A stretch of 64,000 nucleotides of DNA from an uncultured virus (IMG/VR IMGVR_UViG_3300025015_000025). Lineage: Duplodnaviria; Heunggongvirae; Uroviricota; Caudoviricetes. The translations under genes were made by a program, and so were the position numbers. How positions within the stretch are numbered: the stretch's first letter is position 1; each line of letters begins with the position of its first letter. Shown in pieces: positions 1 through 64,000 of this stretch. The notes below the pieces were generated by a model that was given only the letters and a program-made list of their open reading frames with translations, searched no databases and had not been told where the DNA came from. The stretch spans positions 1 to 64,000 of the IMG/VR virus record IMGVR_UViG_3300025015_000025. One strand, written 5' to 3'.

Positions 1-227
1 AAGCCCCCCCCCCTGACAAAGGGCAACCCAAGAAACCATTGCTTCCTATCGCACCGGATGCTTTGGTTGCCCCCTCGGAACCTACGGATATACGGCTCAT
101 AGAACGCTCGCCAACGTCCAAACGAGCCAAACTGCGGAGTTTGGAGGCTCAGTCGGCTACTCTGCTGGCCACTGTCGTTGGCCTGCACAAGCAGATTAAG
201 CAACTTGTGGCGGAGGAGGACCGATGA
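1..227 (+). CDS. 3' part of hypothetical protein (starts before the window)
   Basis: Frame is open from the window edge to the TGA at 225-227; coiled-coil-like C-terminus. Confidence 0.5.
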   Translation, partial: APPPDKGQPKKPLLPIAPDALVAPSEPTDIRLIERSPTSKRAKLRSLEAQSATLLATVVGLHKQIKQLVAEEDR

Positions 228-241
228 CGTAATTTTGCCTC

Positions 242-269
242 TTGACAAAGTGAAATAGTGTGGTATAGT
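242..269 (+). promoter_or_regulatory. sigma70-type promoter
   Basis: TTGACA-16 nt-TATAGT with TG extension, upstream of the RBS AAGGAG and ATG 297. Confidence 0.75.
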
Positions 270-296
270 CCAGACCTAACAAGGAGAGTAGAGACC

Positions 297-755
297 ATGA
301 AAATCAAACCTGAACCAATCAATGAACTGGAAATTCCGGCTGACGCGCAGGAAATCCTTGCGCAAGTCAACGCGGAGTTGGCCATTGACACGACCAACCT
401 CAGCTTGGAGTACTCCACGTACAGCGCCATGTATTGCGGATGGTCGTTGAAACTGGCCGAGACCAGACGCCTGCATGAACTGGACACAATGGAATGCGAG
501 GAGTTGGAGGCCCGGTTGGCGGGTCCGATCCGGGAGGGGATGGGAACGAAATGCACGGAGACGCAGGTCAAGCAGCAGATGCGCTTGGACCCGAAGTACA
601 ACGAGAAGCTCCGTTCCGTGGCGCATCTGGCCTACCTCGTCAACGTCCTGACGGCCTGTGTTCGCGCCTATGAACGAAAATCCGAGATGCTGATCTCCCT
701 GGGCGCGACGCAGCGCCACGAGCAACAGTATCTCGATCCCGTAATCAAACGATAG
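297..755 (+). CDS. UvsY-like recombination mediator
   Basis: Helical 152-aa protein with a TETQVK...DPKY...RAYERKSEMLISLGA pattern; lies directly upstream of SSB and gp47/gp46. Confidence 0.65.
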   Translation: MKIKPEPINELEIPADAQEILAQVNAELAIDTTNLSLEYSTYSAMYCGWSLKLAETRRLHELDTMECEELEARLAGPIREGMGTKCTETQVKQQMRLDPKYNEKLRSVAHLAYLVNVLTACVRAYERKSEMLISLGATQRHEQQYLDPVIKR

Positions 756-764
756 GAGGTCACC

Positions 765-1697
765 ATGAATCGTGAAAAGTTGATGGCTCTAAAACTGCGC
801 CTGGATTCCTCGCAAAAACGTGGCGGGTTGTATTTCAGGCCCAAACCGGGGGCGACGCACACCATCCGCATTCTCCAGCGTCCGAACGTGGAGGAGTTCT
901 ACCTCCCGTTCTACCAACACTCCAACATCGGAACGGAGAAGGTTCCGATTCTCTGCCGACGGACCATCCACGCCACCGACTGTCCCATTGACGAAGTGGC
1001 GCAGGAGTTGATGCGCTCGACGGACGAGAAGGAGAAACGCCTGGGCAAAGGCATGCTGGCCCAGGAGCGGTATGCCTTCGTGGTTCTCGTGGACGGGGAT
1101 CCCAAGCCCCTGTGCTGGGACTTGGCTCCCAAGTTCTTCCGCAAGATCGTGGGATTCGTTTGCGACCCCGCGTGGGGGGATATCCTGGATCCCTATGAGG
1201 GCCGGGACTGGACGATGGAACGCGGACCGGGACAGGGCATCGACACGGAATACGATTTCCGTCCCAGCCCTGAGAAAACCTCCATTGGAGCCACACAGGA
1301 GGAAATCGAGGCTATCTTGGCCGATCTCCCGGACCTAACGCGCGCGTACTGTCCGAAGGAACCGGATGAGATCATGGCGATTCTCGACGGCGGAGCGGAT
1401 AGCTTCTCCCCTGCGGACATGGGAGCGGCCCCTCCGCCCCTTCCTCCCCCGGCTCCTTCCACGCCTCCCCCTCCTCCGCGCGTGGTGCGGCCTCCCGCTT
1501 CCCCCGCGCCTCCGGCACCGGTTGCTCCCGTGGCTCCTCCTGTGGAGGCCCCCAAGCCCCCTCTTCCTCCGGTTGCTTCGCCAACTGCGTCCGGGCCTGC
1601 CGCACCTCCGGCGGTTCCGCAAGTTCCCACGGAAAAGTTGAGCGAAGCAAAGCGCAAGTTTCAGGAGAAAATGGCGGCGCTGAAAAAAGGCAAATGA
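765..1697 (+). CDS. gp32-like single-stranded DNA-binding protein with Pro-rich tail
   Basis: FRPKPG..TIRIL, H..C..CPI zinc-site-like pattern, WGDILDPYEGRD, TEY motifs. Confidence 0.75.
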   Translation: MNREKLMALKLRLDSSQKRGGLYFRPKPGATHTIRILQRPNVEEFYLPFYQHSNIGTEKVPILCRRTIHATDCPIDEVAQELMRSTDEKEKRLGKGMLAQERYAFVVLVDGDPKPLCWDLAPKFFRKIVGFVCDPAWGDILDPYEGRDWTMERGPGQGIDTEYDFRPSPEKTSIGATQEEIEAILADLPDLTRAYCPKEPDEIMAILDGGADSFSPADMGAAPPPLPPPAPSTPPPPPRVVRPPASPAPPAPVAPVAPPVEAPKPPLPPVASPTASGPAAPPAVPQVPTEKLSEAKRKFQEKMAALKKGK

Positions 1698-2870
1698 GTG
1701 ACCTATCGGTTTGGCGTCATCACGGATATTCACCTGGGGCCGTCCCGTCAATTCGGGGCGGTCCCGGTTCCCTTTCCTATCCTTGGCATGCCGCCCAGGA
1801 TGGCGTTGATTGCGCGCGCGTTGGATTATGTGGTTGGCCAGTGTGCGGCACGGGGAGCACAGGATATCATTCTGGCTGGAGATATCTTGGCGGATCACGA
1901 GAAAACATCGGGGCATGTCCTGGTGCTCATTCGTAAAATTCTTTGGGACCTTGTACATTCTCATAGCGTGAACCTGTTCCTGATGGATGGGAACCACGAC
2001 CTTATCACGGGCCGCCGGGATAACACCCTGAGTGGGGTGGGCTTGGTCGCTCCCCGAAATTCCGTTGTTCTGGAGCGGTCCCTTTGGCCGGATGCCTACT
2101 CCACGGAAGCTCCGCTGATTGGATTTGACCCTTGGCGTGTTGTGTCCTACACGTCCGACACCAAACAGACGGTCTACGTGCCCGCGCTGAAAAGTTGCCG
2201 ACGCCGATTACTTGTGATGCCGTGGGTCCCTGATGAGCATTTTCCGCGCATGCTGGCCGAGGCGGGTGTGGACGAGGCGGACGTGGTGATCTGCCATCAA
2301 CCGTTGGCGGGAGTTCCGTTGGCCACGGGCGCGACCTTGCCGGAGGGCGTGGACGTGCAGGAGTTGATGAAGGTGGCGCGCGCGGGAACGACATTCATCT
2401 CGGGCGATATTCATCACCGCATGCTGCTGGACATCCCGGACCGGTGTTCCTGGGTGTATGTTGGCCCTCCCTGTCACCATACCTTCGGTGATGTTGGAGA
2501 AATTGGCGGCGTCATCGTGGACATCCCGGACGCGGGCCAGGTGGATGTGACGCCGATCAATAATCCGCTTGGGCCATTTTTCCATCCTGCGCTTGTGTCG
2601 CCGGACGAGTTATACGCGCCGGGGGAGAAAGTGGGATTCTTCCGTTGTCCCAGGACGCCGGAATTTGAATCCCGTGTGCAGGAGTTGGGCATCGAGGCAT
2701 TTGTCGCGTGGGAGGGGAGCCTATTCCTCGCCGACACGCAAACCGTGGGAAAGCCCTCGGACCTGTTGGCTCCTATTGAGCAGGATTTGTCCTCCTACGT
2801 TGGCAACGTATGCAAGGAGAAAGACGCCGCTCTCGTGTTGAACACGGGATTGAAACTGCTGGAGGTATAG
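1698..2870 (+). CDS. Mre11/SbcD/gp47-like metallophosphoesterase nuclease
   Basis: DIHLG, AGDI, GNHD, CHQ, SGDIH motifs. Confidence 0.9.
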   Translation: MTYRFGVITDIHLGPSRQFGAVPVPFPILGMPPRMALIARALDYVVGQCAARGAQDIILAGDILADHEKTSGHVLVLIRKILWDLVHSHSVNLFLMDGNHDLITGRRDNTLSGVGLVAPRNSVVLERSLWPDAYSTEAPLIGFDPWRVVSYTSDTKQTVYVPALKSCRRRLLVMPWVPDEHFPRMLAEAGVDEADVVICHQPLAGVPLATGATLPEGVDVQELMKVARAGTTFISGDIHHRMLLDIPDRCSWVYVGPPCHHTFGDVGEIGGVIVDIPDAGQVDVTPINNPLGPFFHPALVSPDELYAPGEKVGFFRCPRTPEFESRVQELGIEAFVAWEGSLFLADTQTVGKPSDLLAPIEQDLSSYVGNVCKEKDAALVLNTGLKLLEV

Positions 2871-3104
2871 CGTTGACCACATTCGCCCGTAACACGTTGG
2901 TCCCCATTCACCGCAGCCGAGCGGATGTGGATTGCCTTCTGCGCGAATGGGGAGCATCAGGCGTCCAGTGGTCCGACGACCGCTATGTCTCCGATTGTTG
3001 CCAATCCCGCGTATACCACGCGACGGTAGAGATGTTTGATGGGCCAACCATAGTGTACGCTTGCGATTACTGTGAGTGCGCCTGTGGCGTCGTGAAGAAA
3101 TAGC

Positions 3105-5102
3105 ATGCTGACCCTCACGCGGCTTGTTCTGAAAAACTTCGGGCCGTTTGGGTCCGTGGACCAGTCTTTTCCTCCGACGGGAGCCGTCAAAGTATCTGGC
3201 AAGAACGAATTTGACCCCGGTCAGGATGACAACGGCAGTGGAAAGAGCACAATGCTCGGCGAGGGTCTGTCCTTCATCGTTTATGATGAAAACTTACGGG
3301 GAACCCGCGCCAATGACTTGATCCGAGACGACCAGGACGAGGCGTACGGACGCGCCGAATTCCATGACGATAGCGACCCGCGTCCGTTGGTCTTTGAGCG
3401 CACGAAGAAACGTGGCAAGTCCTCGGTCCTGGTCACCTCGCGTCCCGTGAGCCTGCTGTCGTTTTCCCTCTTCTCCATCTGCAACGTCTTCGATGATACT
3501 GCCGTGTCCTTTGTGACGGCGCAACCGGCGGAGCGGCAAAAGCATTTGGAAAAGATCATTGGCGCGGAGCGCGTGGAGAAGGCTTTGAATGCGGCCACGG
3601 GGGAAATCGAGCGCGCTGAGAAGAGGATATCCGATCTGGAGAGGGATAGCGAGAAGAATCAGACGAAGGTTGACACGCTGATCCAGGTCGGCGAGAGTTT
3701 GGCGGAGAAATTCGATCCGCAGAGCGTGGCGGCGGCCCAAGTGACCGCGCAGGCGGCATTGGACTCCCTCCAGGCCAGCTATCGTGTCTCCGTGGATGTC
3801 GTGGCCGCACTGGAAGCGGAGCAGACGGAATCCCTGGCCGTATTACAAGGCGTGGACGCACAGATCGCCGACACGGAGGCACGGTTCACTAAGGAAATCC
3901 AGGACACAGCGTCTCCGGCAATGCTGGCGGACGTGGACCGGCGGATCAAGGGTCTTCCGACGAAGTACGCGGACCGGATTCGGAAAGCCACCAGCGATAA
4001 GGAGGCATTGATCCGGGACCAGGGCGGCATTCAAGGCTCAATTACCGCCGTGGGCGCGCGCATCACCCGGTATGAAGCGCTGGGGCCGACGTGTCCGACG
4101 TGCGAACAGGCCGTGGATGCCACACACAAGGAGAACCATCTCGCCCTACTCCAGCAGGAGAAAGATGCTTTTGAGGAGAAACTGGAATCCATTGTTGCGC
4201 TTGTACGCGCCGCGAGTTCTAACGTGGAGGCGTTGGCGACGCAGCAGATTCAGGACGGGCAGGCCTTGGCTACGGAACGGGCGACGATTGAGGCCAGGCG
4301 GGACGCCATTCTTCAACGCAAGGCCTCTGCGTTGGGTATCCTCGCGGAGACGCGCAAGCGCCTGTCCGATGAGCGATCAACCCGAGAGTCCTCCATCCGC
4401 ACGGAGACTTCCTCGAAGATATCCTTGGAGCGTGAAATTCAGCGTGGAACGACAACCTTGGCAGAGCTGAAAAAATCCGTCGCGGACTATGAACAATCCC
4501 TTAAGGAAAACTTGGAACAAGTTGAGGCATTGGACGCGGAGCGCGCGCGCTTGCGCGAAGCCTTGGTGGCGCAACGGGAAGCCATCAAACCGTATTTGTT
4601 CTGGAAAAAACACTTTGGTGCCGGTGGGTTCAGGGCGTGGCGGCTGGGACGGGTGCTCGACGTGCTCAATGAGACATTGGCCGAGTTGACGCAGACGTTC
4701 CCCAGCTTCCGTGTGTCCTTTGTTTTGGAGCGCACGGGCAGCAGTACGGGGAAGATTGAAATCAAATGCCTACGCACGGCTAATAACCGGGAGTACTTCT
4801 ACGAGCAATTGTCCTCAGGGGAGCGCCGCCGGGTTGTATTGATTGTGCTTTTCGGCCTGTGGAAATTGGGCCAATCCTTTCCCAATGGGTTCCGCTTCCT
4901 CATCAGTGACGAAGTGTTCGACAAAATTGACGGCAGCGGCCGGGACAGCGTGGCGGACGCCGTGGGCTCCATGCGGACGCAGGGTCAGGTCTTTGTGGTG
5001 ACCCATGTTCCCGAAGATACCATTCAGTACGACCAACACATCGAGTGTGTCAAAGACCCCACGGGCATATCTTCAACCCACTCCATTCCCGTGGCCAGTT
5101 AA
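3105..5102 (+). CDS. Rad50/SbcC/gp46-like SMC ATPase
   Basis: Walker A NGSGKST, coiled coil with CPTC zinc hook, signature LSSGE, Walker B LISDEVFD, H-loop VVTH. Confidence 0.92.
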   Translation: MLTLTRLVLKNFGPFGSVDQSFPPTGAVKVSGKNEFDPGQDDNGSGKSTMLGEGLSFIVYDENLRGTRANDLIRDDQDEAYGRAEFHDDSDPRPLVFERTKKRGKSSVLVTSRPVSLLSFSLFSICNVFDDTAVSFVTAQPAERQKHLEKIIGAERVEKALNAATGEIERAEKRISDLERDSEKNQTKVDTLIQVGESLAEKFDPQSVAAAQVTAQAALDSLQASYRVSVDVVAALEAEQTESLAVLQGVDAQIADTEARFTKEIQDTASPAMLADVDRRIKGLPTKYADRIRKATSDKEALIRDQGGIQGSITAVGARITRYEALGPTCPTCEQAVDATHKENHLALLQQEKDAFEEKLESIVALVRAASSNVEALATQQIQDGQALATERATIEARRDAILQRKASALGILAETRKRLSDERSTRESSIRTETSSKISLEREIQRGTTTLAELKKSVADYEQSLKENLEQVEALDAERARLREALVAQREAIKPYLFWKKHFGAGGFRAWRLGRVLDVLNETLAELTQTFPSFRVSFVLERTGSSTGKIEIKCLRTANNREYFYEQLSSGERRRVVLIVLFGLWKLGQSFPNGFRFLISDEVFDKIDGSGRDSVADAVGSMRTQGQVFVVTHVPEDTIQYDQHIECVKDPTGISSTHSIPVAS

Positions 5103-5112
5103 GGAGAGTTCA

Positions 5113-5421
5113 ATGGTTGATTTGACTACGTTGCCTTCCGTACCAGCATCTGTGGATCCCGCGTCTACGCCGCCGGACGGGAGTGAGGAGCAGAAGTTAT
5201 ACCGTCAGATGGGGCGCATACTGACCGATCTTGTGGCGGCCGATTCCTTGGCGGAGAAGATTGATGATGCCGTGCGCGCTGGACTGCTGGACGCGCGGCA
5301 TCCCATTGCTATCGCACGGAAGGAGTACGGCCGCACGTTTACCTACTTCTGGAGAGAGTTTGTCACCAAGATGGAGCGGGCGGCGGATCAAGCGCAAGGG
5401 GCGCGGGGCGGCCATGAGTAG
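5113..5421 (+). CDS. hypothetical protein
   Basis: RBS AAGGAG before ATG 5113; overlaps the next gene. Confidence 0.6.
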   Translation: MVDLTTLPSVPASVDPASTPPDGSEEQKLYRQMGRILTDLVAADSLAEKIDDAVRAGLLDARHPIAIARKEYGRTFTYFWREFVTKMERAADQAQGARGGHE

Positions 5422-5806
5422 CGACGTTGGGCGCATGCACCCCGTTGGAGGCGGCTTTGAAATAGACCCTGAGCCTGAGGGCTTGCTCTTAGGACCGTAT
5501 GCGGCAATGGGGGAGGAGATAGGGAAGCTCGTGGAGAGTAAGAATATCGCGTATGGCGATGCATTTGGTCAGTCAGGGAAGATTTTAGAAGTCCTATTCC
5601 CGGACGGTGTGCCCGTGGAGAAGTACGATGACCTCCTGTTCCTAGTACGGACAATAGACAAGTTATTCCGGATCGCCTCACGTCGTATGGATGCGTTTGG
5701 AGAAAATCCGTTTAGCGATATTGCTGGGTATGCTATACTGGGTGCGGTGCGTTTCGAGAACGACCGCAAGAAAAAGGAAGATCATGCCGCGCAAAAAAGA
5801 CCATAG
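5414..5806 (+). CDS. nucleotide-modification-associated (DUF1599/Nmad1-like) helical protein
   Basis: KNIAYGDAF...DKLFRI...ENPFSDIAGYAILG. Confidence 0.6.
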   Translation: MSSDVGRMHPVGGGFEIDPEPEGLLLGPYAAMGEEIGKLVESKNIAYGDAFGQSGKILEVLFPDGVPVEKYDDLLFLVRTIDKLFRIASRRMDAFGENPFSDIAGYAILGAVRFENDRKKKEDHAAQKRP

Positions 5807-6503
5807 CAGAAGTGCATCCGGGCGTCGGGCAAAGCAGCACGGCAACGCATTTGAACGGATTGTGTATCATCTGATCCGGGATGCTTGGAAGTTGGACGAG
5901 AAGGAGTGTTTCCGTACGCCGCTGTCCGGAGGGCATCGGTCTTTGAATGCGTCGGATATCCTGTTTGGCGACGGCGTGTTCGATACCGGGGACCGTCCGC
6001 TGTTCATCGAGTGCAAGTACAGAACCGTCCGGCAATGGTCGTTCGATTACCTCTTCAAGGGTCCGTTCCAGGAGACTGCGGATTCCTGGTTCCCTATTAA
6101 AGTTCTGGAAGAGACGCGCACGAAGTGCCCTGAGGGCCATGCTCCGCTGGCTGTTATGGGCCGTCCCTTGTTCCCCGTGTTCGCCGTGTTCAAGTTCGAT
6201 GATTACAAGGATGAAGCCCTTCTCTTTGACCAGGTATTCAGTTTGGGATACTACGGAATGTGCCCGTTGCCTATCTTTCTCAAGGCCTACGCGCACACAC
6301 AACACGGCCTCAGCACCCGGTTGGGTGTGCAATGGGTGGACGTGAAGGGCATTGCTAAGTTCAACGTCGAACGGGAGCGGGAACGGTTGAAGGCGCTGGC
6401 AAAGGACATGGGCGTCCAGGTCATTACGACACGGGAGGAATTGGAAGCGGCGGAACAAGCCTCACCAGCACCGCTTCCCTTTCCGCCACGAAAGGAAAAT
6501 TAA
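5784..6503 (+). CDS. Holliday junction resolvase-like PD-(D/E)XK nuclease
   Basis: AKQHGNAFER, RTPLSGG, DI...FIECK. Confidence 0.8.
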   Translation: MPRKKDHSRSASGRRAKQHGNAFERIVYHLIRDAWKLDEKECFRTPLSGGHRSLNASDILFGDGVFDTGDRPLFIECKYRTVRQWSFDYLFKGPFQETADSWFPIKVLEETRTKCPEGHAPLAVMGRPLFPVFAVFKFDDYKDEALLFDQVFSLGYYGMCPLPIFLKAYAHTQHGLSTRLGVQWVDVKGIAKFNVERERERLKALAKDMGVQVITTREELEAAEQASPAPLPFPPRKEN

Positions 6504-6504
6504 C

Positions 6505-7056
6505 GTGCAGGGAAACGGGCGGGTCTTGGTCCTGGTGGATTGCCAGCAGTTGTTCTATTCCGCGCGGGAATTGAGCGGAGAATGGGCGCGGCTGGATTAT
6601 CAGAAGCTCGACAAGCGTGTGGCGGAATTAGTTCACGGTCGGGACGTGGTGAAGGTGGCGTTTGTCGCCGTGTCCGATCAGTTTGACAGTTCCCGGTTTG
6701 TCACCATGCTCAAAGCGTTGGGCTATCGGGTCAAGAAGAAATACGTGAACCTGGCCGCAGCCGCTGGAGGCGATGGTATCCGGTGGTCGGAGTGGATGAC
6801 GGGCGAAATCACCTCCCTGTTGACGGATCCCTATGCGGCCTTTGTCATCGCATCCGGCTCCGGTGGGTTCCTTCGTCTCGTGGAGTCCCTGGTCGGCGGG
6901 GATAATGAGGTGACCATGCTTTCCTTCAAGAACCGGCTGAACGCGAGTTTCCGCGCCTTGACCCCGGTCGTGGAATTGGGCGTGGAGGACCTACTGGAGG
7001 AGCGCCGCCGGGAGAAAGACGCATGCGGGACAGCGCCGACGAACTCAACCAGCTAA
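6505..7056 (+). CDS. NYN/LabA (PIN-fold) domain protein, acidic active-site residues degenerate
   Basis: VLVLVDCQQL, RLDYQKL, FVIASGSGGF (the family usually has SGDGDF). Confidence 0.7.
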   Translation: MQGNGRVLVLVDCQQLFYSARELSGEWARLDYQKLDKRVAELVHGRDVVKVAFVAVSDQFDSSRFVTMLKALGYRVKKKYVNLAAAAGGDGIRWSEWMTGEITSLLTDPYAAFVIASGSGGFLRLVESLVGGDNEVTMLSFKNRLNASFRALTPVVELGVEDLLEERRREKDACGTAPTNSTS

Positions 7057-7658
7057 AAGCGGAGGAGTTGTACTGCACGGCCTTGCAAAGCGTGCCCGTG
7101 ATCGCCCGGACGCTGGGGCTGAACGAGCGGATGGTGTACTTTTGGAAGGATAACCTGGACTGGACGCGCAAACGCGACCGATTCCTTAAAAAAATCAAAC
7201 GTGGCATGCAGGAGCGCGCGCGAACCATGCTGGCGCGCACGTTGTCGGACATGGACCGGGATCTCTCTGAACTCCAGAAAATGTCCCTGGCGGCCATCCG
7301 GCCCAACAATCCTGAAAACCCCGAGGACGCCGTGGGCACGGATCGGGAGCGCAAACCCCTCACGTTCCGCAGCGCCGAGGGAGCCGCCAAATTGCTCATG
7401 GACGTGTACGGCGAACGTCGGCAGCTCATTGCCACCGTATTGGAGTACATCGGCGGGGATCTCCCTGCGTTGGACCTTCCCACGTTGGCACTTGGAGGCG
7501 AATCCCCAGCCACACCTCCCGCCCTACCAGGGCAAGTCTCCCCCGTACTGGAGGACCTTGGCGGAAAGGTCATCAAACGGGACAAACGGCGCAAACTCCC
7601 CCCTCGCCGGAAGCGCGTGCCCAAGAAAGCGCAGAAACCACCGGAGCCGGGGGCGTAG
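7023..7658 (+). CDS. HTH protein, terminase small subunit-like
   Basis: AEELY...IARTLGLNERMVYFWK...W N-terminal HTH followed by a coiled coil and basic tail. Confidence 0.55.
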   Translation: MRDSADELNQLKAEELYCTALQSVPVIARTLGLNERMVYFWKDNLDWTRKRDRFLKKIKRGMQERARTMLARTLSDMDRDLSELQKMSLAAIRPNNPENPEDAVGTDRERKPLTFRSAEGAAKLLMDVYGERRQLIATVLEYIGGDLPALDLPTLALGGESPATPPALPGQVSPVLEDLGGKVIKRDKRRKLPPRRKRVPKKAQKPPEPGA

Positions 7659-7805
7659 ATGGGCACGCAAACCCGGTCTGGCAGGTCATGGCTCGCGTCA
7701 GGATCGTCCCGGATCAATTTTCCGTGTCCTCCTCCCGGTCATCCTGCCCAATTCAATCCTGGACTGCTTGGTGTGCTGAAACGTGGGGAAACATGCTTAC
7801 CTCAC

Positions 7806-7834
7806 TTGACAAACTGTATAAGATGCGGTATAAT
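7806..7834 (+). promoter_or_regulatory. consensus sigma70 promoter
   Basis: TTGACA-17 nt-TATAAT. Confidence 0.9.
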
Positions 7835-7857
7835 GCAGATGAAATGAAGGAGAGAAC

Positions 7858-8100
7858 ATGAAAATCACGAAAATCAGCAAGCATTTTTCTTTGACCATCC
7901 AGGCGCGGCCGTTCCATCCCCTTACGATGTCCACGATGATGGAGGCGGAGGTGGGAGAGGGGGAGACGGAGGAGGACGTGCGCGCATTGTTGGATGAAAA
8001 GGTGCAGGAAGACGTGTTTCTGGGTATCCCCGAGGCCGTCGAGAAGTTCAACACGGAAATCGATGGCATGACCTCCTCGGGGGCCATCCGGAAGAAGTAA
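7858..8100 (+). CDS. hypothetical early protein
   Basis: Strong RBS AAGGAGAG; first gene after the promoter. Confidence 0.7.
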   Translation: MKITKISKHFSLTIQARPFHPLTMSTMMEAEVGEGETEEDVRALLDEKVQEDVFLGIPEAVEKFNTEIDGMTSSGAIRKK

Positions 8101-8333
8101 TGCCAATCCCTCTATGGCAACTCTACGTCGGGGTTGCCTGCATCTTCGCCCTTTACTATCTTCCCGAGGGGCCTGCGTACTTACGCCGGAAGCCGGTGCA
8201 TAGGGCTATTCAAGCCTTTGTTGTCGCCGTGGTCCCGTTTATCCTTGGATCTGTATGGCCTATCATTTTAGTCATGCGCATTGTTGGTGCTCTGCGCGAG
8301 TGCCAGAAGTTCGCACGAGGAGATTGTGTATGA
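8100..8333 (+). CDS. small membrane protein
   Basis: Two hydrophobic segments; TAATG coupling. Confidence 0.55.
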   Translation: MPIPLWQLYVGVACIFALYYLPEGPAYLRRKPVHRAIQAFVVAVVPFILGSVWPIILVMRIVGALRECQKFARGDCV

Positions 8334-8575
8334 AGCGTTGCGCGTTGTTGTTCCTTGTCCTGACTCTTTTAGGGTGTAGTCTGGCTAACTTTTTCCCCAC
8401 GGGCTATGTGGAGGTGACGGTCGTCAAGGATGGCGTGACCGTGTTGCACGGGACTTTCCACGCCCATCAAGTCAAGGCTTCCGCGTCGGAGTTGAAACTC
8501 TACTGTACCCTGTTGTCATGCCGGATGATCTACTCCAAGGCGCAAGGGAACAGTTGGACTATCACGAAATTGTAG
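8330..8575 (+). CDS. putative lipoprotein
   Basis: MKRCALLFLVLTLLG-C lipobox-like N-terminus; RBS GAGGAG. Confidence 0.55.
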   Translation: MKRCALLFLVLTLLGCSLANFFPTGYVEVTVVKDGVTVLHGTFHAHQVKASASELKLYCTLLSCRMIYSKAQGNSWTITKL

Positions 8576-8584
8576 GAGGACGGC

Positions 8585-8884
8585 ATGTACGTGAGGTTCT
8601 GGAAGAGGGTCTTGGGCTTGATGAAGAACCACAACAAAGATGTGAAGACATCGGATGCTCCTCCGTTGATGTACATTATCCCGCAGGAACACGTGGAACA
8701 GGTCTTTGAACTGTGGGATGAGTCACGCAACGACCCGGGCAGCTCGGCGGCCAGATTCAGGCTGTGGAGTTTTGTGGAAGCCAGTCTGGGAGGCAAGACC
8801 AACATACAATCTGGAATGCGCTGGCAATTACGCGCCCTAAATTGCTTGACCCTTCACGTGATCAATATTCCCAACAAGGAGTGA
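8585..8884 (+). CDS. hypothetical protein
   Basis: RBS AGGAGG. Confidence 0.6.
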   Translation: MYVRFWKRVLGLMKNHNKDVKTSDAPPLMYIIPQEHVEQVFELWDESRNDPGSSAARFRLWSFVEASLGGKTNIQSGMRWQLRALNCLTLHVINIPNKE

Positions 8885-8886
8885 TC

Positions 8887-9141
8887 ATGACATCGCATAG
8901 GACGCTCGCCAAAATCTTAGTGGTCCTCTTCCTCTGCCTGATGGCCTACGGTGTGGGATGGTCGCGCGGCGCGGAGTGGACGCATGAGCAAACCTGCCTA
9001 CTCCTGGCGGACTTCTTTGAACTCTACACAAAGACGGACACACGTGCGCTCGGCCCGGAGGATCGAGCGCTGTTGAAGAACATCGAACGCCGGATGCAGG
9101 TCATGGAGCGTATGGCCAAGCGGCATGCGGTGGCCCCATGA
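8887..9141 (+). CDS. hypothetical membrane-anchored protein
   Basis: RBS AAGGAG; N-terminal hydrophobic helix. Confidence 0.55.
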   Translation: MTSHRTLAKILVVLFLCLMAYGVGWSRGAEWTHEQTCLLLADFFELYTKTDTRALGPEDRALLKNIERRMQVMERMAKRHAVAP

Positions 9142-9656
9142 CCGACCTGGACAAGACAATCACATATTTCTATTTTCTATATTCAATGTGCCCTTCGGTG
9201 GACGAAATGGCGAAACGCTTACTCCCCAAAGAAAAGCCCCTACGCAAATGCGCCCTTCGCGGGTGTGAAAACATGACACGGCATAATGGGAGCTATTGCT
9301 GTGCGGAACATTGCAAAGCCGCCAAGTTGCCCGCCGCGCCAGACGCCGCTGGGAGCCGTTGTGACAACACAAGTCGTTGAGACGGATTCCAGTGTCTACG
9401 TGCTCAGCGTGCGGTGCGCCAACTGCCAGAGCATCTTCCTGGTGGCCATCCCCATGGGGACCAGCTACAACCAGCATCTCGCCCGTGGATTGGTGGAATG
9501 CCTCTACTGCGGACAGACCTCCAAAGACATTCCAGGTACGGCATGGGAAGACCGCTCCAAGAAGTTTATCAATCTCGGCGTTCCCAAGGATGACGCCTTG
9601 GACCACGTGGACGACGGGCTTCCGAAGAAAAGAAAGCGTGCCAAACGAGGTAAGCC

Positions 9657-9974
9657 TTGAAATCTCCTGACATGGCTATCCGCATCACCCCTAAGATGTT
9701 CATCGCCTATAACGCCAGACTTTTGGAGGAACTCCACTTTCCATCCGTCGTGGAATTCGTGGTCATGCCTCCGGGGGACGTGATCCTGATCCGGCGTAGC
9801 ATTGCGCGGACTACGGGTTATCGGGTATCCTACTGCAATCGTAAAAATAAATCCGGGGCCGTCACGGCGGTCCCCCGGCCGTTATTGAAGCGGTTTGGTA
9901 ATCAAATCAAGCCGGGTCGGTACATCGCCTATCGTTCGGGATCCGGCGTAGCGTTTCGCTTGGGGGATGTGTGA
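9657..9974 (+). CDS. hypothetical protein
   Basis: RBS GAGGT; coupled to its neighbours. Confidence 0.5.
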   Translation: MKSPDMAIRITPKMFIAYNARLLEELHFPSVVEFVVMPPGDVILIRRSIARTTGYRVSYCNRKNKSGAVTAVPRPLLKRFGNQIKPGRYIAYRSGSGVAFRLGDV

Positions 9975-10354
9975 AGCCGTTGACCATCAAAGAGCGGCAT
10001 TATATCATCTTCTGGACAAGGCATTTGAACACCGAGGAGGATCCCGAGGGCAAGGATATCCGTCTGGCCACGGGACGATTCGATCAACACGGGGCGGAAA
10101 TCTACGAGGGCAATATGGTGAGGGTCACATGCGATGGTGAACCCAACGTAGACGGCAAGGAATTCCTGATCTATTGGGATACCAACCTCTGCGGGTTCTG
10201 GTTCTGGGATCGCGCCTTGCCAGGCCCGCTGGAGTTGACGTATAATCTGTGGTCCGTGAACCCTGTCCTGGAAATCGCGCAACGAATCAAGACGGATACA
10301 CCCCAAGGATCCGCTCAGACCTTTGGGGAGTTACCAGGACCCCAGGACAATTAG
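9971..10354 (+). CDS. YopX-family protein
   Basis: TGRFDQHGAEIYEGNMV resembles the YopX motif TGLKDKNGKEIYEGDIV. Confidence 0.65.
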   Translation: MKPLTIKERHYIIFWTRHLNTEEDPEGKDIRLATGRFDQHGAEIYEGNMVRVTCDGEPNVDGKEFLIYWDTNLCGFWFWDRALPGPLELTYNLWSVNPVLEIAQRIKTDTPQGSAQTFGELPGPQDN

Positions 10355-11000
10355 GAGGGAAGGTGAAACGCCAAAACGAGAAGCCTGCCTTCAAGGCACA
10401 GATAAGCACGCCACACCAACAGGATACTCCCATTGGGCAACCCATGGTTCCGTGCGGATTCTGCCAGAGCTTCCGCCCCGTCCACGTAGCCCACGAGATC
10501 AACGTCGGGCATTGCAAGTTGCCCCGAGGCGTTTACTTTGACAATGTGTGCGAAGTGGAGGGCACGTTCGAGGGCACGGGAATCGCTGCCTGCAACGAGG
10601 ACTATGTGCGCCGCGTCCTCACCCATAGAATCATGCGCACCACGGACGGTTGCGTAGAAGGAAAACTTAAGGAGAGTCCTCATGCTTAGAGCCCCTCATC
10701 AAGCCAATGGCATCCAGCGTCGGAATCGAGCCCGTCAGTTAGCCAAACGGAGAGGAGAACAACCTTCCCGCCAAAAGCCGTTGGGAGCAACCTCGCATAT
10801 CCTGCGCCCCTTCGATAGCCAACGCTCCTGGTATCGTTACCTATCCCGGATGATGAAAGCACGCAAAATTACCACCTACCTTCTTAGACGGCATAAAAAA
10901 GTCATGGATGACTTGCGCGGGTTCAAGCCCGCAGTCTTTGACCTTCCGCTCGTGGTCACACCGTCGTCCTACTTCGCCAATAAGCATTAGCAAAGTAATC

Positions 11001-11714
11001 ATGCCTTGGTTGAAGCGGGCTTATGACGTATATCTGCTGATGCAGGCAGAAGGTACAACCCCTCATGCAGTTAGTGACTTTGTCGAGCATGTGGAGCCGA
11101 TTGTCCTGTCCACCCTACGGCCATTCCTACGTTTGTCCGGTGTACGGGACGGAACCGACGATGACATGATGCAGGCGGCACGTTTGCGGATTGTCGAGAA
11201 ATTACCCAAGATTCTGAGCACGCAATTGGAGTCCAAGGAGCAATTATTCAAGTACCTTGAGTTGCTTTGCCGCAATGCCATGAAAAACGAATTCGGACGG
11301 TTTGAGTGGTGGTGCCCCATCCTGCCGGAGTACATCAAGCCGCCGACGGAATTATCCCGAGAGGAAGTCGCCGCGTTCAACCGGGAACTGGTGACCTTTG
11401 TGCTGGCCGGATTCCCCCAACGGGAACGGGACTTAGCCCGCTATGTCCTACGCCAACGCATCTTGGGACGCACGGTCAGCCGGTTCCTGGTCCTGCGCTT
11501 GCGGTGCAGTCCACAGTGTAAGGCGCACTGCCGCGCCCTCAAAGCCGTACAGGGAGGTCAGTGCGCCAGCCTGTTGGTGGAGGCCACCGTGGATCTGCGC
11601 ATCCGACGCTACTTAGCGGATTTGTACCGGCACGTCTGGGAGAAAACGAGAGACACAGGCACGGGCCGGGAGAATGTGACGGAGAGCGCAACGCCTGAAA
11701 GTGAGCCTCGTTAA
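11001..11714 (+). CDS. RNA polymerase sigma factor-like protein
   Basis: Region-2-like DDMMQAARLRIVEKLPK...FKYLELLCRNAMKNE; region-4-like FPQRERDL. Confidence 0.55.
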   Translation: MPWLKRAYDVYLLMQAEGTTPHAVSDFVEHVEPIVLSTLRPFLRLSGVRDGTDDDMMQAARLRIVEKLPKILSTQLESKEQLFKYLELLCRNAMKNEFGRFEWWCPILPEYIKPPTELSREEVAAFNRELVTFVLAGFPQRERDLARYVLRQRILGRTVSRFLVLRLRCSPQCKAHCRALKAVQGGQCASLLVEATVDLRIRRYLADLYRHVWEKTRDTGTGRENVTESATPESEPR

Positions 11715-11995
11715 TGTTTCCCGATCCAATAAACTACAGGTCTCTCAGGATTGTCTTTCCCTACCCGGGAGGATTCGAGTGGCAGTATTACATCCCTGGA
11801 GGAATGTATTGGGTTCCAGTGCAGATTCCTTGGTCGAGTACCCCCGAACCAGCAGTTGTCTATCCTTGGGATGGCGAACCAAGGCTGTGATATAATGAAG
11901 CTCTCACAAATCATCACTGCTATTTTTCCTACCTTTGCCCTGGAGCCCTGTCGCCCCAGGCTTTTTTGTGCTTATGCGTCGGAGCGCAACGTGAG

Positions 11996-13120
11996 ATGAC
12001 CCAAAGCATGGAAGTTCTAATCTATGAAGTGAGAAAATCATCCTCTCCAGGATCAATGAAATTCTTAATAGTTCCTACATCTAACGGTCTTGCTGTTGTC
12101 CCAGCGGAGCTACGCAAAAGCCTCGGGGAATTGGTTTTTTTCACAAAGCTATCGTTGAATAAGGGAGAAAAACGAATTGCTCTTGATGTTGATAATGTTC
12201 TTCTCCAGATTCAAGAAAAAGGATATGGTGTTCAGGAAAACATTCCTTCAGGCTATAGGGCTACTCCTTCGCGAACGGAAATTATCACCGAAATTCAGAG
12301 CATGATACGGCTTGCAACCGCACGTGGCGTAAGTGAGCACAGCCAATACAATACGAATTGCGTAGTGCGCTTGGGGAATGGATTGATCGCGGCCATACAC
12401 GGGCTGGTATGGAGCGGTGATGCGGAAACTGTTTTATTCAGTATCCACGAGGCCTTGCGCGCCCAAAATGATCAAGACCATCTATTGGTCTGCTTAGTCT
12501 GTGGCTGGAGAGGATCTGAGGCGAGTCGGAGGGCCACGTACTTTCAACAGACCGTGTGCGCTGGTCCCATGGCTCTTCCTCCGGACCCAAATGTTCATTT
12601 CTACGAAATGGGACATGGAGCGGCATGGGACTGCGGTCCGGTCGTTACAGATATTGGCCAGCAGGTATCTCATATCGACTGCACTCATTCTCTCTACAAT
12701 GTGCGTCGTGAACATTACCAGAAATACGGGCCGTTGTACACGCTGGATGAAGAGATTCTAAAGCGGGAGCCTGATATAGACTTCGTTTGTGAACTTCTAA
12801 AAACTCGCGGTTCCCTAACAAAATATTGCAGAAAGGTGGTTCATGAAAAGGAGAGGCAAGTTATGCTCAACGAAATGAAACTGCAAATGGAAGCTACTTT
12901 GGCGAAGTTTGTCTTTCAAGATTCCACTAAGACTACTTGGCGAAAAATGGAGGATGCACTGGAAACTATCCCTGGCGTGCAGATTGCAAAAGTCTGGCAC
13001 GTCAGCGGGACATCGCTGGAAGGGTTCATTATTTGCGCCAAAGGCCGGAACCGCATTGACTTCACCGTCCGTCCCGTTGGCGTTGACGTAACCCTGCTGG
13101 AAGAGAGTACCACGTCTTAG
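11996..13120 (+). CDS. chimeric protein: N-terminal YcgL-like domain, unknown middle, C-terminal tail-sheath-like fragment
   Basis: IYEVRKS...VPAELRKSLG...RIALDVDNVLLQIQEKGY.VQ (YcgL-like); C-terminus aligns with the sheath C-terminus in this window. Confidence 0.6.
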   Translation: MTQSMEVLIYEVRKSSSPGSMKFLIVPTSNGLAVVPAELRKSLGELVFFTKLSLNKGEKRIALDVDNVLLQIQEKGYGVQENIPSGYRATPSRTEIITEIQSMIRLATARGVSEHSQYNTNCVVRLGNGLIAAIHGLVWSGDAETVLFSIHEALRAQNDQDHLLVCLVCGWRGSEASRRATYFQQTVCAGPMALPPDPNVHFYEMGHGAAWDCGPVVTDIGQQVSHIDCTHSLYNVRREHYQKYGPLYTLDEEILKREPDIDFVCELLKTRGSLTKYCRKVVHEKERQVMLNEMKLQMEATLAKFVFQDSTKTTWRKMEDALETIPGVQIAKVWHVSGTSLEGFIICAKGRNRIDFTVRPVGVDVTLLEESTTS

Positions 13121-13149
13121 TTGACAAACTCGCTAAACTATGGTATAGT
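13121..13149 (+). promoter_or_regulatory. sigma70 promoter, probably leaderless transcript
   Basis: TTGACA-17-TATAGT; 6 nt separate the -10 from the ATG; no RBS. Confidence 0.8.
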
Positions 13150-13155
13150 ACAGCC

Positions 13156-13479
13156 ATGAAACAATGTCCTCGCTGTGGAGCGCCGTATGACAGGGACGTG
13201 CTGGTGGGGATCTCGGGCAACACGTTCGGGCGCAAGTTTTCCTGCGGGACTATCGTCGGGCCAGCCGTGCAGGATATCAGCACACCTCCCGATGGGGTTA
13301 CCGTGCTGTGGGCCGCCTGTGCGTATTTCGTGCAACGGGCTGCCCAGATAGACTCGCAGGTGGAGCAAATATTTCGAGCTGCGACATTCAACGCCTCCTC
13401 CTGGTACGAATCGGCATCTGGTGTTGCGCAGTTGACTAAAGCCGAACAGGAGCGCGTGTTACAAATCATTCGACTCTGA
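13156..13479 (+). CDS. hypothetical zinc-ribbon protein
   Basis: CPRCG...CGT...C; first gene after the promoter. Confidence 0.6.
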   Translation: MKQCPRCGAPYDRDVLVGISGNTFGRKFSCGTIVGPAVQDISTPPDGVTVLWAACAYFVQRAAQIDSQVEQIFRAATFNASSWYESASGVAQLTKAEQERVLQIIRL

Positions 13480-13496
13480 TAGAGACAGGAGGGACT

Positions 13497-13853
13497 ATGT
13501 GGATTTCCCGTAAGGATTACGACCTGCTGCTGATATCGGGAATGCGGTTGAAGCAGGAGAACGAGACGCTCTTGCAGCGTGTCGCTGAGATGGAGGCGGA
13601 AGCGTCCAGGTTGCGGAAGGGCTATGAGCGGAATTTCTACGCTGTGGAGAGTGACGACGGCGGCAATACGGTCAGCACCATTGTCTCCTCCCGTTCCGCG
13701 CGTGTGCGGGATGCTTGGGTGGCCTCTAAGCCTTCCACTCGGTTGGGCGTCTCGGCTGGTCACGCTAAGGTCATAGAGGCACTTCATTTGGGAAAAGTGC
13801 CCTCTTTGGACCCGACCAAGGAATCTCAGAGCGCGCAGTTGCGGTTATTTTGA
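13497..13853 (+). CDS. hypothetical coiled-coil protein
   Basis: RBS AGGAGGG. Confidence 0.6.
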   Translation: MWISRKDYDLLLISGMRLKQENETLLQRVAEMEAEASRLRKGYERNFYAVESDDGGNTVSTIVSSRSARVRDAWVASKPSTRLGVSAGHAKVIEALHLGKVPSLDPTKESQSAQLRLF

Positions 13854-13887
13854 CCCATATGGTTGATGCGCCTGCTGTGAGGGCAAA

Positions 13888-14169
13888 ATGACAGACACGC
13901 TGGAGGCCTTCTCCGTACGTGCCGAGCGCTTGTTGGACCGGTTATTCCTTGGCAAGCACCATGTTCCCAAGATCAAGAAAGAGAACGTGGAGACGCCGTT
14001 TGAACGCTGGGAGGTCAACGACTCCGGGGACTGGTCTACCTTTGACTTTGAACGGCTGACCCGGCTCGTGATCTTAGCCCATGATGAGTGCATACGCGCC
14101 TCCATCTGTCCCAGCGGTCCACGCCATGCACGCCCGATCCCAATGCTTGCCCTCGTTGGCCGTCTTTGA
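13888..14169 (+). CDS. phage hypothetical protein, apparently truncated
   Basis: STFDFERLTRLVILAHDECIR motif; runs into the Thg1 fragment. Confidence 0.5.
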   Translation: MTDTLEAFSVRAERLLDRLFLGKHHVPKIKKENVETPFERWEVNDSGDWSTFDFERLTRLVILAHDECIRASICPSGPRHARPIPMLALVGRL

Positions 14170-14521
14170 CGCCAGGGCATTCTCCGTACCCGTGGATGAC
14201 GTTGTGAACGTCTTCCTGTGGCGGGCCAAAGATTGGGAACGCAACAGCATCCAGATGTACGCGCACAGCCTGTTCAGCCATAAGCAGCTCCACAAGAAGA
14301 ACATTGGCGCGATGCATGAGATGTTGCATTCTGTCGGCAAGAACTGGACTACGAATCTATCCGACCGGGAACGTAACGGCGCGTTCCTGATCCGGCGTTC
14401 CGGCGGAGGCATCGAAGTCCGAACGGATATCCTTCCAACGTTCCCAAGCGTCCAAGCGGCTATAGGTGGCCTTTTCACCTTTGACGCGGATAAGAAGCCA
14501 AATGCGCCGGGGATGCCGTGA
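14140..14521 (+). pseudogene. tRNA(His) guanylyltransferase Thg1-like C-terminal fragment
   Basis: VFDARAFSVP..DVVNVFLWRAKDWERNSIQM.A.SLFSHKQLH.K...NW...G; the N-terminal catalytic RxDG/SDE motifs are absent. Confidence 0.7.
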
Positions 14522-14749
14522 ACCGTCCCGAACTCGGCGTCAAGCAATTTGTCGCCGTCGTGCAAAACCGGCGAGGTGGGAAGTTCATGGTATTTGCCAC
14601 AGGTAGTTCTAAGCACTACCTGTTCTCCCCCTTGGACCAATATGGGTGTGCAACCTGCATGAGCTTTCCTGTTCTGAAAGCCAACCTCCGTCCCGAGATC
14701 CGAAGAGCCCTTGCACACGGATGGGGCAATGCCTCCTTGTAATATCTAC

Positions 14750-14778
14750 TTGACAAACAGAAAAAGGCGTGGTACAAT
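14750..14778 (+). promoter_or_regulatory. sigma70 promoter
   Basis: TTGACA-17-TACAAT with TG extension. Confidence 0.85.
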
Positions 14779-14807
14779 ACGGCCATAGAGACTACAAGGA
14801 GGCTCAT

Positions 14808-15038
14808 ATGAACGGAACGACGAAAATGACCCTCGATCAAATCTGCGAGCAGGAGCACTTGTACCGCCGGGAGGATCTGCCGGTCTGGTGTGAGAAGAAA
14901 CTCCTCGCGGCCGGTGTGCGCGTACCCGTGCGGTTGACGGGCACAATCTGGGCGTACTCCAACGATCTTGGGCAGGTGTGGATCGCCACCACCATGCAGG
15001 GTTGGGCACGGTCGCTGTCCGTCCGGATGCTGTACTAA
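14808..15038 (+). CDS. hypothetical protein
   Basis: RBS AAGGAGG after the promoter. Confidence 0.65.
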   Translation: MNGTTKMTLDQICEQEHLYRREDLPVWCEKKLLAAGVRVPVRLTGTIWAYSNDLGQVWIATTMQGWARSLSVRMLY

Positions 15039-15048
15039 GGAGGCTATC

Positions 15049-15549
15049 ATGTCAACCAAAAAGAAAACCTACCCTTGCCCCTCATGCAGGAAGCCCATCC
15101 CGGTTACGGAGTTCTTCTCCGGCGACGATTTTGTACTCGACGAGTACGGTGACGATGGGGATAGTGCAACGCTTTGGTACAAGGGAAAGCTCGCCCTCGG
15201 CAACAGTGAAGGCGCTAAACAAGGAACGTGCGTAAAGTGCAGGCTGCCAATCCTCGTCAGCGCCACCATGCACATCACGCAGACAACGGAATTTTCGGTT
15301 GGAAAGGACCCTGCGCGGGACCGCTTGTTCACCGCCAAGGATTTTCCGGCCTGGGCGTGGGATAAACTGACGGAGAATTTGAAAAGCACCACAGGTACGG
15401 ACATGCCTGCCATCTTCCTGTACAAGGACATCTTGGGCCGGATATTGTTTACCGGCGATGGCCTGCGCGCCAAGCTGTGGCGGACGAGGGGCGGTGAAGC
15501 TTTTCCAAAAGACCTGCCTCCGTCTGCGCCAAAGGACGGGGCACGCTAA
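15049..15549 (+). CDS. hypothetical zinc-ribbon protein
   Basis: RBS AAGGAGG; CPSC...CVKC. Confidence 0.6.
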   Translation: MSTKKKTYPCPSCRKPIPVTEFFSGDDFVLDEYGDDGDSATLWYKGKLALGNSEGAKQGTCVKCRLPILVSATMHITQTTEFSVGKDPARDRLFTAKDFPAWAWDKLTENLKSTTGTDMPAIFLYKDILGRILFTGDGLRAKLWRTRGGEAFPKDLPPSAPKDGAR

Positions 15550-16238
15550 TGGCCTACGTCGTTCTGCAATCCGAGGTAGGCCTGTATACCGTCGGGTTTT
15601 ACTCTCCTGACGGAACGTGGCATCCCGTAAAGGATTGCGCGTCTTCCGAAGAAGCACAACGACACGCGCATTATCTGAATGGGGGAAGCTCTCAAACAGG
15701 GAACGAGGCGAAGAAAACTAAAGTGCCCTCCAAGTCGCAAGTTCTCGCGCCGAAGATGTTGGATTTTATCCAGAGATGGCGTGAAATCATTGACGGAGGA
15801 GGCAAGGGTGCGGAACAGTGGGCAGAGGACTTTGACACGGAAGCTCAGGCGATACTGAAGAAAGTACGCAGGAATCACTTGGGAGAAGATGCTGAGATCA
15901 TCACAATCTTTGAATTTGCCTGCGGGTGCAAAGTGACCCGACGCGATAGGACCACCCTTGTTTCCATGTCCTATTGCGCAACGCACGAGAACCCATCGAA
16001 GGGGGTCAGGAATCAGTTTATCGGGGAGATAGAGTTGCTATCCTTTATCAAGTCACTGGATGACCGGTTGCGAGCACTGTGTGTGCAAGCGCATATCCTA
16101 GCTAATGAACATGCAGCCGGGTTGGCCATTAGTGATGGCGCGTGGAAGGACCTCTTGGATTTGGCCTGCGAGGGGTTCAAGGCGTCCGATACCTACCATG
16201 CTGCGTTGATAACTTCGGCATCCAAGGCCAAAGGATAG
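15549..16238 (+). CDS. hypothetical protein (probable fusion)
   Basis: N-terminal YTVGFYSPDGTW...HYLNGG module followed by an unrelated extension. Confidence 0.55.
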   Translation: MAYVVLQSEVGLYTVGFYSPDGTWHPVKDCASSEEAQRHAHYLNGGSSQTGNEAKKTKVPSKSQVLAPKMLDFIQRWREIIDGGGKGAEQWAEDFDTEAQAILKKVRRNHLGEDAEIITIFEFACGCKVTRRDRTTLVSMSYCATHENPSKGVRNQFIGEIELLSFIKSLDDRLRALCVQAHILANEHAAGLAISDGAWKDLLDLACEGFKASDTYHAALITSASKAKG

Positions 16239-16245
16239 TCCCGTC

Positions 16246-16716
16246 ATGGCCATGAGGCTCATTGATGCGATCAAAGTTGTCCAGGACCCGTTCCGGGGTA
16301 TTCAGCACTCGGCACAGAAGATCGCTTGGGCGGAAGAAGCAATTCGCGCCAGGGATTTGGACCCGGAAACCTACCGGAATTGGGTGCGCCCTAAAGCCCT
16401 AAACCGGAGTCTGCAAAATCCACGCACGAGGACACGCATGTACAGCATCCAGCGACAACTCCTGCTTGATCCACGATCCCGTACCGTCGTATCCGCCGAG
16501 GTCACGGAAGTACTTCGGCTTGCCGGACCTGATACACCAGTGACCAGTGTGCTATTTGGCCGAATGTACCAGGTCAGTTCCGGCGGTCGTCGCTTGCGCA
16601 GGCTATGCTTCCGGGATCGTAAGGTCGCCGAGAAACTTCTCTTAGCAGACAAGTCTATCCTGCGGGAAGTGGAGATGGCCTGTACGGTATCCGATTGCAG
16701 GGCGGCAATGGCATGA
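16246..16716 (+). CDS. hypothetical protein
   Basis: ORF in operon context. Confidence 0.5.
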   Translation: MAMRLIDAIKVVQDPFRGIQHSAQKIAWAEEAIRARDLDPETYRNWVRPKALNRSLQNPRTRTRMYSIQRQLLLDPRSRTVVSAEVTEVLRLAGPDTPVTSVLFGRMYQVSSGGRRLRRLCFRDRKVAEKLLLADKSILREVEMACTVSDCRAAMA

Positions 16717-17166
16717 ATGGCTTGTCAATGGGGTCCATCGAGTCCAAGTTCATTGCTGCCACTCTTGAACAAGGAAAGAATGCTTCTTCTGAGGATATGG
16801 CGGAACACTACGGTCGGCTGTGCATTGCCTGTGTAATGGGCAATTTGGCGCTTCAAGATATCGCTCCCGTGTATGCTCGCATTGCCTATCGGTTCGCGGA
16901 GAAGGCTACACCCAATTTCGCCTTGCGCGGCTTTGAGATGTTCTCCGTGCTATTGCAACATCACTATGGATGGGTGCGTTATGACGTGGAAGCTCGCATG
17001 TTAGCGGAGGCAGCGTATATAGCCGTGCGCCGGAGTCACACCTTCCTGACGGATACCAACCACACCTACACGGCGGGCGAACGGACGATGCCGATAGGCG
17101 GTAGGACAATGACCTGGACTTCGGACATGATTCGACGCTATGTCGCGGCGTGTCAGAAGGCACCAC

Positions 17167-17967
17167 GTGGCTGACCAGGCTCCCGTAGCGTGGTCCGAGA
17201 ACTCGGTCTTGGACCGGCTGACGTACCTTTTCCCTGAGACGTCCCATGTGATCCTGCGTGGTGTACGCAATGCCACCGGCTTTCCACGTCAGGTCCGCAC
17301 GGCGGATGCCCTGGTCCTGTCCACCTGGCCCTCACGGGGCCTCTGGATGGCGGGTGTGGAAGTGAAAATATCCAAGAGTGACTATCGCAAGGAGCTGGAG
17401 GATCCCACGAAGGCGCATGAGTTTCATCGCTTCTGCCATTTCTGGTACGTGGCGACGCCCAAGGGGCTCCTCGACGGGTTGGTCATACCGGAGACGTGGG
17501 GCCACATTGAGGTCCAGAAGGATCGCGCCAAAGTAGTAAAGACACCAATTCAGCAGACCCCTATCCCGATCACCATGGCATTCCTCTGTTCTATCTTGCG
17601 CCAAGTGTCCGAAGGCTATATTTCTAAAGAAACCTTGAACACCCGCATTGCGGAGGAAGCGGAACGGCAAAATAAGCGGCTTAAAGAGCACCTGGAATAC
17701 GAGTACAAGAAATTGAAAGAGAACGTAGAACACTTCGAGAATCTCTCCGGCGTCAAGCTTGCCAAGAGTTGGGAACTGTGCAACATCGGTCCTGCCGTGC
17801 GCTTTGTCGTCAACTCCGGCCTGTTGCGCGGTGAGAGTATGATGGAACGCCTTCTGGAATCTTGCGAGCGTAGTGCCAAGGATATCCGAGAGGCGTTGGA
17901 GGAGTTTCGTAAAGCATCTCCGGAGAATCACTCTGTTGGAGGAGCCAATGGTCCTGACCAGGGTTGA
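17167..17967 (+). CDS. MmcB-like PD-(D/E)XK nuclease family protein
   Basis: RTADAL...GVEVKISKSDY..EL..P.K...FCHFWYVATP.GL...IPETWG. Confidence 0.75.
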   Translation: MADQAPVAWSENSVLDRLTYLFPETSHVILRGVRNATGFPRQVRTADALVLSTWPSRGLWMAGVEVKISKSDYRKELEDPTKAHEFHRFCHFWYVATPKGLLDGLVIPETWGHIEVQKDRAKVVKTPIQQTPIPITMAFLCSILRQVSEGYISKETLNTRIAEEAERQNKRLKEHLEYEYKKLKENVEHFENLSGVKLAKSWELCNIGPAVRFVVNSGLLRGESMMERLLESCERSAKDIREALEEFRKASPENHSVGGANGPDQG

Positions 17968-18568
17968 CGCCCTCAAAGAGCATCTTTGCCTGGTGTGCAA
18001 AAGCTATCATCCACGGGAGGGCAAAGACTACGGGAAATGCGACACGGTACAGATGGTGGTGCAGGAGACCATGACGTGCGAGAAATGGAGACTAAAAGAA
18101 TGACTGACGCTTTCTGGACCGCCGCCGAGAACTTTCTGGAAGAGCTTAAGGCCGAGTGCCTTAGTGTCCTGCATGGTGACCAACGGTATAAAATCTCCGT
18201 GTCTGCCTGCGCCCACGACATTCAAATCATGGTCTGGCGGGAGCACAAGAAACCTATCCTGGTGCGGTTGAAGCCGGATGACGCACGCGCCATGGCCGAG
18301 AAGATGTTGGCTCTATTGGAGCCCCCAACATGTGGAACCGAGTGAGACGGGCGTGCCACACCAACGAGCCTCAGAGCACCACGGTCATCGCGTTGACGTT
18401 GTTGAACATCGCGGCCGTGCTTAGAAATCCCCATCCGTCATGGTGGGTGTACGTATTGGCTGTGCTGATTTATCCTGCTATCGCGTTCACCGCCAATCTG
18501 CTGGACCCTATCCCTTGCCGGAGGTTATCTGACCATGAGCAAATCTAAGCACGAGATGCCCGTGACCG

Positions 18569-19045
18569 TTGATGTGCGATTCTGCTGTTGGCCGCACTTT
18601 CTGGAGTTCTGGCAACCCGCCTTATGCTTTCCTGGCCGGAGGGATCACCGGATGTGAGGAATGGCAGGCAAAGGTTGTTGAAGCATTGAAAGACGAGCCT
18701 GTCCTGCTGATTAACCCACGACGCGCCAACTTCCCCGTGGAGGACAAGCACGCGGCATTTGACCAGATCAAGTGGGAGTTCTCCTGTTTGGCTTTGGCGG
18801 ATCGGATTCTGTTCTGGTTCGCCAAGGAGCAAATCCAACCCATCGTTCTCTATGAGTTCGGACGGTGGCTGGCCTTGAGCACTAAGCCTTTGTTCGTCGG
18901 TGTGCATCCGGCGTACCCACGTCGTCAGGACGTGTACATTCAAGGGATGTTGGCGTATTCAAGCTTGGAAATTTCCTCCTCCTTGGATGCGCTCATTTGG
19001 CGGGTCAAGAACAACCTACGGCAGGCCCAAGAGTTCGGAAAATAA
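18569..19045 (+). CDS. nucleoside 2-deoxyribosyltransferase-like protein (start uncertain)
   Basis: FLAGGITGCEEWQ, LINPRR, QIKWE, ADRILFWF, PIVLYEFG. Confidence 0.85.
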   Translation: MMCDSAVGRTFWSSGNPPYAFLAGGITGCEEWQAKVVEALKDEPVLLINPRRANFPVEDKHAAFDQIKWEFSCLALADRILFWFAKEQIQPIVLYEFGRWLALSTKPLFVGVHPAYPRRQDVYIQGMLAYSSLEISSSLDALIWRVKNNLRQAQEFGK

Positions 19046-19066
19046 CAACAGTTTAACGGAGGGGAT

Positions 19067-19420
19067 ATGTACATTCGCTACTACCATTTTCGACGGCACT
19101 TCAACGGCATCAACTACTTCGAGTTGTTTCCAGGTGCCCGTGATGCTGAGCCCTTGGGAGGTGTGACGGTTGCCCTGGACAAGGACACGGGGAAGATCGG
19201 GATGGCCGTGTGCTCGCATCGGGATTTCTACAACCGCAAGAAGGGTCGGGAGAAGTCCTATGCCCGGCTGAAAGTGGCATGCCATCAGAATGTGGATGCT
19301 TGCGCCCCATGCATGAAGTTCGTAGACGAACAGGAAGCCGTGATCGGCATTGTCTTGCGCGTCCTCAAATCGCAGAACTCTACGACGCCACTCAAAGCCT
19401 TGCGCGTCCTGTTCGAGTAG
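19067..19420 (+). CDS. hypothetical protein
   Basis: RBS GGAGG; GGVTVA...AVCSHRDFYNRKKGR phage-type motif. Confidence 0.6.
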   Translation: MYIRYYHFRRHFNGINYFELFPGARDAEPLGGVTVALDKDTGKIGMAVCSHRDFYNRKKGREKSYARLKVACHQNVDACAPCMKFVDEQEAVIGIVLRVLKSQNSTTPLKALRVLFE

Positions 19421-19422
19421 CA

Positions 19423-19450
19423 TTGACAAACACGGAAAATCTGCTATAAT
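19423..19450 (+). promoter_or_regulatory. sigma70 promoter
   Basis: TTGACA-16-TATAAT with TG extension. Confidence 0.8.
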
Positions 19451-19481
19451 CGCGTAGTAAATTACTCTAATGGGGGTAGCC

Positions 19482-19895
19482 ATGACGCCTCTGATAGGAC
19501 AGTTCTTGGGCATCGAAGCGGACAAGCCGACGGCGACAGGCCGAGTGTATCCTAAGAGTGTTCTCGCTTCCCTGGTGTGTCAAGCTCGTCAGGATAAAAC
19601 GGATATCCCAGGATTTTACGGTAACCTGACCGACGCTTGGCAACCGCCTTCCGTAGACACGTGCGCTTTCACGGCCAGGAACGTTCGGCTGGAGCGCGAA
19701 CGGCTGGTGTGTGACGTGGCCGTGGTAGACACGCCTGCTGGTCGAAAACTCCGGAAGGACCTCGCCGCCAAGAAGAACGTCCCATTCACGCTGGCCGTCA
19801 CGGCGTCATTACGCAGGGACGCGGAAGGCAGAGAGGTGATTGGTGATGATGTCAAGTTGTGCGGGGTATCCGCCGTGCTGGTCGATGGACAGTGA
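19482..19895 (+). CDS. prohead-protease (gp21-like) paralogue lacking catalytic motifs
   Basis: EADKP...RVYP and VVDTPAG align to the 52055 protease; ELDHP and GVSSR are not retained. Confidence 0.75.
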   Translation: MTPLIGQFLGIEADKPTATGRVYPKSVLASLVCQARQDKTDIPGFYGNLTDAWQPPSVDTCAFTARNVRLERERLVCDVAVVDTPAGRKLRKDLAAKKNVPFTLAVTASLRRDAEGREVIGDDVKLCGVSAVLVDGQ

Positions 19896-19917
19896 CGCAG
19901 TGCATAGGAGGGAATCC

Positions 19918-20286
19918 GTGACGCAACAGAACTGTGTTGGGAAGGTCCACTACCCGCTGTGGTATCGTCTGACCAACCTTATTCCTGCAATTCGGAGGAA
20001 ACGGCAAGCGATCTGGGACAATGTACTTAAGCGCAAAGGGCCTTTCATTTACCTTCCCTATACGCCTGTGTATAAACCCCTTTCCATGGATGACATTGTA
20101 CGTGGGTACAGCCCCTTGTGGGCGAGACTGCTCTATTTCCTGCCCGTGGTGCGTCGCTATGCCAATCGGAGATTCTCCCGGATGCCTATGGTTAGAGCCT
20201 ATGCGCAGAGGCCCATCAACAAGATGTTCTACCAGGTGGGCACGATTAACACGGGTAAACACGACGCTGGAGACTCCCATGAATGA
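19918..20286 (+). CDS. small protein built from major-capsid-like motifs
   Basis: YLPYTPVY and YAQRPINKMFYQVG match the MCP C-terminal LLPYIPLY and YAKKIINKNYYVKG; RBS AGGAGGG. Confidence 0.6.
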   Translation: MTQQNCVGKVHYPLWYRLTNLIPAIRRKRQAIWDNVLKRKGPFIYLPYTPVYKPLSMDDIVRGYSPLWARLLYFLPVVRRYANRRFSRMPMVRAYAQRPINKMFYQVGTINTGKHDAGDSHE

Positions 20287-21067
20287 GGCTATTCGTGTCC
20301 CCGGCATGACTGAGGAGGAATGCAGGCAGTTGATCCCGCCAGGGACGTTCCTGTTGGGCTACGCAGGCTCCCGAGCGCATGGCACCTATCCCCCGCCGGA
20401 GGTTCCCGGATCCGTTGACGACATAGACCTGATGGGCGTCGCGTTCGCCAAGCCGGAAGTCTACCTGGGACTGGCTCAATGGGATCACGTCCAGATCATC
20501 CGGGGCCAGTGGGACGTGACAGCCTATGAAGTCCGCAAGTTCGTCCGGCTCCTGCTCAAGCAGAATCCTAACGTGCTTAGCCTGCTGTGGTTGCCTGATG
20601 AGTGCTACGTCCATCAGACCCCCGCAGGGCAATGTTTAGTGAATAACCGAGATCTCTTCACGTCAACGCAGATATTCCATTCCTTTGCGGGATACGCCTA
20701 TGAGCAGCTCCGGCACATGGAACAGCGTTCCGTCAATTCCCGCATGGGGGAGAAGCGGCGGAAGGTCGTCCAGCGGTACGGTTATGATTGCCTTGCGGCT
20801 AGCCACCTGATACGGCTCTTGCGCATGGCCATTGAGTTCCTTGGCGATGGTATTCTGCGCGTCCGGCGTCCGGATGCCTCCGGTCTGTTGGAGATCAAAA
20901 CCGGGCTACGGACTCTGGAAAGCGTGAACGCGGAGGCCACCAAGCTATTCAAGAAAGCTGAAACTGCCTTTGCGAAGTCGCCGTTGCCTGCCACGCCGCA
21001 GACGCGCAAGGCGGAAGAACTGCTGATGGAGATCGTGCGCAACTACTTGCTGATGGGTGTTGCGTGA
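20279..21067 (+). CDS. Pol-beta superfamily nucleotidyltransferase (PF10127/RlaP-like)
   Basis: GSRAHGT...DDIDLMGV, KFVRLLLKQNPNVLSLLW, YDCLAASHLIRLL. Confidence 0.85.
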   Translation: MNEAIRVPGMTEEECRQLIPPGTFLLGYAGSRAHGTYPPPEVPGSVDDIDLMGVAFAKPEVYLGLAQWDHVQIIRGQWDVTAYEVRKFVRLLLKQNPNVLSLLWLPDECYVHQTPAGQCLVNNRDLFTSTQIFHSFAGYAYEQLRHMEQRSVNSRMGEKRRKVVQRYGYDCLAASHLIRLLRMAIEFLGDGILRVRRPDASGLLEIKTGLRTLESVNAEATKLFKKAETAFAKSPLPATPQTRKAEELLMEIVRNYLLMGVA

Positions 21068-21565
21068 CATACATCACCGGTCGGTCTGAGCGTGAGAAGG
21101 CATAGGGAACCCATCGGGAGTACCTGGACCACATGCCGGTGGTGATGACGGATCAGCACTGCGGCCGGTTGCATCGTTGTCCGCTCTGTGGCAAGGAGGA
21201 GTGGAGCGTCTGGGGCCGTGCACGGAAGCATTGGGAATCACATAAGAAGGGGAACAAAGTATGAACCTACGCTACTTATGTCAAAATGTGGTTGCAATTT
21301 ACAAACCGGAGATACTGTGCCTGTTGCTCAAGGCATTGCCGTATTCATCAAGCCGTGTCTGATATGCAAAGAGATCGAAGAAAAAGGTGCTAAAGCAAAG
21401 AAGCCAAAGAAGCCGAGGACTAAATGAGCGTTCTTGAGGAATCAGTACGATGAAAATAGCCTTGACAAGGCAACAGGCTATAGCGCTGTGCCTATCTATT
21501 GCTATTGCCGTATTCGCTATCCTCCAATGGCTTGAGGTCATTGAAATCCAGGACAAAGCTACAGA

Positions 21566-23047
21566 ATGAAGACAACACTCTTATGCGGTGATGCGCTGGA
21601 AGTCCTCCGAACACTTCCCGATAATTTCGCAAGTTGCTGTGTTACGTCTCCTCCCTATCTCGGGTTGCGGGATTATTTAGTCTCCGGCCAGATTGGGCAA
21701 GAAGTCCTGCCGGAAGAGTATGTTGCTAACTTGGTAGCCGTCTTTCGGGAGGTTCGGCGAGTTCTACACGATAGTGGGACGTGCTGGATTGTGATGGGCG
21801 ATGCTTACTGCGGTGGTGGTCGCACGGGAAAGGGCGGTAAACAGATATGGGGTGGAATGGAAAAGAGTCAAAGTGGGCGTGGGCTGGCGTACGGTCAGCC
21901 GACGGGAAAGTTGCCGGGAATTAAAACCAAGGACATGCTTGGCCTGCCTTGGATGCTGGCCTTTGCGCTCAGAACTGATGGCTGGTACTTGCGGCGTGAC
22001 ATAATCTGGACGAAAGAAAACTGTATGCCATCTTCCGTCAAGGACAGACCAACATGCAATCACGAGACGATCTTTCTCTTGTCTAAAAAGCCCAACTACT
22101 TTTATGACTACGTGGCGGGATTGGAAGACGCTGTGTCCGCATCCGCTCATGACGTGACGGGCCAAGGGTACGCTGCGCCAGGACAATCCCCACAGAAGGG
22201 CTCCCGTCCGCGTGGTGGCAAGAGTGCCTTTCGTGGCCAGGGTCACCAGCGTTCTACTCCGTCAGGCCCGGCGAACCGCTCAGGAAGAGACATGCAGACG
22301 GTTGGACCGGGAATCATTAGGCTTGCAGCGTCCGGCAATAAAGAGCGCCGCTTTGGTGAAGATGCGGGGCGTCCAGGTAGCCATCTCGGAAGGTCTGTTC
22401 CGTGGGAAGGCTTCAAGCGCAACCGGAGGACAGTGTGGTCCGTTCCAACCGTTCCGTTCAACGGGAAGAAGTTTGGCGCACAGGATCACTTCGCCGTATT
22501 CCCCTTACGGCTCATCGAACCCATGATCCAGATAGCCACGAGTGAGTATGGCATATGTTCTCAATGCGGAACGCCTTGGGAACGCGAGTACCGGAAGAAA
22601 ACAGTGTTCCTATCCGGATCCGGCAAAGCAGGAAAAGCACCTGTGGGGAAACATGCTGGATCGGAGCAAGTACAAAGCGGCGAATATGATGTGCGCATGG
22701 GCGCATATATGGCATACGAGACAACCTGCTGGAAGCCGACATGCGCATGTGAAGCGCCTCCAGTCCCCGCCGTTGTGCTGGACCCGTTCTGCGGGAGCGG
22801 CAGTGTCGGCGTCGTGTGCAAACACTATGGCCGGTCCTTTATCGGTATCGACCTGCACCCCGGCAACGTTGAACTGTCCAGCAGGCGCATTGCCCTGGAT
22901 GACTCGTTGAATAAGACTCCGCGCGCCGTCAAGCCCCGAAAGGGCAAGGACGCGCCTCGGCATATCCCGATGGCTGGACTCTTACCAAACTTTGACTTGA
23001 CAAACGAGAAATTGCCTGTAAGATTAACACCTGTAGAAGAGGAGTGA
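21566..23047 (+). CDS. DNA amino-methyltransferase (N4-C/N6-A, beta class)
   Basis: CVTSPPY catalytic motif, IIWTK.N.MP.SVKDR, HFAVFP, VLDPFCGSG SAM-binding motif. Confidence 0.92.
   Translation: MKTTLLCGDALEVLRTLPDNFASCCVTSPPYLGLRDYLVSGQIGQEVLPEEYVANLVAVFREVRRVLHDSGTCWIVMGDAYCGGGRTGKGGKQIWGGMEKSQSGRGLAYGQPTGKLPGIKTKDMLGLPWMLAFALRTDGWYLRRDIIWTKENCMPSSVKDRPTCNHETIFLLSKKPNYFYDYVAGLEDAVSASAHDVTGQGYAAPGQSPQKGSRPRGGKSAFRGQGHQRSTPSGPANRSGRDMQTVGPGIIRLAASGNKERRFGEDAGRPGSHLGRSVPWEGFKRNRRTVWSVPTVPFNGKKFGAQDHFAVFPLRLIEPMIQIATSEYGICSQCGTPWEREYRKKTVFLSGSGKAGKAPVGKHAGSEQVQSGEYDVRMGAYMAYETTCWKPTCACEAPPVPAVVLDPFCGSGSVGVVCKHYGRSFIGIDLHPGNVELSSRRIALDDSLNKTPRAVKPRKGKDAPRHIPMAGLLPNFDLTNEKLPVRLTPVEEE
22997..23024 (+). 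promoter_or_regulatory. possible sigma70 promoter inside the MTase 3' end
   Basis: TTGACA-16-TAAGAT upstream of the GAGGAG RBS. Confidence 0.55.
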
Positions 23048-23370
23048 CCATGCGATTTGAAATCCATGTGTATCATCACATTGACAGCGCAACCAATGAA
23101 AAACTGGACCGTATACTCCACGCGCTGGAGGCCGTTCAGAGAAAGGAGGATGCCATGTCCGTGGAACTGGATGCTTTGCAGGCACAGGTCGAAGCCAATG
23201 CGTCGTTGGAGCAGTCGGCCATCGCGCTGATCACGGGGATTGCGGAGCAGCTCGCCGCCATCAAGGATGATCCGGCCAAGATCGCCGCCCTGTCCGCGTC
23301 GCTCAAGGCCAGCGCCGATTCCCTTTCGGCCGCCATTCTGGCCAACACGCCTGCCGCACCTCCGGCCTGA
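23044..23370 (+). CDS. Ala-rich coiled-coil hypothetical protein
   Basis: Heptad-rich; second RBS AAGGAGG with in-frame ATG 23155. Confidence 0.7.
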   Translation: MTMRFEIHVYHHIDSATNEKLDRILHALEAVQRKEDAMSVELDALQAQVEANASLEQSAIALITGIAEQLAAIKDDPAKIAALSASLKASADSLSAAILANTPAAPPA

Positions 23371-23397
23371 ACCACCGGCAACGAAGCATGAACACAC

Positions 23398-23428
23398 GGG
23401 TCGGGCACAGGTCCGGCCCTTTTCTTTT
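23398..23428 (+). terminator. intrinsic terminator
   Basis: GGGTCGGGC-ACAG-GTCCGGCCC followed by TTTTCTTTT. Confidence 0.8.
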
Positions 23429-23432
23429 CCCA

Positions 23433-23461
23433 TTGACAAACCCACTAACCTATGATATAAT
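23433..23461 (+). promoter_or_regulatory. consensus sigma70 promoter, probably leaderless transcript
   Basis: TTGACA-17-TATAAT with TG extension; 6 nt to ATG 23468. Confidence 0.88.
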
Positions 23462-23467
23462 CCTACC

Positions 23468-23695
23468 ATGAGTTTACGCGATAATCCCTCTTGCAGGATT
23501 GAGTTCGGCGATTCCGGCCCGGATAGCTTAGGCCGAAGGCGTTTCACGTTGCTTTGGGAAGACGCTGGAAACGAATGGATTAAGGAGCCTTCCAAGCAAG
23601 ACGGCAAGCCCGTCGGCCACAGGCGGGCGCAGTGCTTTTTCGCTGCCCCTGAGAAGCAAGGGTTTACCGTACACGGAGAAAGGCTCCCGCAATGA
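23468..23695 (+). CDS. hypothetical protein
   Basis: Leaderless ATG; ATGA overlap with the next gene. Confidence 0.6.
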   Translation: MSLRDNPSCRIEFGDSGPDSLGRRRFTLLWEDAGNEWIKEPSKQDGKPVGHRRAQCFFAAPEKQGFTVHGERLPQ

Positions 23696-24258
23696 CGTGT
23701 GTCGTCGGGCTCGTGGAACGCTCCGGGGTTGTGTGGATGGGTGGAGATACCCTTGGATCGAATGGTCACTACATCATCCAGCGCCGGGATCCTAAGGTAT
23801 TCCGGCGAGGGTCTTACTTGATTGGCTACACCTCCTCCTTTCGCATGGGGAACCTCCTGCGCTATGAGGGGACCCTTCCGGAGTGGTCACAGAACGGTTA
23901 TACCCTGCCGGAGTTCATGGTGCGGGAGTTCGTGCCGGTCGTGCGCCAACTCCTGAAAGACTCCGGCTACGCGGAGATCGTCAATAATCAGGAGTTTGGT
24001 GGCACGTTCTTGGTGGCCGTAGCCGGAGAACTGTTTGAGATTAGCAATGACTTCCAAGTGGGGCAGCCCTCGGACGCCTACGCGGCTATTGGAGGCGGCC
24101 GGGAGGTGGCCTTGGGCGCGATGTTCGCTGCGGCGGGACAATCCCCCAGGACCCGGATTGAAATGGCCCTGAGGGCCTCGGAGCGCTTTACCGCCGGTGT
24201 GCGCCGCCCGTTCACGATCTTGAGGTTGCCGGCGCCTAAAAGAGGGAATCATGCCTGA
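23692..24258 (+). CDS. HslV/proteasome-beta-like Ntn peptidase
   Basis: N-terminal M-T-C-V-V-G, MGGD, KVF, AIGGG..ALGAM. Confidence 0.75.
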   Translation: MTCVVGLVERSGVVWMGGDTLGSNGHYIIQRRDPKVFRRGSYLIGYTSSFRMGNLLRYEGTLPEWSQNGYTLPEFMVREFVPVVRQLLKDSGYAEIVNNQEFGGTFLVAVAGELFEISNDFQVGQPSDAYAAIGGGREVALGAMFAAAGQSPRTRIEMALRASERFTAGVRRPFTILRLPAPKRGNHA

Positions 24259-25469
24259 GTGTACAGCGTGCCAGAATCGAGGGAAGACTTGGCAGGGGGG
24301 CGATCCGGTATGTGCGTTTCCGAACGGCGTGTTTGACTCCTCTAATTGGAACATGCGCGTCTTTCATCACACGGACAATGACGGTAAGTGTGCGGCGGCT
24401 ATCGTCCTGCTGGCGTATCCTTCCCAGGACATTCAGCTAACGCCGGTGGACTACAAGGACCCCTTCCCCTTCGACGGCATCAAACCTAACGAGGAAGTCT
24501 GGATCGTGGACTTCCACTTGGCCACGAAAGAGAACTGGGAGCGCCTCCTGGCCATCACGCCCAATGTCAAGTGGTTTGACCATCACGTCACGGCGGTGGA
24601 GAAGTTCCAGGAGTACAAGGATCGGATCCCAGGCACACGTGCGGTCGGAAAGGCCGGGTGTATGCTCGTGTGGGAGTATCTCTTCCCTCGACGCCGGTTC
24701 CGTTGACGCTCCAGATGGTCAACGCCTTCGACCTATGGAAATTCCAGTACGGCGATGTTGTGCATATCTTCCAGTGTGGGTTGAACTCCTTTGATACCAG
24801 CCCGGAGCAACCCTATGGGCAACGTTGCTTCTCCCCAAAGGCATGAAAACTTCCCGTGACCGGTTGCGCATGACGCAAGACATGCTGACGCAGAACATCC
24901 AAACACGGGGAAAGGCTGTTCTGGACTATACCGAGCAGGCCAGCGCCAACCTGATGCGCGGCCTATCCTTCCGCACGGAACTGGATGGGTTAGCCTGTGT
25001 CGCATGCAACACCGCGTACACGGGCAGCTTTGCCTTTCGTTCCGTGCGCGACAACGCCACCCCGCTCATGGCGGCATTCTGCTTCGACGGCAAGCGCTGG
25101 ACGGTGACGGTGTACAGTGAGACCGTGGACGTGTCCACAATCGCGGCTAAGCGGGGCGGAGGCGGGCACAAGAACGCCGCCGGATGGGTCTGTGACACAC
25201 TGCCCCAGGAGTTTCAGATCAAGCCAGCTATCGGCACTGGAGCCCGTGAGGCGCTGGCCAACTACGCCCATGAGGCTTGGACAGGCTGGACGAAGCACTT
25301 GTTCTCCAAATGCTCAATGCAATCTGATGACACGCTGGCGATACCTCCAGACGTTGTAGACCGGGCGCAACGGCAAATGGCGACGAAGTTCATTGATTTG
25401 CCTGACGAGGAGAAAGCAAGCGACTTGGAACAGGCGGACGCTATCCTGCGCGTGCTGGCAAACCAATGA
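24251..25469 (+). pseudogene. DHH/DHHA1 phosphoesterase split by two frameshifts (possibly sequencing errors)
   Basis: HTDNDG, IVDF, WFDHH, then DLW in a second frame, then GGGGHKNAAG in a third frame. Confidence 0.8.
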
Positions 25470-25696
25470 GCGAAAAGTCAACGGCGTCTGTCTTTGTCAA
25501 AATAATCACTTCGGATTATGTTTACATGCCGGGGGTCGTGTTGCATGAGGACATGCCCGCACGCCCTCCAGTTGCCAATTTTCTTCCCTACATCCCACTC
25601 CCCGCGCCTACGCACGGTTGCCGGTATTGCGGACGAAGGGGGATCACGACGGGTAACTGCCCCGGTTGCGGCGCACCGGATGAGGGGGTCCTATGA
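25466..25696 (+). CDS. small zinc-ribbon protein
   Basis: CRYCG...CPGCGAP; contains FLPYIPL. Confidence 0.55.
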   Translation: MSEKSTASVFVKIITSDYVYMPGVVLHEDMPARPPVANFLPYIPLPAPTHGCRYCGRRGITTGNCPGCGAPDEGVL

Positions 25697-26157
25697 TCAA
25701 CCATCCTACAACGGAGATCACGCAGCTCTGGAATAACTTCGGATTTCTCTGGTCCATAGACTTCCGAGCGCCGGAACAGTTTATGGTGACTTGTGCGAGC
25801 ATAAAAGAAACCGATGGTCCGTTCATATCGTACGAGGAAGCCTTTGTTCGGGTTGATCAATTCTTCTCAGCGTACTTACGGAAAACGAACACGCCGCCCC
25901 GCGAATTCTCCCTCTGCAAGCCAACAGGCGCAGGTAGCCGTCAAATCCTTGGTGTGCAAAGACTATGGTGTTTGCGTATTCTTGGGAAGAACGGCAAGTT
26001 GTTGAATGTGGATGGACCGTCGCTCTGTGGGCGCATCCAAGCTGGTTTAGGCAAAGATGTTGTCCAGCCCGTCGAGAGTGTGAAGCTATCCCATCTATGC
26101 CTTGAGTGCGCGAGGATTTATATTGACATTGCGCGCCGACTCGCGGGCCAACGCTAA
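25693..26157 (+). CDS. hypothetical protein
   Basis: SLCG...CLEC motif; operon context. Confidence 0.5.
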   Translation: MINHPTTEITQLWNNFGFLWSIDFRAPEQFMVTCASIKETDGPFISYEEAFVRVDQFFSAYLRKTNTPPREFSLCKPTGAGSRQILGVQRLWCLRILGKNGKLLNVDGPSLCGRIQAGLGKDVVQPVESVKLSHLCLECARIYIDIARRLAGQR

Positions 26158-26172
26158 TTCAGGAGAGCAAAC

Positions 26173-27036
26173 ATGAAGATCAAATCCATCACCATCGCCC
26201 CTGACGTGGAAGCCGTGTTGCGGCAAGCAGTGCTTATGGGTAACATGCTCGTTCTCCAAGGCCAGTTGTCCCGTGACCTCTATGTCAAGACCAACAAGGT
26301 TTTGGAACTCGTCGGATTCAAGTGGAGTAAAAAGTTCAAAGGCCACGTCGGGGAAGGGGACTCTATGGACCGGTTGAAGGAAGCGTTGTCCGGCGGAACC
26401 GTAGTGGACGAGAAAGCAACCTTCCAGTTCTACGAGACGCCAGATGACCTGGCCGACCGCATGGTGGAGTTGGCGAATATCAGAGAAGGGGACCGCGTGT
26501 TGGAGCCCAGCGCAGGCAAAGGGGCCTTGGTCCACGCCATTTTCCGCAGACACAAGAGCTTCCCGCGTGTCTTTGTTTGTGAACTGGAGCCGAAGATGCG
26601 TGCGGCCCTGTCGCAAATCCCCGGCGTTGCCATCACCGGGGAAGACTTTTTAGCTCATCGTGCTTTCTACGATTGCATCATTATGAACCCGCCATTCTCC
26701 GATGGACAGGACATTGCACACGTCCAGCACGCCTACACACTACTCTCCACCGGCGGTGTCCTGGTGGCGATCACGTCACCCTCGTGGACGTTCAACGCGG
26801 CGAAGAAGTATCAAGCCTTCCGCGCGTGGCTGAATGAGTTGCGCGTGGGGGATGCCGTGCGTGTGGACGAGGAACTGCCGGAGGGGACGTTCAAGGCCAG
26901 TGGAACCTGCGTGAACTCCCGGATGCTGTGCATTCAAAAGCCGCGCGCACTGGCGGATCAACTTGTGACGCCCATCCAGTACCCAATGGTCTCCCAGCGG
27001 AGCAAGATAACCTTCATCGAAGACTCGAAGGAGTAG
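26173..27036 (+). CDS. class I SAM-dependent (N6-adenine-type) DNA methyltransferase
   Basis: QFYETP, VLEPSAGKG, IIMNPPF, LPEGTF. Confidence 0.85.
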   Translation: MKIKSITIAPDVEAVLRQAVLMGNMLVLQGQLSRDLYVKTNKVLELVGFKWSKKFKGHVGEGDSMDRLKEALSGGTVVDEKATFQFYETPDDLADRMVELANIREGDRVLEPSAGKGALVHAIFRRHKSFPRVFVCELEPKMRAALSQIPGVAITGEDFLAHRAFYDCIIMNPPFSDGQDIAHVQHAYTLLSTGGVLVAITSPSWTFNAAKKYQAFRAWLNELRVGDAVRVDEELPEGTFKASGTCVNSRMLCIQKPRALADQLVTPIQYPMVSQRSKITFIEDSKE

Positions 27037-27276
27037 ACTTTGGCCTATTCTTTCTGCGAGTCCACAACAGCCTCTTCCAGGAGCCCTTGGTGCATTCGCA
27101 GGCTGACGGACGCGGGGAGGAAGACTGGAGGTGGCGTAGATACACCGTCCCTGTGTGGCCGCGTGCGAGAAGGGCGAGGCTGGGATCTTACCGTCGAACT
27201 GGTCTCCTACCATCTAACCAAGAATGCCTGCCCTGCATGCAAGGATATCTTCGATCAAGAGACACGCGCCGTTGAG

Positions 27277-27305
27277 TTGACAAAGTAATAAATTGCGGGT
27301 ATAAT
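27277..27305 (+). promoter_or_regulatory. consensus sigma70 promoter
   Basis: TTGACA-17-TATAAT. Confidence 0.88.
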
Positions 27306-27328
27306 AGCCAAGTATCATAGGAGGCACC

Positions 27329-27577
27329 ATGCAGGATGTGTACAGGGAACTGATAATCGCGGCCATGAAATATTCCAATGGGACATGCTGTCTGCTGGTG
27401 GATGGGAATAAGCACGCGGCCGTTTTGGACTCTTATGAGGATGGACACGAGATGCTGGATCTGGGCATCCTCCCCTTGTACGACACGGAAGAGGAGGCGA
27501 TTAGGGCGCTGTTGAGTAGATTCAGTGCGCCGGGGCCAGCTCCGGTAGTGGAAGAGGGGGCAACCTGTGTGGGGTAA
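27329..27577 (+). CDS. hypothetical protein
   Basis: RBS AGGAGG after the promoter. Confidence 0.65.
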   Translation: MQDVYRELIIAAMKYSNGTCCLLVDGNKHAAVLDSYEDGHEMLDLGILPLYDTEEEAIRALLSRFSAPGPAPVVEEGATCVG

Positions 27578-28432
27578 CCCGTGGCGGTGGCGTATCCTCG
27601 TGTGCTGTGCAGTGTTCCTTATCATCTTGGGAGTTCTCCTGTGCCGAGCGGTCCGATAGTTCACCCACCGGTGGAGCTGCGGTGCGGGCACTGCAATGCT
27701 ATGCTGACGTGGTGGGATCGCAAGGGGCATACGCTGGTCCTATCCTGCGCCAATTGCCGGGATCGCGCTTTAGGCGTTGGTGTCCTGGTAGGCATGAAGG
27801 CAATGGAAGGCGGGAACGGAAAGGCCAAAGTGGAAGCAACAATCACGGGGGATGAGCACTGGAGAACGGCGCAGTTCCCTCCGGCGGTCATTGCTCTGCT
27901 TTCCTCCTGCGTGGATCAGTACTTGTGGCCCCCGCCCAATCGCAAAAGGTTGCGGAGGCGCTAATGGACGAATTGCAGGCGATGGCACGGAAGTTTGAAG
28001 CTCAGCTTGAGGCGTGTATCATCCGTACCGTCCAAGAAAAAGGCAACGCGGCCGACGATGACGGCGCGGTTATAGAAGAAACCCGTCGTCTTATGTGTGA
28101 GGCCATGAATGTGTTCATTACCCGAATCAAAGAACACGGGGAACAGTACCGCCGCCGGTGCGTCAAGTTCACGCACAAGGAATTCTTCCTTTCCATGCAC
28201 CACGGGTTTATGGACTGGGATCACTTCGTGGACTTCTTGACATTCTCCGACAACACAAAAGCGCACCTGAAGAAAGACTTCCGCGATGCCTTGTTTGAGC
28301 AGGATCCCCTTCGGTTGGAACTCTATGAGAAGGGGCGCAAGCTGCACTTGGAGTGCGAGCAAGAACGCTTGGTACGCGGGGAGAAGAAAGCCCTCGTGAA
28401 CCGGCTCAAGCATCCAAATATTAGGTGAAGGA

Positions 28433-28966
28433 ATGGATATGGACTATACATGGGTCATCAATCACGGCTCAGTTTTGCTCCCTGGTTTTCAACAGAAATC
28501 CGTGGGGAAGTTTGTCAGTAATGGGGTCTACGCATTCCAAAGAGAAACGCCTGATGGACACATGCTTTGGCCGTTTCTGGAGAGCGAAATGAAACTCCTT
28601 CCTACTATATTTTCGCGCGTCTGTGGCTGGTGTCATACGCCGCAAGGCACGTGTGTATCTCCGAGCGACCTATGCGAGAACCGCAAGGGAATTTTGTATT
28701 GCACTCGGGAACGTGGACATGAGGGAGCACACGTTGCGTGTAGACTGGGTGGGTCATTGGATGCGCCTGACGCCCATCCTATTCTGGTATGGTCCGAGTT
28801 GCCCCAAGAAGGCAGGTGTCAGGTTGACGTTGAGATTCCTGACCCTGATGGCACGATTGACTATCGTCCTATTCTCGCGCATGGTACTCCTTTGAGGACC
28901 GGAGATCCAAAGGAAGTGCGCGTGTTATGCCTCAATGAAAAACAAGCGCCGTGGTGTATGGTCTGA
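28433..28966 (+). CDS. hypothetical Cys/His-rich protein
   Basis: C..CTRERGHEGAHVAC motif. Confidence 0.55.
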   Translation: MDMDYTWVINHGSVLLPGFQQKSVGKFVSNGVYAFQRETPDGHMLWPFLESEMKLLPTIFSRVCGWCHTPQGTCVSPSDLCENRKGILYCTRERGHEGAHVACRLGGSLDAPDAHPILVWSELPQEGRCQVDVEIPDPDGTIDYRPILAHGTPLRTGDPKEVRVLCLNEKQAPWCMV

Positions 28967-29023
28967 TTCATGATGCACTATGCTTGGCCCGCTTGGGTTA
29001 TATTATCAAGAAGGAGAACTAAC

Positions 29024-29332
29024 ATGGGAATCTACAAGACGGAGTACAAGTGTTCCCGGTGCAAGAACGTTGTGGCCTCCATCGAGCCCCCGGACGGAGG
29101 TATCCTGATTGCCCCCTGCGCTCTGTGCTTGAAGGAGTACCACCAGAAGGGCGTGGAGTTTGCGGAGGCGCAAGCCAAGAAGGAGGCTGGGATGTCGCCG
29201 GAAGACCTCCAGGACCGGAAGAACTTACAGACCATCCAAACCCTCCTGAGAAATCGTGGGGACGCACACCTGGCCGAATGGGTTACGCTAAAACTTGCCG
29301 AACAGGTGATGCAGACACTCCCCAAGGAATAG
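29024..29332 (+). CDS. hypothetical zinc-binding protein
   Basis: RBS AAGGAG; CSRC...PCALC. Confidence 0.6.
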   Translation: MGIYKTEYKCSRCKNVVASIEPPDGGILIAPCALCLKEYHQKGVEFAEAQAKKEAGMSPEDLQDRKNLQTIQTLLRNRGDAHLAEWVTLKLAEQVMQTLPKE

Positions 29333-29700
29333 GGCAACCCGTCGTGTCCTGCTGCCCCTGCGATTTTGAACGAATGCTTCAAAAGGCCCGAGAGGGGGAG
29401 AGTGTCTCGGTTTGCACTTCCTCTTGGACGGCCCCAGGAAATTCTATGCCCTATCTCTGCACGCGCATCAACGATCATGCGGGTCAGCACATGGCCTGTG
29501 GAACAGTTCCTCCTGAATGTGGAGGACTCCCGTTGGCTACGTGGGATGATGCCGGTGTAGGTGAGCGAAGGGCACGAGTGCCTTTTACAGACTATCCGAA
29601 GTCCTACCTGCACGAGGCCAAGGCGCTATTCGCTCGCGTTTTAGACTGCCTGACGTTCCGGAAGTAGAGAACAGAGCAATAAAAAGAAACGGAGTAGACT

Positions 29701-30021
29701 ATGAGAATGAGATTCTTGGGTACAGGCAGCGCATTCACAATCAAGAACTGGCAAAGCAATGTTTTGGTCGAAGTGGAAGACGGTACGGTGGTACGCCGTC
29801 TCCTGATTGATGCTGGAGGGGATATCCGGCATTCTCTCGCCGAACAGAAATTAAATTACATGGATGTTGATGCAGTCTTTATCAGTCACCTTCACGGGGA
29901 CCACGCTCAGGGATTGGAGTATTTAGGCTTCTGCAATTTCTCTATTAAAGATGGCTTTATAGGGTTTGTACAGAAGGGGCAGACGATTGAACCGGTTGAT
30001 GTGAAGGCACAGAATCGCTAA
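29701..30021 (+). pseudogene. metallo-beta-lactamase-fold (RNase Z-like) hydrolase with large internal deletion
   Basis: FLGTGSAF, LLIDAG, FISHLHGDH motif, but only 106 aa. Confidence 0.7.
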
Positions 30022-30332
30022 TGGCATGTGCTTCCTGCAACTCCGTCAACATCACAGCCCGTCACGGCTGGTTGCGTTGCTCCGATTGCGGGAAGGTCTG
30101 GCGCGACGGTGTGACCCCCATACCAAAACCCGCGTGCAATCCTCCTGTGCGTTATCCTCCAAGTGAGCTGGATACCTGCCCCTTCTGTGGGTACGTTGCC
30201 GACATGGCGGAGATGCCGGAGGGCTGGTTTGGTGTGTGCTTGGATGGAAACTGTGGGGCCATGGGTCCGGTCAGACCAACACGGGTGGAAGCCGTGACGG
30301 CGTACAACTCTCGATGGGCTCCCCCATTTTGA
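30021..30332 (+). CDS. Lar-like zinc-finger protein
   Basis: CPFCG...C...CGAMGP...EAVTAYNSR. Confidence 0.55.
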   Translation: MACASCNSVNITARHGWLRCSDCGKVWRDGVTPIPKPACNPPVRYPPSELDTCPFCGYVADMAEMPEGWFGVCLDGNCGAMGPVRPTRVEAVTAYNSRWAPPF

Positions 30333-30340
30333 AAGGAGGC

Positions 30341-31072
30341 ATGATGGTTAAGCGTATTCTCACCGTATGCAGGGATTTCGGTGTCGTAGCGCTATTGGTG
30401 CTGGCCGTGTGGCTGGGCCTCGTGGTCATCGGCCTGCAACGCAACATTATCACCATGCAGGACAAGCTCCGCATCAGTGACAGCCGCGTGGAGGCCGTGA
30501 ACGGCATCTCCGAGGATATGGGCCTAACCTTTCGCCTGGTGGACGGCATCGCGGCCCGTAACCCCAAGCTGAAAGCACGTGAGGTATCCGACATCTCCCT
30601 GTCCATTCTGCGGGCGTACAAAGCACACAGGGACCTTGGCCTTACCCTTCCGATGATTTGTGGCGTGATCCAGACGGAGAGCAACTTCCTTCCCACGGCG
30701 TTGAGCGCCAAAGGGGCCATGGGGGAGATGCAACTCATGCCGGAGACGGCGAAGGTCTACATGGAGCGGGATGGCTATCCCTATGATCTCAACTTGCTCT
30801 ACAATCCCACACTGAATATCACGTGGGGGTGCCGTCACTTAGTGGACCTCCATGTCGTCTACGAGGGGTTACCGACCGTGCGGGATCCTACCTGGCGTAA
30901 TGCCCTGCTGGCGTACCTGGGCGGCGCGGAAAATCTACGCTCGTTCTTGATCTGGGAGCACGCGGGACGGAAGTCCGCCTTCTATATACCCAAGTACGAG
31001 GACTATCCCCGTGCTGTCTTGGACGCGGCGGCGGAGTGGCAGGAAATTCTTTACGGGACGGCAAAACACTGA
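30341..31072 (+). CDS. lytic transglycosylase (SLT) with N-terminal transmembrane anchor
   Basis: IQTESNF, SAKGAMGEMQLMP.TA, NITWG..HL, ALLAY; hydrophobic N-terminus. Confidence 0.88.
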   Translation: MMVKRILTVCRDFGVVALLVLAVWLGLVVIGLQRNIITMQDKLRISDSRVEAVNGISEDMGLTFRLVDGIAARNPKLKAREVSDISLSILRAYKAHRDLGLTLPMICGVIQTESNFLPTALSAKGAMGEMQLMPETAKVYMERDGYPYDLNLLYNPTLNITWGCRHLVDLHVVYEGLPTVRDPTWRNALLAYLGGAENLRSFLIWEHAGRKSAFYIPKYEDYPRAVLDAAAEWQEILYGTAKH

Positions 31073-31148
31073 GACACTACCAGGCCCTAAATCCTTTTGA
31101 CAGGAGGGATTATAGACAGGTAGCACAGGGTTCCATTCTTCACGGCGC

Positions 31149-31189
31149 ACCCCAGAGCCAGCAGGAGTCTGCTCTGGGGTTTTTATTTT
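31149..31189 (+). terminator. intrinsic terminator
   Basis: ACCCCAGAGC...GCTCTGGGGT followed by a T-rich tract. Confidence 0.8.
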
Positions 31190-31206
31190 GACTTCCAATC
31201 TTTCTC

Positions 31207-31234
31207 TTGACAAAATGAATTCTTCCTCTATAGT
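31207..31234 (+). promoter_or_regulatory. sigma70 promoter, probably leaderless transcript
   Basis: TTGACA-16-TATAGT; 6 nt to ATG 31241. Confidence 0.75.
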
Positions 31235-31240
31235 AGTGCC

Positions 31241-31561
31241 ATGCTTGAAACCGGACTGGAACACGTCACACACCTTGCCGTGGTTGTATCCAACCCCCGG
31301 TCCTTAAAGCTATTAGGCGCAAAATTCGTGGAAATCGCGGACGTGATCGGTGAAGACAATACCTGTTGCCTTCTGGAAATGTTCGCGGGCAAGACGTTGG
31401 AGTTCCCTTCCGGGGTCGAGATATCCCGTGCGCATCAGAAGTTGCATGTCTGGCAATTGAAACGATGGGGCAAGACGGATGAGGAAATCGCCAAGAAAAC
31501 GGGCATCAGCATCGCCGACGTTCCCATGCTGGTCCAGGGCATGGACGCCCTGCTGGATTAG
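31241..31561 (+). CDS. Mor/C-family transcription activator-like HTH protein
   Basis: EIADVIGEDN...LLEMFAGKTLEFP...EEIAKKTGIS. Confidence 0.7.
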   Translation: MLETGLEHVTHLAVVVSNPRSLKLLGAKFVEIADVIGEDNTCCLLEMFAGKTLEFPSGVEISRAHQKLHVWQLKRWGKTDEEIAKKTGISIADVPMLVQGMDALLD

Positions 31562-31707
31562 GAGGCTACCTTGGAAGACAACAAACCCTGGCCGGATGAA
31601 TCTGTAGCCGTGGCACCCAAGCCGTGTCATCATGTCTGGGTCGTGGATTCGGCGACGGGGGAGAAAGTGTGTTCGCTGTGCTCGAAGCATCTGCTCCAGG
31701 ACTGATC

Positions 31708-32052
31708 ATGCCGATCTGGATGGGATGGACGATCCTAAGCCTGTTGGCGGCGTTGACGGTATTCCTGCTGACCATGACCGTGCAACTTGTCCGGTATACC
31801 CGCGCCGTCGCGGGCCAACTGGACGCCATGGGGGCCTTTTTCCAGGAAACAGAGGCTGAGTACCGCAAGCAATTGAAGGAAATCGTGGACGTACTGGCCC
31901 AGATGGCTCCCGCCTTGGTGGGGATGGCGGAGGCGATGGCAAAGAGCACGGTGACACGCCCCCTGGTGGATCGGGATCAGGAACGCTCGGAGCGCGCCAC
32001 GACGTTTGCTAAGAAGACCCTGCACGCGCAGACGGAGGACGACCTTGAGTGA
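31708..32052 (+). CDS. membrane-anchored hypothetical protein
   Basis: N-terminal transmembrane segment followed by a coiled coil. Confidence 0.55.
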   Translation: MPIWMGWTILSLLAALTVFLLTMTVQLVRYTRAVAGQLDAMGAFFQETEAEYRKQLKEIVDVLAQMAPALVGMAEAMAKSTVTRPLVDRDQERSERATTFAKKTLHAQTEDDLE

Positions 32053-32608
32053 GAAACCGGGCCTGACGAAGACCAGTAGGCTCACGTCCCGCGATCTGCT
32101 CAATTGGATATCGGAAGACGGCGCGTTCCGTCCCGACGCGCGGGATCACCTTCGCCGGATCATTGAAGAATACCTGTCCAAGCTCAACGTCATCCTCGTG
32201 GCCATTGGCCAGGATGAGTTGCCCGCCCTGCAACGCTTACATGCCGTGGAAATGGCCTTGGTGGATGAGTTGGAGGACCGCAGCCGGGAGTCCATCGGGT
32301 TCTCAGGGCTGAAAGTGCAGGACATGTCCATTCTGCTGGGGAGAATCACGGAAGCCAAGAAGGGCGTCATGGAGTTCGTCCAGGCCACGACGGAGCGCCT
32401 GGATTCTGTGGCACAGTTCCTTCAGGAGATGGACAAGGGGAAAGAAAAGAAGCCGGATAACCGCTATGTCACCATGGTACGGGCGCTATCCCCCAAGGAT
32501 CGGGAGGAGTTGCGCTTGAAGTTGGAAGAACTATACCGCGCCCACACGTGCCCGGATACTCAGACGGGGGAATATGAAAGCTATGAAAGCACAGGAGCAT
32601 CGGATTGA
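32045..32608 (+). CDS. hypothetical helical protein
   Basis: Overlaps its neighbours; codon usage typical of the window. Confidence 0.55.
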   Translation: MSEKPGLTKTSRLTSRDLLNWISEDGAFRPDARDHLRRIIEEYLSKLNVILVAIGQDELPALQRLHAVEMALVDELEDRSRESIGFSGLKVQDMSILLGRITEAKKGVMEFVQATTERLDSVAQFLQEMDKGKEKKPDNRYVTMVRALSPKDREELRLKLEELYRAHTCPDTQTGEYESYESTGASD

Positions 32609-32921
32609 GTTTGACCATCGCGGGTTCTACGGCCCTGCACCGTATCACTGCACGCTGACCTTGCAAGCCCATGACGCCTTTGAGGAGTTCTCTTTCGTCC
32701 CCGTTCCCATGATGGTGGTGATGCTGAGGCAAGCCTTGGAAGCCCGAGACGTGAAAGATACCATCGGCATGCTGTCCCTGTGGGCGAACTCCGTCATGGA
32801 AAGCACCTTGACCCTGTTGAAACAGGCGGAATGGCTGGATCGTATCAGCGCCATCCAAGTGACCGTCAAGTTTGGAGATAGCCCGCGTGTGACCGTCACT
32901 CGGGATGAGGACAAGGCGTAG
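32574..32921 (+). CDS. hypothetical protein
   Basis: RBS GGGGG; operon context. Confidence 0.55.
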   Translation: MKAMKAQEHRIEFDHRGFYGPAPYHCTLTLQAHDAFEEFSFVPVPMMVVMLRQALEARDVKDTIGMLSLWANSVMESTLTLLKQAEWLDRISAIQVTVKFGDSPRVTVTRDEDKA

Positions 32922-32924
32922 ACC

Positions 32925-33926
32925 ATGATCCAGATACAAGGCCATCCTTTGGAGTCCCTCTATCGTGAAGTCCTGACCAAGTACGCCGACGTAGTGAGTC
33001 CGTTAAAGGAGAACCGGCGTCTGTTGGCGTCCGCGCTTCTGGACAACTGGGAATACGTTCAAACCGTCCCTATTCCCGAAGGCGTAGATGAGGTCAGAAG
33101 GAAGGAGGACCTTCAGCGCATGAGCGTGTGGATGAGAGACACTATTTTGGAATTTTGCCAGCGTACTATCCTTCCGAATATCATTTCCATTCAGCCCGCC
33201 ATCCTGCGCCAAAACCATATTAAAAGCGACTTCCTATACCGTCGCGTGGAAATTAAAGAGGGCAGCGCGGATACCGTACCGGAAATAACTCTGCTGGACA
33301 CACATCACACTCTCAGCCTGCTCCTTAGAAAGATGCGCATACGGCATCTCCTGACAAGAGCGCCTGGGGAAGTCGCGCAACAACTTATTGAAGATTTCGA
33401 GGCATACTTTTTCTATATTATGCGAGATAATGGTGTAGTAATAGAACTTCCTTTGTACGATAAAACCCCGCCGGTAGCTCAGGACTGGTTTGAGCATAAT
33501 GTAAGAGCTTTTCCGGCTATGCTTTTTGCAGGGTGTTCCGAAGTACTCAAGAAAACACGAACCGTTTACCCAGATACGCTTCTCTGCGGGAAAAACGTAA
33601 TTGCCTTCGTCGAGCATCTTCCAGATTTTCTGTTAGAAAAAACAGAACGTTCAACACGGGGAATACTTTCCTTGGGTAACAAGACTTTCACCGTCTACGC
33701 CTTGGATGGTGTTCATGATGATTCATTTATCCTGCTTGCAGCCGAGAATAACGAACGGTTGCTGGCACATAATTTCATTTGGGCTCCTGGCTATCTCCTG
33801 GATATTTCAATGCCACACATAAACACGGATTTCACCTGTTGCCAAGGAACCTTTTCCTTCTATGGTTGTTCGGCTCTGTGCAAGGCCTTCGCGTACGGAA
33901 CCATCATAGCCGGAGTGCAAGCGTGA
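32925..33926 (+). CDS. divergent major-capsid paralogue (gp23/gp24-like)
   Basis: Colinear motif matches to the 53625 MCP: ALLDN/CMLEN, ISIQPA/VAMQPM, EGSADTVP/EGSADTP, LRKMRI/PRKLRI, GKNV...EHLPDF/GENV...ESLPTF. Confidence 0.75.
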   Translation: MIQIQGHPLESLYREVLTKYADVVSPLKENRRLLASALLDNWEYVQTVPIPEGVDEVRRKEDLQRMSVWMRDTILEFCQRTILPNIISIQPAILRQNHIKSDFLYRRVEIKEGSADTVPEITLLDTHHTLSLLLRKMRIRHLLTRAPGEVAQQLIEDFEAYFFYIMRDNGVVIELPLYDKTPPVAQDWFEHNVRAFPAMLFAGCSEVLKKTRTVYPDTLLCGKNVIAFVEHLPDFLLEKTERSTRGILSLGNKTFTVYALDGVHDDSFILLAAENNERLLAHNFIWAPGYLLDISMPHINTDFTCCQGTFSFYGCSALCKAFAYGTIIAGVQA

Positions 33927-35539
33927 ATATAGACTACTTAGGCTTCGGCATTATCCAGGCAGGTCGGAACGTCGGCCGGTCCGCGCGCATTCTCTCCATT
34001 CACGGGTGCGATATAAATTGTGTTCATCCGGACACATTAGTTACAATGAGTAATTTTACCCAAAAGAAAATCTCTATGCTAATTCCCGGGGATGAGATAT
34101 TAGGAGTTAAGGCAAAGGAGGGTAGGAAGAAACGAAGTATGTTGTGTAGTCAATTAGTACAGCACGTTTGGGTTTCAGGTATAAAAGAGGGTTACAGTCT
34201 TGATTTTATTTCAGGTAATATTATAGGAAGCGGTAAGCATAAAATTTATTCTACTCGCAGAGGGACCTACGCGGAGTTAAGAAACTGTAATGGAAGTACC
34301 GGTAAAATGTTCCCATCTTGTAACTGTGAATTTAATAAAACATATGCATTAGGGTATATAAACGGGGCATGCTACGGAGATGGGTGGTTTAACACGAAAC
34401 AATTTAGCATGGATACTGTCGATAAGGAGTTTGCGGATAGATTTGTGGCTATGGCATGCCTACTTAATTTTAAGATAAGATATAGCGTTGCTCCGTATAA
34501 CAAAGGATCAAAGTACACGGTTTTATACCGAATTCATACCAAGCAACGTAATTTTATATCTCTACTTGGAAATAAGAAGTTCGATAAAGGGGAACTTTTC
34601 AGGGGGTGGGTAGCGGGATTTTTTGATGCCGAGGGAAGCTGGACGAAGCACTGCGGAATCACGATGGTACAAACAAAAGATTTAAATCTTATGCAAGAAG
34701 TATCTTCAAGACTAAATAATCTCGGATACACAAATGCTCTATACACTCAAGACATTCCTAAGTTGAAGCCAAAAGTTTTATACCGCATTCAGATTAATAA
34801 AGTAAGAGACTCCCTTAAATTTTTTATGTGGGCTAATCCAGCTATTCAACGTAAATTTAGGCCTTCCGGATTAGAGGCTTTGGAACAGGTAGGGTTGCAT
34901 GTTGGTGAACAGTGCTATACCGGAGAAATGTGGGATATAGAAACGAGCACAGGTAATTTTTTTGCTAACGGATTGCTGGTGCATAATTGTTCATACTGCG
35001 ATAAAGTCCTGGGGGAAGACGGCAAGGATGTGACTGTTGACGAACTGTTCAAGGAGATCACAGCACTCCCATCGCCCAGCATGCTCCATATCAACGGCGG
35101 GGAGCCCTTGTTCCAGTCCGCTGAGTTATTGGAGATGCTTAGCCTTCTCGGCAGGCGTCCGATAGATATTGAAGTCCGCACGTCTGGAACGGTGGAAATC
35201 TTCGGACTGTTGCGCCATGATAATGTCAGGGTCTTGATGGAGTACAAACTCCCCAGTTCCGACGTTGGGTACAGAATGCTGGAATCCAACGTCCGGGCCT
35301 TGCGCGGACGGGATGACATGCTATTTTCCCCCCAGGATGACGGGGACGTGCTGAAAGCGCAGGAAATCATCCAAGCCGTGCGCTCCTATAAAACCACGGT
35401 GGCGTGCCCGGAATTCTGTTTTATCTCCTCCAGAACCAGTTATACCTTTGATGAAATGATGGATCGCATGCGGCGCATCGGTCTGCTGTGGTCTCCGGGA
35501 ATCCGTGTGCTCCGGGGCACGGACAAGATCGTATCCTGA
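33923..35539 (+). CDS. queE: QueE-like radical SAM protein (7-carboxy-7-deazaguanine synthase-like), intein-containing
   Basis: GCDIN[intein]CSYCD, INGGEPL.Q, MEYKLPSS. Confidence 0.7.
   Translation: MNIDYLGFGIIQAGRNVGRSARILSIHGCDINCVHPDTLVTMSNFTQKKISMLIPGDEILGVKAKEGRKKRSMLCSQLVQHVWVSGIKEGYSLDFISGNIIGSGKHKIYSTRRGTYAELRNCNGSTGKMFPSCNCEFNKTYALGYINGACYGDGWFNTKQFSMDTVDKEFADRFVAMACLLNFKIRYSVAPYNKGSKYTVLYRIHTKQRNFISLLGNKKFDKGELFRGWVAGFFDAEGSWTKHCGITMVQTKDLNLMQEVSSRLNNLGYTNALYTQDIPKLKPKVLYRIQINKVRDSLKFFMWANPAIQRKFRPSGLEALEQVGLHVGEQCYTGEMWDIETSTGNFFANGLLVHNCSYCDKVLGEDGKDVTVDELFKEITALPSPSMLHINGGEPLFQSAELLEMLSLLGRRPIDIEVRTSGTVEIFGLLRHDNVRVLMEYKLPSSDVGYRMLESNVRALRGRDDMLFSPQDDGDVLKAQEIIQAVRSYKTTVACPEFCFISSRTSYTFDEMMDRMRRIGLLWSPGIRVLRGTDKIVS
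34019..34987 (+). mobile_element. intein with LAGLIDADG homing endonuclease (323 aa)
   Basis: Starts CVHPDT, ends FFANGLLVHN followed by Cys; GYINGACYGDG and WVAGFFDAEG motifs; sharply AT-rich. Confidence 0.93.
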
Positions 35540-35841
35540 TGCCGCGCGGGCAAGCTCGAACGAAGTGCCTGATGGAGGAACATGACGTGCAACGGGCGTG
35601 CTTACTCATCAAGTATGCCAACACGTCGGCCAGCATTCTATCCGCCGTGGCTCTGCTGGAGGAAAACGGCTACGGCCTGCACTCCAAAGTGACGGGCAAG
35701 TGCGCCATCAATATCCAAGCCGCGCCGGACGACCCGCAGGCCATCACGCTCAAATATGTGCGCGGTCGCACCGTTCGCATGTTAGTCAAGAAAGCCAAAT
35801 GGTGGCTGACTATTGCAAAACAGCCCAAGGAGGGGTTATGA
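35539..35841 (+). CDS. hypothetical protein
   Basis: TGATG coupling. Confidence 0.5.
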   Translation: MPRGQARTKCLMEEHDVQRACLLIKYANTSASILSAVALLEENGYGLHSKVTGKCAINIQAAPDDPQAITLKYVRGRTVRMLVKKAKWWLTIAKQPKEGL

Positions 35842-36197
35842 AGGAAACGAGCATTTTAGATAACGTGAACCAAATCCGCCCCATCAGCGACAACATCTTG
35901 GTTAAGCGCGTGCCGGAGCAGGACATGACGGCGGGGGGTATTGTGATCCCCGCCAACGCCAAGAAGCCCAAGATGGAAGCGCTCGTGCTGGCCGTTGGGC
36001 GCAGGGCTACGACGGCGCAGGGCAAGCAACTGGACCAGCCTATGACCGTCAAAGTGGGGGACCGCGTGCTGATCGACCAGTTTGTAGGATCCGCGTTGAC
36101 GATTGACGGCGAGTCCTACATCCTCATGCACGAGCGGCACGTCCACGCCGTCCTGGAAGAGGGGTCGGTGGGGGAGGTCCTGGAGACAGAGGAATAG
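35838..36197 (+). CDS. groES: GroES-like co-chaperonin
   Basis: IRPISDNILVKR..TAGGIVIP...VLAVG...VKVGDRVL...GESYILM. Confidence 0.9.
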   Translation: MKETSILDNVNQIRPISDNILVKRVPEQDMTAGGIVIPANAKKPKMEALVLAVGRRATTAQGKQLDQPMTVKVGDRVLIDQFVGSALTIDGESYILMHERHVHAVLEEGSVGEVLETEE

Positions 36198-36708
36198 GCC
36201 ATGAGCGCCGCCATTCAGGGACTTCGGCGACGGGTCGTAGACATCTGCATCGACTGGGCGTTCATGCCGGATAGCGTGGGGCGGTTGAAGTCCGCCTTGG
36301 ACGCGGAACTTAATCCGGTTTTGACACACTTGTGCGCATTGGAGAAGACTATTCAAACCAAGTATCCCGAGCACGCAAACCGGGATGCTTTGGAAGTGGC
36401 GGCGGAGGTACTGAGTGGAAAAATTCCCTGGCGTACCTCTTAAACTAACAATCTCCTTGTCTACGATACGCTCAGCGGTGTGCCTCCTACGGGGCCACCG
36501 CTGGAACTTTCATGGAGTGCTATGTTACCGGTGCGGAAAGCGCGCTAAGTTGCACTACGCCCTCCAGAATACCCATTGGAAGGTGTGGGTCGTCAATATC
36601 GCAGGGGACGTACCTATATCCGGGTGTGGGCCAACACTTGGGGAAGCCAAGTTGTCCTTTGAGGAAGCGTGGAAGACCTTGTTGGGACGATCCTATCATG
36701 GGGCTTAG

Positions 36709-38655
36709 ATGAAGCGTGGGGCGGGGGTCAACACACCGGACCGCTGGCGGGAGATGGCCGATGCGCTATGGTCGGCGGATTACGTGCGCATCCCCGTTCC
36801 TCCCCGAGAATTTTTCACCAGTGAGTATTACTTCGGCGTTATGGCCAAGGGGCTGTACCCAAAGTGGCTGGAGGACCTTGAAGAAGTCCTGGACCCGCTG
36901 AATGGAATCATAGAATGGCTAATCTCGGGATCCTTGGGTACAGGCAAAACTACTGTGGCGTGTGCGGCCACGCTCTATAAAATCTATGAGCTAAGTTGCC
37001 TCATTAACCCACATGGATATTTTGATTTGATGCCTACCAGCCCCATTAGTTTTGCCATGTTTTCCTCGGACAAGTATCGTGCTGAGGGGGTGGGGTGGAC
37101 GAAGCTGAGCAATATGATCAACAGCAGCCCATACTTTCGGGAGCACTTCCCCGTCAACAAACGCCGAAAGAGCTTTGACCAGACCCAACAACAGGAAGAC
37201 TCCGCCATTATCCTTCCTAAAAATATGCGCGTTGTCATCGGATCAAAAACCCGGCACGCCTTGTCGGAGGATATTATTGGCGGGATACTGGATGAGGTAA
37301 ATTTCCGGGAAGGTAAGGGGGGGTGGGACACAGAAGGCATCAACAGCGCATTGAACATGTACAATTCCGTTGAACGCCGACGCAAGAGCCGGTTTGAAGA
37401 ACGTGGGCGCGTCCCCGGCTTGCTTGTGTTGGTATCTTCTTGCACGGCGACCTCTTCCTTCTTAGATATTCACATTGAGAAATCCAGGGGCAATCCGCAG
37501 GTGAAAGTCTCGTCCTATGCGGTATGGGACGTGAAGAAGCCTGAGAAGTACTCTAAGAAGCGGTTCTACGTGTTTATCGGAGAGTCCACAGGAAAGCATA
37601 AGATTATGTCTCCTGAGGAAGCTACCGCCTTAGGCATTAAACCAACTATGAAGGATGATGAGGTACGCCGGGCGTTCCCGGCCGTGCTCCCCGTTCCCGA
37701 GGATTTCCGAGCGGAATTCGAGCGGGACCTTCCCAGCGCCATCCAGGACATCGGGGGCGTCAGCACGGGGGCGTTCAACTACTTTGTCGGGAATATCCAG
37801 GTGGTCAAGGACGCCATGCGCTCAACGCGGCAGCATCCATTCTCCGGGGAGAAGTTCGCGCAGTTCACGACGCCGCAGATCCGTCTGGGTGTCAAGTCCA
37901 ATACCACCATCACCGATCATCTCCTTCTCCAGCATCTCGTCCGCAAGGGGTTGGATGGCCGGTTTCGGCCCATTCACCATCCGGGGGCATCACGCGCTAT
38001 TCACGTTGATTTGTCGGAATCCATCGACGCCACGGGGATATCCATGGAATGCATCCCCCGCCTGGCCGTATCCGTGGAGCAGGTAGGTGATCAACAAATC
38101 CGCTCCCTCCTTCCCGTGGTGTGGCTGGACTTTGCTCTGCGCATCGTCGCCATGAAAGGGGACCAGATTGACTTTGACAAAATCGTGGAGTTCATCTGCC
38201 TACTAAGGGACGGCTTTGGGTTCCCTATTCGGTTCGTCAGTTTTGACAGTTTTCAAAGTACCCACGCCCTGCAACTGCTGATGAAATCAGGATTTGAGGT
38301 TAAAAAGGTATCTCCAGACAAGACGCCGGACCCGTACAAGCAGTTCCTGGAACTCTGCATCTCCCGGCGCATGGAAATGTACAACCATGACTTTCTGTTG
38401 TGGGAGATTCAGCATCTCATCAAAGACAGCAGTCGCAAGACCATCAAAATAGAACATGAGCGGGACAAGGGGAAGGACGTGGCCGATTCCGTAGTCTGCG
38501 CCGCCTACAGGTTGTTGACGGAGTATGCCGCTGGAAAAATAAGCATTCTCCAACCGACAACGGCGCGTAGTGTCCCGAAGGGGGCCGGACTTGTCAGAAC
38601 AGTAGCAACCGAAACCGAAGACGAATCCTGGGTTACGCAGGGTTATAAACCTTAG
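36709..38655 (+). CDS. terminase large subunit
   Basis: Walker A GSLGTGKT, Walker B ILDEVNF, coupling LVSS, nuclease IHVDLS...D..KDVADSV. Confidence 0.88.
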   Translation: MKRGAGVNTPDRWREMADALWSADYVRIPVPPREFFTSEYYFGVMAKGLYPKWLEDLEEVLDPLNGIIEWLISGSLGTGKTTVACAATLYKIYELSCLINPHGYFDLMPTSPISFAMFSSDKYRAEGVGWTKLSNMINSSPYFREHFPVNKRRKSFDQTQQQEDSAIILPKNMRVVIGSKTRHALSEDIIGGILDEVNFREGKGGWDTEGINSALNMYNSVERRRKSRFEERGRVPGLLVLVSSCTATSSFLDIHIEKSRGNPQVKVSSYAVWDVKKPEKYSKKRFYVFIGESTGKHKIMSPEEATALGIKPTMKDDEVRRAFPAVLPVPEDFRAEFERDLPSAIQDIGGVSTGAFNYFVGNIQVVKDAMRSTRQHPFSGEKFAQFTTPQIRLGVKSNTTITDHLLLQHLVRKGLDGRFRPIHHPGASRAIHVDLSESIDATGISMECIPRLAVSVEQVGDQQIRSLLPVVWLDFALRIVAMKGDQIDFDKIVEFICLLRDGFGFPIRFVSFDSFQSTHALQLLMKSGFEVKKVSPDKTPDPYKQFLELCISRRMEMYNHDFLLWEIQHLIKDSSRKTIKIEHERDKGKDVADSVVCAAYRLLTEYAAGKISILQPTTARSVPKGAGLVRTVATETEDESWVTQGYKP

Positions 38656-38663
38656 GAGGCACT

Positions 38664-40229
38664 GTGGGGCAGTCATTGCTCAAGAGGATGCTGAGTATCG
38701 CGCATGTGACGCCGAGGCAATGGGCCAGGGCGGCGGATCCGGGTATAAGGGGGATGGACCAGACGTTCGCCCGGTTGGGCCAATTGGCCAACACGCAGGC
38801 GCTGGACCGCGTGGTATCCCTGGAGGCGTACCAGCGCCAGATGTTCCGGCGCTATCTGGACCGGAATTCCCGCTTCGTAGACTTCGATATCATGGATATG
38901 GACTGCGGCGAGATATCTGTCGCCTTGGATACCTATGCGGAGGAGGCCACACAACGGAACTTCGCCACCAAGCGCGTCACCTGGGCCGTCAGTAAAGACC
39001 CCACCATTCAGAAGGAAGCGGACGCGATGATCCAAGCCACCGGTCTGGAGAACTTCGCGTTCGGTATCTGCCGCGCCTTGGCCAAGTATGGCGAAATCCT
39101 GGTCTACCTGCGTAAAAGCAAGGAGAAAGGTGTTTACCGGTTTATTCTCCTGCACCCGTCTCTAGCGGAGCCGGAACTGGAACAGGGCAAGCTCATTGGA
39201 TGGCGGGCTCCGCAATTGGCTGAAATCTTTCCCGTGGGCGTCAACGGCTTGTACCCTGCATCCGATTTCGTTCACTTCCGCATCCCGGATTTCTCTGCAT
39301 CCCAGATCGAAGGCAAGAGCATGCTGGATCCCGCCATCAAGCCTTGGCGAATTCTTGACATGCTGGAAATCACCGTACAGATCTTCCGGTTGAATCGGTC
39401 CATCGACCGCAGGGTGTTCAAAGTGGACGTGGGGTCGGCGGCGACGCTCTACGATCAGATGCGTCTCGTCCAGGAGTACATGAAGTTCGTCAAGGGGCGG
39501 TCCGTCATTGACCCCGCCACGGGGGAATTCAAGATCGCCGTCGATCCCAACAACGTCCTGGAAGACATTTTCTGGCCCACGAAGGAGGGGAACAACTCCA
39601 GCGTGGAGTACATCAAGGCCGAGGGGAATGTTGGGGAAATCCTGGACTTGCAGTACTTCCGGAACAAGCTGCGCGTAGCCACCCGCCTTCCCAAGGGGTT
39701 CTTTGATGAGAACGACTCCTCTGGGTGGGACAAGGGGCGCTATCTCATGTTCCAGGACGTGCGATTTGCCAGGGTCATTGAGCGGTTGCAGTTGGCGTTC
39801 TGCGCAGGCGTTAAGCAAATGGTCTTACGACACGTGACCATGAAGGGGCTATTCCCGAACGGGATACCTAAGTTTGAGATCATGACGGAGGTGGCGTCCC
39901 AGGTCTACGTCAAGCAGGTGCTGGACAACCTTCGGGAATCTGCCGATGCCATTTCCGCCGTTTCGGACTTTGCTGACGTGGCGGGCTGGAACAAGGCGGA
40001 GTGGATTAAGTGGCTGACTTCCGCCTTCATGCAAATCCCATCGGACATTATGCAGAAGTTGGCGTTGGCTCCGGACCAGAACCTGGGGGTGGGCGTGGTA
40101 CAGACGTTACTCTCCGGCATGGAGGGCATTGCCTCCGACAAGCAATTGGCGGAGTTGAGCCGTCGCCTTGAGAAAATCCGGGACCGGCTGGCGGGTAGTA
40201 TCGCACAGGACTTAACGGAGGAAGCATAA
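38664..40229 (+). CDS. portal protein (T4 gp20-like)
   Basis: FVHFR, G.SML, RRVFKVDVG, LEDIFWP, LQYFRNKL...LP, QDVRFAR.I.RLQ. Confidence 0.9.
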   Translation: MGQSLLKRMLSIAHVTPRQWARAADPGIRGMDQTFARLGQLANTQALDRVVSLEAYQRQMFRRYLDRNSRFVDFDIMDMDCGEISVALDTYAEEATQRNFATKRVTWAVSKDPTIQKEADAMIQATGLENFAFGICRALAKYGEILVYLRKSKEKGVYRFILLHPSLAEPELEQGKLIGWRAPQLAEIFPVGVNGLYPASDFVHFRIPDFSASQIEGKSMLDPAIKPWRILDMLEITVQIFRLNRSIDRRVFKVDVGSAATLYDQMRLVQEYMKFVKGRSVIDPATGEFKIAVDPNNVLEDIFWPTKEGNNSSVEYIKAEGNVGEILDLQYFRNKLRVATRLPKGFFDENDSSGWDKGRYLMFQDVRFARVIERLQLAFCAGVKQMVLRHVTMKGLFPNGIPKFEIMTEVASQVYVKQVLDNLRESADAISAVSDFADVAGWNKAEWIKWLTSAFMQIPSDIMQKLALAPDQNLGVGVVQTLLSGMEGIASDKQLAELSRRLEKIRDRLAGSIAQDLTEEA

Positions 40230-40230
40230 G

Positions 40231-40557
40231 TTGCTACGCAAAAATGACTTTTTACAACGGATTCGAGACGTTCTATTCTCCCAAGGAATTGATATTCCCA
40301 ACAAGGAATTGGCCATTATCTTGGCCACGATGTCTACGGTGGCGTCGGATGCGCTGAGACACGGGGAGGAAGTACAGGTGGGGGGGCTGGGCATTTTCTC
40401 CATTCGCATCATCGAGCCCCGGTCTTACTCCTTTGGATTCTCGGGCAACCGCAGATCCAAGGAGTTTGACCGCCGGTCCCGCTTGAAGTTTACGCCCGCT
40501 CCTGCCTTGCAAGAGGCCTGCGCCAACGCCATCAAATGGATCCTCAACGGTCAGTAA
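40231..40557 (+). CDS. HU/IHF-like DNA-binding protein
   Basis: ALRHGEEVQVGGLGIFS...KFTPAPAL. Confidence 0.8.
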   Translation: MLRKNDFLQRIRDVLFSQGIDIPNKELAIILATMSTVASDALRHGEEVQVGGLGIFSIRIIEPRSYSFGFSGNRRSKEFDRRSRLKFTPAPALQEACANAIKWILNGQ

Positions 40558-41390
40558 TTGAGGTCCTGGACCTCTTGGACACGGTGGAGTATCTCACCGA
40601 GGCCAAGTCCTTCACCAAGCACGCAGGATTGCATAAGCCGAGCACCCGTGATCTTGTGGGGAAATATGTCGCGTCCATATCCCCCGAGTACCTCCAGCGC
40701 GTCAAGCGCCAAGACGCCAAGCGCGCCTTGGAAGACTACAAGGTCGTGGAAGCGGACTTTACGGAAACCCTCGGGAGACTGTTGCGCAAATTCCGCTATG
40801 GGGATGAAACCCGCGCCAAGTTCCAACGGGACGCTAAAGGCTTGTTCCGGGAGATGTACCGGCGGGCCTTTTCCTTGGGGTTGCAGGCCGGAGGCGTCCG
40901 GGGCTACGTGGCCAGCATGAAAAAGGATGAGCCTCCGCCGCTAACGGCCAAGGATCGGGAGTGGTTGGAGCGAACGCTGACGGACGAGTCCAAGTACTTC
41001 AACAAATTCGTGGATGACGTGGCGGCCGAGCGCGTGGGTCGTGGAAGTAAGATGAACATGGCCGACCGGACCAAGCTTTACGGGAACTCCCTACGCATGG
41101 CCTTCGAGTCTGGCAGAGTCATGGCCACACCTGGTAATGCCTTGATCTACTGGATCATGAATCCAAAAGCTGAGCATTGCCAGACCTGCCAATGGCTTCT
41201 AAAAATGTCTCCCTTCTCCAAGCAGAATATACCAACCTTGCCAAAGGAAGCTCGGACCGCCTGCGTAATTGGTTGTAAGTGCCGATTGCTCGTGCGGTTC
41301 GTTTCCGATGAAAAATTCAAAGCCTTTTCAGAGAAAGCGCCCACACGCGCGCAACTCCTGGCAGGCATGAAGGCTCACGGCGGTAAGTAA
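40536..41390 (+). CDS. MuF/gp7-like minor head protein
   Basis: Follows the portal; YW...AEHCQTC...LP...C..GCKC motif. Confidence 0.6.
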   Translation: MDPQRSVIEVLDLLDTVEYLTEAKSFTKHAGLHKPSTRDLVGKYVASISPEYLQRVKRQDAKRALEDYKVVEADFTETLGRLLRKFRYGDETRAKFQRDAKGLFREMYRRAFSLGLQAGGVRGYVASMKKDEPPPLTAKDREWLERTLTDESKYFNKFVDDVAAERVGRGSKMNMADRTKLYGNSLRMAFESGRVMATPGNALIYWIMNPKAEHCQTCQWLLKMSPFSKQNIPTLPKEARTACVIGCKCRLLVRFVSDEKFKAFSEKAPTRAQLLAGMKAHGGK

Positions 41391-41418
41391 GATGGTCTCT
41401 CCAGGCTGTCAGAATAGC

Positions 41419-41634
41419 ATGCCAAGTCTTGTCGAAGAACTGTTGAAGGAAGAGACGCCCGTTCAGGAGTCCTCGGCTGTAGCCGCCTTACAGGCGATTG
41501 AGAAGGCCGCCGTAGCTATGATTGCGGGTCGGCAACAGAAGTTTCATGCTCTCGGTAAGAGCATCGAGTTGACCGGAGATGCCTTGGATCTGGCGCAGAT
41601 CCGGGACATGGCCCGCGCGGGGTTAAAGTCCTAA
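41419..41634 (+). CDS. hypothetical protein
   Basis: ATG just after a TGTCAGA motif. Confidence 0.5.
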   Translation: MPSLVEELLKEETPVQESSAVAALQAIEKAAVAMIAGRQQKFHALGKSIELTGDALDLAQIRDMARAGLKS

Positions 41635-41740
41635 TGACTTCCCTGTTGGAGATGCTCTACTCCCGTTCCGTGGATTGGCGGGGGGATACCGCCCGTCGCG
41701 TTAAGGATGAACTGAAGGCCATGCTGAGTTCCGGGGATAT

Positions 41741-42316
41741 ATGACACTTTCCGAGGAGTTGGTCATCCAAAGGAACCCAAGCGGACGCCGGAAGCGCCGG
41801 TTTGATCTGTTTGAGGACGGGTTTGTGTCCTCGGCCAGCATTGGAGAGACTCCCGCCTTCGTCACCGTGTACAATCCGGATTCCGTGGATGGTCGAATCC
41901 TGATTTCCGCCTTTGGAGCGCACAACGACGGGGCATTCAAGGGCACTTGGGGCAAGAATAAGTACATTCTCCGCCGGAAAGGCAAGACTTTGGAGCTTTG
42001 GCCGGACTCGGATATGCCTAAGGCGACCATGCAGGAGGGCTCTGAGCGCCTCCAGGACCTCATTGCCCTGTATGAGGGTCTGGAAGCCACGGCGGAGGAG
42101 GAATTGCGCGCTATAGCTGCTCAGGGCGCTGACAGGGGTCGTTCTACGGCCCCCAGGATCAAGGAGTTCTTGGAATCCATCCACGGAGCACTATCCCAAA
42201 TGCGGGACATGCTTGAGGCAGCACACGCGATTCCATTTATGGAGGCGCAGTACTTGGAATTCGTCGGTCGCTTGGCGGACTTGGACCGAACACTGGAGGG
42301 GTTGCTAACGCGATGA
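41741..42316 (+). CDS. hypothetical protein
   Basis: Operon context. Confidence 0.55.
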   Translation: MTLSEELVIQRNPSGRRKRRFDLFEDGFVSSASIGETPAFVTVYNPDSVDGRILISAFGAHNDGAFKGTWGKNKYILRRKGKTLELWPDSDMPKATMQEGSERLQDLIALYEGLEATAEEELRAIAAQGADRGRSTAPRIKEFLESIHGALSQMRDMLEAAHAIPFMEAQYLEFVGRLADLDRTLEGLLTR

Positions 42317-42657
42317 CCGTACTATCGGCGGATTTGTCCATTTCCCGCTCGGATACGTTGGGAACAACGCTGCTTGGGGAATTTGCCCCAAATCAGACCT
42401 GTACCATCGTCCATGACGGGCAGATTGAACTTCTATCCGGGGTGGTGTTTTCCTTGCCGTTGTCTGGCATGGCTACCATCAAGGCGCTATTGATCTCCGT
42501 GTCCGGTGGGTATGTGAACGTCACCTTGGACAATGATGGGGATACTATCGTGTTCCCGTGCGATGACTTCCTGCTGTTGGTTGGGGTGGAATTCACGGCA
42601 GTTTCCGTCCAAGCGGTCGGGGCATGCTCCGTAGACTACGCTCTGGGAGGTATCTGA
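42313..42657 (+). CDS. small beta-rich virion protein candidate
   Basis: Alternating hydrophobic pattern; late-region context. Confidence 0.5.
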   Translation: MTVLSADLSISRSDTLGTTLLGEFAPNQTCTIVHDGQIELLSGVVFSLPLSGMATIKALLISVSGGYVNVTLDNDGDTIVFPCDDFLLLVGVEFTAVSVQAVGACSVDYALGGI

Positions 42658-43149
42658 TGTTCAAGGCTCTTTGGAAGAGGCTATTTCATCGCTCCGACAT
42701 CCAATCGGTGCTCGTGGAGGCCGAGGGAGTGAAAAACCGGGAGTATAAGGTTGGCGAAATTGCCGTGGGGGAGATATACTACCCCGTCCGGTTCCTCCGT
42801 CCCAATGGAGACGACTTGCTCATGTTGTTCTTGCGTAGTGACCTGTGGAAGGCGCGTGCAAGGGCGTTGAAGCAGGTTGGGCAAGAAGGCGAAACAGCGA
42901 TCAAGGACATTTTTGAGGATGTAGGGTGATGGATGCATTCGTGCAGAAGTTTGCTTGCCCGTTTTACACGGAGGAATTATGCATCTTGGACCATGACGTG
43001 TGCCCATTCGCGCAGATCCCCGATGGATTCCGGGATTGCGGGAAGTGGCTGCGCCTCGCGGGCGTTGTAAGCTCTGACGGGAGTAACCTGCGGGAGTTTG
43101 ACGGAGTTTTGGAAAGCATTCCTGCGGTCGTGGACCGACTGCTTCAGTA

Positions 43150-43626
43150 ATGCTCGGGGGAATCGCTCGTCGGGCGGCTAATCGCATTCTGTTGGAATTG
43201 GGGAGATCGGATACATCCCCCCATCGGGATCGTTTGGGTCCGTACGCATTTCAGTTGGAACTTCAAGCCTTGGGGAGAGATATTTTCCAAGAACCCAACA
43301 TTTCGTGGCAGGATTGGTCGCCGATTCATACCTTAGGAAATCTCCTGATACGGAAATATTTCGCACAGTTCCGCCGCGTGGATCACTCCGAATCCGACGC
43401 GGCTGCGTCCAATCTGGTGACGTTGACGTACTTCATTCCGTACGATCACCGGTACTATATCGACGCGCGCGTGGTCATCATGCATGACTTCGATCCCGTG
43501 TACTCCGCCATCCTGATTGCCGACGTGCGGCGGTACACAGAGCATCGTGAAGCCCTTGACAAACGGAATTTCACATGGTATTTAAAGGCGGCAATCCAGA
43601 AAAGGAGGGTTTATGAAACTGCGTAG
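43150..43626 (+). CDS. hypothetical protein
   Basis: TAATG coupling. Confidence 0.5.
   Translation: MLGGIARRAANRILLELGRSDTSPHRDRLGPYAFQLELQALGRDIFQEPNISWQDWSPIHTLGNLLIRKYFAQFRRVDHSESDAAASNLVTLTYFIPYDHRYYIDARVVIMHDFDPVYSAILIADVRRYTEHREALDKRNFTWYLKAAIQKRRVYETA
43556..43584 (+). promoter_or_regulatory. probable sigma70 promoter
   Basis: TTGACA-17-TATTTA with TG extension; shares the TTGACAAA signature. Confidence 0.6.
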
Positions 43627-43912
43627 TGTGTTGGTGTTTTCGTTGGTCGTTCTGTTCGCCGGGACCTTGGCCTTCGGATGGCTCTGGTCAAAGAAAGATG
43701 CTGAGCCGCTTCCCGTCCCATTCACGAAGTGCTCCATGCAGTGGGACTCGGGCGCATCCGGCCTGATTCAAGCGGAGTTCAAGTCACCGGGGACCGCCAT
43801 TCCACCCAAAGAAATCTTCATGCTGACGGATGGCGTGGGGTGGAAGTTTAAGAGGGTCTCCCCTGCGGGATCCATGGAAGTATGGTACACCGTCGAAGCC
43901 GTTAAACCTTGA
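43613..43912 (+). CDS. membrane-anchored or secreted protein
   Basis: RBS AAGGAGG; N-terminal hydrophobic helix. Confidence 0.65.
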   Translation: MKLRSVLVFSLVVLFAGTLAFGWLWSKKDAEPLPVPFTKCSMQWDSGASGLIQAEFKSPGTAIPPKEIFMLTDGVGWKFKRVSPAGSMEVWYTVEAVKP

Positions 43913-43923
43913 AGGAGGTTATC

Positions 43924-44313
43924 ATGAAAAAGTTTGCTCTTATCTTCATTCTACTCATGCTCCCGCTCGTGTCATGTGACAATTGGTTCACCAGCGAAAC
44001 CCCGATCGAGCCGGACAAAACCGTGTACGCTTACGAAGGCACATTCCTCTCCGACAGCCAGAAGGATCTTACGGGCTACCGTTGGGAATTTGAATTTCTG
44101 GGAGCGTGCAACGACCTGGACAAGGACAAGTTGCCCTCCGATCAGGTCATGCGGATTTCCATGGACTGTCTGCCGACGGTGCCGCATACGGTCCGCCTGT
44201 ACACGGCCATTTATAATCCTAATGAGCCTGGGGCCTATGCCACGTTCTCCAACATCTCCTGGCAAGCTAGTCCTGACGGAACTTTGTACAAATTCACTTT
44301 CCACGTAAAGTAG
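43924..44313 (+). CDS. lipoprotein
   Basis: MKKFALIFILLMLPLVS-C lipobox; RBS AAGGAGGT. Confidence 0.7.
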   Translation: MKKFALIFILLMLPLVSCDNWFTSETPIEPDKTVYAYEGTFLSDSQKDLTGYRWEFEFLGACNDLDKDKLPSDQVMRISMDCLPTVPHTVRLYTAIYNPNEPGAYATFSNISWQASPDGTLYKFTFHVK

Positions 44314-44336
44314 GGTTCTTTACAGCATGCATACCT

Positions 44337-44362
44337 AAGACCGGGGTTTCCCCGGTCTTTTT
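44337..44362 (+). terminator. intrinsic terminator
   Basis: AAGACCGGGG-TTT-CCCCGGTCTT-TTT. Confidence 0.85.
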
Positions 44363-44427
44363 GTGTTCTGCGCTTGGAACAAAACGGCTTCCTGTCAGAG
44401 TAGTATGACCGCGCGCAAGGAATTTTT

Positions 44428-45006
44428 ATGCCATTGAGTGGTTGGAATTACGCCCCCCGAGTGATAGCATCCGGCCCCTGGCTGGACATCCGCCGGTACG
44501 CCGGTGCCACCTACAAGGACAAGCTGCTTGCTGCCGTCGCGTTCGCCGCAGGGGAGGGGGGTGGGTATACTATCTTCTGCCCCGCTGGAACGTATGCGTT
44601 TACGGGCGTGGAGACGTTAACCTTGGCCTCCGTGTCCAATCTCCGTATCCTGGGGGAATCCGGGACGGTGTTCTCGTTCGCGGGGGGGGTGCTGGCCGAT
44701 ATAACAACCGGGACAGAGATTACGTTTGAGGGTCTGGCCTTCTCAGGTGCCGTGACTCTCAATCTCACCCTGTCCGAATCCATCCGCGTCCAGGATTGCC
44801 AGTTTGCAGGAGGGCTGAATCTTAATGGAGTTTCCTCTTCCGGGACCGTGCTTGCAATCGTCACCCGTTGCCGTTCCTTGGGGACCGTGCATATTCTGCC
44901 TGCCTCGGAGGGGAAAATAATTGTTTCCGAGTGCTTCCTGTACGATGGCGGAACAATCCTGGATGAAGGTCAAGATACCCTACAATTTAGTAACATTGAA
45001 TTTTAA
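44428..45006 (+). CDS. short beta-helix (pectin-lyase-like) protein
   Basis: DIRRYAG...AAVAF...GG.TIFCPAGTY followed by beta-helix-like repeats. Confidence 0.6.
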   Translation: MPLSGWNYAPRVIASGPWLDIRRYAGATYKDKLLAAVAFAAGEGGGYTIFCPAGTYAFTGVETLTLASVSNLRILGESGTVFSFAGGVLADITTGTEITFEGLAFSGAVTLNLTLSESIRVQDCQFAGGLNLNGVSSSGTVLAIVTRCRSLGTVHILPASEGKIIVSECFLYDGGTILDEGQDTLQFSNIEF

Positions 45007-45015
45007 GGAGAGGTT

Positions 45016-47364
45016 ATGAAAAACGCGCTGCTACGCTTGATTCTTCTCATTGCCCTACCGTGCCTTGCGCAAATCCCTGTCGTGGATGAGACGGGAGCGA
45101 ATCATCGGATGCATAAGCAGGGCAATCTTTATCAACTTCAACCTGATGCCTCTCTATCTACACGGGCGTCAATGACTTTGAAGAAAGCAACGGGGCAAGT
45201 ACAGAATATTTTTGATATCCTGGATACCGATGCTGCCCCCATGTGTGAAGTGGATTCTACAGGGGATTGGGATTTTCATGGTCATGCTTTAACTAATGCT
45301 GATATTTCTGGGGTAGAAACTGACACGCTGGCGACTGTGTTGGGACGCGGCCGGACTACAACGCTCGTTCCGAAATTCCATGCCGGCGTGGAAATCGGAT
45401 ACGACAATTACCCGGCGTCGTGCCTGTCTATCCCTGCCCCGTTGACGTTCATTTCTTCAGACGATAGTGGGGCGGCGTGCTATCGGACTACGTTTTCCGC
45501 TGGAAGCCAAACACAGAATATCGCCTATACGCTCCCACCGGATGACGGTGATGCTGGTGAATTCATGCAGACGAATGGAAGCGGGGCATTGTCCTGGCAG
45601 ACTGCCGTGACCGCAGAGGTTGATCCTAAAGTAGGAACATTAACAAATACGAAATGGTGTGTAACTGATGGTAGTGTAGTTAATTGTGCTACCGATGCTC
45701 CTGTGACTGCCGAGGCCGACCCCATCGCAACGCATAGGGATGTGGATGAGATGATCACAGGGACATGGATGTATCAGACCTCGCCTGAGCCGTCTGCATC
45801 GTACTACTCAGTAGTGCCGCCTGGCTTATGGCGTTTAACGCATAGCGGCCACACGCATGATATAGCGTGGCCTACGGCTACTGGAACCCTGGCCCTTATA
45901 TCCGACATTCAAGCTGAGGTAGATCCACGCCTGCCTATCCCTGTTGATCCAACTGATGATGGCAAGGTTCTAACGGCCGCACGCGGCGACGCGGAATGGT
46001 CGGCGCTCCCCGCTGAGGTAGACCCGCGCCTGCCGACGCCCGCGAACCCTGGGGACGATGGCAAGGTGCTGACGGCGAGCGCGGGGGCATGGGCGGCAAC
46101 GGCACTGCCTGCGGATGGTGACGCGGTCACGGGCAACGAGGTAACGAACGCCACGAACGCCACCCTGACGCGCTTGGGCGCTGGCACTTCCGGCGACCCG
46201 TATACGCTGGGGCTCAACCTGGCGAACGCGAACACATGGACGGCGGCGCAGAACTTTAGCAAAATCGGCCTCGGAAGCCAAGTGGCAGGCCCGCATGCCA
46301 ACACGCTCTTCATGATCGGGGAGGGGCTTGGACAGGATGATTTGACGCTGGGCGGTGCGAACACAACTGGCTACGGAATATGGACGGCACCGCGAATTGT
46401 TGCCGCAAGCGCCCTCACGGAAATGTACGGCACGCGCCTCGGGGTTGATGCCGATGACGACGGATCGGCGCGGACAATCACTGCGCTCGCAACGCTGGCG
46501 CTATTGGCCCCGACCAAGAGCGCTGGCATCACCGCCACGACGGCATACTCCCTGTATGTCAACGCCCCGACCTCCGGCGTCGCGAACTATGGCATTTACA
46601 ACAGAGGGAAATTCCATTCAGAAGACGATGCCACATTCAACGGAAACATCACCGGCGACGCCAGCACAGTCATTTCATTGGGTACAAACCCGGCCGCGGC
46701 TACGGGCCTAATTCGCATGCCGAACGGGGCATCCATCGCAGTCCGAAACGCTCTAAATACAAACGATTTTATTTTGATACAGGGCACCGCCGCGAACAAG
46801 GTGGCAATAGACCCGACTGGATTCGGGGCCACTTGCGGGTCATCGCTCTCTATTGGCAGTCAGTTCTACGCTGGTACGGGAGTGCATGCCTACGGGACCG
46901 CCTACGGTGCAGCCAATTCCGTCAATTTCGGATACAATCAGAACACTGCCACGCCCGCGCTGTGGTTCGCGGAAGGGTCTGTTGCCGACGGCTTCGAGGC
47001 CGAAATGGTGCAAACGAATCCGACCGCCGACCGGTTCCAGGTCATGCCAGACGAAAGCGGCGTGGTGCAACTCAACGGCACCGCCGCGTTGACCGTTGAC
47101 GATGTAACGCCAGATGTTCGCGGGGCGCGAATCTGGACCAGCGTTGCGAACGGCGGGGCCACGGCCATCACCGACCTCGACAACCCCACCGTTGGTCAGA
47201 TCTACATCCTGATTGTCGGGAGCGCGACGAACCCGATCAGCATCGCGGACGCGGGGAACTTCGCGCTCTCCGCCGCGTGGGCACCCGACAGCGTAGGGGA
47301 CAATATCGTCCTCTATGTCGCAGCCGATAATTCCTACTACGAAATCAGCCGGAGTAATAACTGA
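45016..47364 (+). CDS. fibre-like protein with signal-peptide-like N-terminus
   Basis: G/A/T-rich; YTLP..DG..G..MQTNGSG.LSW fibre motif; E.DP repeats; N-terminus MKNALLRLILLIALPCLA. Confidence 0.7.
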   Translation: MKNALLRLILLIALPCLAQIPVVDETGANHRMHKQGNLYQLQPDASLSTRASMTLKKATGQVQNIFDILDTDAAPMCEVDSTGDWDFHGHALTNADISGVETDTLATVLGRGRTTTLVPKFHAGVEIGYDNYPASCLSIPAPLTFISSDDSGAACYRTTFSAGSQTQNIAYTLPPDDGDAGEFMQTNGSGALSWQTAVTAEVDPKVGTLTNTKWCVTDGSVVNCATDAPVTAEADPIATHRDVDEMITGTWMYQTSPEPSASYYSVVPPGLWRLTHSGHTHDIAWPTATGTLALISDIQAEVDPRLPIPVDPTDDGKVLTAARGDAEWSALPAEVDPRLPTPANPGDDGKVLTASAGAWAATALPADGDAVTGNEVTNATNATLTRLGAGTSGDPYTLGLNLANANTWTAAQNFSKIGLGSQVAGPHANTLFMIGEGLGQDDLTLGGANTTGYGIWTAPRIVAASALTEMYGTRLGVDADDDGSARTITALATLALLAPTKSAGITATTAYSLYVNAPTSGVANYGIYNRGKFHSEDDATFNGNITGDASTVISLGTNPAAATGLIRMPNGASIAVRNALNTNDFILIQGTAANKVAIDPTGFGATCGSSLSIGSQFYAGTGVHAYGTAYGAANSVNFGYNQNTATPALWFAEGSVADGFEAEMVQTNPTADRFQVMPDESGVVQLNGTAALTVDDVTPDVRGARIWTSVANGGATAITDLDNPTVGQIYILIVGSATNPISIADAGNFALSAAWAPDSVGDNIVLYVAADNSYYEISRSNN
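45913..46110 (+). repeat. two 99-bp (33-aa) tandem repeats in the fibre gene
   Basis: AEVDPRLP.P..P.DDGKVLTA......ALP at 45913 and 46012. Confidence 0.85.
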
Positions 47365-47729
47365 TGCCCCGCATCTTCCTCGCCGCGCTGCTGTGCATGG
47401 TCCTGCTATCGTGTGCGACGGCCCCGAAGACCGTTGTCCTTCGGGCGGTGCCCTACCCGCCGCAAGTGCAATATTCAATCTGGATTCACCCCGAGAACCA
47501 TCCCGGATGGTGGACCGGCGCATCGGCCAAAATTGAGTATTGGAACGCCGGGAAATGGGTCGCCGATTACTGGATTAGTCCGCTGCCGGGCCCGGTCCAC
47601 GCGACGGCGTTCGCCATGTACAACGCCCCCGGCGATAGGTCACATGTCAACGTCTACACGCGGTCCGGTGCCATCCTGCTGTCCACTGACTTCACCTGGA
47701 CGCAACGCGATGCCACTATGCAGAGATAA
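47364..47729 (+). CDS. putative lipoprotein
   Basis: MPRIFLAALLCMVLLS-C lipobox. Confidence 0.6.
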   Translation: MPRIFLAALLCMVLLSCATAPKTVVLRAVPYPPQVQYSIWIHPENHPGWWTGASAKIEYWNAGKWVADYWISPLPGPVHATAFAMYNAPGDRSHVNVYTRSGAILLSTDFTWTQRDATMQR

Positions 47730-47961
47730 CTGTACATGGGTAACCGCGTTGGATAAGTGCGTGTGCCCGCAATGAGCAAACTACTCCCCAAGAGATTGCA
47801 ACACCTGTACGACATCGTTCAGATGTAGCAACGGGCATACATTTTCGCAATTAAGCGCGGCGCACTCTTATTTCTGGAGGGATGAGAAGTTACCGACCGT
47901 GTTTTGTTTTTTCAAGCGGTCCTGTCAGACTATTGAGCGAACCAGCGCAAAGGAGGAATTT

Positions 47962-49551
47962 ATGAAACTACGATTCTTCGCCGTTCTCACCCTCGTGATT
48001 CTATTCGGAACCGTCCTCAACGCGGATACTTACACACGGCCGACCTGGCCCATGCACGGGGAGAACTTCAAGCTCCAGACCCAGGGGATGCTCCTGGAGT
48101 TTGACCCGACCAAGCCCGTGACCTCCGCGCAAGCGCTGTTCACCCTCCGGCGCGTGGCCAGCCAGACACAGCCGCTCTTCGATGTCCAGTCGGCCAACGG
48201 CACGAGCTACTTCAAAATCGGGTACGATGGGGCCATTTCCTTCGGCGCGGCCGGGGTGTGGACCTTCGGGAATGAAAGCCTGCACATCCTGGATACGAAC
48301 GCTACCCATGACTTAATCATCAAGCCGGGATCCAATCTTACGGCGGACCGGATATTCACCATCATCACCGGTGACGCGGCTCGCTCGTTGACCCTAAGCG
48401 GAAACCCTACACTTAGCGACTGGTTTGATCAAAGCACAAAAACGTCCACCACGCCAACCTTCGCGGGCTTGATCATTCCGTCCATCACGTCCGCCGCTGA
48501 TTTTGCTTGGTCCAGTTCTGCCGCGACCAACGCATCCGCGAGCTTAACCGGAAAGGGCAACGGCTCTATCTCCATGGTTACCGGCGAAGGTGGATTCACC
48601 GTTTCCGCAGAGGCCGCCGCAGTCAACGCCAGCATCGCGGTAACCGCTAAAGGCACCGGCAAGGTTGACATTAACGGCGGGACCGGTGGGGTGGAAATTC
48701 ATGAGTTTAATGTCGTGGGGCATACCCTGTCCTCGGACGATTCCATTATCCTGAATCCAACCGTCAAAGCCGTCGGATTCAGCAATTCCGTGGCTCAGAA
48801 CCTCCTCGATCCGACTTCGGCGCAGGATGCCGCGACAAAGAATTACGTGGATTCCCGGACGTCGCACCAACGCTTTGAGATGTTCGATGGCCTGGTGAAT
48901 ACCGGCTATGATCTTCTGGACTCTTTTGAGGTGATTGGAAACTGGGTTGCTTCCGATATCCACTTCACCGTCGCCGCCGACGCCGTGACCTATCGCAAGG
49001 GAACCGGGTCCCTCAAGCTCTCCTGTGACGGTACTGCCGCCCTGAATGACGCCGTGAACGACGCTGTGACCCACGTCAGCGAGAACTGGACCGGAGAGTA
49101 CGTCGGCCTGTGGGCGAACGCCTCGATTGCGTTGGACGCGGGCGACGCTAAGCTGAAACTGGTGGATGGGACGGGCGGAACGCAGTACGTTAATTTCCCC
49201 GCACTGACAGCTACAACCTGGACCTACGTGCGCTTCAACGTCTCCGCACTGACCCGCAGTGACACGGACGCCTGGGGCTTCGCCGTCAGCGCCGCCGGTG
49301 CCGCTAAGACCTTTGACCTTTACGTGGACAATGGCCTGCGCTATGACGCCTCCGGGCTTGTGACGCTCAAGCAGATTCCTCTCTATGCCGAGTACACCGG
49401 CGCGTATTCCATCGTCACCGCTGCGATAACGGGTCACTCGCCGACCGAAAAACTGGAGGATACGGATTTCTGGACGGACTACACCAACAAGCAGGTGATC
49501 TTCGTCGCGGACGAGTCCACCAACACGTGGTTTCTTAATTACAATTACTAA
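47962..49551 (+). CDS. fibre-like protein with signal-peptide-like N-terminus and C-terminal carbohydrate-binding-like domain
   Basis: RBS AAGGAGG; MKLRFFAVLTLVILFGTVLNA; DPTSAQDAATKNYVD fibre motif; jelly-roll-like C-terminus (TWTYVRF...LYVDN). Confidence 0.7.
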   Translation: MKLRFFAVLTLVILFGTVLNADTYTRPTWPMHGENFKLQTQGMLLEFDPTKPVTSAQALFTLRRVASQTQPLFDVQSANGTSYFKIGYDGAISFGAAGVWTFGNESLHILDTNATHDLIIKPGSNLTADRIFTIITGDAARSLTLSGNPTLSDWFDQSTKTSTTPTFAGLIIPSITSAADFAWSSSAATNASASLTGKGNGSISMVTGEGGFTVSAEAAAVNASIAVTAKGTGKVDINGGTGGVEIHEFNVVGHTLSSDDSIILNPTVKAVGFSNSVAQNLLDPTSAQDAATKNYVDSRTSHQRFEMFDGLVNTGYDLLDSFEVIGNWVASDIHFTVAADAVTYRKGTGSLKLSCDGTAALNDAVNDAVTHVSENWTGEYVGLWANASIALDAGDAKLKLVDGTGGTQYVNFPALTATTWTYVRFNVSALTRSDTDAWGFAVSAAGAAKTFDLYVDNGLRYDASGLVTLKQIPLYAEYTGAYSIVTAAITGHSPTEKLEDTDFWTDYTNKQVIFVADESTNTWFLNYNY

Positions 49552-49881
49552 CCCGTGCTAAATGCACAGGATCTTCCTCACGCCATGCTCCGAATGCCGG
49601 TCGCCCATGCAACTGCTCCTTCGCATGAACCAGCGCTACGTGGTCGAGTGCGAGGGGTGCGGACGCAAGGCGGCGATGGCCGACACGGAAGCCCTGGCCA
49701 TGCAGGCGTGGATCGCCAAGCAGGAGTCTGATGGTGTGCGTTCAAGGCCAGCGGGTGCGTGATACCGTCACGGAGGCTTTGGCTCTTGTAACCAAACAAG
49801 ATGCTCTGGGAAACGCGCTGAGGACCGGAATTCAAGCCATTGGCAAGGACTTAGAAGTCGTCGAAAGATGTTTGGAGGAGA

Positions 49882-50298
49882 TTGAAGATGGGGCGAGCCG
49901 TAACGCAAGCGGAACTGAAAGCCATTGTTGAAGTCAGCCAAAATGCCGCTCAGCAGATGGCCACGGTCGCGCAACAGCTATCGGCGATCAGCGCGCGTCT
50001 CAACAACGGCATGGTTTCGGAAATCCTCCAAACCTTCCGGGACGGGGCGTCGGAGCAGCGGACTCGGTGCGCGGAGCACATTCAGTTGCTCGCCCAATAT
50101 AAGGACAAGCAGGATACCTTGCACAAGGAAAGCGAGGACCGCTTGAAGGGGGCGATTGTCGGCATGGAAACCAAAGTAAACGACGCCGCCAACGCCTTGA
50201 CGTTTATGAAGTGGCTCTTAGCCATCATTGCTGGTGCGATTATTTTGGGCCTGGGAAAGTACCTGCTCTTTGGCATAACGGTGGCTGCGTCGAAGTAG
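49882..50298 (+). CDS. coiled-coil protein with C-terminal transmembrane helix (holin-like candidate)
   Basis: WLLAIIAGAIILGLGKYLLFG. Confidence 0.5.
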   Translation: MKMGRAVTQAELKAIVEVSQNAAQQMATVAQQLSAISARLNNGMVSEILQTFRDGASEQRTRCAEHIQLLAQYKDKQDTLHKESEDRLKGAIVGMETKVNDAANALTFMKWLLAIIAGAIILGLGKYLLFGITVAASK

Positions 50299-50304
50299 AT
50301 TCCC

Positions 50305-51165
50305 ATGAGACTCCCCTCTCTGCAAATCCTCGACCCCACAACGGGAAACCCCGCTGTGGGCGTCGTGCTGAATGACCTTGACATTCAATGGCGCAATTTA
50401 TACACGGGAGCGGCGGTGACGCTACCAGCACTCACGTTGGAGACGGACGCCGACGTTCCAGGACTCTACAGGCTCGTGGGGTTTCCCGACGTGGCCGACC
50501 GCGCCAAAGACGAAATCGTGGTTTCCTGGGCATCGGACAATACCCTCATTGCGTCCCTGACAAGGGAGGGATTAGGATCCGGTCAAGGCGCTGGTGGGCC
50601 TTGGCCGGTCACCATCACCGCCAAGGCACTGGTGTCTGGAGATCCGTTCCCTGACACGCATATCTCCGTGTACAACAGTGATGACACCGCCTTGATTACC
50701 ACGGGACTGACGACGGACCCGGACGGGATCGTTGTCCTGGGTCTGGCCACGGGAGTTTATCATGTCTGGGCGTCCCGCTTGCGGACAACGTGGTCCGTTA
50801 TGCCCGTTGTACTGACTGTGCTGGATCACGCCGCGTCCGTGGATGTTTTGGGAACCTCTGAGGAGATCACGCCGCCGATTCCGGGGCACGTGGTCCTGTA
50901 TGGCTGGATTTTAGACCCGAAAGGAAATCCCATTGCGGACGCGGAGGTCCAGGTGGCGCTTTCCAAGGCCCCGCAACAGTCCTCCGATGGGTCGTGGATT
51001 GATGCTTATTCCGTGCTGACGACCACCAACGTGCAGGGCTACTTTGAGCTTCAACTTGTGCTCGGACTATGGGTCAGTGTGGAGATACCAGAACTCCGGT
51101 ATGCCAAGTCCGGTCGCTTGCCAACCACATCCGGATATCTCAAGCTGGAGGAGTTCGCCATTTAG
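50305..51165 (+). CDS. virion structural protein with prealbumin/carboxypeptidase-regulatory-like domains
   Basis: TTDPDG...L..GVY; G.ILDPKGNPI.DA.V...TTNVQGYFEL. Confidence 0.6.
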   Translation: MRLPSLQILDPTTGNPAVGVVLNDLDIQWRNLYTGAAVTLPALTLETDADVPGLYRLVGFPDVADRAKDEIVVSWASDNTLIASLTREGLGSGQGAGGPWPVTITAKALVSGDPFPDTHISVYNSDDTALITTGLTTDPDGIVVLGLATGVYHVWASRLRTTWSVMPVVLTVLDHAASVDVLGTSEEITPPIPGHVVLYGWILDPKGNPIADAEVQVALSKAPQQSSDGSWIDAYSVLTTTNVQGYFELQLVLGLWVSVEIPELRYAKSGRLPTTSGYLKLEEFAI

Positions 51166-51206
51166 CCCTGCGTTATAGAATTCCTGAAAAATAAGCCTCT
51201 TTGCGC

Positions 51207-51236
51207 AAAGTCCCCGTTATTCATGCGGGGATTTTT
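51207..51236 (+). terminator. possible terminator hairpin
   Basis: AAAGTCCCCG...CGGGGATTTTT. Confidence 0.5.
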
Positions 51237-51273
51237 GGTCAGAGAAGTGTCTGAAAACTCAAGGAGGCTCTTC

Positions 51274-51849
51274 ATGAGCAATGTTGGATTCCCGAATGTG
51301 GACAATCGAAAGCTCCCGGATCTGTCCGTCCAGGACGCCGGAGACTTCAAGGACCGAACTCTCCAGAACGCGCTGACCAACCTTGGGTCCGCGCTGACGG
51401 CACTGCGGGCGTTCGATTCCGACCAGAACGGGACCTATGAGATCATGCCGCAGCGCGTCACGGACATTCTCGTGACCACGGGCTATGAACTTGGCGACGC
51501 CGATGGCGTCCTGACCGCGTTCAAGAAGCTCGTGACCCGCGTCCCCATCGCCGTCCCGGCTGGTGGGGCTTACGTGGTGACCCTGCACTGGTACGAGGGC
51601 GATCCCGCCGTTGCACACACCACGGTTGGTCTGGCCAACGGCACGTTCACCCCGGCCAGCTTCCTCACGGCGGGGGCCATTGATTACGCCAACGGCTACA
51701 TCTCCCTGACCTTCGGCGGCGGTGCGCCCAGCGCCAACACCAAGATCACCCTGGACTTCACCCTCAACTGGCAGCCTGGCATGGCCGCGCTCGTGGCATC
51801 GCTGGCCTCCGATTTCGTCCTGCTGCGCAAGCTGGTCGTCGCCGAGTAA
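51274..51849 (+). CDS. head-associated protein sharing a beta domain with the MCP insertion
   Basis: DG.LTAF...PI...GAIDYANGYISLTF..AP...I.LDF. Confidence 0.6.
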   Translation: MSNVGFPNVDNRKLPDLSVQDAGDFKDRTLQNALTNLGSALTALRAFDSDQNGTYEIMPQRVTDILVTTGYELGDADGVLTAFKKLVTRVPIAVPAGGAYVVTLHWYEGDPAVAHTTVGLANGTFTPASFLTAGAIDYANGYISLTFGGGAPSANTKITLDFTLNWQPGMAALVASLASDFVLLRKLVVAE

Positions 51850-52054
51850 TGTTGGTTCGGATCGAGAAGATAGGCACGGGCATGGACGCCAGTTTCATGC
51901 TGGACATCGGAGGGGATACCATCGTGGAATCCCCTGCGGCCATCAAGCGGATTCTACTGTCCAAGGGCGTTCAGCCCGATCATGCCAATTCCATGCTGGA
52001 TTACACGTGGAATTTCCGGTCCGGAGCCTTCGAGTCCTCGACGGGTAAGCTGCT

Positions 52055-53587
52055 ATGAAAAAGCAACTCGACGAACGAAAAGCCCCGTTTGCGTTTTCCT
52101 GTGAGGTTCTCCAGGAGGCGTTGAAGACGGACGGCGGGTATCGCCCCATGGTGCTTCGCGGGAAGTGCCAGGAGGGCGATAAGCCGAACGGCAATCGACG
52201 TGTATACCCCGATGAACTGTGGGAAGGCGTCGTGCATGACGAGGGGTTGCAGAAACGCATTGCGTCCCGCGCCGTCATCATGGAATTGGATCATCCCAAT
52301 GACGGCGAAACCCGCTTGGAACGAGGGGCCGCTGTTCTGACGCGCCTGTGGAAAGAGAACAAGGAAGTGTTCCTGGAGGCGGAAGTTCTGGATACCCCTC
52401 GGGGAGCGCTGTTGCAGGAGTACGCCCGCAAGAAAGTCCAAATTGGAGTGTCCTCCCGCTCGACGGGAGATGTGGTGCTGCGGGATGGTCTGGAGTACGT
52501 GAAGCCGGAAGGGTTTGACTTTGAGACCTTCGACTTTGTGTACCGCCAATCCGTTGCCGACGCCATCCCAGCACTCGTGGAACGTACCATCACGCACAAG
52601 CCCAACAAGGAGGAAGACATGGCGAAAGACGCCAGGATGCTGTTCAAGGAAGCCGAGTCCGAAGCCCGGACGATTTTCGGCATCAACCCGAAGAAGGTGG
52701 ACCCTAAGGCGATGCCCGTCATCTGCGAGCAGATCCTGGATATCCAGTCGGACATCCACGGCCTGCGGGAGATCGACCCCTCGCTCGTCCCCGCCATTGA
52801 CACCCTGTCGGCCCGGCTGGAAGAGTCCCGCGTGAAGCTGCTGGACCAGGAATTCCCGCCGGAGGAAGAGGAGAAGCCGGAAGTCCCTGAGGCGGAAGTA
52901 GTTCCTCCCAAGCCCGCTCCCGTCCCGCCCGTGGAGGAAGAGGAGAAGCCCGAGATCCCCATGGAGGAAGAGGATGAGGACCCCGAGCTTCCGGAGGGAT
53001 GCGAGGGGGACAAGATGGAAGCCAAGAAGTGGGAATCCAAGCTCTCCAAGATGGACACCAAGCAACTGGTCAAAACCATCCTGGAGATGCGGCAGCGCTA
53101 CCTCGCCCGGTCGGCGCAGTACACGACCGCTCTCAACCGCGCGTCGGGCATCATCGAGAAGCTCAAGACGGAAGCGGCCAAGGCCGATTCCTACGCCAAG
53201 GTCATCGAGGAGATGGTCGGTAGGATCAAGAGCGTCGTGAAGAAGGGGACGGTCCCCATCACGGAATTCCTCGGCAAGCCCAAGGCAGGCAAGCCGCTCG
53301 CGGAAGCGGTCCCTCCCACTCCTCCCGCTCCCCCCGTTGAAGAGGAAGAGGATGACCTTCTGACCAGCCTGATCGCGGGTCCGGAGGCCGAGGACAAGCC
53401 CGTCGATGAAGAGGAAAATCTGGAACTGGAGCCCGTGGAAGAGGAAGACGATACTTTGGCGATTCCTCAGTCCGAGGGAATGGTGGCGGCGCGGGATCGG
53501 TCACTGAGGAACCTGAAAGAGTCAATGAATGGTCCGAGGGGCGTGGAGCTTGCCCTGAAGTCCGTTGCGATGCGCGGCGGCCGGTAG
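52055..53587 (+). CDS. prohead protease (gp21-like) fused to scaffold-like domain
   Basis: KPNGNRRVYP, MELDHP, VLDTPRG, IGVSSR, FDFV; acidic/Pro-rich and coiled-coil C-terminus. Confidence 0.88.
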   Translation: MKKQLDERKAPFAFSCEVLQEALKTDGGYRPMVLRGKCQEGDKPNGNRRVYPDELWEGVVHDEGLQKRIASRAVIMELDHPNDGETRLERGAAVLTRLWKENKEVFLEAEVLDTPRGALLQEYARKKVQIGVSSRSTGDVVLRDGLEYVKPEGFDFETFDFVYRQSVADAIPALVERTITHKPNKEEDMAKDARMLFKEAESEARTIFGINPKKVDPKAMPVICEQILDIQSDIHGLREIDPSLVPAIDTLSARLEESRVKLLDQEFPPEEEEKPEVPEAEVVPPKPAPVPPVEEEEKPEIPMEEEDEDPELPEGCEGDKMEAKKWESKLSKMDTKQLVKTILEMRQRYLARSAQYTTALNRASGIIEKLKTEAAKADSYAKVIEEMVGRIKSVVKKGTVPITEFLGKPKAGKPLAEAVPPTPPAPPVEEEEDDLLTSLIAGPEAEDKPVDEEENLELEPVEEEDDTLAIPQSEGMVAARDRSLRNLKESMNGPRGVELALKSVAMRGGR

Positions 53588-53624
53588 GCCCCAAACCCAA
53601 CAGTCAGACCACAAGGAGGACGAC

Positions 53625-55025
53625 ATGGACCATAAGCAATTGTACGAGGAATACCTGGGAAAACTGGCGCACATCTCCAAGAAGAAGGTGTGGGAGAAGT
53701 GGCTGGTCCAGAAGGACGGCAAGACCCCGCTGGAGGGGTGGGATCGGCACATCACGGCCTGCATGCTGGAGAACGAGTTCCGGTACATCAACAACCTGGA
53801 AGAGGACGTGCGGGCCATCAACATCGGCTCCTTCGCCAAGTACGCTCTTCCCATCGTCCGGCACACGTACCCCAACCTTATTTCCAAGGACCTCGTGGCC
53901 ATGCAGCCCATGCCGGGCCCCATTTCGCTCGTGTTCTACCGCGATGTGATCTACGGGAGCAACAAGGGTAGGATTCGGCGCGGCGATACGGCCTTCGGCT
54001 CCCAGGTCGGCCACGCCACGGCGGATTCCACATACTCGTCCGAGACGGTTCCCATGGAAGTCCCGGCCGGGTGGGTCGGTGACGGCGGGACCACCTCGTT
54101 CGGGTCCTCCGTTCTGTCCTATCACCCCATCCGGCCCGGTTCCGTCGTGGGAGAGACCATCGTGGGCAGCGTGACCGTCCAGTTCCAGGATGACGGCGCG
54201 GGTGGAATCGTCGGCCCCGAGATTTCCTCCGGGACCGTCAACTACACCACCGGTGCCATCGCCGTGGTGTTCGCTGACGCCCCTGATTCCCTGGCCAACA
54301 TCTCCATCTCCTACACATATGATTCCGAAGGCAGCGCCGACACGCCCAGCCTCGAATTCGTCATCTCCTCGGTTCCCGTGCAGGCCATGCCCCGCAAGCT
54401 ACGGATCGTCTGGTCCGTGGAAGCGCAGCAGGACTACGCCGCGATTCATGGCGGTGACGCAGAGGCCGACTTGGTGGCCGATGTTGGTGAGCAGTTCCGG
54501 TATGAGACCGACCGGGAAGTCATCACCGACCTGCTGTCCGTCGCGGATAGCACCTCCGTCGGCGTCTTCGACCTCACCCCCGGCCTGGGCCAGGACCCCC
54601 TGACGCACAAGATGCTGCTCCCCAGCAAGTTCATCCAGGCGTCTGGCGTCGTGCACCGCAAGGTCAAGAAGCAGATCGCATCCGCCGTGGTCATGGGCGA
54701 GAACGTCTCCAATGAGATCGAGTCGCTCCCCACCTTCAAGGGTGACACGCTCAAGGGCGACGGCGTGATCTTCGTCGGCAAGCTCAACAACCGGTGGGAT
54801 TGCTACAGGGATCCCGACATGGACCCCAACACCTATCTCGTCGTGGCCAAAGGGACCAACTCCACCGTGGACGCCGGGTATGTCCTGCTCCCGTACATCC
54901 CGCTCTACACCACCGCGACGTACGAGCTGGATGACATGAAGCTCCGCAAGGGCCTCATGACCCGGTACGCCAAGAAGATCATCAACAAGAACTACTACGT
55001 GAAGGGGCTCGTCACCCAGTCGTAA
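53625..55025 (+). CDS. major capsid protein (gp23-like)
   Basis: TACMLEN, PNLI..LVAMQPM.GP, RKLR..WS.EA.QD, ETDREVI, PYIPL, GLMTRYA. Confidence 0.93.
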   Translation: MDHKQLYEEYLGKLAHISKKKVWEKWLVQKDGKTPLEGWDRHITACMLENEFRYINNLEEDVRAINIGSFAKYALPIVRHTYPNLISKDLVAMQPMPGPISLVFYRDVIYGSNKGRIRRGDTAFGSQVGHATADSTYSSETVPMEVPAGWVGDGGTTSFGSSVLSYHPIRPGSVVGETIVGSVTVQFQDDGAGGIVGPEISSGTVNYTTGAIAVVFADAPDSLANISISYTYDSEGSADTPSLEFVISSVPVQAMPRKLRIVWSVEAQQDYAAIHGGDAEADLVADVGEQFRYETDREVITDLLSVADSTSVGVFDLTPGLGQDPLTHKMLLPSKFIQASGVVHRKVKKQIASAVVMGENVSNEIESLPTFKGDTLKGDGVIFVGKLNNRWDCYRDPDMDPNTYLVVAKGTNSTVDAGYVLLPYIPLYTTATYELDDMKLRKGLMTRYAKKIINKNYYVKGLVTQS

Positions 55026-55039
55026 GGGTAGACCTCCTC

Positions 55040-55624
55040 ATGGAATTCTGGAAAAACGCGAAGTCAAATCCTCGAACCCTCCCGACGCCTCGGGGGGGTT
55101 CGATTCTCATTCTTCCTGGCCAGGTGGTTGCGGGGGTCTGGTGGCGGCGCTACGCCGGGGAATTCCTCGTTGGAATGGATTCCGCCACGCCGGAGACCCT
55201 CGTATGGTGGCCCAAGACGAAGTTGGACGAGGCGCAGACGATGCCGGAGTACATGGACATTCTGCAACGGCATCGCAACGGGGAGGACATGTCCCTTCCC
55301 TATCCGTTGACGGCTGCGCCCGTTTCGACGCCCGCTCCTGTAAGTGTTCCTCCTCCCGTGAAAGTCGCAAAGGTTGCGCCTGAACCTTCGCCGGAACCTG
55401 TTCCAGAGCCTTCCCTTGCGGAACCGGTCGTGGAGGCCGCCCAGGAGCCTGTGGGCGCGTCTGAGGCGTTGCCCACCCTCAGTGTGGAATCCATCAAAGA
55501 GGAATTGGCCGGTCTGGACATGACCGAACTCCGTGAGGAAGCCAAGAAGCTCGGCGTTAAGAGCTTCGGCGTCTCCAAGGACCTGCTCATCCAGCGTATT
55601 GCTGAAGCTACTGCGGCGGAGTAG
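55040..55624 (+). CDS. hypothetical protein with C-terminal Rho-N/SAP-like helical domain
   Basis: LDMTELREEAKKLGV...SKDLLIQRI. Confidence 0.6.
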   Translation: MEFWKNAKSNPRTLPTPRGGSILILPGQVVAGVWWRRYAGEFLVGMDSATPETLVWWPKTKLDEAQTMPEYMDILQRHRNGEDMSLPYPLTAAPVSTPAPVSVPPPVKVAKVAPEPSPEPVPEPSLAEPVVEAAQEPVGASEALPTLSVESIKEELAGLDMTELREEAKKLGVKSFGVSKDLLIQRIAEATAAE

Positions 55625-55632
55625 GGGGGCCT

Positions 55633-56364
55633 ATGGCCACCGCGACGCTGACGGAGACCGCGATTCGGGATTGGGTGCGCCGGAAGCTCGGTGGCAACAC
55701 GGTAGACTTGGAAATCCGGCCGGACGACTACACGGATGCTTTGCAAGAAGCCGTGGAGAAGTATTTCAAGCACAAGCCGCTCCGGATCATCAAAACCTAT
55801 AATCAGCCTGCGGACTCGTCCACCATCATCCCTCCGGACGGGTGCAAAGGCTTATCCAACTGCCGCATTGTCCGAGAAACGGAGTTGAGCCCGCTCCGAT
55901 CCTTGGATGGCGGAGGTCTGTTTGCCCCCATGGGCGTCCGCGTGTTCGCGCCTACCTCCGTGGATCTGCACACGGTAGAGCTATCCCAGAAGTGGCTGGA
56001 CCTGACGGGGCGCATCCTTGGATCCGATCCGGACTGGTACTATGACTACTACACGGATGAACTGAAAATCGTCTCTCCCGGCACCAGTTGCAAAGTGACC
56101 GTGGATTGGTTGCAACCGGGCCTGTACCCCGATGACCTGGAGCGGGTGCCACAGACGGATCACGACTGGATCAAGCGGTATACGTTGGCGGCCGTCAAGG
56201 AGCCTTTGGGACGAGCGAGGTCAAAATATGACGCGGTTCCCGTTGCGGGCACGACACTCCAGATGGACGGGGAACGTTTACTCACGGAAAGCAAAGAAGA
56301 GCGGGAAGCGCTGATCGAGGAGTTGAAAAATTCCTCTGCGACGCTATTCCCGCGATGGGGGTAG
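55633..56364 (+). CDS. neck/head-tail adaptor (gp13-like)
   Basis: RRKLGG..VDLE, WIKRYTLA..K..LGR.RSKY. Confidence 0.8.
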   Translation: MATATLTETAIRDWVRRKLGGNTVDLEIRPDDYTDALQEAVEKYFKHKPLRIIKTYNQPADSSTIIPPDGCKGLSNCRIVRETELSPLRSLDGGGLFAPMGVRVFAPTSVDLHTVELSQKWLDLTGRILGSDPDWYYDYYTDELKIVSPGTSCKVTVDWLQPGLYPDDLERVPQTDHDWIKRYTLAAVKEPLGRARSKYDAVPVAGTTLQMDGERLLTESKEEREALIEELKNSSATLFPRWG

Positions 56365-56366
56365 TT

Positions 56367-56735
56367 ATGAAACGCTGGATCACGCAGAAGATCATTGCTT
56401 TTGTCCTGCGGCAAATTCGTTTGGAGTTGCGCAATGAGCCCCTCACGGAGGAGTTCATTCGCGTGTACAACGCGGGAGGCAATCTCATATCCTGCGTGCA
56501 AGCCGTGACGGTGAAAACCGGCGTGGACTCCGACGATTTGGCGTTACAAGTGGCCACGGACACGCTCAAGGATGTCAAGAAACTTGGGCAGACTCTCCAG
56601 ATGTACTGTGAGAACCGGCCCTTGCGGGAAGTGGTGCGTCTATCGCAGAGCGTGAAGTTCCCCGCGCACGTGACCGAGTTGGGAGTTCCGCCCAGCGTCG
56701 GTGAACTGCTGATCTATCTCTTGGAGAAGCGATAG
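56367..56735 (+). CDS. hypothetical protein
   Basis: Operon context. Confidence 0.5.
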   Translation: MKRWITQKIIAFVLRQIRLELRNEPLTEEFIRVYNAGGNLISCVQAVTVKTGVDSDDLALQVATDTLKDVKKLGQTLQMYCENRPLREVVRLSQSVKFPAHVTELGVPPSVGELLIYLLEKR

Positions 56736-57025
56736 TGGTTCTGTGGGATAAGTTCGCTGAGACGCACACGGCGTCCATGGCGTTGTCTGACGTTGAGGAT
56801 GCCGTAACCTCCATGGACAGTGCTTGGGAGGAGTTGGCGAACGCCCTGGTGCAGCAACAGGCGGGGCATGGATTCCGCCGGTGGGGGCTTCAGGATGAAT
56901 TTGACCATCTCTACACGGCGGCCAAAGACTTCAAGGAGAAACTGACGGCGTTCCGTGTGAAGTTGGATGCCAAGGTTGAAGAACTGCAACAGGAAGTCGA
57001 TACCTTGGACGATGAGGAGTCGTAG
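56735..57025 (+). CDS. hypothetical coiled-coil protein
   Basis: Coupled stop/start. Confidence 0.5.
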   Translation: MVLWDKFAETHTASMALSDVEDAVTSMDSAWEELANALVQQQAGHGFRRWGLQDEFDHLYTAAKDFKEKLTAFRVKLDAKVEELQQEVDTLDDEES

Positions 57026-57768
57026 TGCTATACGAGCGGGAGTACGCGGAGTTCTGCTGGTATGCCAAGGTAACGGATTACGGAACCCGCTTGGAGGAGT
57101 TCTCTCTACCCGTGCCCGTCGCATTGAAAGCCAAGTTCAATTTCATCAAGACGCTGGCCGTAGAGACGGGAACCAGCGTAAAGGACCTGGTGAAGGGGTT
57201 CCTGGACAAAACGGTATTTGCGCTGTTTTCTAAGATCGGTTGGGATATCAAGAAGCTATGGGACGTGCTGAAAAAGGGCTTTGAAGCCTATAAAAACGTT
57301 TTGGATGCCATCGCCGACTACGTAGCCAAGAGCGGAGTAGGGAAGTGGACCGGAGAACGGCTGGAGGCATTAGACCAGTTTCTTAAATCCCACCCGAAGA
57401 CCAGAACCTTGGCGGGCGTGGCCGTCGCTGGCCTCCTGATTTACATTTGGCTGAACATGGCATTCACGGGGGATGTCAAGTATGATTTTGACCTGACGGA
57501 CGCCGTGAAGGCGCTGACCGGTCAGTTCTCCCTATCGGCGTTATTTGCGGGTACGGATGGGGTGAAGCTCCTTCTGCTCTTGGCCACGGGCCTCCTGGGG
57601 GCTTCGTTCCCCTGGCCCGGCCCAACGTCGGCTAAGTTCCTCGTGGCCGTGGTCCGTGGTATCGCCTCCTGGGCCAAACAGCGCTTTGGTAAGTTGGAGC
57701 CCGGCGCGGAGGCAGCACAGGCGGAGTCCGTGTCCTTGACGGCGGATATCCTCCTGCTGTGGGGATGA
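57025..57768 (+). CDS. hypothetical protein with hydrophobic helices
   Basis: Two hydrophobic segments; coupled stop/start. Confidence 0.6.
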   Translation: MLYEREYAEFCWYAKVTDYGTRLEEFSLPVPVALKAKFNFIKTLAVETGTSVKDLVKGFLDKTVFALFSKIGWDIKKLWDVLKKGFEAYKNVLDAIADYVAKSGVGKWTGERLEALDQFLKSHPKTRTLAGVAVAGLLIYIWLNMAFTGDVKYDFDLTDAVKALTGQFSLSALFAGTDGVKLLLLLATGLLGASFPWPGPTSAKFLVAVVRGIASWAKQRFGKLEPGAEAAQAESVSLTADILLLWG

Positions 57769-57769
57769 C

Positions 57770-58264
57770 ATGGGACGCTTTCGGGGGACGATTCCCGCCA
57801 AACTGGCCGCATCAAGTACGGACAGGGAGTTTTTCAGCCATGTCGTGATGGACGCATGGAAGACGTTCTTTAAGAAAATTGAAATCTGGAAGTGGAAGAA
57901 TACCCCTGATGAGGCGAGTAAAATCTACTTGGAGTCTCCTGACCGCATATTGTATAGCGCCTATTCCGTGGAAGGGTATGTAGACGATAAACCCGGTTGG
58001 GATCCGAACTTGACCAAGGCCGGAATGGACTCCACGCGGGAGTTGAAGTGCCATTTCAGCGTGGACATGTTGCGCGAGATGAACGTGGAATGGCCGTTGA
58101 TCGGGGACCTACTGGTCATTGACGATCAGTACTACGAAATCAAAGACACGGACCCCATGGACAACTTCGCCAACCAGGAATACCAACTCATCTACTCCGT
58201 CTTCATGCGGCTCTATCACCATGACAAGGTCAATCCCCCCCGCCGGGGTCGGAGCGTCCGATGA
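57770..58264 (+). CDS. head completion/neck protein (gp14-like)
   Basis: IYLES, LTKAGMD..REL, PLIGDLL..D..YYEI. Confidence 0.7.
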   Translation: MGRFRGTIPAKLAASSTDREFFSHVVMDAWKTFFKKIEIWKWKNTPDEASKIYLESPDRILYSAYSVEGYVDDKPGWDPNLTKAGMDSTRELKCHFSVDMLREMNVEWPLIGDLLVIDDQYYEIKDTDPMDNFANQEYQLIYSVFMRLYHHDKVNPPRRGRSVR

Positions 58265-58809
58265 CTCTACGGGTGCGGTCCACGGTGGCCACCACGAATC
58301 CAGTGACCGTCCACCTCAATGTCTTCAAGAAGAAAGGCATGGTGCTGTCCCGAATCGTGGCCATGAAGATTGCGCAGGCGCAGGCTGAGGAGGTCAAGAG
58401 CGTCATCGACACGCAATTGTACCGGTGGAAGCCCTTATCCCCGAAGTATCTCCAGTTCAAGGAACGCAACCGGTTGGATCTTCGGAAGCTGATCGCGGGA
58501 GGGGATTACGTCAGAAGTATTTCCGCCCGGTGGACGACCAAAGATCGCATTGTCGTCGGTCCCCTGCGTCGGCGGCACCAGAATCCCCTCACGGGCCGGT
58601 ATGACGGCCCCATGTTGCCCAAGATCGCCCGATGGATGGAGTTTGGCGTTCCGTCCCGCAATATCCCAGCACGTCAAAGCTGGCGGCCCGTGGCGGCGAA
58701 GATCAAACGCGAGATGGCTAAGACCTTCCGTCGATTTCAAAAGGACGTGCTAAAGCCGATCCGGGACGACGTGCGCAAGGGCGTCAAGTACAAGAGGAAG
58801 AACTCATGA
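58261..58809 (+). CDS. tail completion / virion morphogenesis protein
   Basis: WKPLSPKY, LIA.G.Y..SI, WMEFG...IPAR..WRP. Confidence 0.7.
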   Translation: MTLRVRSTVATTNPVTVHLNVFKKKGMVLSRIVAMKIAQAQAEEVKSVIDTQLYRWKPLSPKYLQFKERNRLDLRKLIAGGDYVRSISARWTTKDRIVVGPLRRRHQNPLTGRYDGPMLPKIARWMEFGVPSRNIPARQSWRPVAAKIKREMAKTFRRFQKDVLKPIRDDVRKGVKYKRKNS

Positions 58810-59504
58810 GCCCCCAAGTGAACGTAGTTCCTAATCCGATAGGGTCCGTGGATGCTCTATTGCAGACGTATTTCACGCTGACCCTACCCTCAGCGAAGGT
58901 GACCGTCGTCCCCGTCATGGTCGTTCCAAGGCCAGAATTGGCGTATCAAAAGGACGTGGACCCGCAAAATAGCTTTCTGCTCCCGGATAATGAGGCCGAC
59001 CGGTTGCGGTTCCCGTCGCTGACCTTGCAAAAGTCCTTTGGATTTGACCTTTCTGAGGGGGAGAGCAACGCGCTATTACGTGATTTGGAACTGTCCCGTG
59101 ATGGGAACCTGATGAAGGTGGTCCAGATTCCCCGGTGGATACGAGTCCCATACCAGATGGACTTTGAAGCCAAGTGGCACAGGGACATCAATGAATTTAT
59201 CGTGCTCTTCAATCAGAAGTTCCCACGAAAGGTCATATCGTCATCCATTGAACTTCCGGACCATCCGGGCCGGTGGCGAGTTGACATTATTTGGGAGCCT
59301 CCCTTGGTGGACAACTCTGATTTAGAGGGCTTGGAGCAGGAGCGCCGTCTGCGCCTGACTGCATCGTTGCAGGTGGAGATGCCGTTACAGTTTACACCGG
59401 AATGGGCGCGCACCGTCCGCAAGGTGCTTGTCGATGCGTACGTTCAACAACCTGGCGACGCCGAGCCTACCTTGGTCGCCGAGATCGTTCTCCAGGAGGG
59501 TTGA
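58806..59504 (+). CDS. tail terminator (gp15-like)
   Basis: FPSLTL, P....VPYQMDF, VDNSDLE; position before the sheath. Confidence 0.6.
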   Translation: MSPQVNVVPNPIGSVDALLQTYFTLTLPSAKVTVVPVMVVPRPELAYQKDVDPQNSFLLPDNEADRLRFPSLTLQKSFGFDLSEGESNALLRDLELSRDGNLMKVVQIPRWIRVPYQMDFEAKWHRDINEFIVLFNQKFPRKVISSSIELPDHPGRWRVDIIWEPPLVDNSDLEGLEQERRLRLTASLQVEMPLQFTPEWARTVRKVLVDAYVQQPGDAEPTLVAEIVLQEG

Positions 59505-59585
59505 GCCTTGCGCTGGGGCCGAATCTTCCAAACCCGAGGGTGTCAGAACAGAGAACCAGACTGCCGAACTATGGCATGAGGAGTC

Positions 59586-59840
59586 ATGATGAAGATCGTC
59601 CTGAATCGTTTGAACCAGGCAATGAGCGTCGTGTTGCGCGGGGGACAAGTCCTCCGCCTCAAGGCGTATGGTCGGAGCGATCCTATTCCCAACGAGGAAT
59701 TTGTGCCGGAGTCGTACAAGAACGTCGCCAACAAGCGCATTCTCATTCAGGACGTTCCCGACGTTCCCGGAACCGCTCCCGCCGAGGACTCCCCCAAACC
59801 GGCCGCGTTTAACCGCGCGGGCCGCCGCGCCGGACGTTAA
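59586..59840 (+). CDS. hypothetical protein
   Basis: RBS GAGGAG; upstream of the sheath. Confidence 0.55.
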   Translation: MMKIVLNRLNQAMSVVLRGGQVLRLKAYGRSDPIPNEEFVPESYKNVANKRILIQDVPDVPGTAPAEDSPKPAAFNRAGRRAGR

Positions 59841-59849
59841 GGAGACCCC

Positions 59850-61988
59850 ATGTCTGTACATGTCAGCCCTGGAATTTACACCACAGAACGGGATCTCTCG
59901 GCCTATGTGGCCAATCTGTCCACGTGCATCTTCGGCGTCGCCGGGGAGTTTGAAAAGGGGCGTACGGACAAAATCACGGACATCACCAACGTTCTGGATT
60001 TAGCGTTAGAGTTTGGCAATGTGAATCCTAATTATCTGGCCACCTACGCCGTCATTGCGTACCTGCGGAACGGGAAAAACGCCAAAGTGCTACGCACCAC
60101 CGGAGCTGCCGCCGATGAAGCACGGATTATTGTGACGGCTGGAGCCACGCCTGGATCGCATACCGGCACCGTGGCGGGGCCGTTTACGCTCGTGGCGCAC
60201 GTGGACGCGCAGGCCGCGACGTTCACGGGGATCGAGGCGGAGAACTTCAACATCTCCACCGGCGTGAATGACAAGTTCCTGGTGGCCATTGTTCCAGATC
60301 CCGGCGCGTCGCCCTATACGGTCACGTTGACCGCTGGCAGTCGAACGGCCGCGCAAATCTGCGGTGAATTGAACGCTGGATCCGCTGGACTAACGTTTGC
60401 TCCCGATGGAGGCAAGATCAAGGTTACACACAATACTACGGGCGCGGCCGCCACGTTCACGGTTACCGCCGTCGCCAACGATTGCTATACCACGTTGGGA
60501 TTTACAGCAGCCGTCGGCGTGGCAAAGGCGGGCGCGGATGTCATCGCGGGGACGGATTACATCAAGTTGGTCATTGACACGGGTCACACAATCACTGGTT
60601 ACCTCGGCGGCGGGACGCTGACGGCGTCGCAGGTTGCTACCGCTATCAACGCTCTGACGGATTTCAGCCTGTGGGGCCTGGCGGAAGTTGTCAACAACAA
60701 GATTAAGATTTCCTCCTTGACTACAGGTGCGGCCTCTAACCTCACCATGCATGCCGATTCCCTTTGCGAAACCGCGTTAGGATGGGATAATGTCACGTAC
60801 ACCGGCGTGGCCTCCGGCGGAACGGCGTTTACCGCGTACGCCTATTCCAAAGGCGTCTGGGCCAACGGGTTCCAGGTCGTCACGTCTGCGGGCAGTATTT
60901 CCAGCACATTCAAGTTAACTGTCAAGGATACAGGCGGGAATTCCCTTTACGTCGCGGACGTGCTGGACATGGACCCCACATCCCCGTATTTCATCATGAA
61001 AAAGATCTCCTCGCATTACATTGAGATCGACATGACGGGATCCACGTTGACAACTCCTACGTTGGGGACCTTCACCCTGGCCGCCGGTGTGGATGCAGCG
61101 GCCTTGGACGCGGATTTCGTCGCGTCCCTCCAGGCGTTCACTAATGTGGACCGCGTGGATGTCAATCTTCTGGCTGTCCCCGGCGAGTACGCCCATGCCG
61201 TCGTCACGGAACTGCTGACCATCGCGGAGACACGGGGTGACTGCCTGGCCCTGATTGATCCTCCCATCGGCTTTGACGTGTCGGAAGTGATCGACTGGCA
61301 CAACGGCTGGTTGGCCCCCAACAGTTCGCATGTCGCCTATGACTCGTCCTACGGCGCGCTATTCTGGCCGTGGTTGAAGGTCCAGGACTACACGAACAAG
61401 CAGGAAGTGTGGGTTCCGCCGTCCGGCTTCGTCGCGGGAGCCATCGCCTACACCGACTTCAACGCCGAGGTCTGGCAGGCTCCCGCCGGTCCCGTCTACG
61501 GTCGTCTCATCAACGTGATGGAACTGGAATTCGAGGCGGATCAGGGGGACCGGGATCTCCTGTATGGGAACGGCAACGCGGTCAATCCCATCATCGCTCC
61601 CCCGCGTCATGGCGTAACCATCTTCGGTCAGCGGACGCTCCAACGCGCCCCGACGGCCATGGATCGGATCAACGTCCGCCGGTTGCTCCTGTACCTCCGC
61701 AAGACGATTGCTGCATCTTCCTACCTGCTGTTGTTCCAATTGGACGATGCCGTGACCTGGCGGCGGTTCAAGGGGTTGGTGGAACCGTTCCTGGAGGGCG
61801 TCAAGAACCGCCGGGGGTTGAATAGCTACGCCGTCAAGTGTGACGCGGCCACCAATCCCCCGGACGCCATTGCCCGGAATGAAATGCACGGGGTCATTAT
61901 CTTGGACCCCACGCGCGTGGCGGAAATCATCCAGATCGACTTCGTGGTCACGCCCTCCGGCGCGGACCTGAACGAGTTCACTATCTAA
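59850..61988 (+). CDS. tail sheath protein
   Basis: SPGIYTTERDLS, VPPSGFVAG, W.APAG, NAVNPI, FGQRTL, DRINVRRL. Confidence 0.95.
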   Translation: MSVHVSPGIYTTERDLSAYVANLSTCIFGVAGEFEKGRTDKITDITNVLDLALEFGNVNPNYLATYAVIAYLRNGKNAKVLRTTGAAADEARIIVTAGATPGSHTGTVAGPFTLVAHVDAQAATFTGIEAENFNISTGVNDKFLVAIVPDPGASPYTVTLTAGSRTAAQICGELNAGSAGLTFAPDGGKIKVTHNTTGAAATFTVTAVANDCYTTLGFTAAVGVAKAGADVIAGTDYIKLVIDTGHTITGYLGGGTLTASQVATAINALTDFSLWGLAEVVNNKIKISSLTTGAASNLTMHADSLCETALGWDNVTYTGVASGGTAFTAYAYSKGVWANGFQVVTSAGSISSTFKLTVKDTGGNSLYVADVLDMDPTSPYFIMKKISSHYIEIDMTGSTLTTPTLGTFTLAAGVDAAALDADFVASLQAFTNVDRVDVNLLAVPGEYAHAVVTELLTIAETRGDCLALIDPPIGFDVSEVIDWHNGWLAPNSSHVAYDSSYGALFWPWLKVQDYTNKQEVWVPPSGFVAGAIAYTDFNAEVWQAPAGPVYGRLINVMELEFEADQGDRDLLYGNGNAVNPIIAPPRHGVTIFGQRTLQRAPTAMDRINVRRLLLYLRKTIAASSYLLLFQLDDAVTWRRFKGLVEPFLEGVKNRRGLNSYAVKCDAATNPPDAIARNEMHGVIILDPTRVAEIIQIDFVVTPSGADLNEFTI

Positions 61989-62015
61989 TGGCCTTCATGA
62001 ACCCCCTCTCCGTCG

Positions 62016-62055
62016 AGACCCTCTCCCCCGGCAACCGGGGGGGAGTGGTCTTTTT
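62016..62055 (+). terminator. strong hairpin with T-tract between sheath and tube genes
   Basis: AGACC-CTCTCCCCCGG-CAA-CCGGGGGGGAG-TGGTC-TTTTT. Confidence 0.6.
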
Positions 62056-62081
62056 CTGAGGGGACAATAAAGGAGTCACTC

Positions 62082-62585
62082 ATGTCAAGAATGGACGCGG
62101 GGCACTTGGTTTCCGGCGGGAAGTTTGAACCGCAGCGCTCGGGGCATTTCGAGTTGGAGTTCGACGGCTTTCCGGGAGGGGACACGCTCAAGCTGATGGT
62201 CAAGAGCGCCTTCACTCCCTCGGAGTCCAATGAAGTCATGTCCATGCCGTACATGAACACCTTCTCCAAGTACCCCGGCATGGTGACGATTGAGGAGGGG
62301 GAGATCGTTATCCGGGACTTCGTGGACCAGGACTCCTTTGACAAGGTGATCCAGTGGCGGAAATCGGTATACGATCCCGAGACGGGCGCAATTAAGTCCA
62401 ATGACCAGTATAAGAAAAACGGCTATCTGTTGCTCGTGTCCAGTGACGGCAGCATAGAGCGCAAGTTCAAGCTCATCAACGCCTGGCCGTCTGCTATAGG
62501 CTCCGTGGCACTGGAACACGGAAGCGCTGAGGAAATCGGCATCCCCGTCACCATCGCCTTCGACAAGTTCATCAAGGAGGCATAA
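62082..62585 (+). CDS. tail tube protein (gp19-like)
   Basis: FEPQR, IQWR..VYDP.TG, YKK, L.NAWPS. Confidence 0.85.
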   Translation: MSRMDAGHLVSGGKFEPQRSGHFELEFDGFPGGDTLKLMVKSAFTPSESNEVMSMPYMNTFSKYPGMVTIEEGEIVIRDFVDQDSFDKVIQWRKSVYDPETGAIKSNDQYKKNGYLLLVSSDGSIERKFKLINAWPSAIGSVALEHGSAEEIGIPVTIAFDKFIKEA

Positions 62586-62679
62586 TCCCCACCGTAGAGA
62601 CATTGTTTCTTCCCACGCTTACTTCCGACAACCGACGATAGAGACCCGACGGAGAGAAAAATAACTGAAGGAGAACACC

Positions 62680-63630
62680 ATGTCGGAAGTGAAAATTGTA
62701 ACCCCCTCGCTCAACAAGGAAACCAGCCGGTTCGGCCCCACGGAGATCCGCCTCCCCTCTGCGGGATTGTTTTACGGGGGGCAGCCTCCGGACGGCATCG
62801 TAACCGTCACTCCCATGAAAACCCGGCATGAGCGCCTTCTGGCGTCGGTCACGAACGATACCATGTTCAAGACAATGCTCCAGATTTTCAGCGAATGCAC
62901 GGATCTCCCGTTCCCGCCGAACGAGCTGCTCCTGATGGATGTCATGTACCTGATGGTGGTCCTGCGGTCCATCAGTCTGGGGCACGACATTGAGCAGACT
63001 ATGATCTGCCCCCGGTGTGAGAGCAAGTACACGCATTACATGCGGTGGCCCGACGACCTGGACACGCTGGTGGCCACGGAAGAGGACAAGCCGCCGTTTT
63101 ACACCGTGCTCCCCGTGTGCGGCAAGAAATTCGGGTGGCGCTACCTGTTCGGTAAGGATGAGCCGGAGATCACCAAGCGCGTGCGCAAGATCATGGAGGA
63201 CGCGGCCCAGGAACGGGACCCTGAGGCGCGCAAGAAAGCCCTGGAGGACCTCAAGAACATCATCATGGTCGTGCGTATGGCGCAGGCCGTGGTCAGCATC
63301 GACGGCGAGGACATGAGCGCCAATTTCTCCATGCGCCGAAAGATCGAGGTTCTGGACGACCTCGTGATGTACGACGCGCAGTTCCTCGAAACCGCCATGC
63401 GGGACAAGCAATTCGGGTTTGTGATGGAAACCGTAGCCGTGTGCCCCGAATGCGGGCATGAGACCCGGCAGGACGTGCAGCCGTCCGCGGAGTTTTTTCG
63501 GCCCAAGATCAACGTGGGAGGATATTCTCGAACAGGAATTCCTCCTGAAAATGGGGGGAAAGCTACAACTGACGGAAATCGAGGAGATGACCATCGCCCA
63601 GCGCCAGTGGTGGATGGCCAGGCTGGATAA
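62680..63630 (+). CDS. baseplate hub / tail assembly chaperone (gp26-like)
   Basis: LPSAGLFY, PMKTRHE, LR.ISLG, CPRC...CPEC, EFFRP. Confidence 0.75.
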   Translation: MSEVKIVTPSLNKETSRFGPTEIRLPSAGLFYGGQPPDGIVTVTPMKTRHERLLASVTNDTMFKTMLQIFSECTDLPFPPNELLLMDVMYLMVVLRSISLGHDIEQTMICPRCESKYTHYMRWPDDLDTLVATEEDKPPFYTVLPVCGKKFGWRYLFGKDEPEITKRVRKIMEDAAQERDPEARKKALEDLKNIIMVVRMAQAVVSIDGEDMSANFSMRRKIEVLDDLVMYDAQFLETAMRDKQFGFVMETVAVCPECGHETRQDVQPSAEFFRPKINVGGYSRTGIPPENGGKATTDGNRGDDHRPAPVVDGQAG

Positions 63631-63670
63631 GTACGCGGATGAGGTCGCGCACATGACGAAAGGGAAATAA
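63493..63670 (+). CDS. overlapping chaperone extension (GT/gp51-like), probably reached by frameshift
   Basis: Alternate frame reads EQEFLL..G.....EIEEMTIAQRQWW..RL and ends coupled to the tape measure start. Confidence 0.6.
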
Positions 63671-64000
63671 TGGCCGCCGACACTGAACTGCTCGCCATGC
63701 AATACGTGTATTCGTTGAAGGACGATATGACCCGTCCTTTGAAGAATATCGGCGACCGTTGGGAGCGGTTCAAGAAGCGGATCGTGTCGGCGGAAAAGGC
63801 CTCATCCACATCCGTTGGCGTCACCGAGAACACCATTAAGAAGTGGGGGGACGCCTTCAAGCAGTTCGCCAAGAAGGAGCAGGCGGACGAGGTAGCCGGG
63901 CGGTTGAATGTGCTGATCCGGAACATGGAGAAAATCGGGAAGGAGCAAGGGGAGACGGCCATGATCCGCACGGGGCGTCGATGGATTGACGCCCTGATGC
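63670..64000 (+). CDS. tape measure protein, N-terminal part (runs off the window)
   Basis: TAATG coupling; helical LKDDMTRPLK N-terminus; position after the chaperone. Confidence 0.65.
   Translation, partial: MAADTELLAMQYVYSLKDDMTRPLKNIGDRWERFKKRIVSAEKASSTSVGVTENTIKKWGDAFKQFAKKEQADEVAGRLNVLIRNMEKIGKEQGETAMIRTGRRWIDALM

Follow-up and report, generated by a model that had tools for sequence, protein, structure and literature searches.

Which of the proteins encoded outside the structural genes of a phage derive from its own virion, and what might they do there? An earlier note on a 64,000-nt stretch of viral DNA (hereafter the window) raised this question by proposing that five open reading frames (ORFs) dispersed between positions 11996 and 33926 mimic the phage's own head and tail proteins and form an arsenal of immune decoys or assembly poisons. 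The window belongs to the 97-kb one-strand genome of a distant T4-like myophage whose source is groundwater metagenomes. Our results indicate that the proposal holds in part: two of the five candidates are confirmed as derivatives of head genes and a third is probable, but the other two are at chance level. We assign a probability of about one half to the overall reading developed below, in which the head-gene derivatives form two separate sets (ORF 32925 as a probable vertex protein; ORFs 19482 and 19918 as the remains of a gene pair whose products would act by binding) rather than a single arsenal. The sheath-like and FLPYIPL matches of the remaining candidates are coincidental.

A trimmed paralog of the major capsid protein

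The true major capsid protein of this phage is of the gp23 type and is encoded on the + strand at 53565..55025 (PF07068, E=8.5e-45). Judging by sequence similarity, its family is the parent family of ORF 32925 (32925..33926, + strand), which encodes a protein of 333 aa. Among the 1907 ORFs from a six-frame translation of the whole genome, ORF 32925 matched an HMM of the capsid proteins of the clade with E=1.2e-10, and with E=6.6e-9 when the HMM was built without the window's own capsid protein. An all-vs-all comparison of the proteome returned ORF 32925 and the capsid protein as the top non-self pair (BLASTP E=1.7e-5); their pairwise comparison gave E=4e-7, and none of 1000 shuffled sequences attained the score. 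ORF 32925 was also matched by BLASTP to seven of the seven clade capsid proteins, with E-values from 6e-10 to 8e-6 and 21–27% identity.

The alignment of ORF 32925 with the capsid protein is collinear end to end and retains the motifs RK[LM]R..AQQ, PN[LI]I..QP, and the C-terminal AP.Y..DF..YG. The whole capsid paralog that had been announced is real but trimmed: about 125 aa in the region of the insertion domain and another 21 aa are missing, and its E-loop region is incomplete. A V-D-E in ORF 32925 aligns with the L-[DE]-E that closes the N-terminal propeptide region of the clade capsid proteins; T4-type prohead proteases follow an L/I-x-E cleavage rule. Profile searches detected ORF 32925 at high significance with clade-specific profiles only. 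A broad gp23 profile reached only E=0.0023–0.0028, and Pfam Gp23 (PF07068) gave no match even at E<=10, below its gathering score. The Atlas model of ORF 32925 presented a TM of 0.54 to Gp23 clusters, and the capsid fold was not found by Foldseek. AlphaFold single-sequence models of candidate ORFs were of low confidence (pLDDT 37 and 42).

In the phylogenetic tree, ORF 32925 joined the capsid proteins of its own clade, with a very long branch of 3.69; the branch of T4-type gp24 is also long in the same tree (2.53). The amino-acid composition of ORF 32925 is aberrant and its GC3 is 0.51, versus 0.86 for the capsid gene, which lies 20 kb away. The operon of ORF 32925 is headed by the last consensus promoter ahead of the structural genes (31207..31234, + strand; 11 of 12 hexamer matches), and no further consensus promoter of this type was found downstream of it within the window. 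The terminase gene lies 2.8 kb downstream of ORF 32925 in the same direction of transcription. A Mor-like activator gene accompanies ORF 32925 behind this promoter.

A triad-less protease homolog and its neighbors

The true prohead protease is encoded on the + strand at 52055..53587 (PF03420 and phrog_207). It comprises an S77 domain (residues 1-210) followed by a long C-terminal part, and it can be aligned to T4 gp21 (PDB 5jbl). By sequence, its family is the parent family of ORF 19482 (19482..19895, + strand; 137 aa), which lies 32 kb upstream of the true protease gene. An alternative ATG at 19470 would extend the product of ORF 19482 to 141 aa.

Searched genome-wide, the S77 family HMM matched ORF 19482 with E=2e-5, the next ORF reaching only 0.62. 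Comparison with hhalign yielded 91.5% (8.8e-7) against S77 and 78% (1.8e-5) with an independent profile, and the score was attained by 0 of 3000 shuffles. The structure of ORF 19482 in the ESM Atlas is a compact protease fold (pLDDT 0.75) with a TM of 0.84 to Peptidase_S77 clusters. The true protease possesses His80, Ser133, and Asp160, which are invariant in two alignments (A1 and A3); in the hhalign alignment these positions are replaced in ORF 19482 by Asp55, Thr111, and Ser134, respectively (numbering of the 141-aa product). The description of this ORF as a dead protease was accordingly confirmed, with an S77 fold in which all three triad positions are changed. Its SRG loop is deleted and the C-terminal part of the true protease is absent. 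For comparison, the prohead protease triad has been described as His/Ser/Asp (PMC5694885), and the "dead" mutant of T4 gp21 is H85A/S140A (bioRxiv 10.64898/2026.03.04.709575).

More general resources returned little for ORF 19482: Pfam S77 (PF03420) gave no match at E<=10, below its gathering score, phrog_207 reached only E=0.094, and the top Foldseek match, 5jbl, was non-significant (E=0.2). With tblastn at a loose threshold, we obtained eight records, three of them on annotated prohead protease genes, two on Staphylococcus phage hypothetical genes with the same alignment span, one unannotated, and two on a portal gene. The nearest relatives of ORF 19482 are the S77 enzymes of its own clade.

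ORF 19918 (19918..20286, + strand; 122 aa) directly follows ORF 19482, and this order is the same as that of the true protease (52055) and capsid (53565) genes. The ORF had been described as a capsid mini-protein. It does look like a real gene in its codon statistics, with a coding score that is positive in its frame and a ribosome-binding site read from the sequence as AGGAGGG (19906..19912, + strand), in which AGGAGG stands 5 nt ahead of the GTG start. Its likeness to the capsid protein, however, is confined to the last ~50 residues of that protein, which are matched by residues 43-59 and 88-112 of ORF 19918, a match spanning ~45 residues. Against a 75-column C-terminal profile of the clade capsid proteins, a window chosen post hoc, ORF 19918 reached E=0.0017, versus 3.2 for the next ORF; whole-length capsid profiles gave E-values of 0.78-5.6. 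The best background E-value across 50 profile windows was 0.054, and none of 3000 shuffles attained the score. The sequence evidence makes ORF 19918 a probable remnant of a capsid gene, whose parent family is probably that of the true capsid protein.

A consensus sigma-70-type promoter (19423..19450, + strand), TTGACA-16-TATAAT with TG, lies directly upstream of ORF 19482, the first gene after it, and presents 12 of 12 hexamer matches. It is among seven TTGACAAA...TATA[AG]T sites in the window; chance alone would give 0.01 of each pattern. The start of the next gene, encoding an RlaP-type nucleotidyltransferase (20279..21067, + strand; PF10127, E=5e-19), overlaps the stop of ORF 19918 (ATGAATGA), and the coding score switches from one frame to the other near 20288. 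The operon further encodes an N6/N4 DNA methyltransferase (21566..23047, + strand; PF01555, E=1e-36; phrog_67). A strong terminator-like hairpin with a 9-pair stem, including seven G-C pairs, is followed by a T run (23398..23419, + strand) and likely represents the end of the operon.

Origin and possible functions

We propose that ORFs 19482 and 19918 are the remains of a duplicated protease-capsid gene pair, of which the protease copy has lost its triad and the mini-protein would have kept the C-terminal end of the capsid protein. The pair now heads an operon, presumably an early one, under a consensus host-type promoter, together with the nucleotidyltransferase and the DNA methylase. Their products would be made early and would act by binding without cutting, the dead protease occupying the partners of the real protease. 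These partners may belong to the host, as sensors that respond to cleavage by the prohead protease, or to the phage itself, as its active protease or its capsid precursor. The two loci probably reflect two events, one of which produced the full-length capsid paralog and the other the cut-down protease-capsid cassette. ORF 32925 would be an old, fast-evolved, and trimmed paralog of the phage's own gp23-type capsid protein, and its product a minor shell component filling the pentameric vertices in the manner of T4 gp24. By analogy, such a parallel of the gp24 vertex protein is the most likely role of ORF 32925. Speaking against this two-set reading, none of the five nearest known phages has a second Gp23 or S77 match.

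It is also conceivable, if rather unlikely, that these genes are neutral relics, i.e., functionless leftovers of a duplication or of recombination with a related phage that are open by chance. The extreme divergence, aberrant composition, low GC3, and large internal deletions of ORF 32925 would fit such relics, as would the loss of the triad in ORF 19482. Moreover, database searches covering 5.8 or 1.84 billion proteins detected no homolog of any candidate outside the same phage. Yet the three frames (333, 137, and 122 codons) have remained intact, with a positive coding score in the correct frame, despite divergence far past saturation. The canonical ribosome site of ORF 19918 and its coupling to the next gene, the perfect promoter ahead of ORF 19482, and the compact protease fold modeled for its product also argue against functionless DNA. 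Phage genomes purge useless DNA quickly.

The head-gene derivatives are located away from the head module, and two stand at the start of an early operon that includes a methylase; such a placement would fit mimics or decoys. A stronger version, which we regard as quite improbable, is that the early operon as a whole (19423-23419) is a counter-defence unit. The products of ORFs 19482 and 19918 would then be made before the real head proteins, as non-cutting and non-assembling stand-ins that saturate host sensors of head maturation. Capsid-sensing systems are possible targets, as is the activation loop of CBASS CD-NTases that the protease cleaves. If so, the dead-protease genes of much larger phages might work on the same principle.

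The vertex role proposed for ORF 32925 must be weighed against a capsid-fold weapon that acts outside the virion, either as a dominant-negative subunit that disrupts the assembly of co-infecting related phages or as bait for host capsid sensors. In line with such a weapon, ORF 32925 is separated from the head module, follows the last host-type promoter together with a Mor-like activator, has a codon usage like that of accessory genes, and lacks the insertion domain of the real capsid protein. The missing insertion domain, the partial E-loop region, the distance of 20 kb, the low GC3, and the odd composition make ORF 32925 a poorer fit to a vertex protein. However, it keeps the full N-to-C architecture, including a propeptide-like N-terminus, and its V-D-E is aligned at the presumed cleavage site, as expected for a protein that enters the prohead. 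Given also that the co-directional terminase gene is so near and that gp24 offers a precedent (PMC9958956), we consider a non-virion weapon decidedly doubtful.

The two remaining candidates did not resemble virion proteins beyond chance. All five regions are open on the + strand, but position 12863 is only an internal Met of the ORF at 11996..13120 (+ strand), which encodes a protein with a YcgL domain at its N-terminus (PF05166), and has no ORF of its own. The last 85 aa of this protein, previously interpreted as a sheath C-terminus, gave E-values of about 1-9 (E=9 by phmmer and 1.0-2.1 with clade sheath profiles). The Pfam sheath models, with the C-terminal domain PF17482, match the true sheath only, and the score of the 85-aa stretch was attained by 3 of 2000 of its shuffled versions. 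The FLPYIPL capsid motif assigned to the zinc-ribbon protein of 76 aa (25466..25696, + strand) shrinks to the hexamer LPYIPL, which is one of 42 hexamers common to different proteins of this proteome, and the ORF is absent from all profile match lists. Both candidates fail every test and no tail part is therefore involved; the recruitment concerns head genes only. That five head and tail mimics act as a coordinated arsenal is thus very improbable. In its favor are the three confirmed or probable head-gene derivatives, the place of two of them at the front of an early operon with a DNA methylase, and the existence of host immunity that responds to prohead-protease activity (bioRxiv 10.64898/2026.03.04.709575). 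Against it, two of the five members fall away and the three real ones belong to two operons 13 kb apart; by eye, no tag or motif common to the ends of ORFs 19482, 19918, and 32925 was seen.

Comparison with known systems

When a phage encodes paralogs of its head proteins, they are mostly classed as structural or passed over. T4 gp24 is considered a duplication product of gp23 (PMC9958956, section 2.1). Like ORF 32925, which stands on a long branch beside its own clade and has an N-terminal propeptide-like region, gp24 is a strongly diverged paralog of its own phage's gp23-type capsid protein. ORF 32925 is nevertheless no ortholog of gp24: BLASTP gave E=6.5 to T4-type gp24 and E>4 for T4-type gp24 and gp23. 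In the tree, gp24 groups with T4-type and cyanophage gp23 whereas ORF 32925 groups with its own clade, which indicates separate origins. ORF 32925 also differs in its length (333 aa versus 427 aa), in its lack of the insertion domain, and in not being adjacent to the capsid gene. If it is a vertex protein, it would have arisen independently in this phage lineage, as a separate invention of a gp24-like protein without insertion domain, and would bear on the evolution of pentamers from hexamer-forming capsid proteins.

For the protease, T4 offers a possible functional parallel. T4 Inh is a minor capsid protein annotated as an inhibitor of the gp21 protease, and restraint of the prohead protease is also among the roles considered for ORF 19482. 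T4-type Inh reached a probability of only 0.2% against the S77 profile and BLASTP to ORF 19482 gave E=1.1, such that the two share no sequence likeness.

A closer counterpart is described in a report of 2017, and the statement that no system of this form had been described does not hold for the protease. "Cryptic proteases" are truncated, presumably inactive prohead-protease paralogs of 136-145 aa in giant phiKZ-like phages, such as SPN3US gp117, 201phi2-1 gp206, and PhiPA3 gp143 (PMC5694885). As far as that description goes, ORF 19482 resembles them in its length (137 aa), in being a diverged, truncated, and presumably inactive paralog, and in being encoded away from the head genes. In contrast, its parent is S77 (T4 gp21-type) in a 97-kb phage, whereas theirs is S80 in phages of >200 kb, and none of its three triad positions is conserved, while Ser and Asp remain in gp117. 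It also differs in heading an early operon with a consensus promoter and in the capsid-end mini-gene that comes after it. Since ORF 19482 is closest to S77 enzymes from its own clade, an origin independent of the gp117 type is likely.

CBASS CD-NTases are reported to be activated by prohead-protease cleavage (Hobbs and Kranzusch, bioRxiv 10.64898/2026.03.04.709575), and a protease look-alike unable to cut might in principle interfere with this host pathway. The preprint deals with the sensor rather than with a phage counter-measure; a decoy role of ORF 19482 against protease-sensing CBASS is hypothetical. What this locus adds is a 97-kb phage that keeps a triad-less maturation protease and a probable capsid end-piece under a perfect promoter, beside an anti-restriction-type methylase. 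If the dead protease copy does blunt a CBASS sensor, a function would emerge for the cryptic proteases first reported in 2017.

Genome organization and promoters

The virus record containing the window is 73,610 bases long, and a search of viral contigs returned nothing but one near-identical IMG/VR entry, 97,296 bases in length, with two mismatches to the window's record over 44.6 kb. The ends of this contig overlap by 154 bases with one mismatch, so that the map closes into a circle of 97,142 bases; its source classes the contig as linear. All long ORFs of the whole genome lie on one strand. Based on Pfam and PHROGs scans, the gene order starts with replication genes, then SSB and SbcCD, and continues with ~27 kb of small ORFs, most of them unknown, plus methylases and nucleotide enzymes. 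Next come a radical-SAM gene, in which a LAGLIDADG insert is present, and a gene resembling GroES, then terminase and portal, and then the head genes, namely the S77 prohead protease (52055-53587, + strand; protease domain at 52055-52684) and the gp23-type major capsid protein (53565-55025, + strand). Neck, sheath (59850-61988), tube and hub genes follow the capsid gene, and the order ends with tape measure, baseplate and fibres, then lysis genes.

The capsid protein shares at most 34.5% identity with any phage in a collection of 50,697 records and at most 40% with any metagenome relative found, the value being 36-40% for the clade members L035-L039 and the contigs of these relatives being short; the phage therefore represents an isolated lineage. 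Homologue searches with the capsid paralogue (ORF 32925), the dead protease read from its upstream ATG (ORF 19470) and ORF 11996 returned the same phage only. All known sequences of the phage come from groundwater or soil metagenomes. Each of the 15 runs listed, which belong to six studies (groundwater and two soil) and include no RNA data set, contained 0.88-1.00 of the words sampled from positions 19400-29399. Between positions 14500 and 34400, the contigs from four groundwater metagenomes did not differ from the window at any base.

We identified seven TTGACAAA-N-TATA[AG]T sites on the + strand, at positions 242, 7806, 13121, 19423, 23433, 27277 and 31207, where 0.01 sites would be expected by chance in the window for each of two promoter patterns. 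These are near-perfect host-type promoters with the extended -35 element TTGACAAA, each located 7-20 nt upstream of the start codon that opens an operon, and they divide the accessory region into operons. No such site was found in the window downstream of position 31,234, leaving the structural half without one. The layout of the seven promoters thus separates early from late regions of the genome cleanly.

A DHH phosphoesterase (phrog_4771) is distributed over two ORFs, 24251-24706 (profile positions 7-131) and 24825-25469 (positions 177-321), with a 62-aa ORF between them, and may be truly split or result from an insertion or a frameshift. At 29701-30332, a 106-aa ORF precedes a Lar-like zinc-ribbon ORF and matches metallo-beta-lactamase and anti-Pycsar Apyc1 profiles over no more than their first ~75 positions, at 36 bits, under the cut-off of 50. 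The 146-aa ORF at 14081-14521 matches a phage family of tRNA-His guanylyltransferases (Thg1-like) with E=2e-29; since the match spans positions 124-208 of 250, this ORF corresponds to only part of such an enzyme. At 33779-35539, where the GC content of the window is lowest (0.47), a LAGLIDADG/homing-endonuclease-type insert, probably an intein, splits a radical-SAM (QueE-like) gene. The gene at 35598-36197, which closely precedes the terminase gene, encodes a homologue of GroES (Cpn10) that is extended by ~90 residues at its N-terminus and is reminiscent of T4 gp31, the co-chaperonin that serves the folding of capsid protein.

Search for relatives of structural proteins

An earlier note listed at least four ORFs as resembling structural proteins, namely a capsid paralogue, a dead protease, a capsid mini-protein and a sheath fragment, and added a weaker FLPYIPL capsid motif on a zinc ribbon. 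The gene set of the + strand was compared all-against-all by BLASTP and phmmer, and family profiles of the three parent proteins were searched against 1907 six-frame open stretches of at least 30 aa covering the whole 97-kb genome. These comparisons upheld the capsid paralogue and the dead protease and left the mini-protein as probable, while the sheath fragment and the FLPYIPL motif were not supported.

The supposed C-terminal sheath fragment starts at 12863, which is an internal Met of ORF 11996-13120, encoding a protein with an N-terminal YcgL domain. Compared with the sheath, it scored E=0.97 in the proteome, E=9 by phmmer and E=1.0-2.1 against clade sheath profiles. When the 85 residues from this position were shuffled, the score was reached by 3 of 2000 sequences, which is unremarkable because the match was picked from the whole genome. 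Similarly, the stretch shared by the zinc-ribbon ORF 25466-25696 and the capsid protein is only the hexamer LPYIPL; 42 hexamers are common to different proteins of the proteome, five of them involving the capsid protein. On re-examination, the likeness of this ORF remained non-significant, and it was absent from every profile hit list.

A full-length capsid paralogue

ORF 32925 (32925-33926) was described as a whole capsid paralogue, and this is confirmed. Paired with the capsid protein, it is the strongest match between two different proteins of the proteome (E=1.7e-5 to 2.5e-5; pairwise 4e-7). Against a profile of six clade capsid proteins it scored E=1.2e-10, the next of the 1907 ORFs exceeding 0.6, and still E=6.6e-9 when the window's own capsid protein was dropped from the profile; its score was reached by none of 1000 shuffled sequences. 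By BLASTP it matched all seven clade capsid proteins (E from 6e-10 to 8e-6) and none of the more distant gp23/gp24 proteins. The match to a broad gp23 profile was weaker (E=0.002-0.003), and Pfam Gp23 gave none. The ESM Atlas model of the product (pLDDT 0.50) reached a TM score of 0.54 to Gp23 clusters; a single-sequence AlphaFold2 model was unusable (pLDDT 37), and Foldseek returned nothing meaningful for it.

The alignment to the capsid protein runs end-to-end, including the propeptide-like N-terminal part and the PN[LI]I..QP motif, and ORF 32925 lacks ~125 residues of the insertion-domain region and 21 more residues. Its GC3 is 0.51 vs 0.62-0.86 in structural genes. It is the fifth gene behind promoter 31207, in an operon whose first gene is Mor-like, and the terminase gene lies 2.8 kb downstream.

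In a tree of 21 rows, of which L035 and L002 are identical, ORF 32925 grouped with its own clade in a polytomy that the tree did not resolve, and its branch measured 3.69 changes per site; T4-type gp24 behaved similarly (branch 2.53). A second, duplicate row for the window's capsid protein and the N-terminal fragment L042 were omitted before tree building; the tree also excludes L004, which had the same profile hit as L005 and L043, and L005, L043 and L040 were absent from the capsid-protein file. Each of the five nearest named phages presented one Gp23 and one S77 match, and none a counterpart of ORF 32925. Likewise, no second capsid or protease copy was found within ~10 kb of the capsid gene in the metagenome loci.

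One event would account for ORF 32925, a full-length capsid paralogue, and its ordinary reading is a vertex protein of independent origin. According to section 2.1 of PMC9958956, gp24 is thought to have arisen by such a route, from a duplicated gp23, and PMC4621102 reports that a gp24-like gene is absent from some T4-superfamily phages. ORF 32925 may alternatively have a non-structural role, in view of its codon usage, its remote position and its lack of an insertion domain.

One part of the capsid protein, its insertion-domain region (profile positions about 96-226), is found again in other ORFs of the head module, weakly at 51223-51849 in the window (E 0.004-0.19) and clearly in the relatives L037 (3652-4275, 13174-14142) and L002 (3234-4160), with E from 2e-9 to 6e-7. 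Because of this recurrence, the domain looks like a module common to several head proteins of the clade. A 284-aa ORF adjoining the portal and HU-like genes (40536-41390) weakly matches capsid residues 48-125 (BLASTP E=0.005-0.008), a match that the broad profile did not support. This ORF may encode a core or scaffold component with a shared propeptide-like segment.

A dead protease and a probable capsid fragment

The dead protease that had been proposed at 19482-19895 was recovered by profile search. The window's own protease was combined with eight named phage proteases into an S77 profile, against which ORF 19482 scored E=2e-5 over positions 38-160; the next ORF of the whole genome scored 0.62. 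Using hhalign, it matched this profile with 91.5% probability (E=8.8e-7, 119 columns) and a second profile of metagenome relatives alone with 78% (E=1.8e-5). T4-type gp68 (141 aa) and T4-type Inh, which served as negative controls, reached 0.3% and 0.2% against the same S77 profile and were rejected as counterparts. The Atlas model of the product (pLDDT 0.75) had a TM score of 0.84 to Peptidase_S77 clusters, and the feature search gave 0.95. The single-sequence AlphaFold2 model of ORF 19470 was poor (pLDDT 42); with it, Foldseek placed T4 gp21 (5jbl) first among 350,542 chains at a non-significant E=0.2.

In the hhalign alignment, His80, Ser133 and Asp160, invariant in the true protease, stand opposite Asp, Thr and Ser; the SRG loop that follows the serine is deleted. 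Two papers identify the T4 catalytic residues: PMC5694885 gives a His/Ser/Asp triad, and the 'dead' mutant of T4 gp21 appears as H85A/S140A in bioRxiv 10.64898/2026.03.04.709575.

The perfect promoter 19423 is followed first by ORF 19482, and the operon continues with ORF 19918, a nucleotidyltransferase and a DNA methyltransferase, up to a strong terminator at 23398. ORF 19918 (19918-20286) starts with GTG, 5 nt downstream of AGGAGGG, and its frame carries a coding signal that the overlapping start of the nucleotidyltransferase ORF lacks. The true start of the nucleotidyltransferase is ATG 20279, which overlaps the stop of ORF 19918 in ATGAATGA.

ORF 19918 is probably a capsid mini-protein, with a likeness restricted to the C-terminal end of the capsid protein; whole-length capsid profiles gave E 0.78-5.6. 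A 75-column C-terminal clade profile matched it in two collinear pieces with E=0.0017, or ~0.03 after correction for 20 capsid windows, this window having been picked post hoc. The next ORF scored 3.2, none of 3000 shuffled sequences reached the score, and the best otherwise-unsupported match over 50 profile windows from capsid and sheath alignments had E=0.054. In addition, ORF 19918 lies directly 3' of the dead protease, in the order of the true protease and capsid genes, and this position lends independent support to its capsid origin.

Origin and possible role

Our results fit a derivation of these head-gene derivatives from two events. The second event would be a protease-capsid pair copied in reduced form and brought under early control. 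By eye, the end sequences of the derivatives showed no tag in common. In the portions of the literature consulted on phage capsid decoys and second capsid copies, including parts of PMC7824862, we found no description of such capsid-fragment genes. PMC5694885 describes protease paralogues of 136-145 aa in giant phages that are truncated, presumably inactive and of unknown function. The preprint bioRxiv 10.64898/2026.03.04.709575 reports that cleavage by the prohead protease activates CBASS CD-NTases, which gives the decoy idea a concrete target. One idea is that the dead protease could act as a decoy against CBASS CD-NTases.
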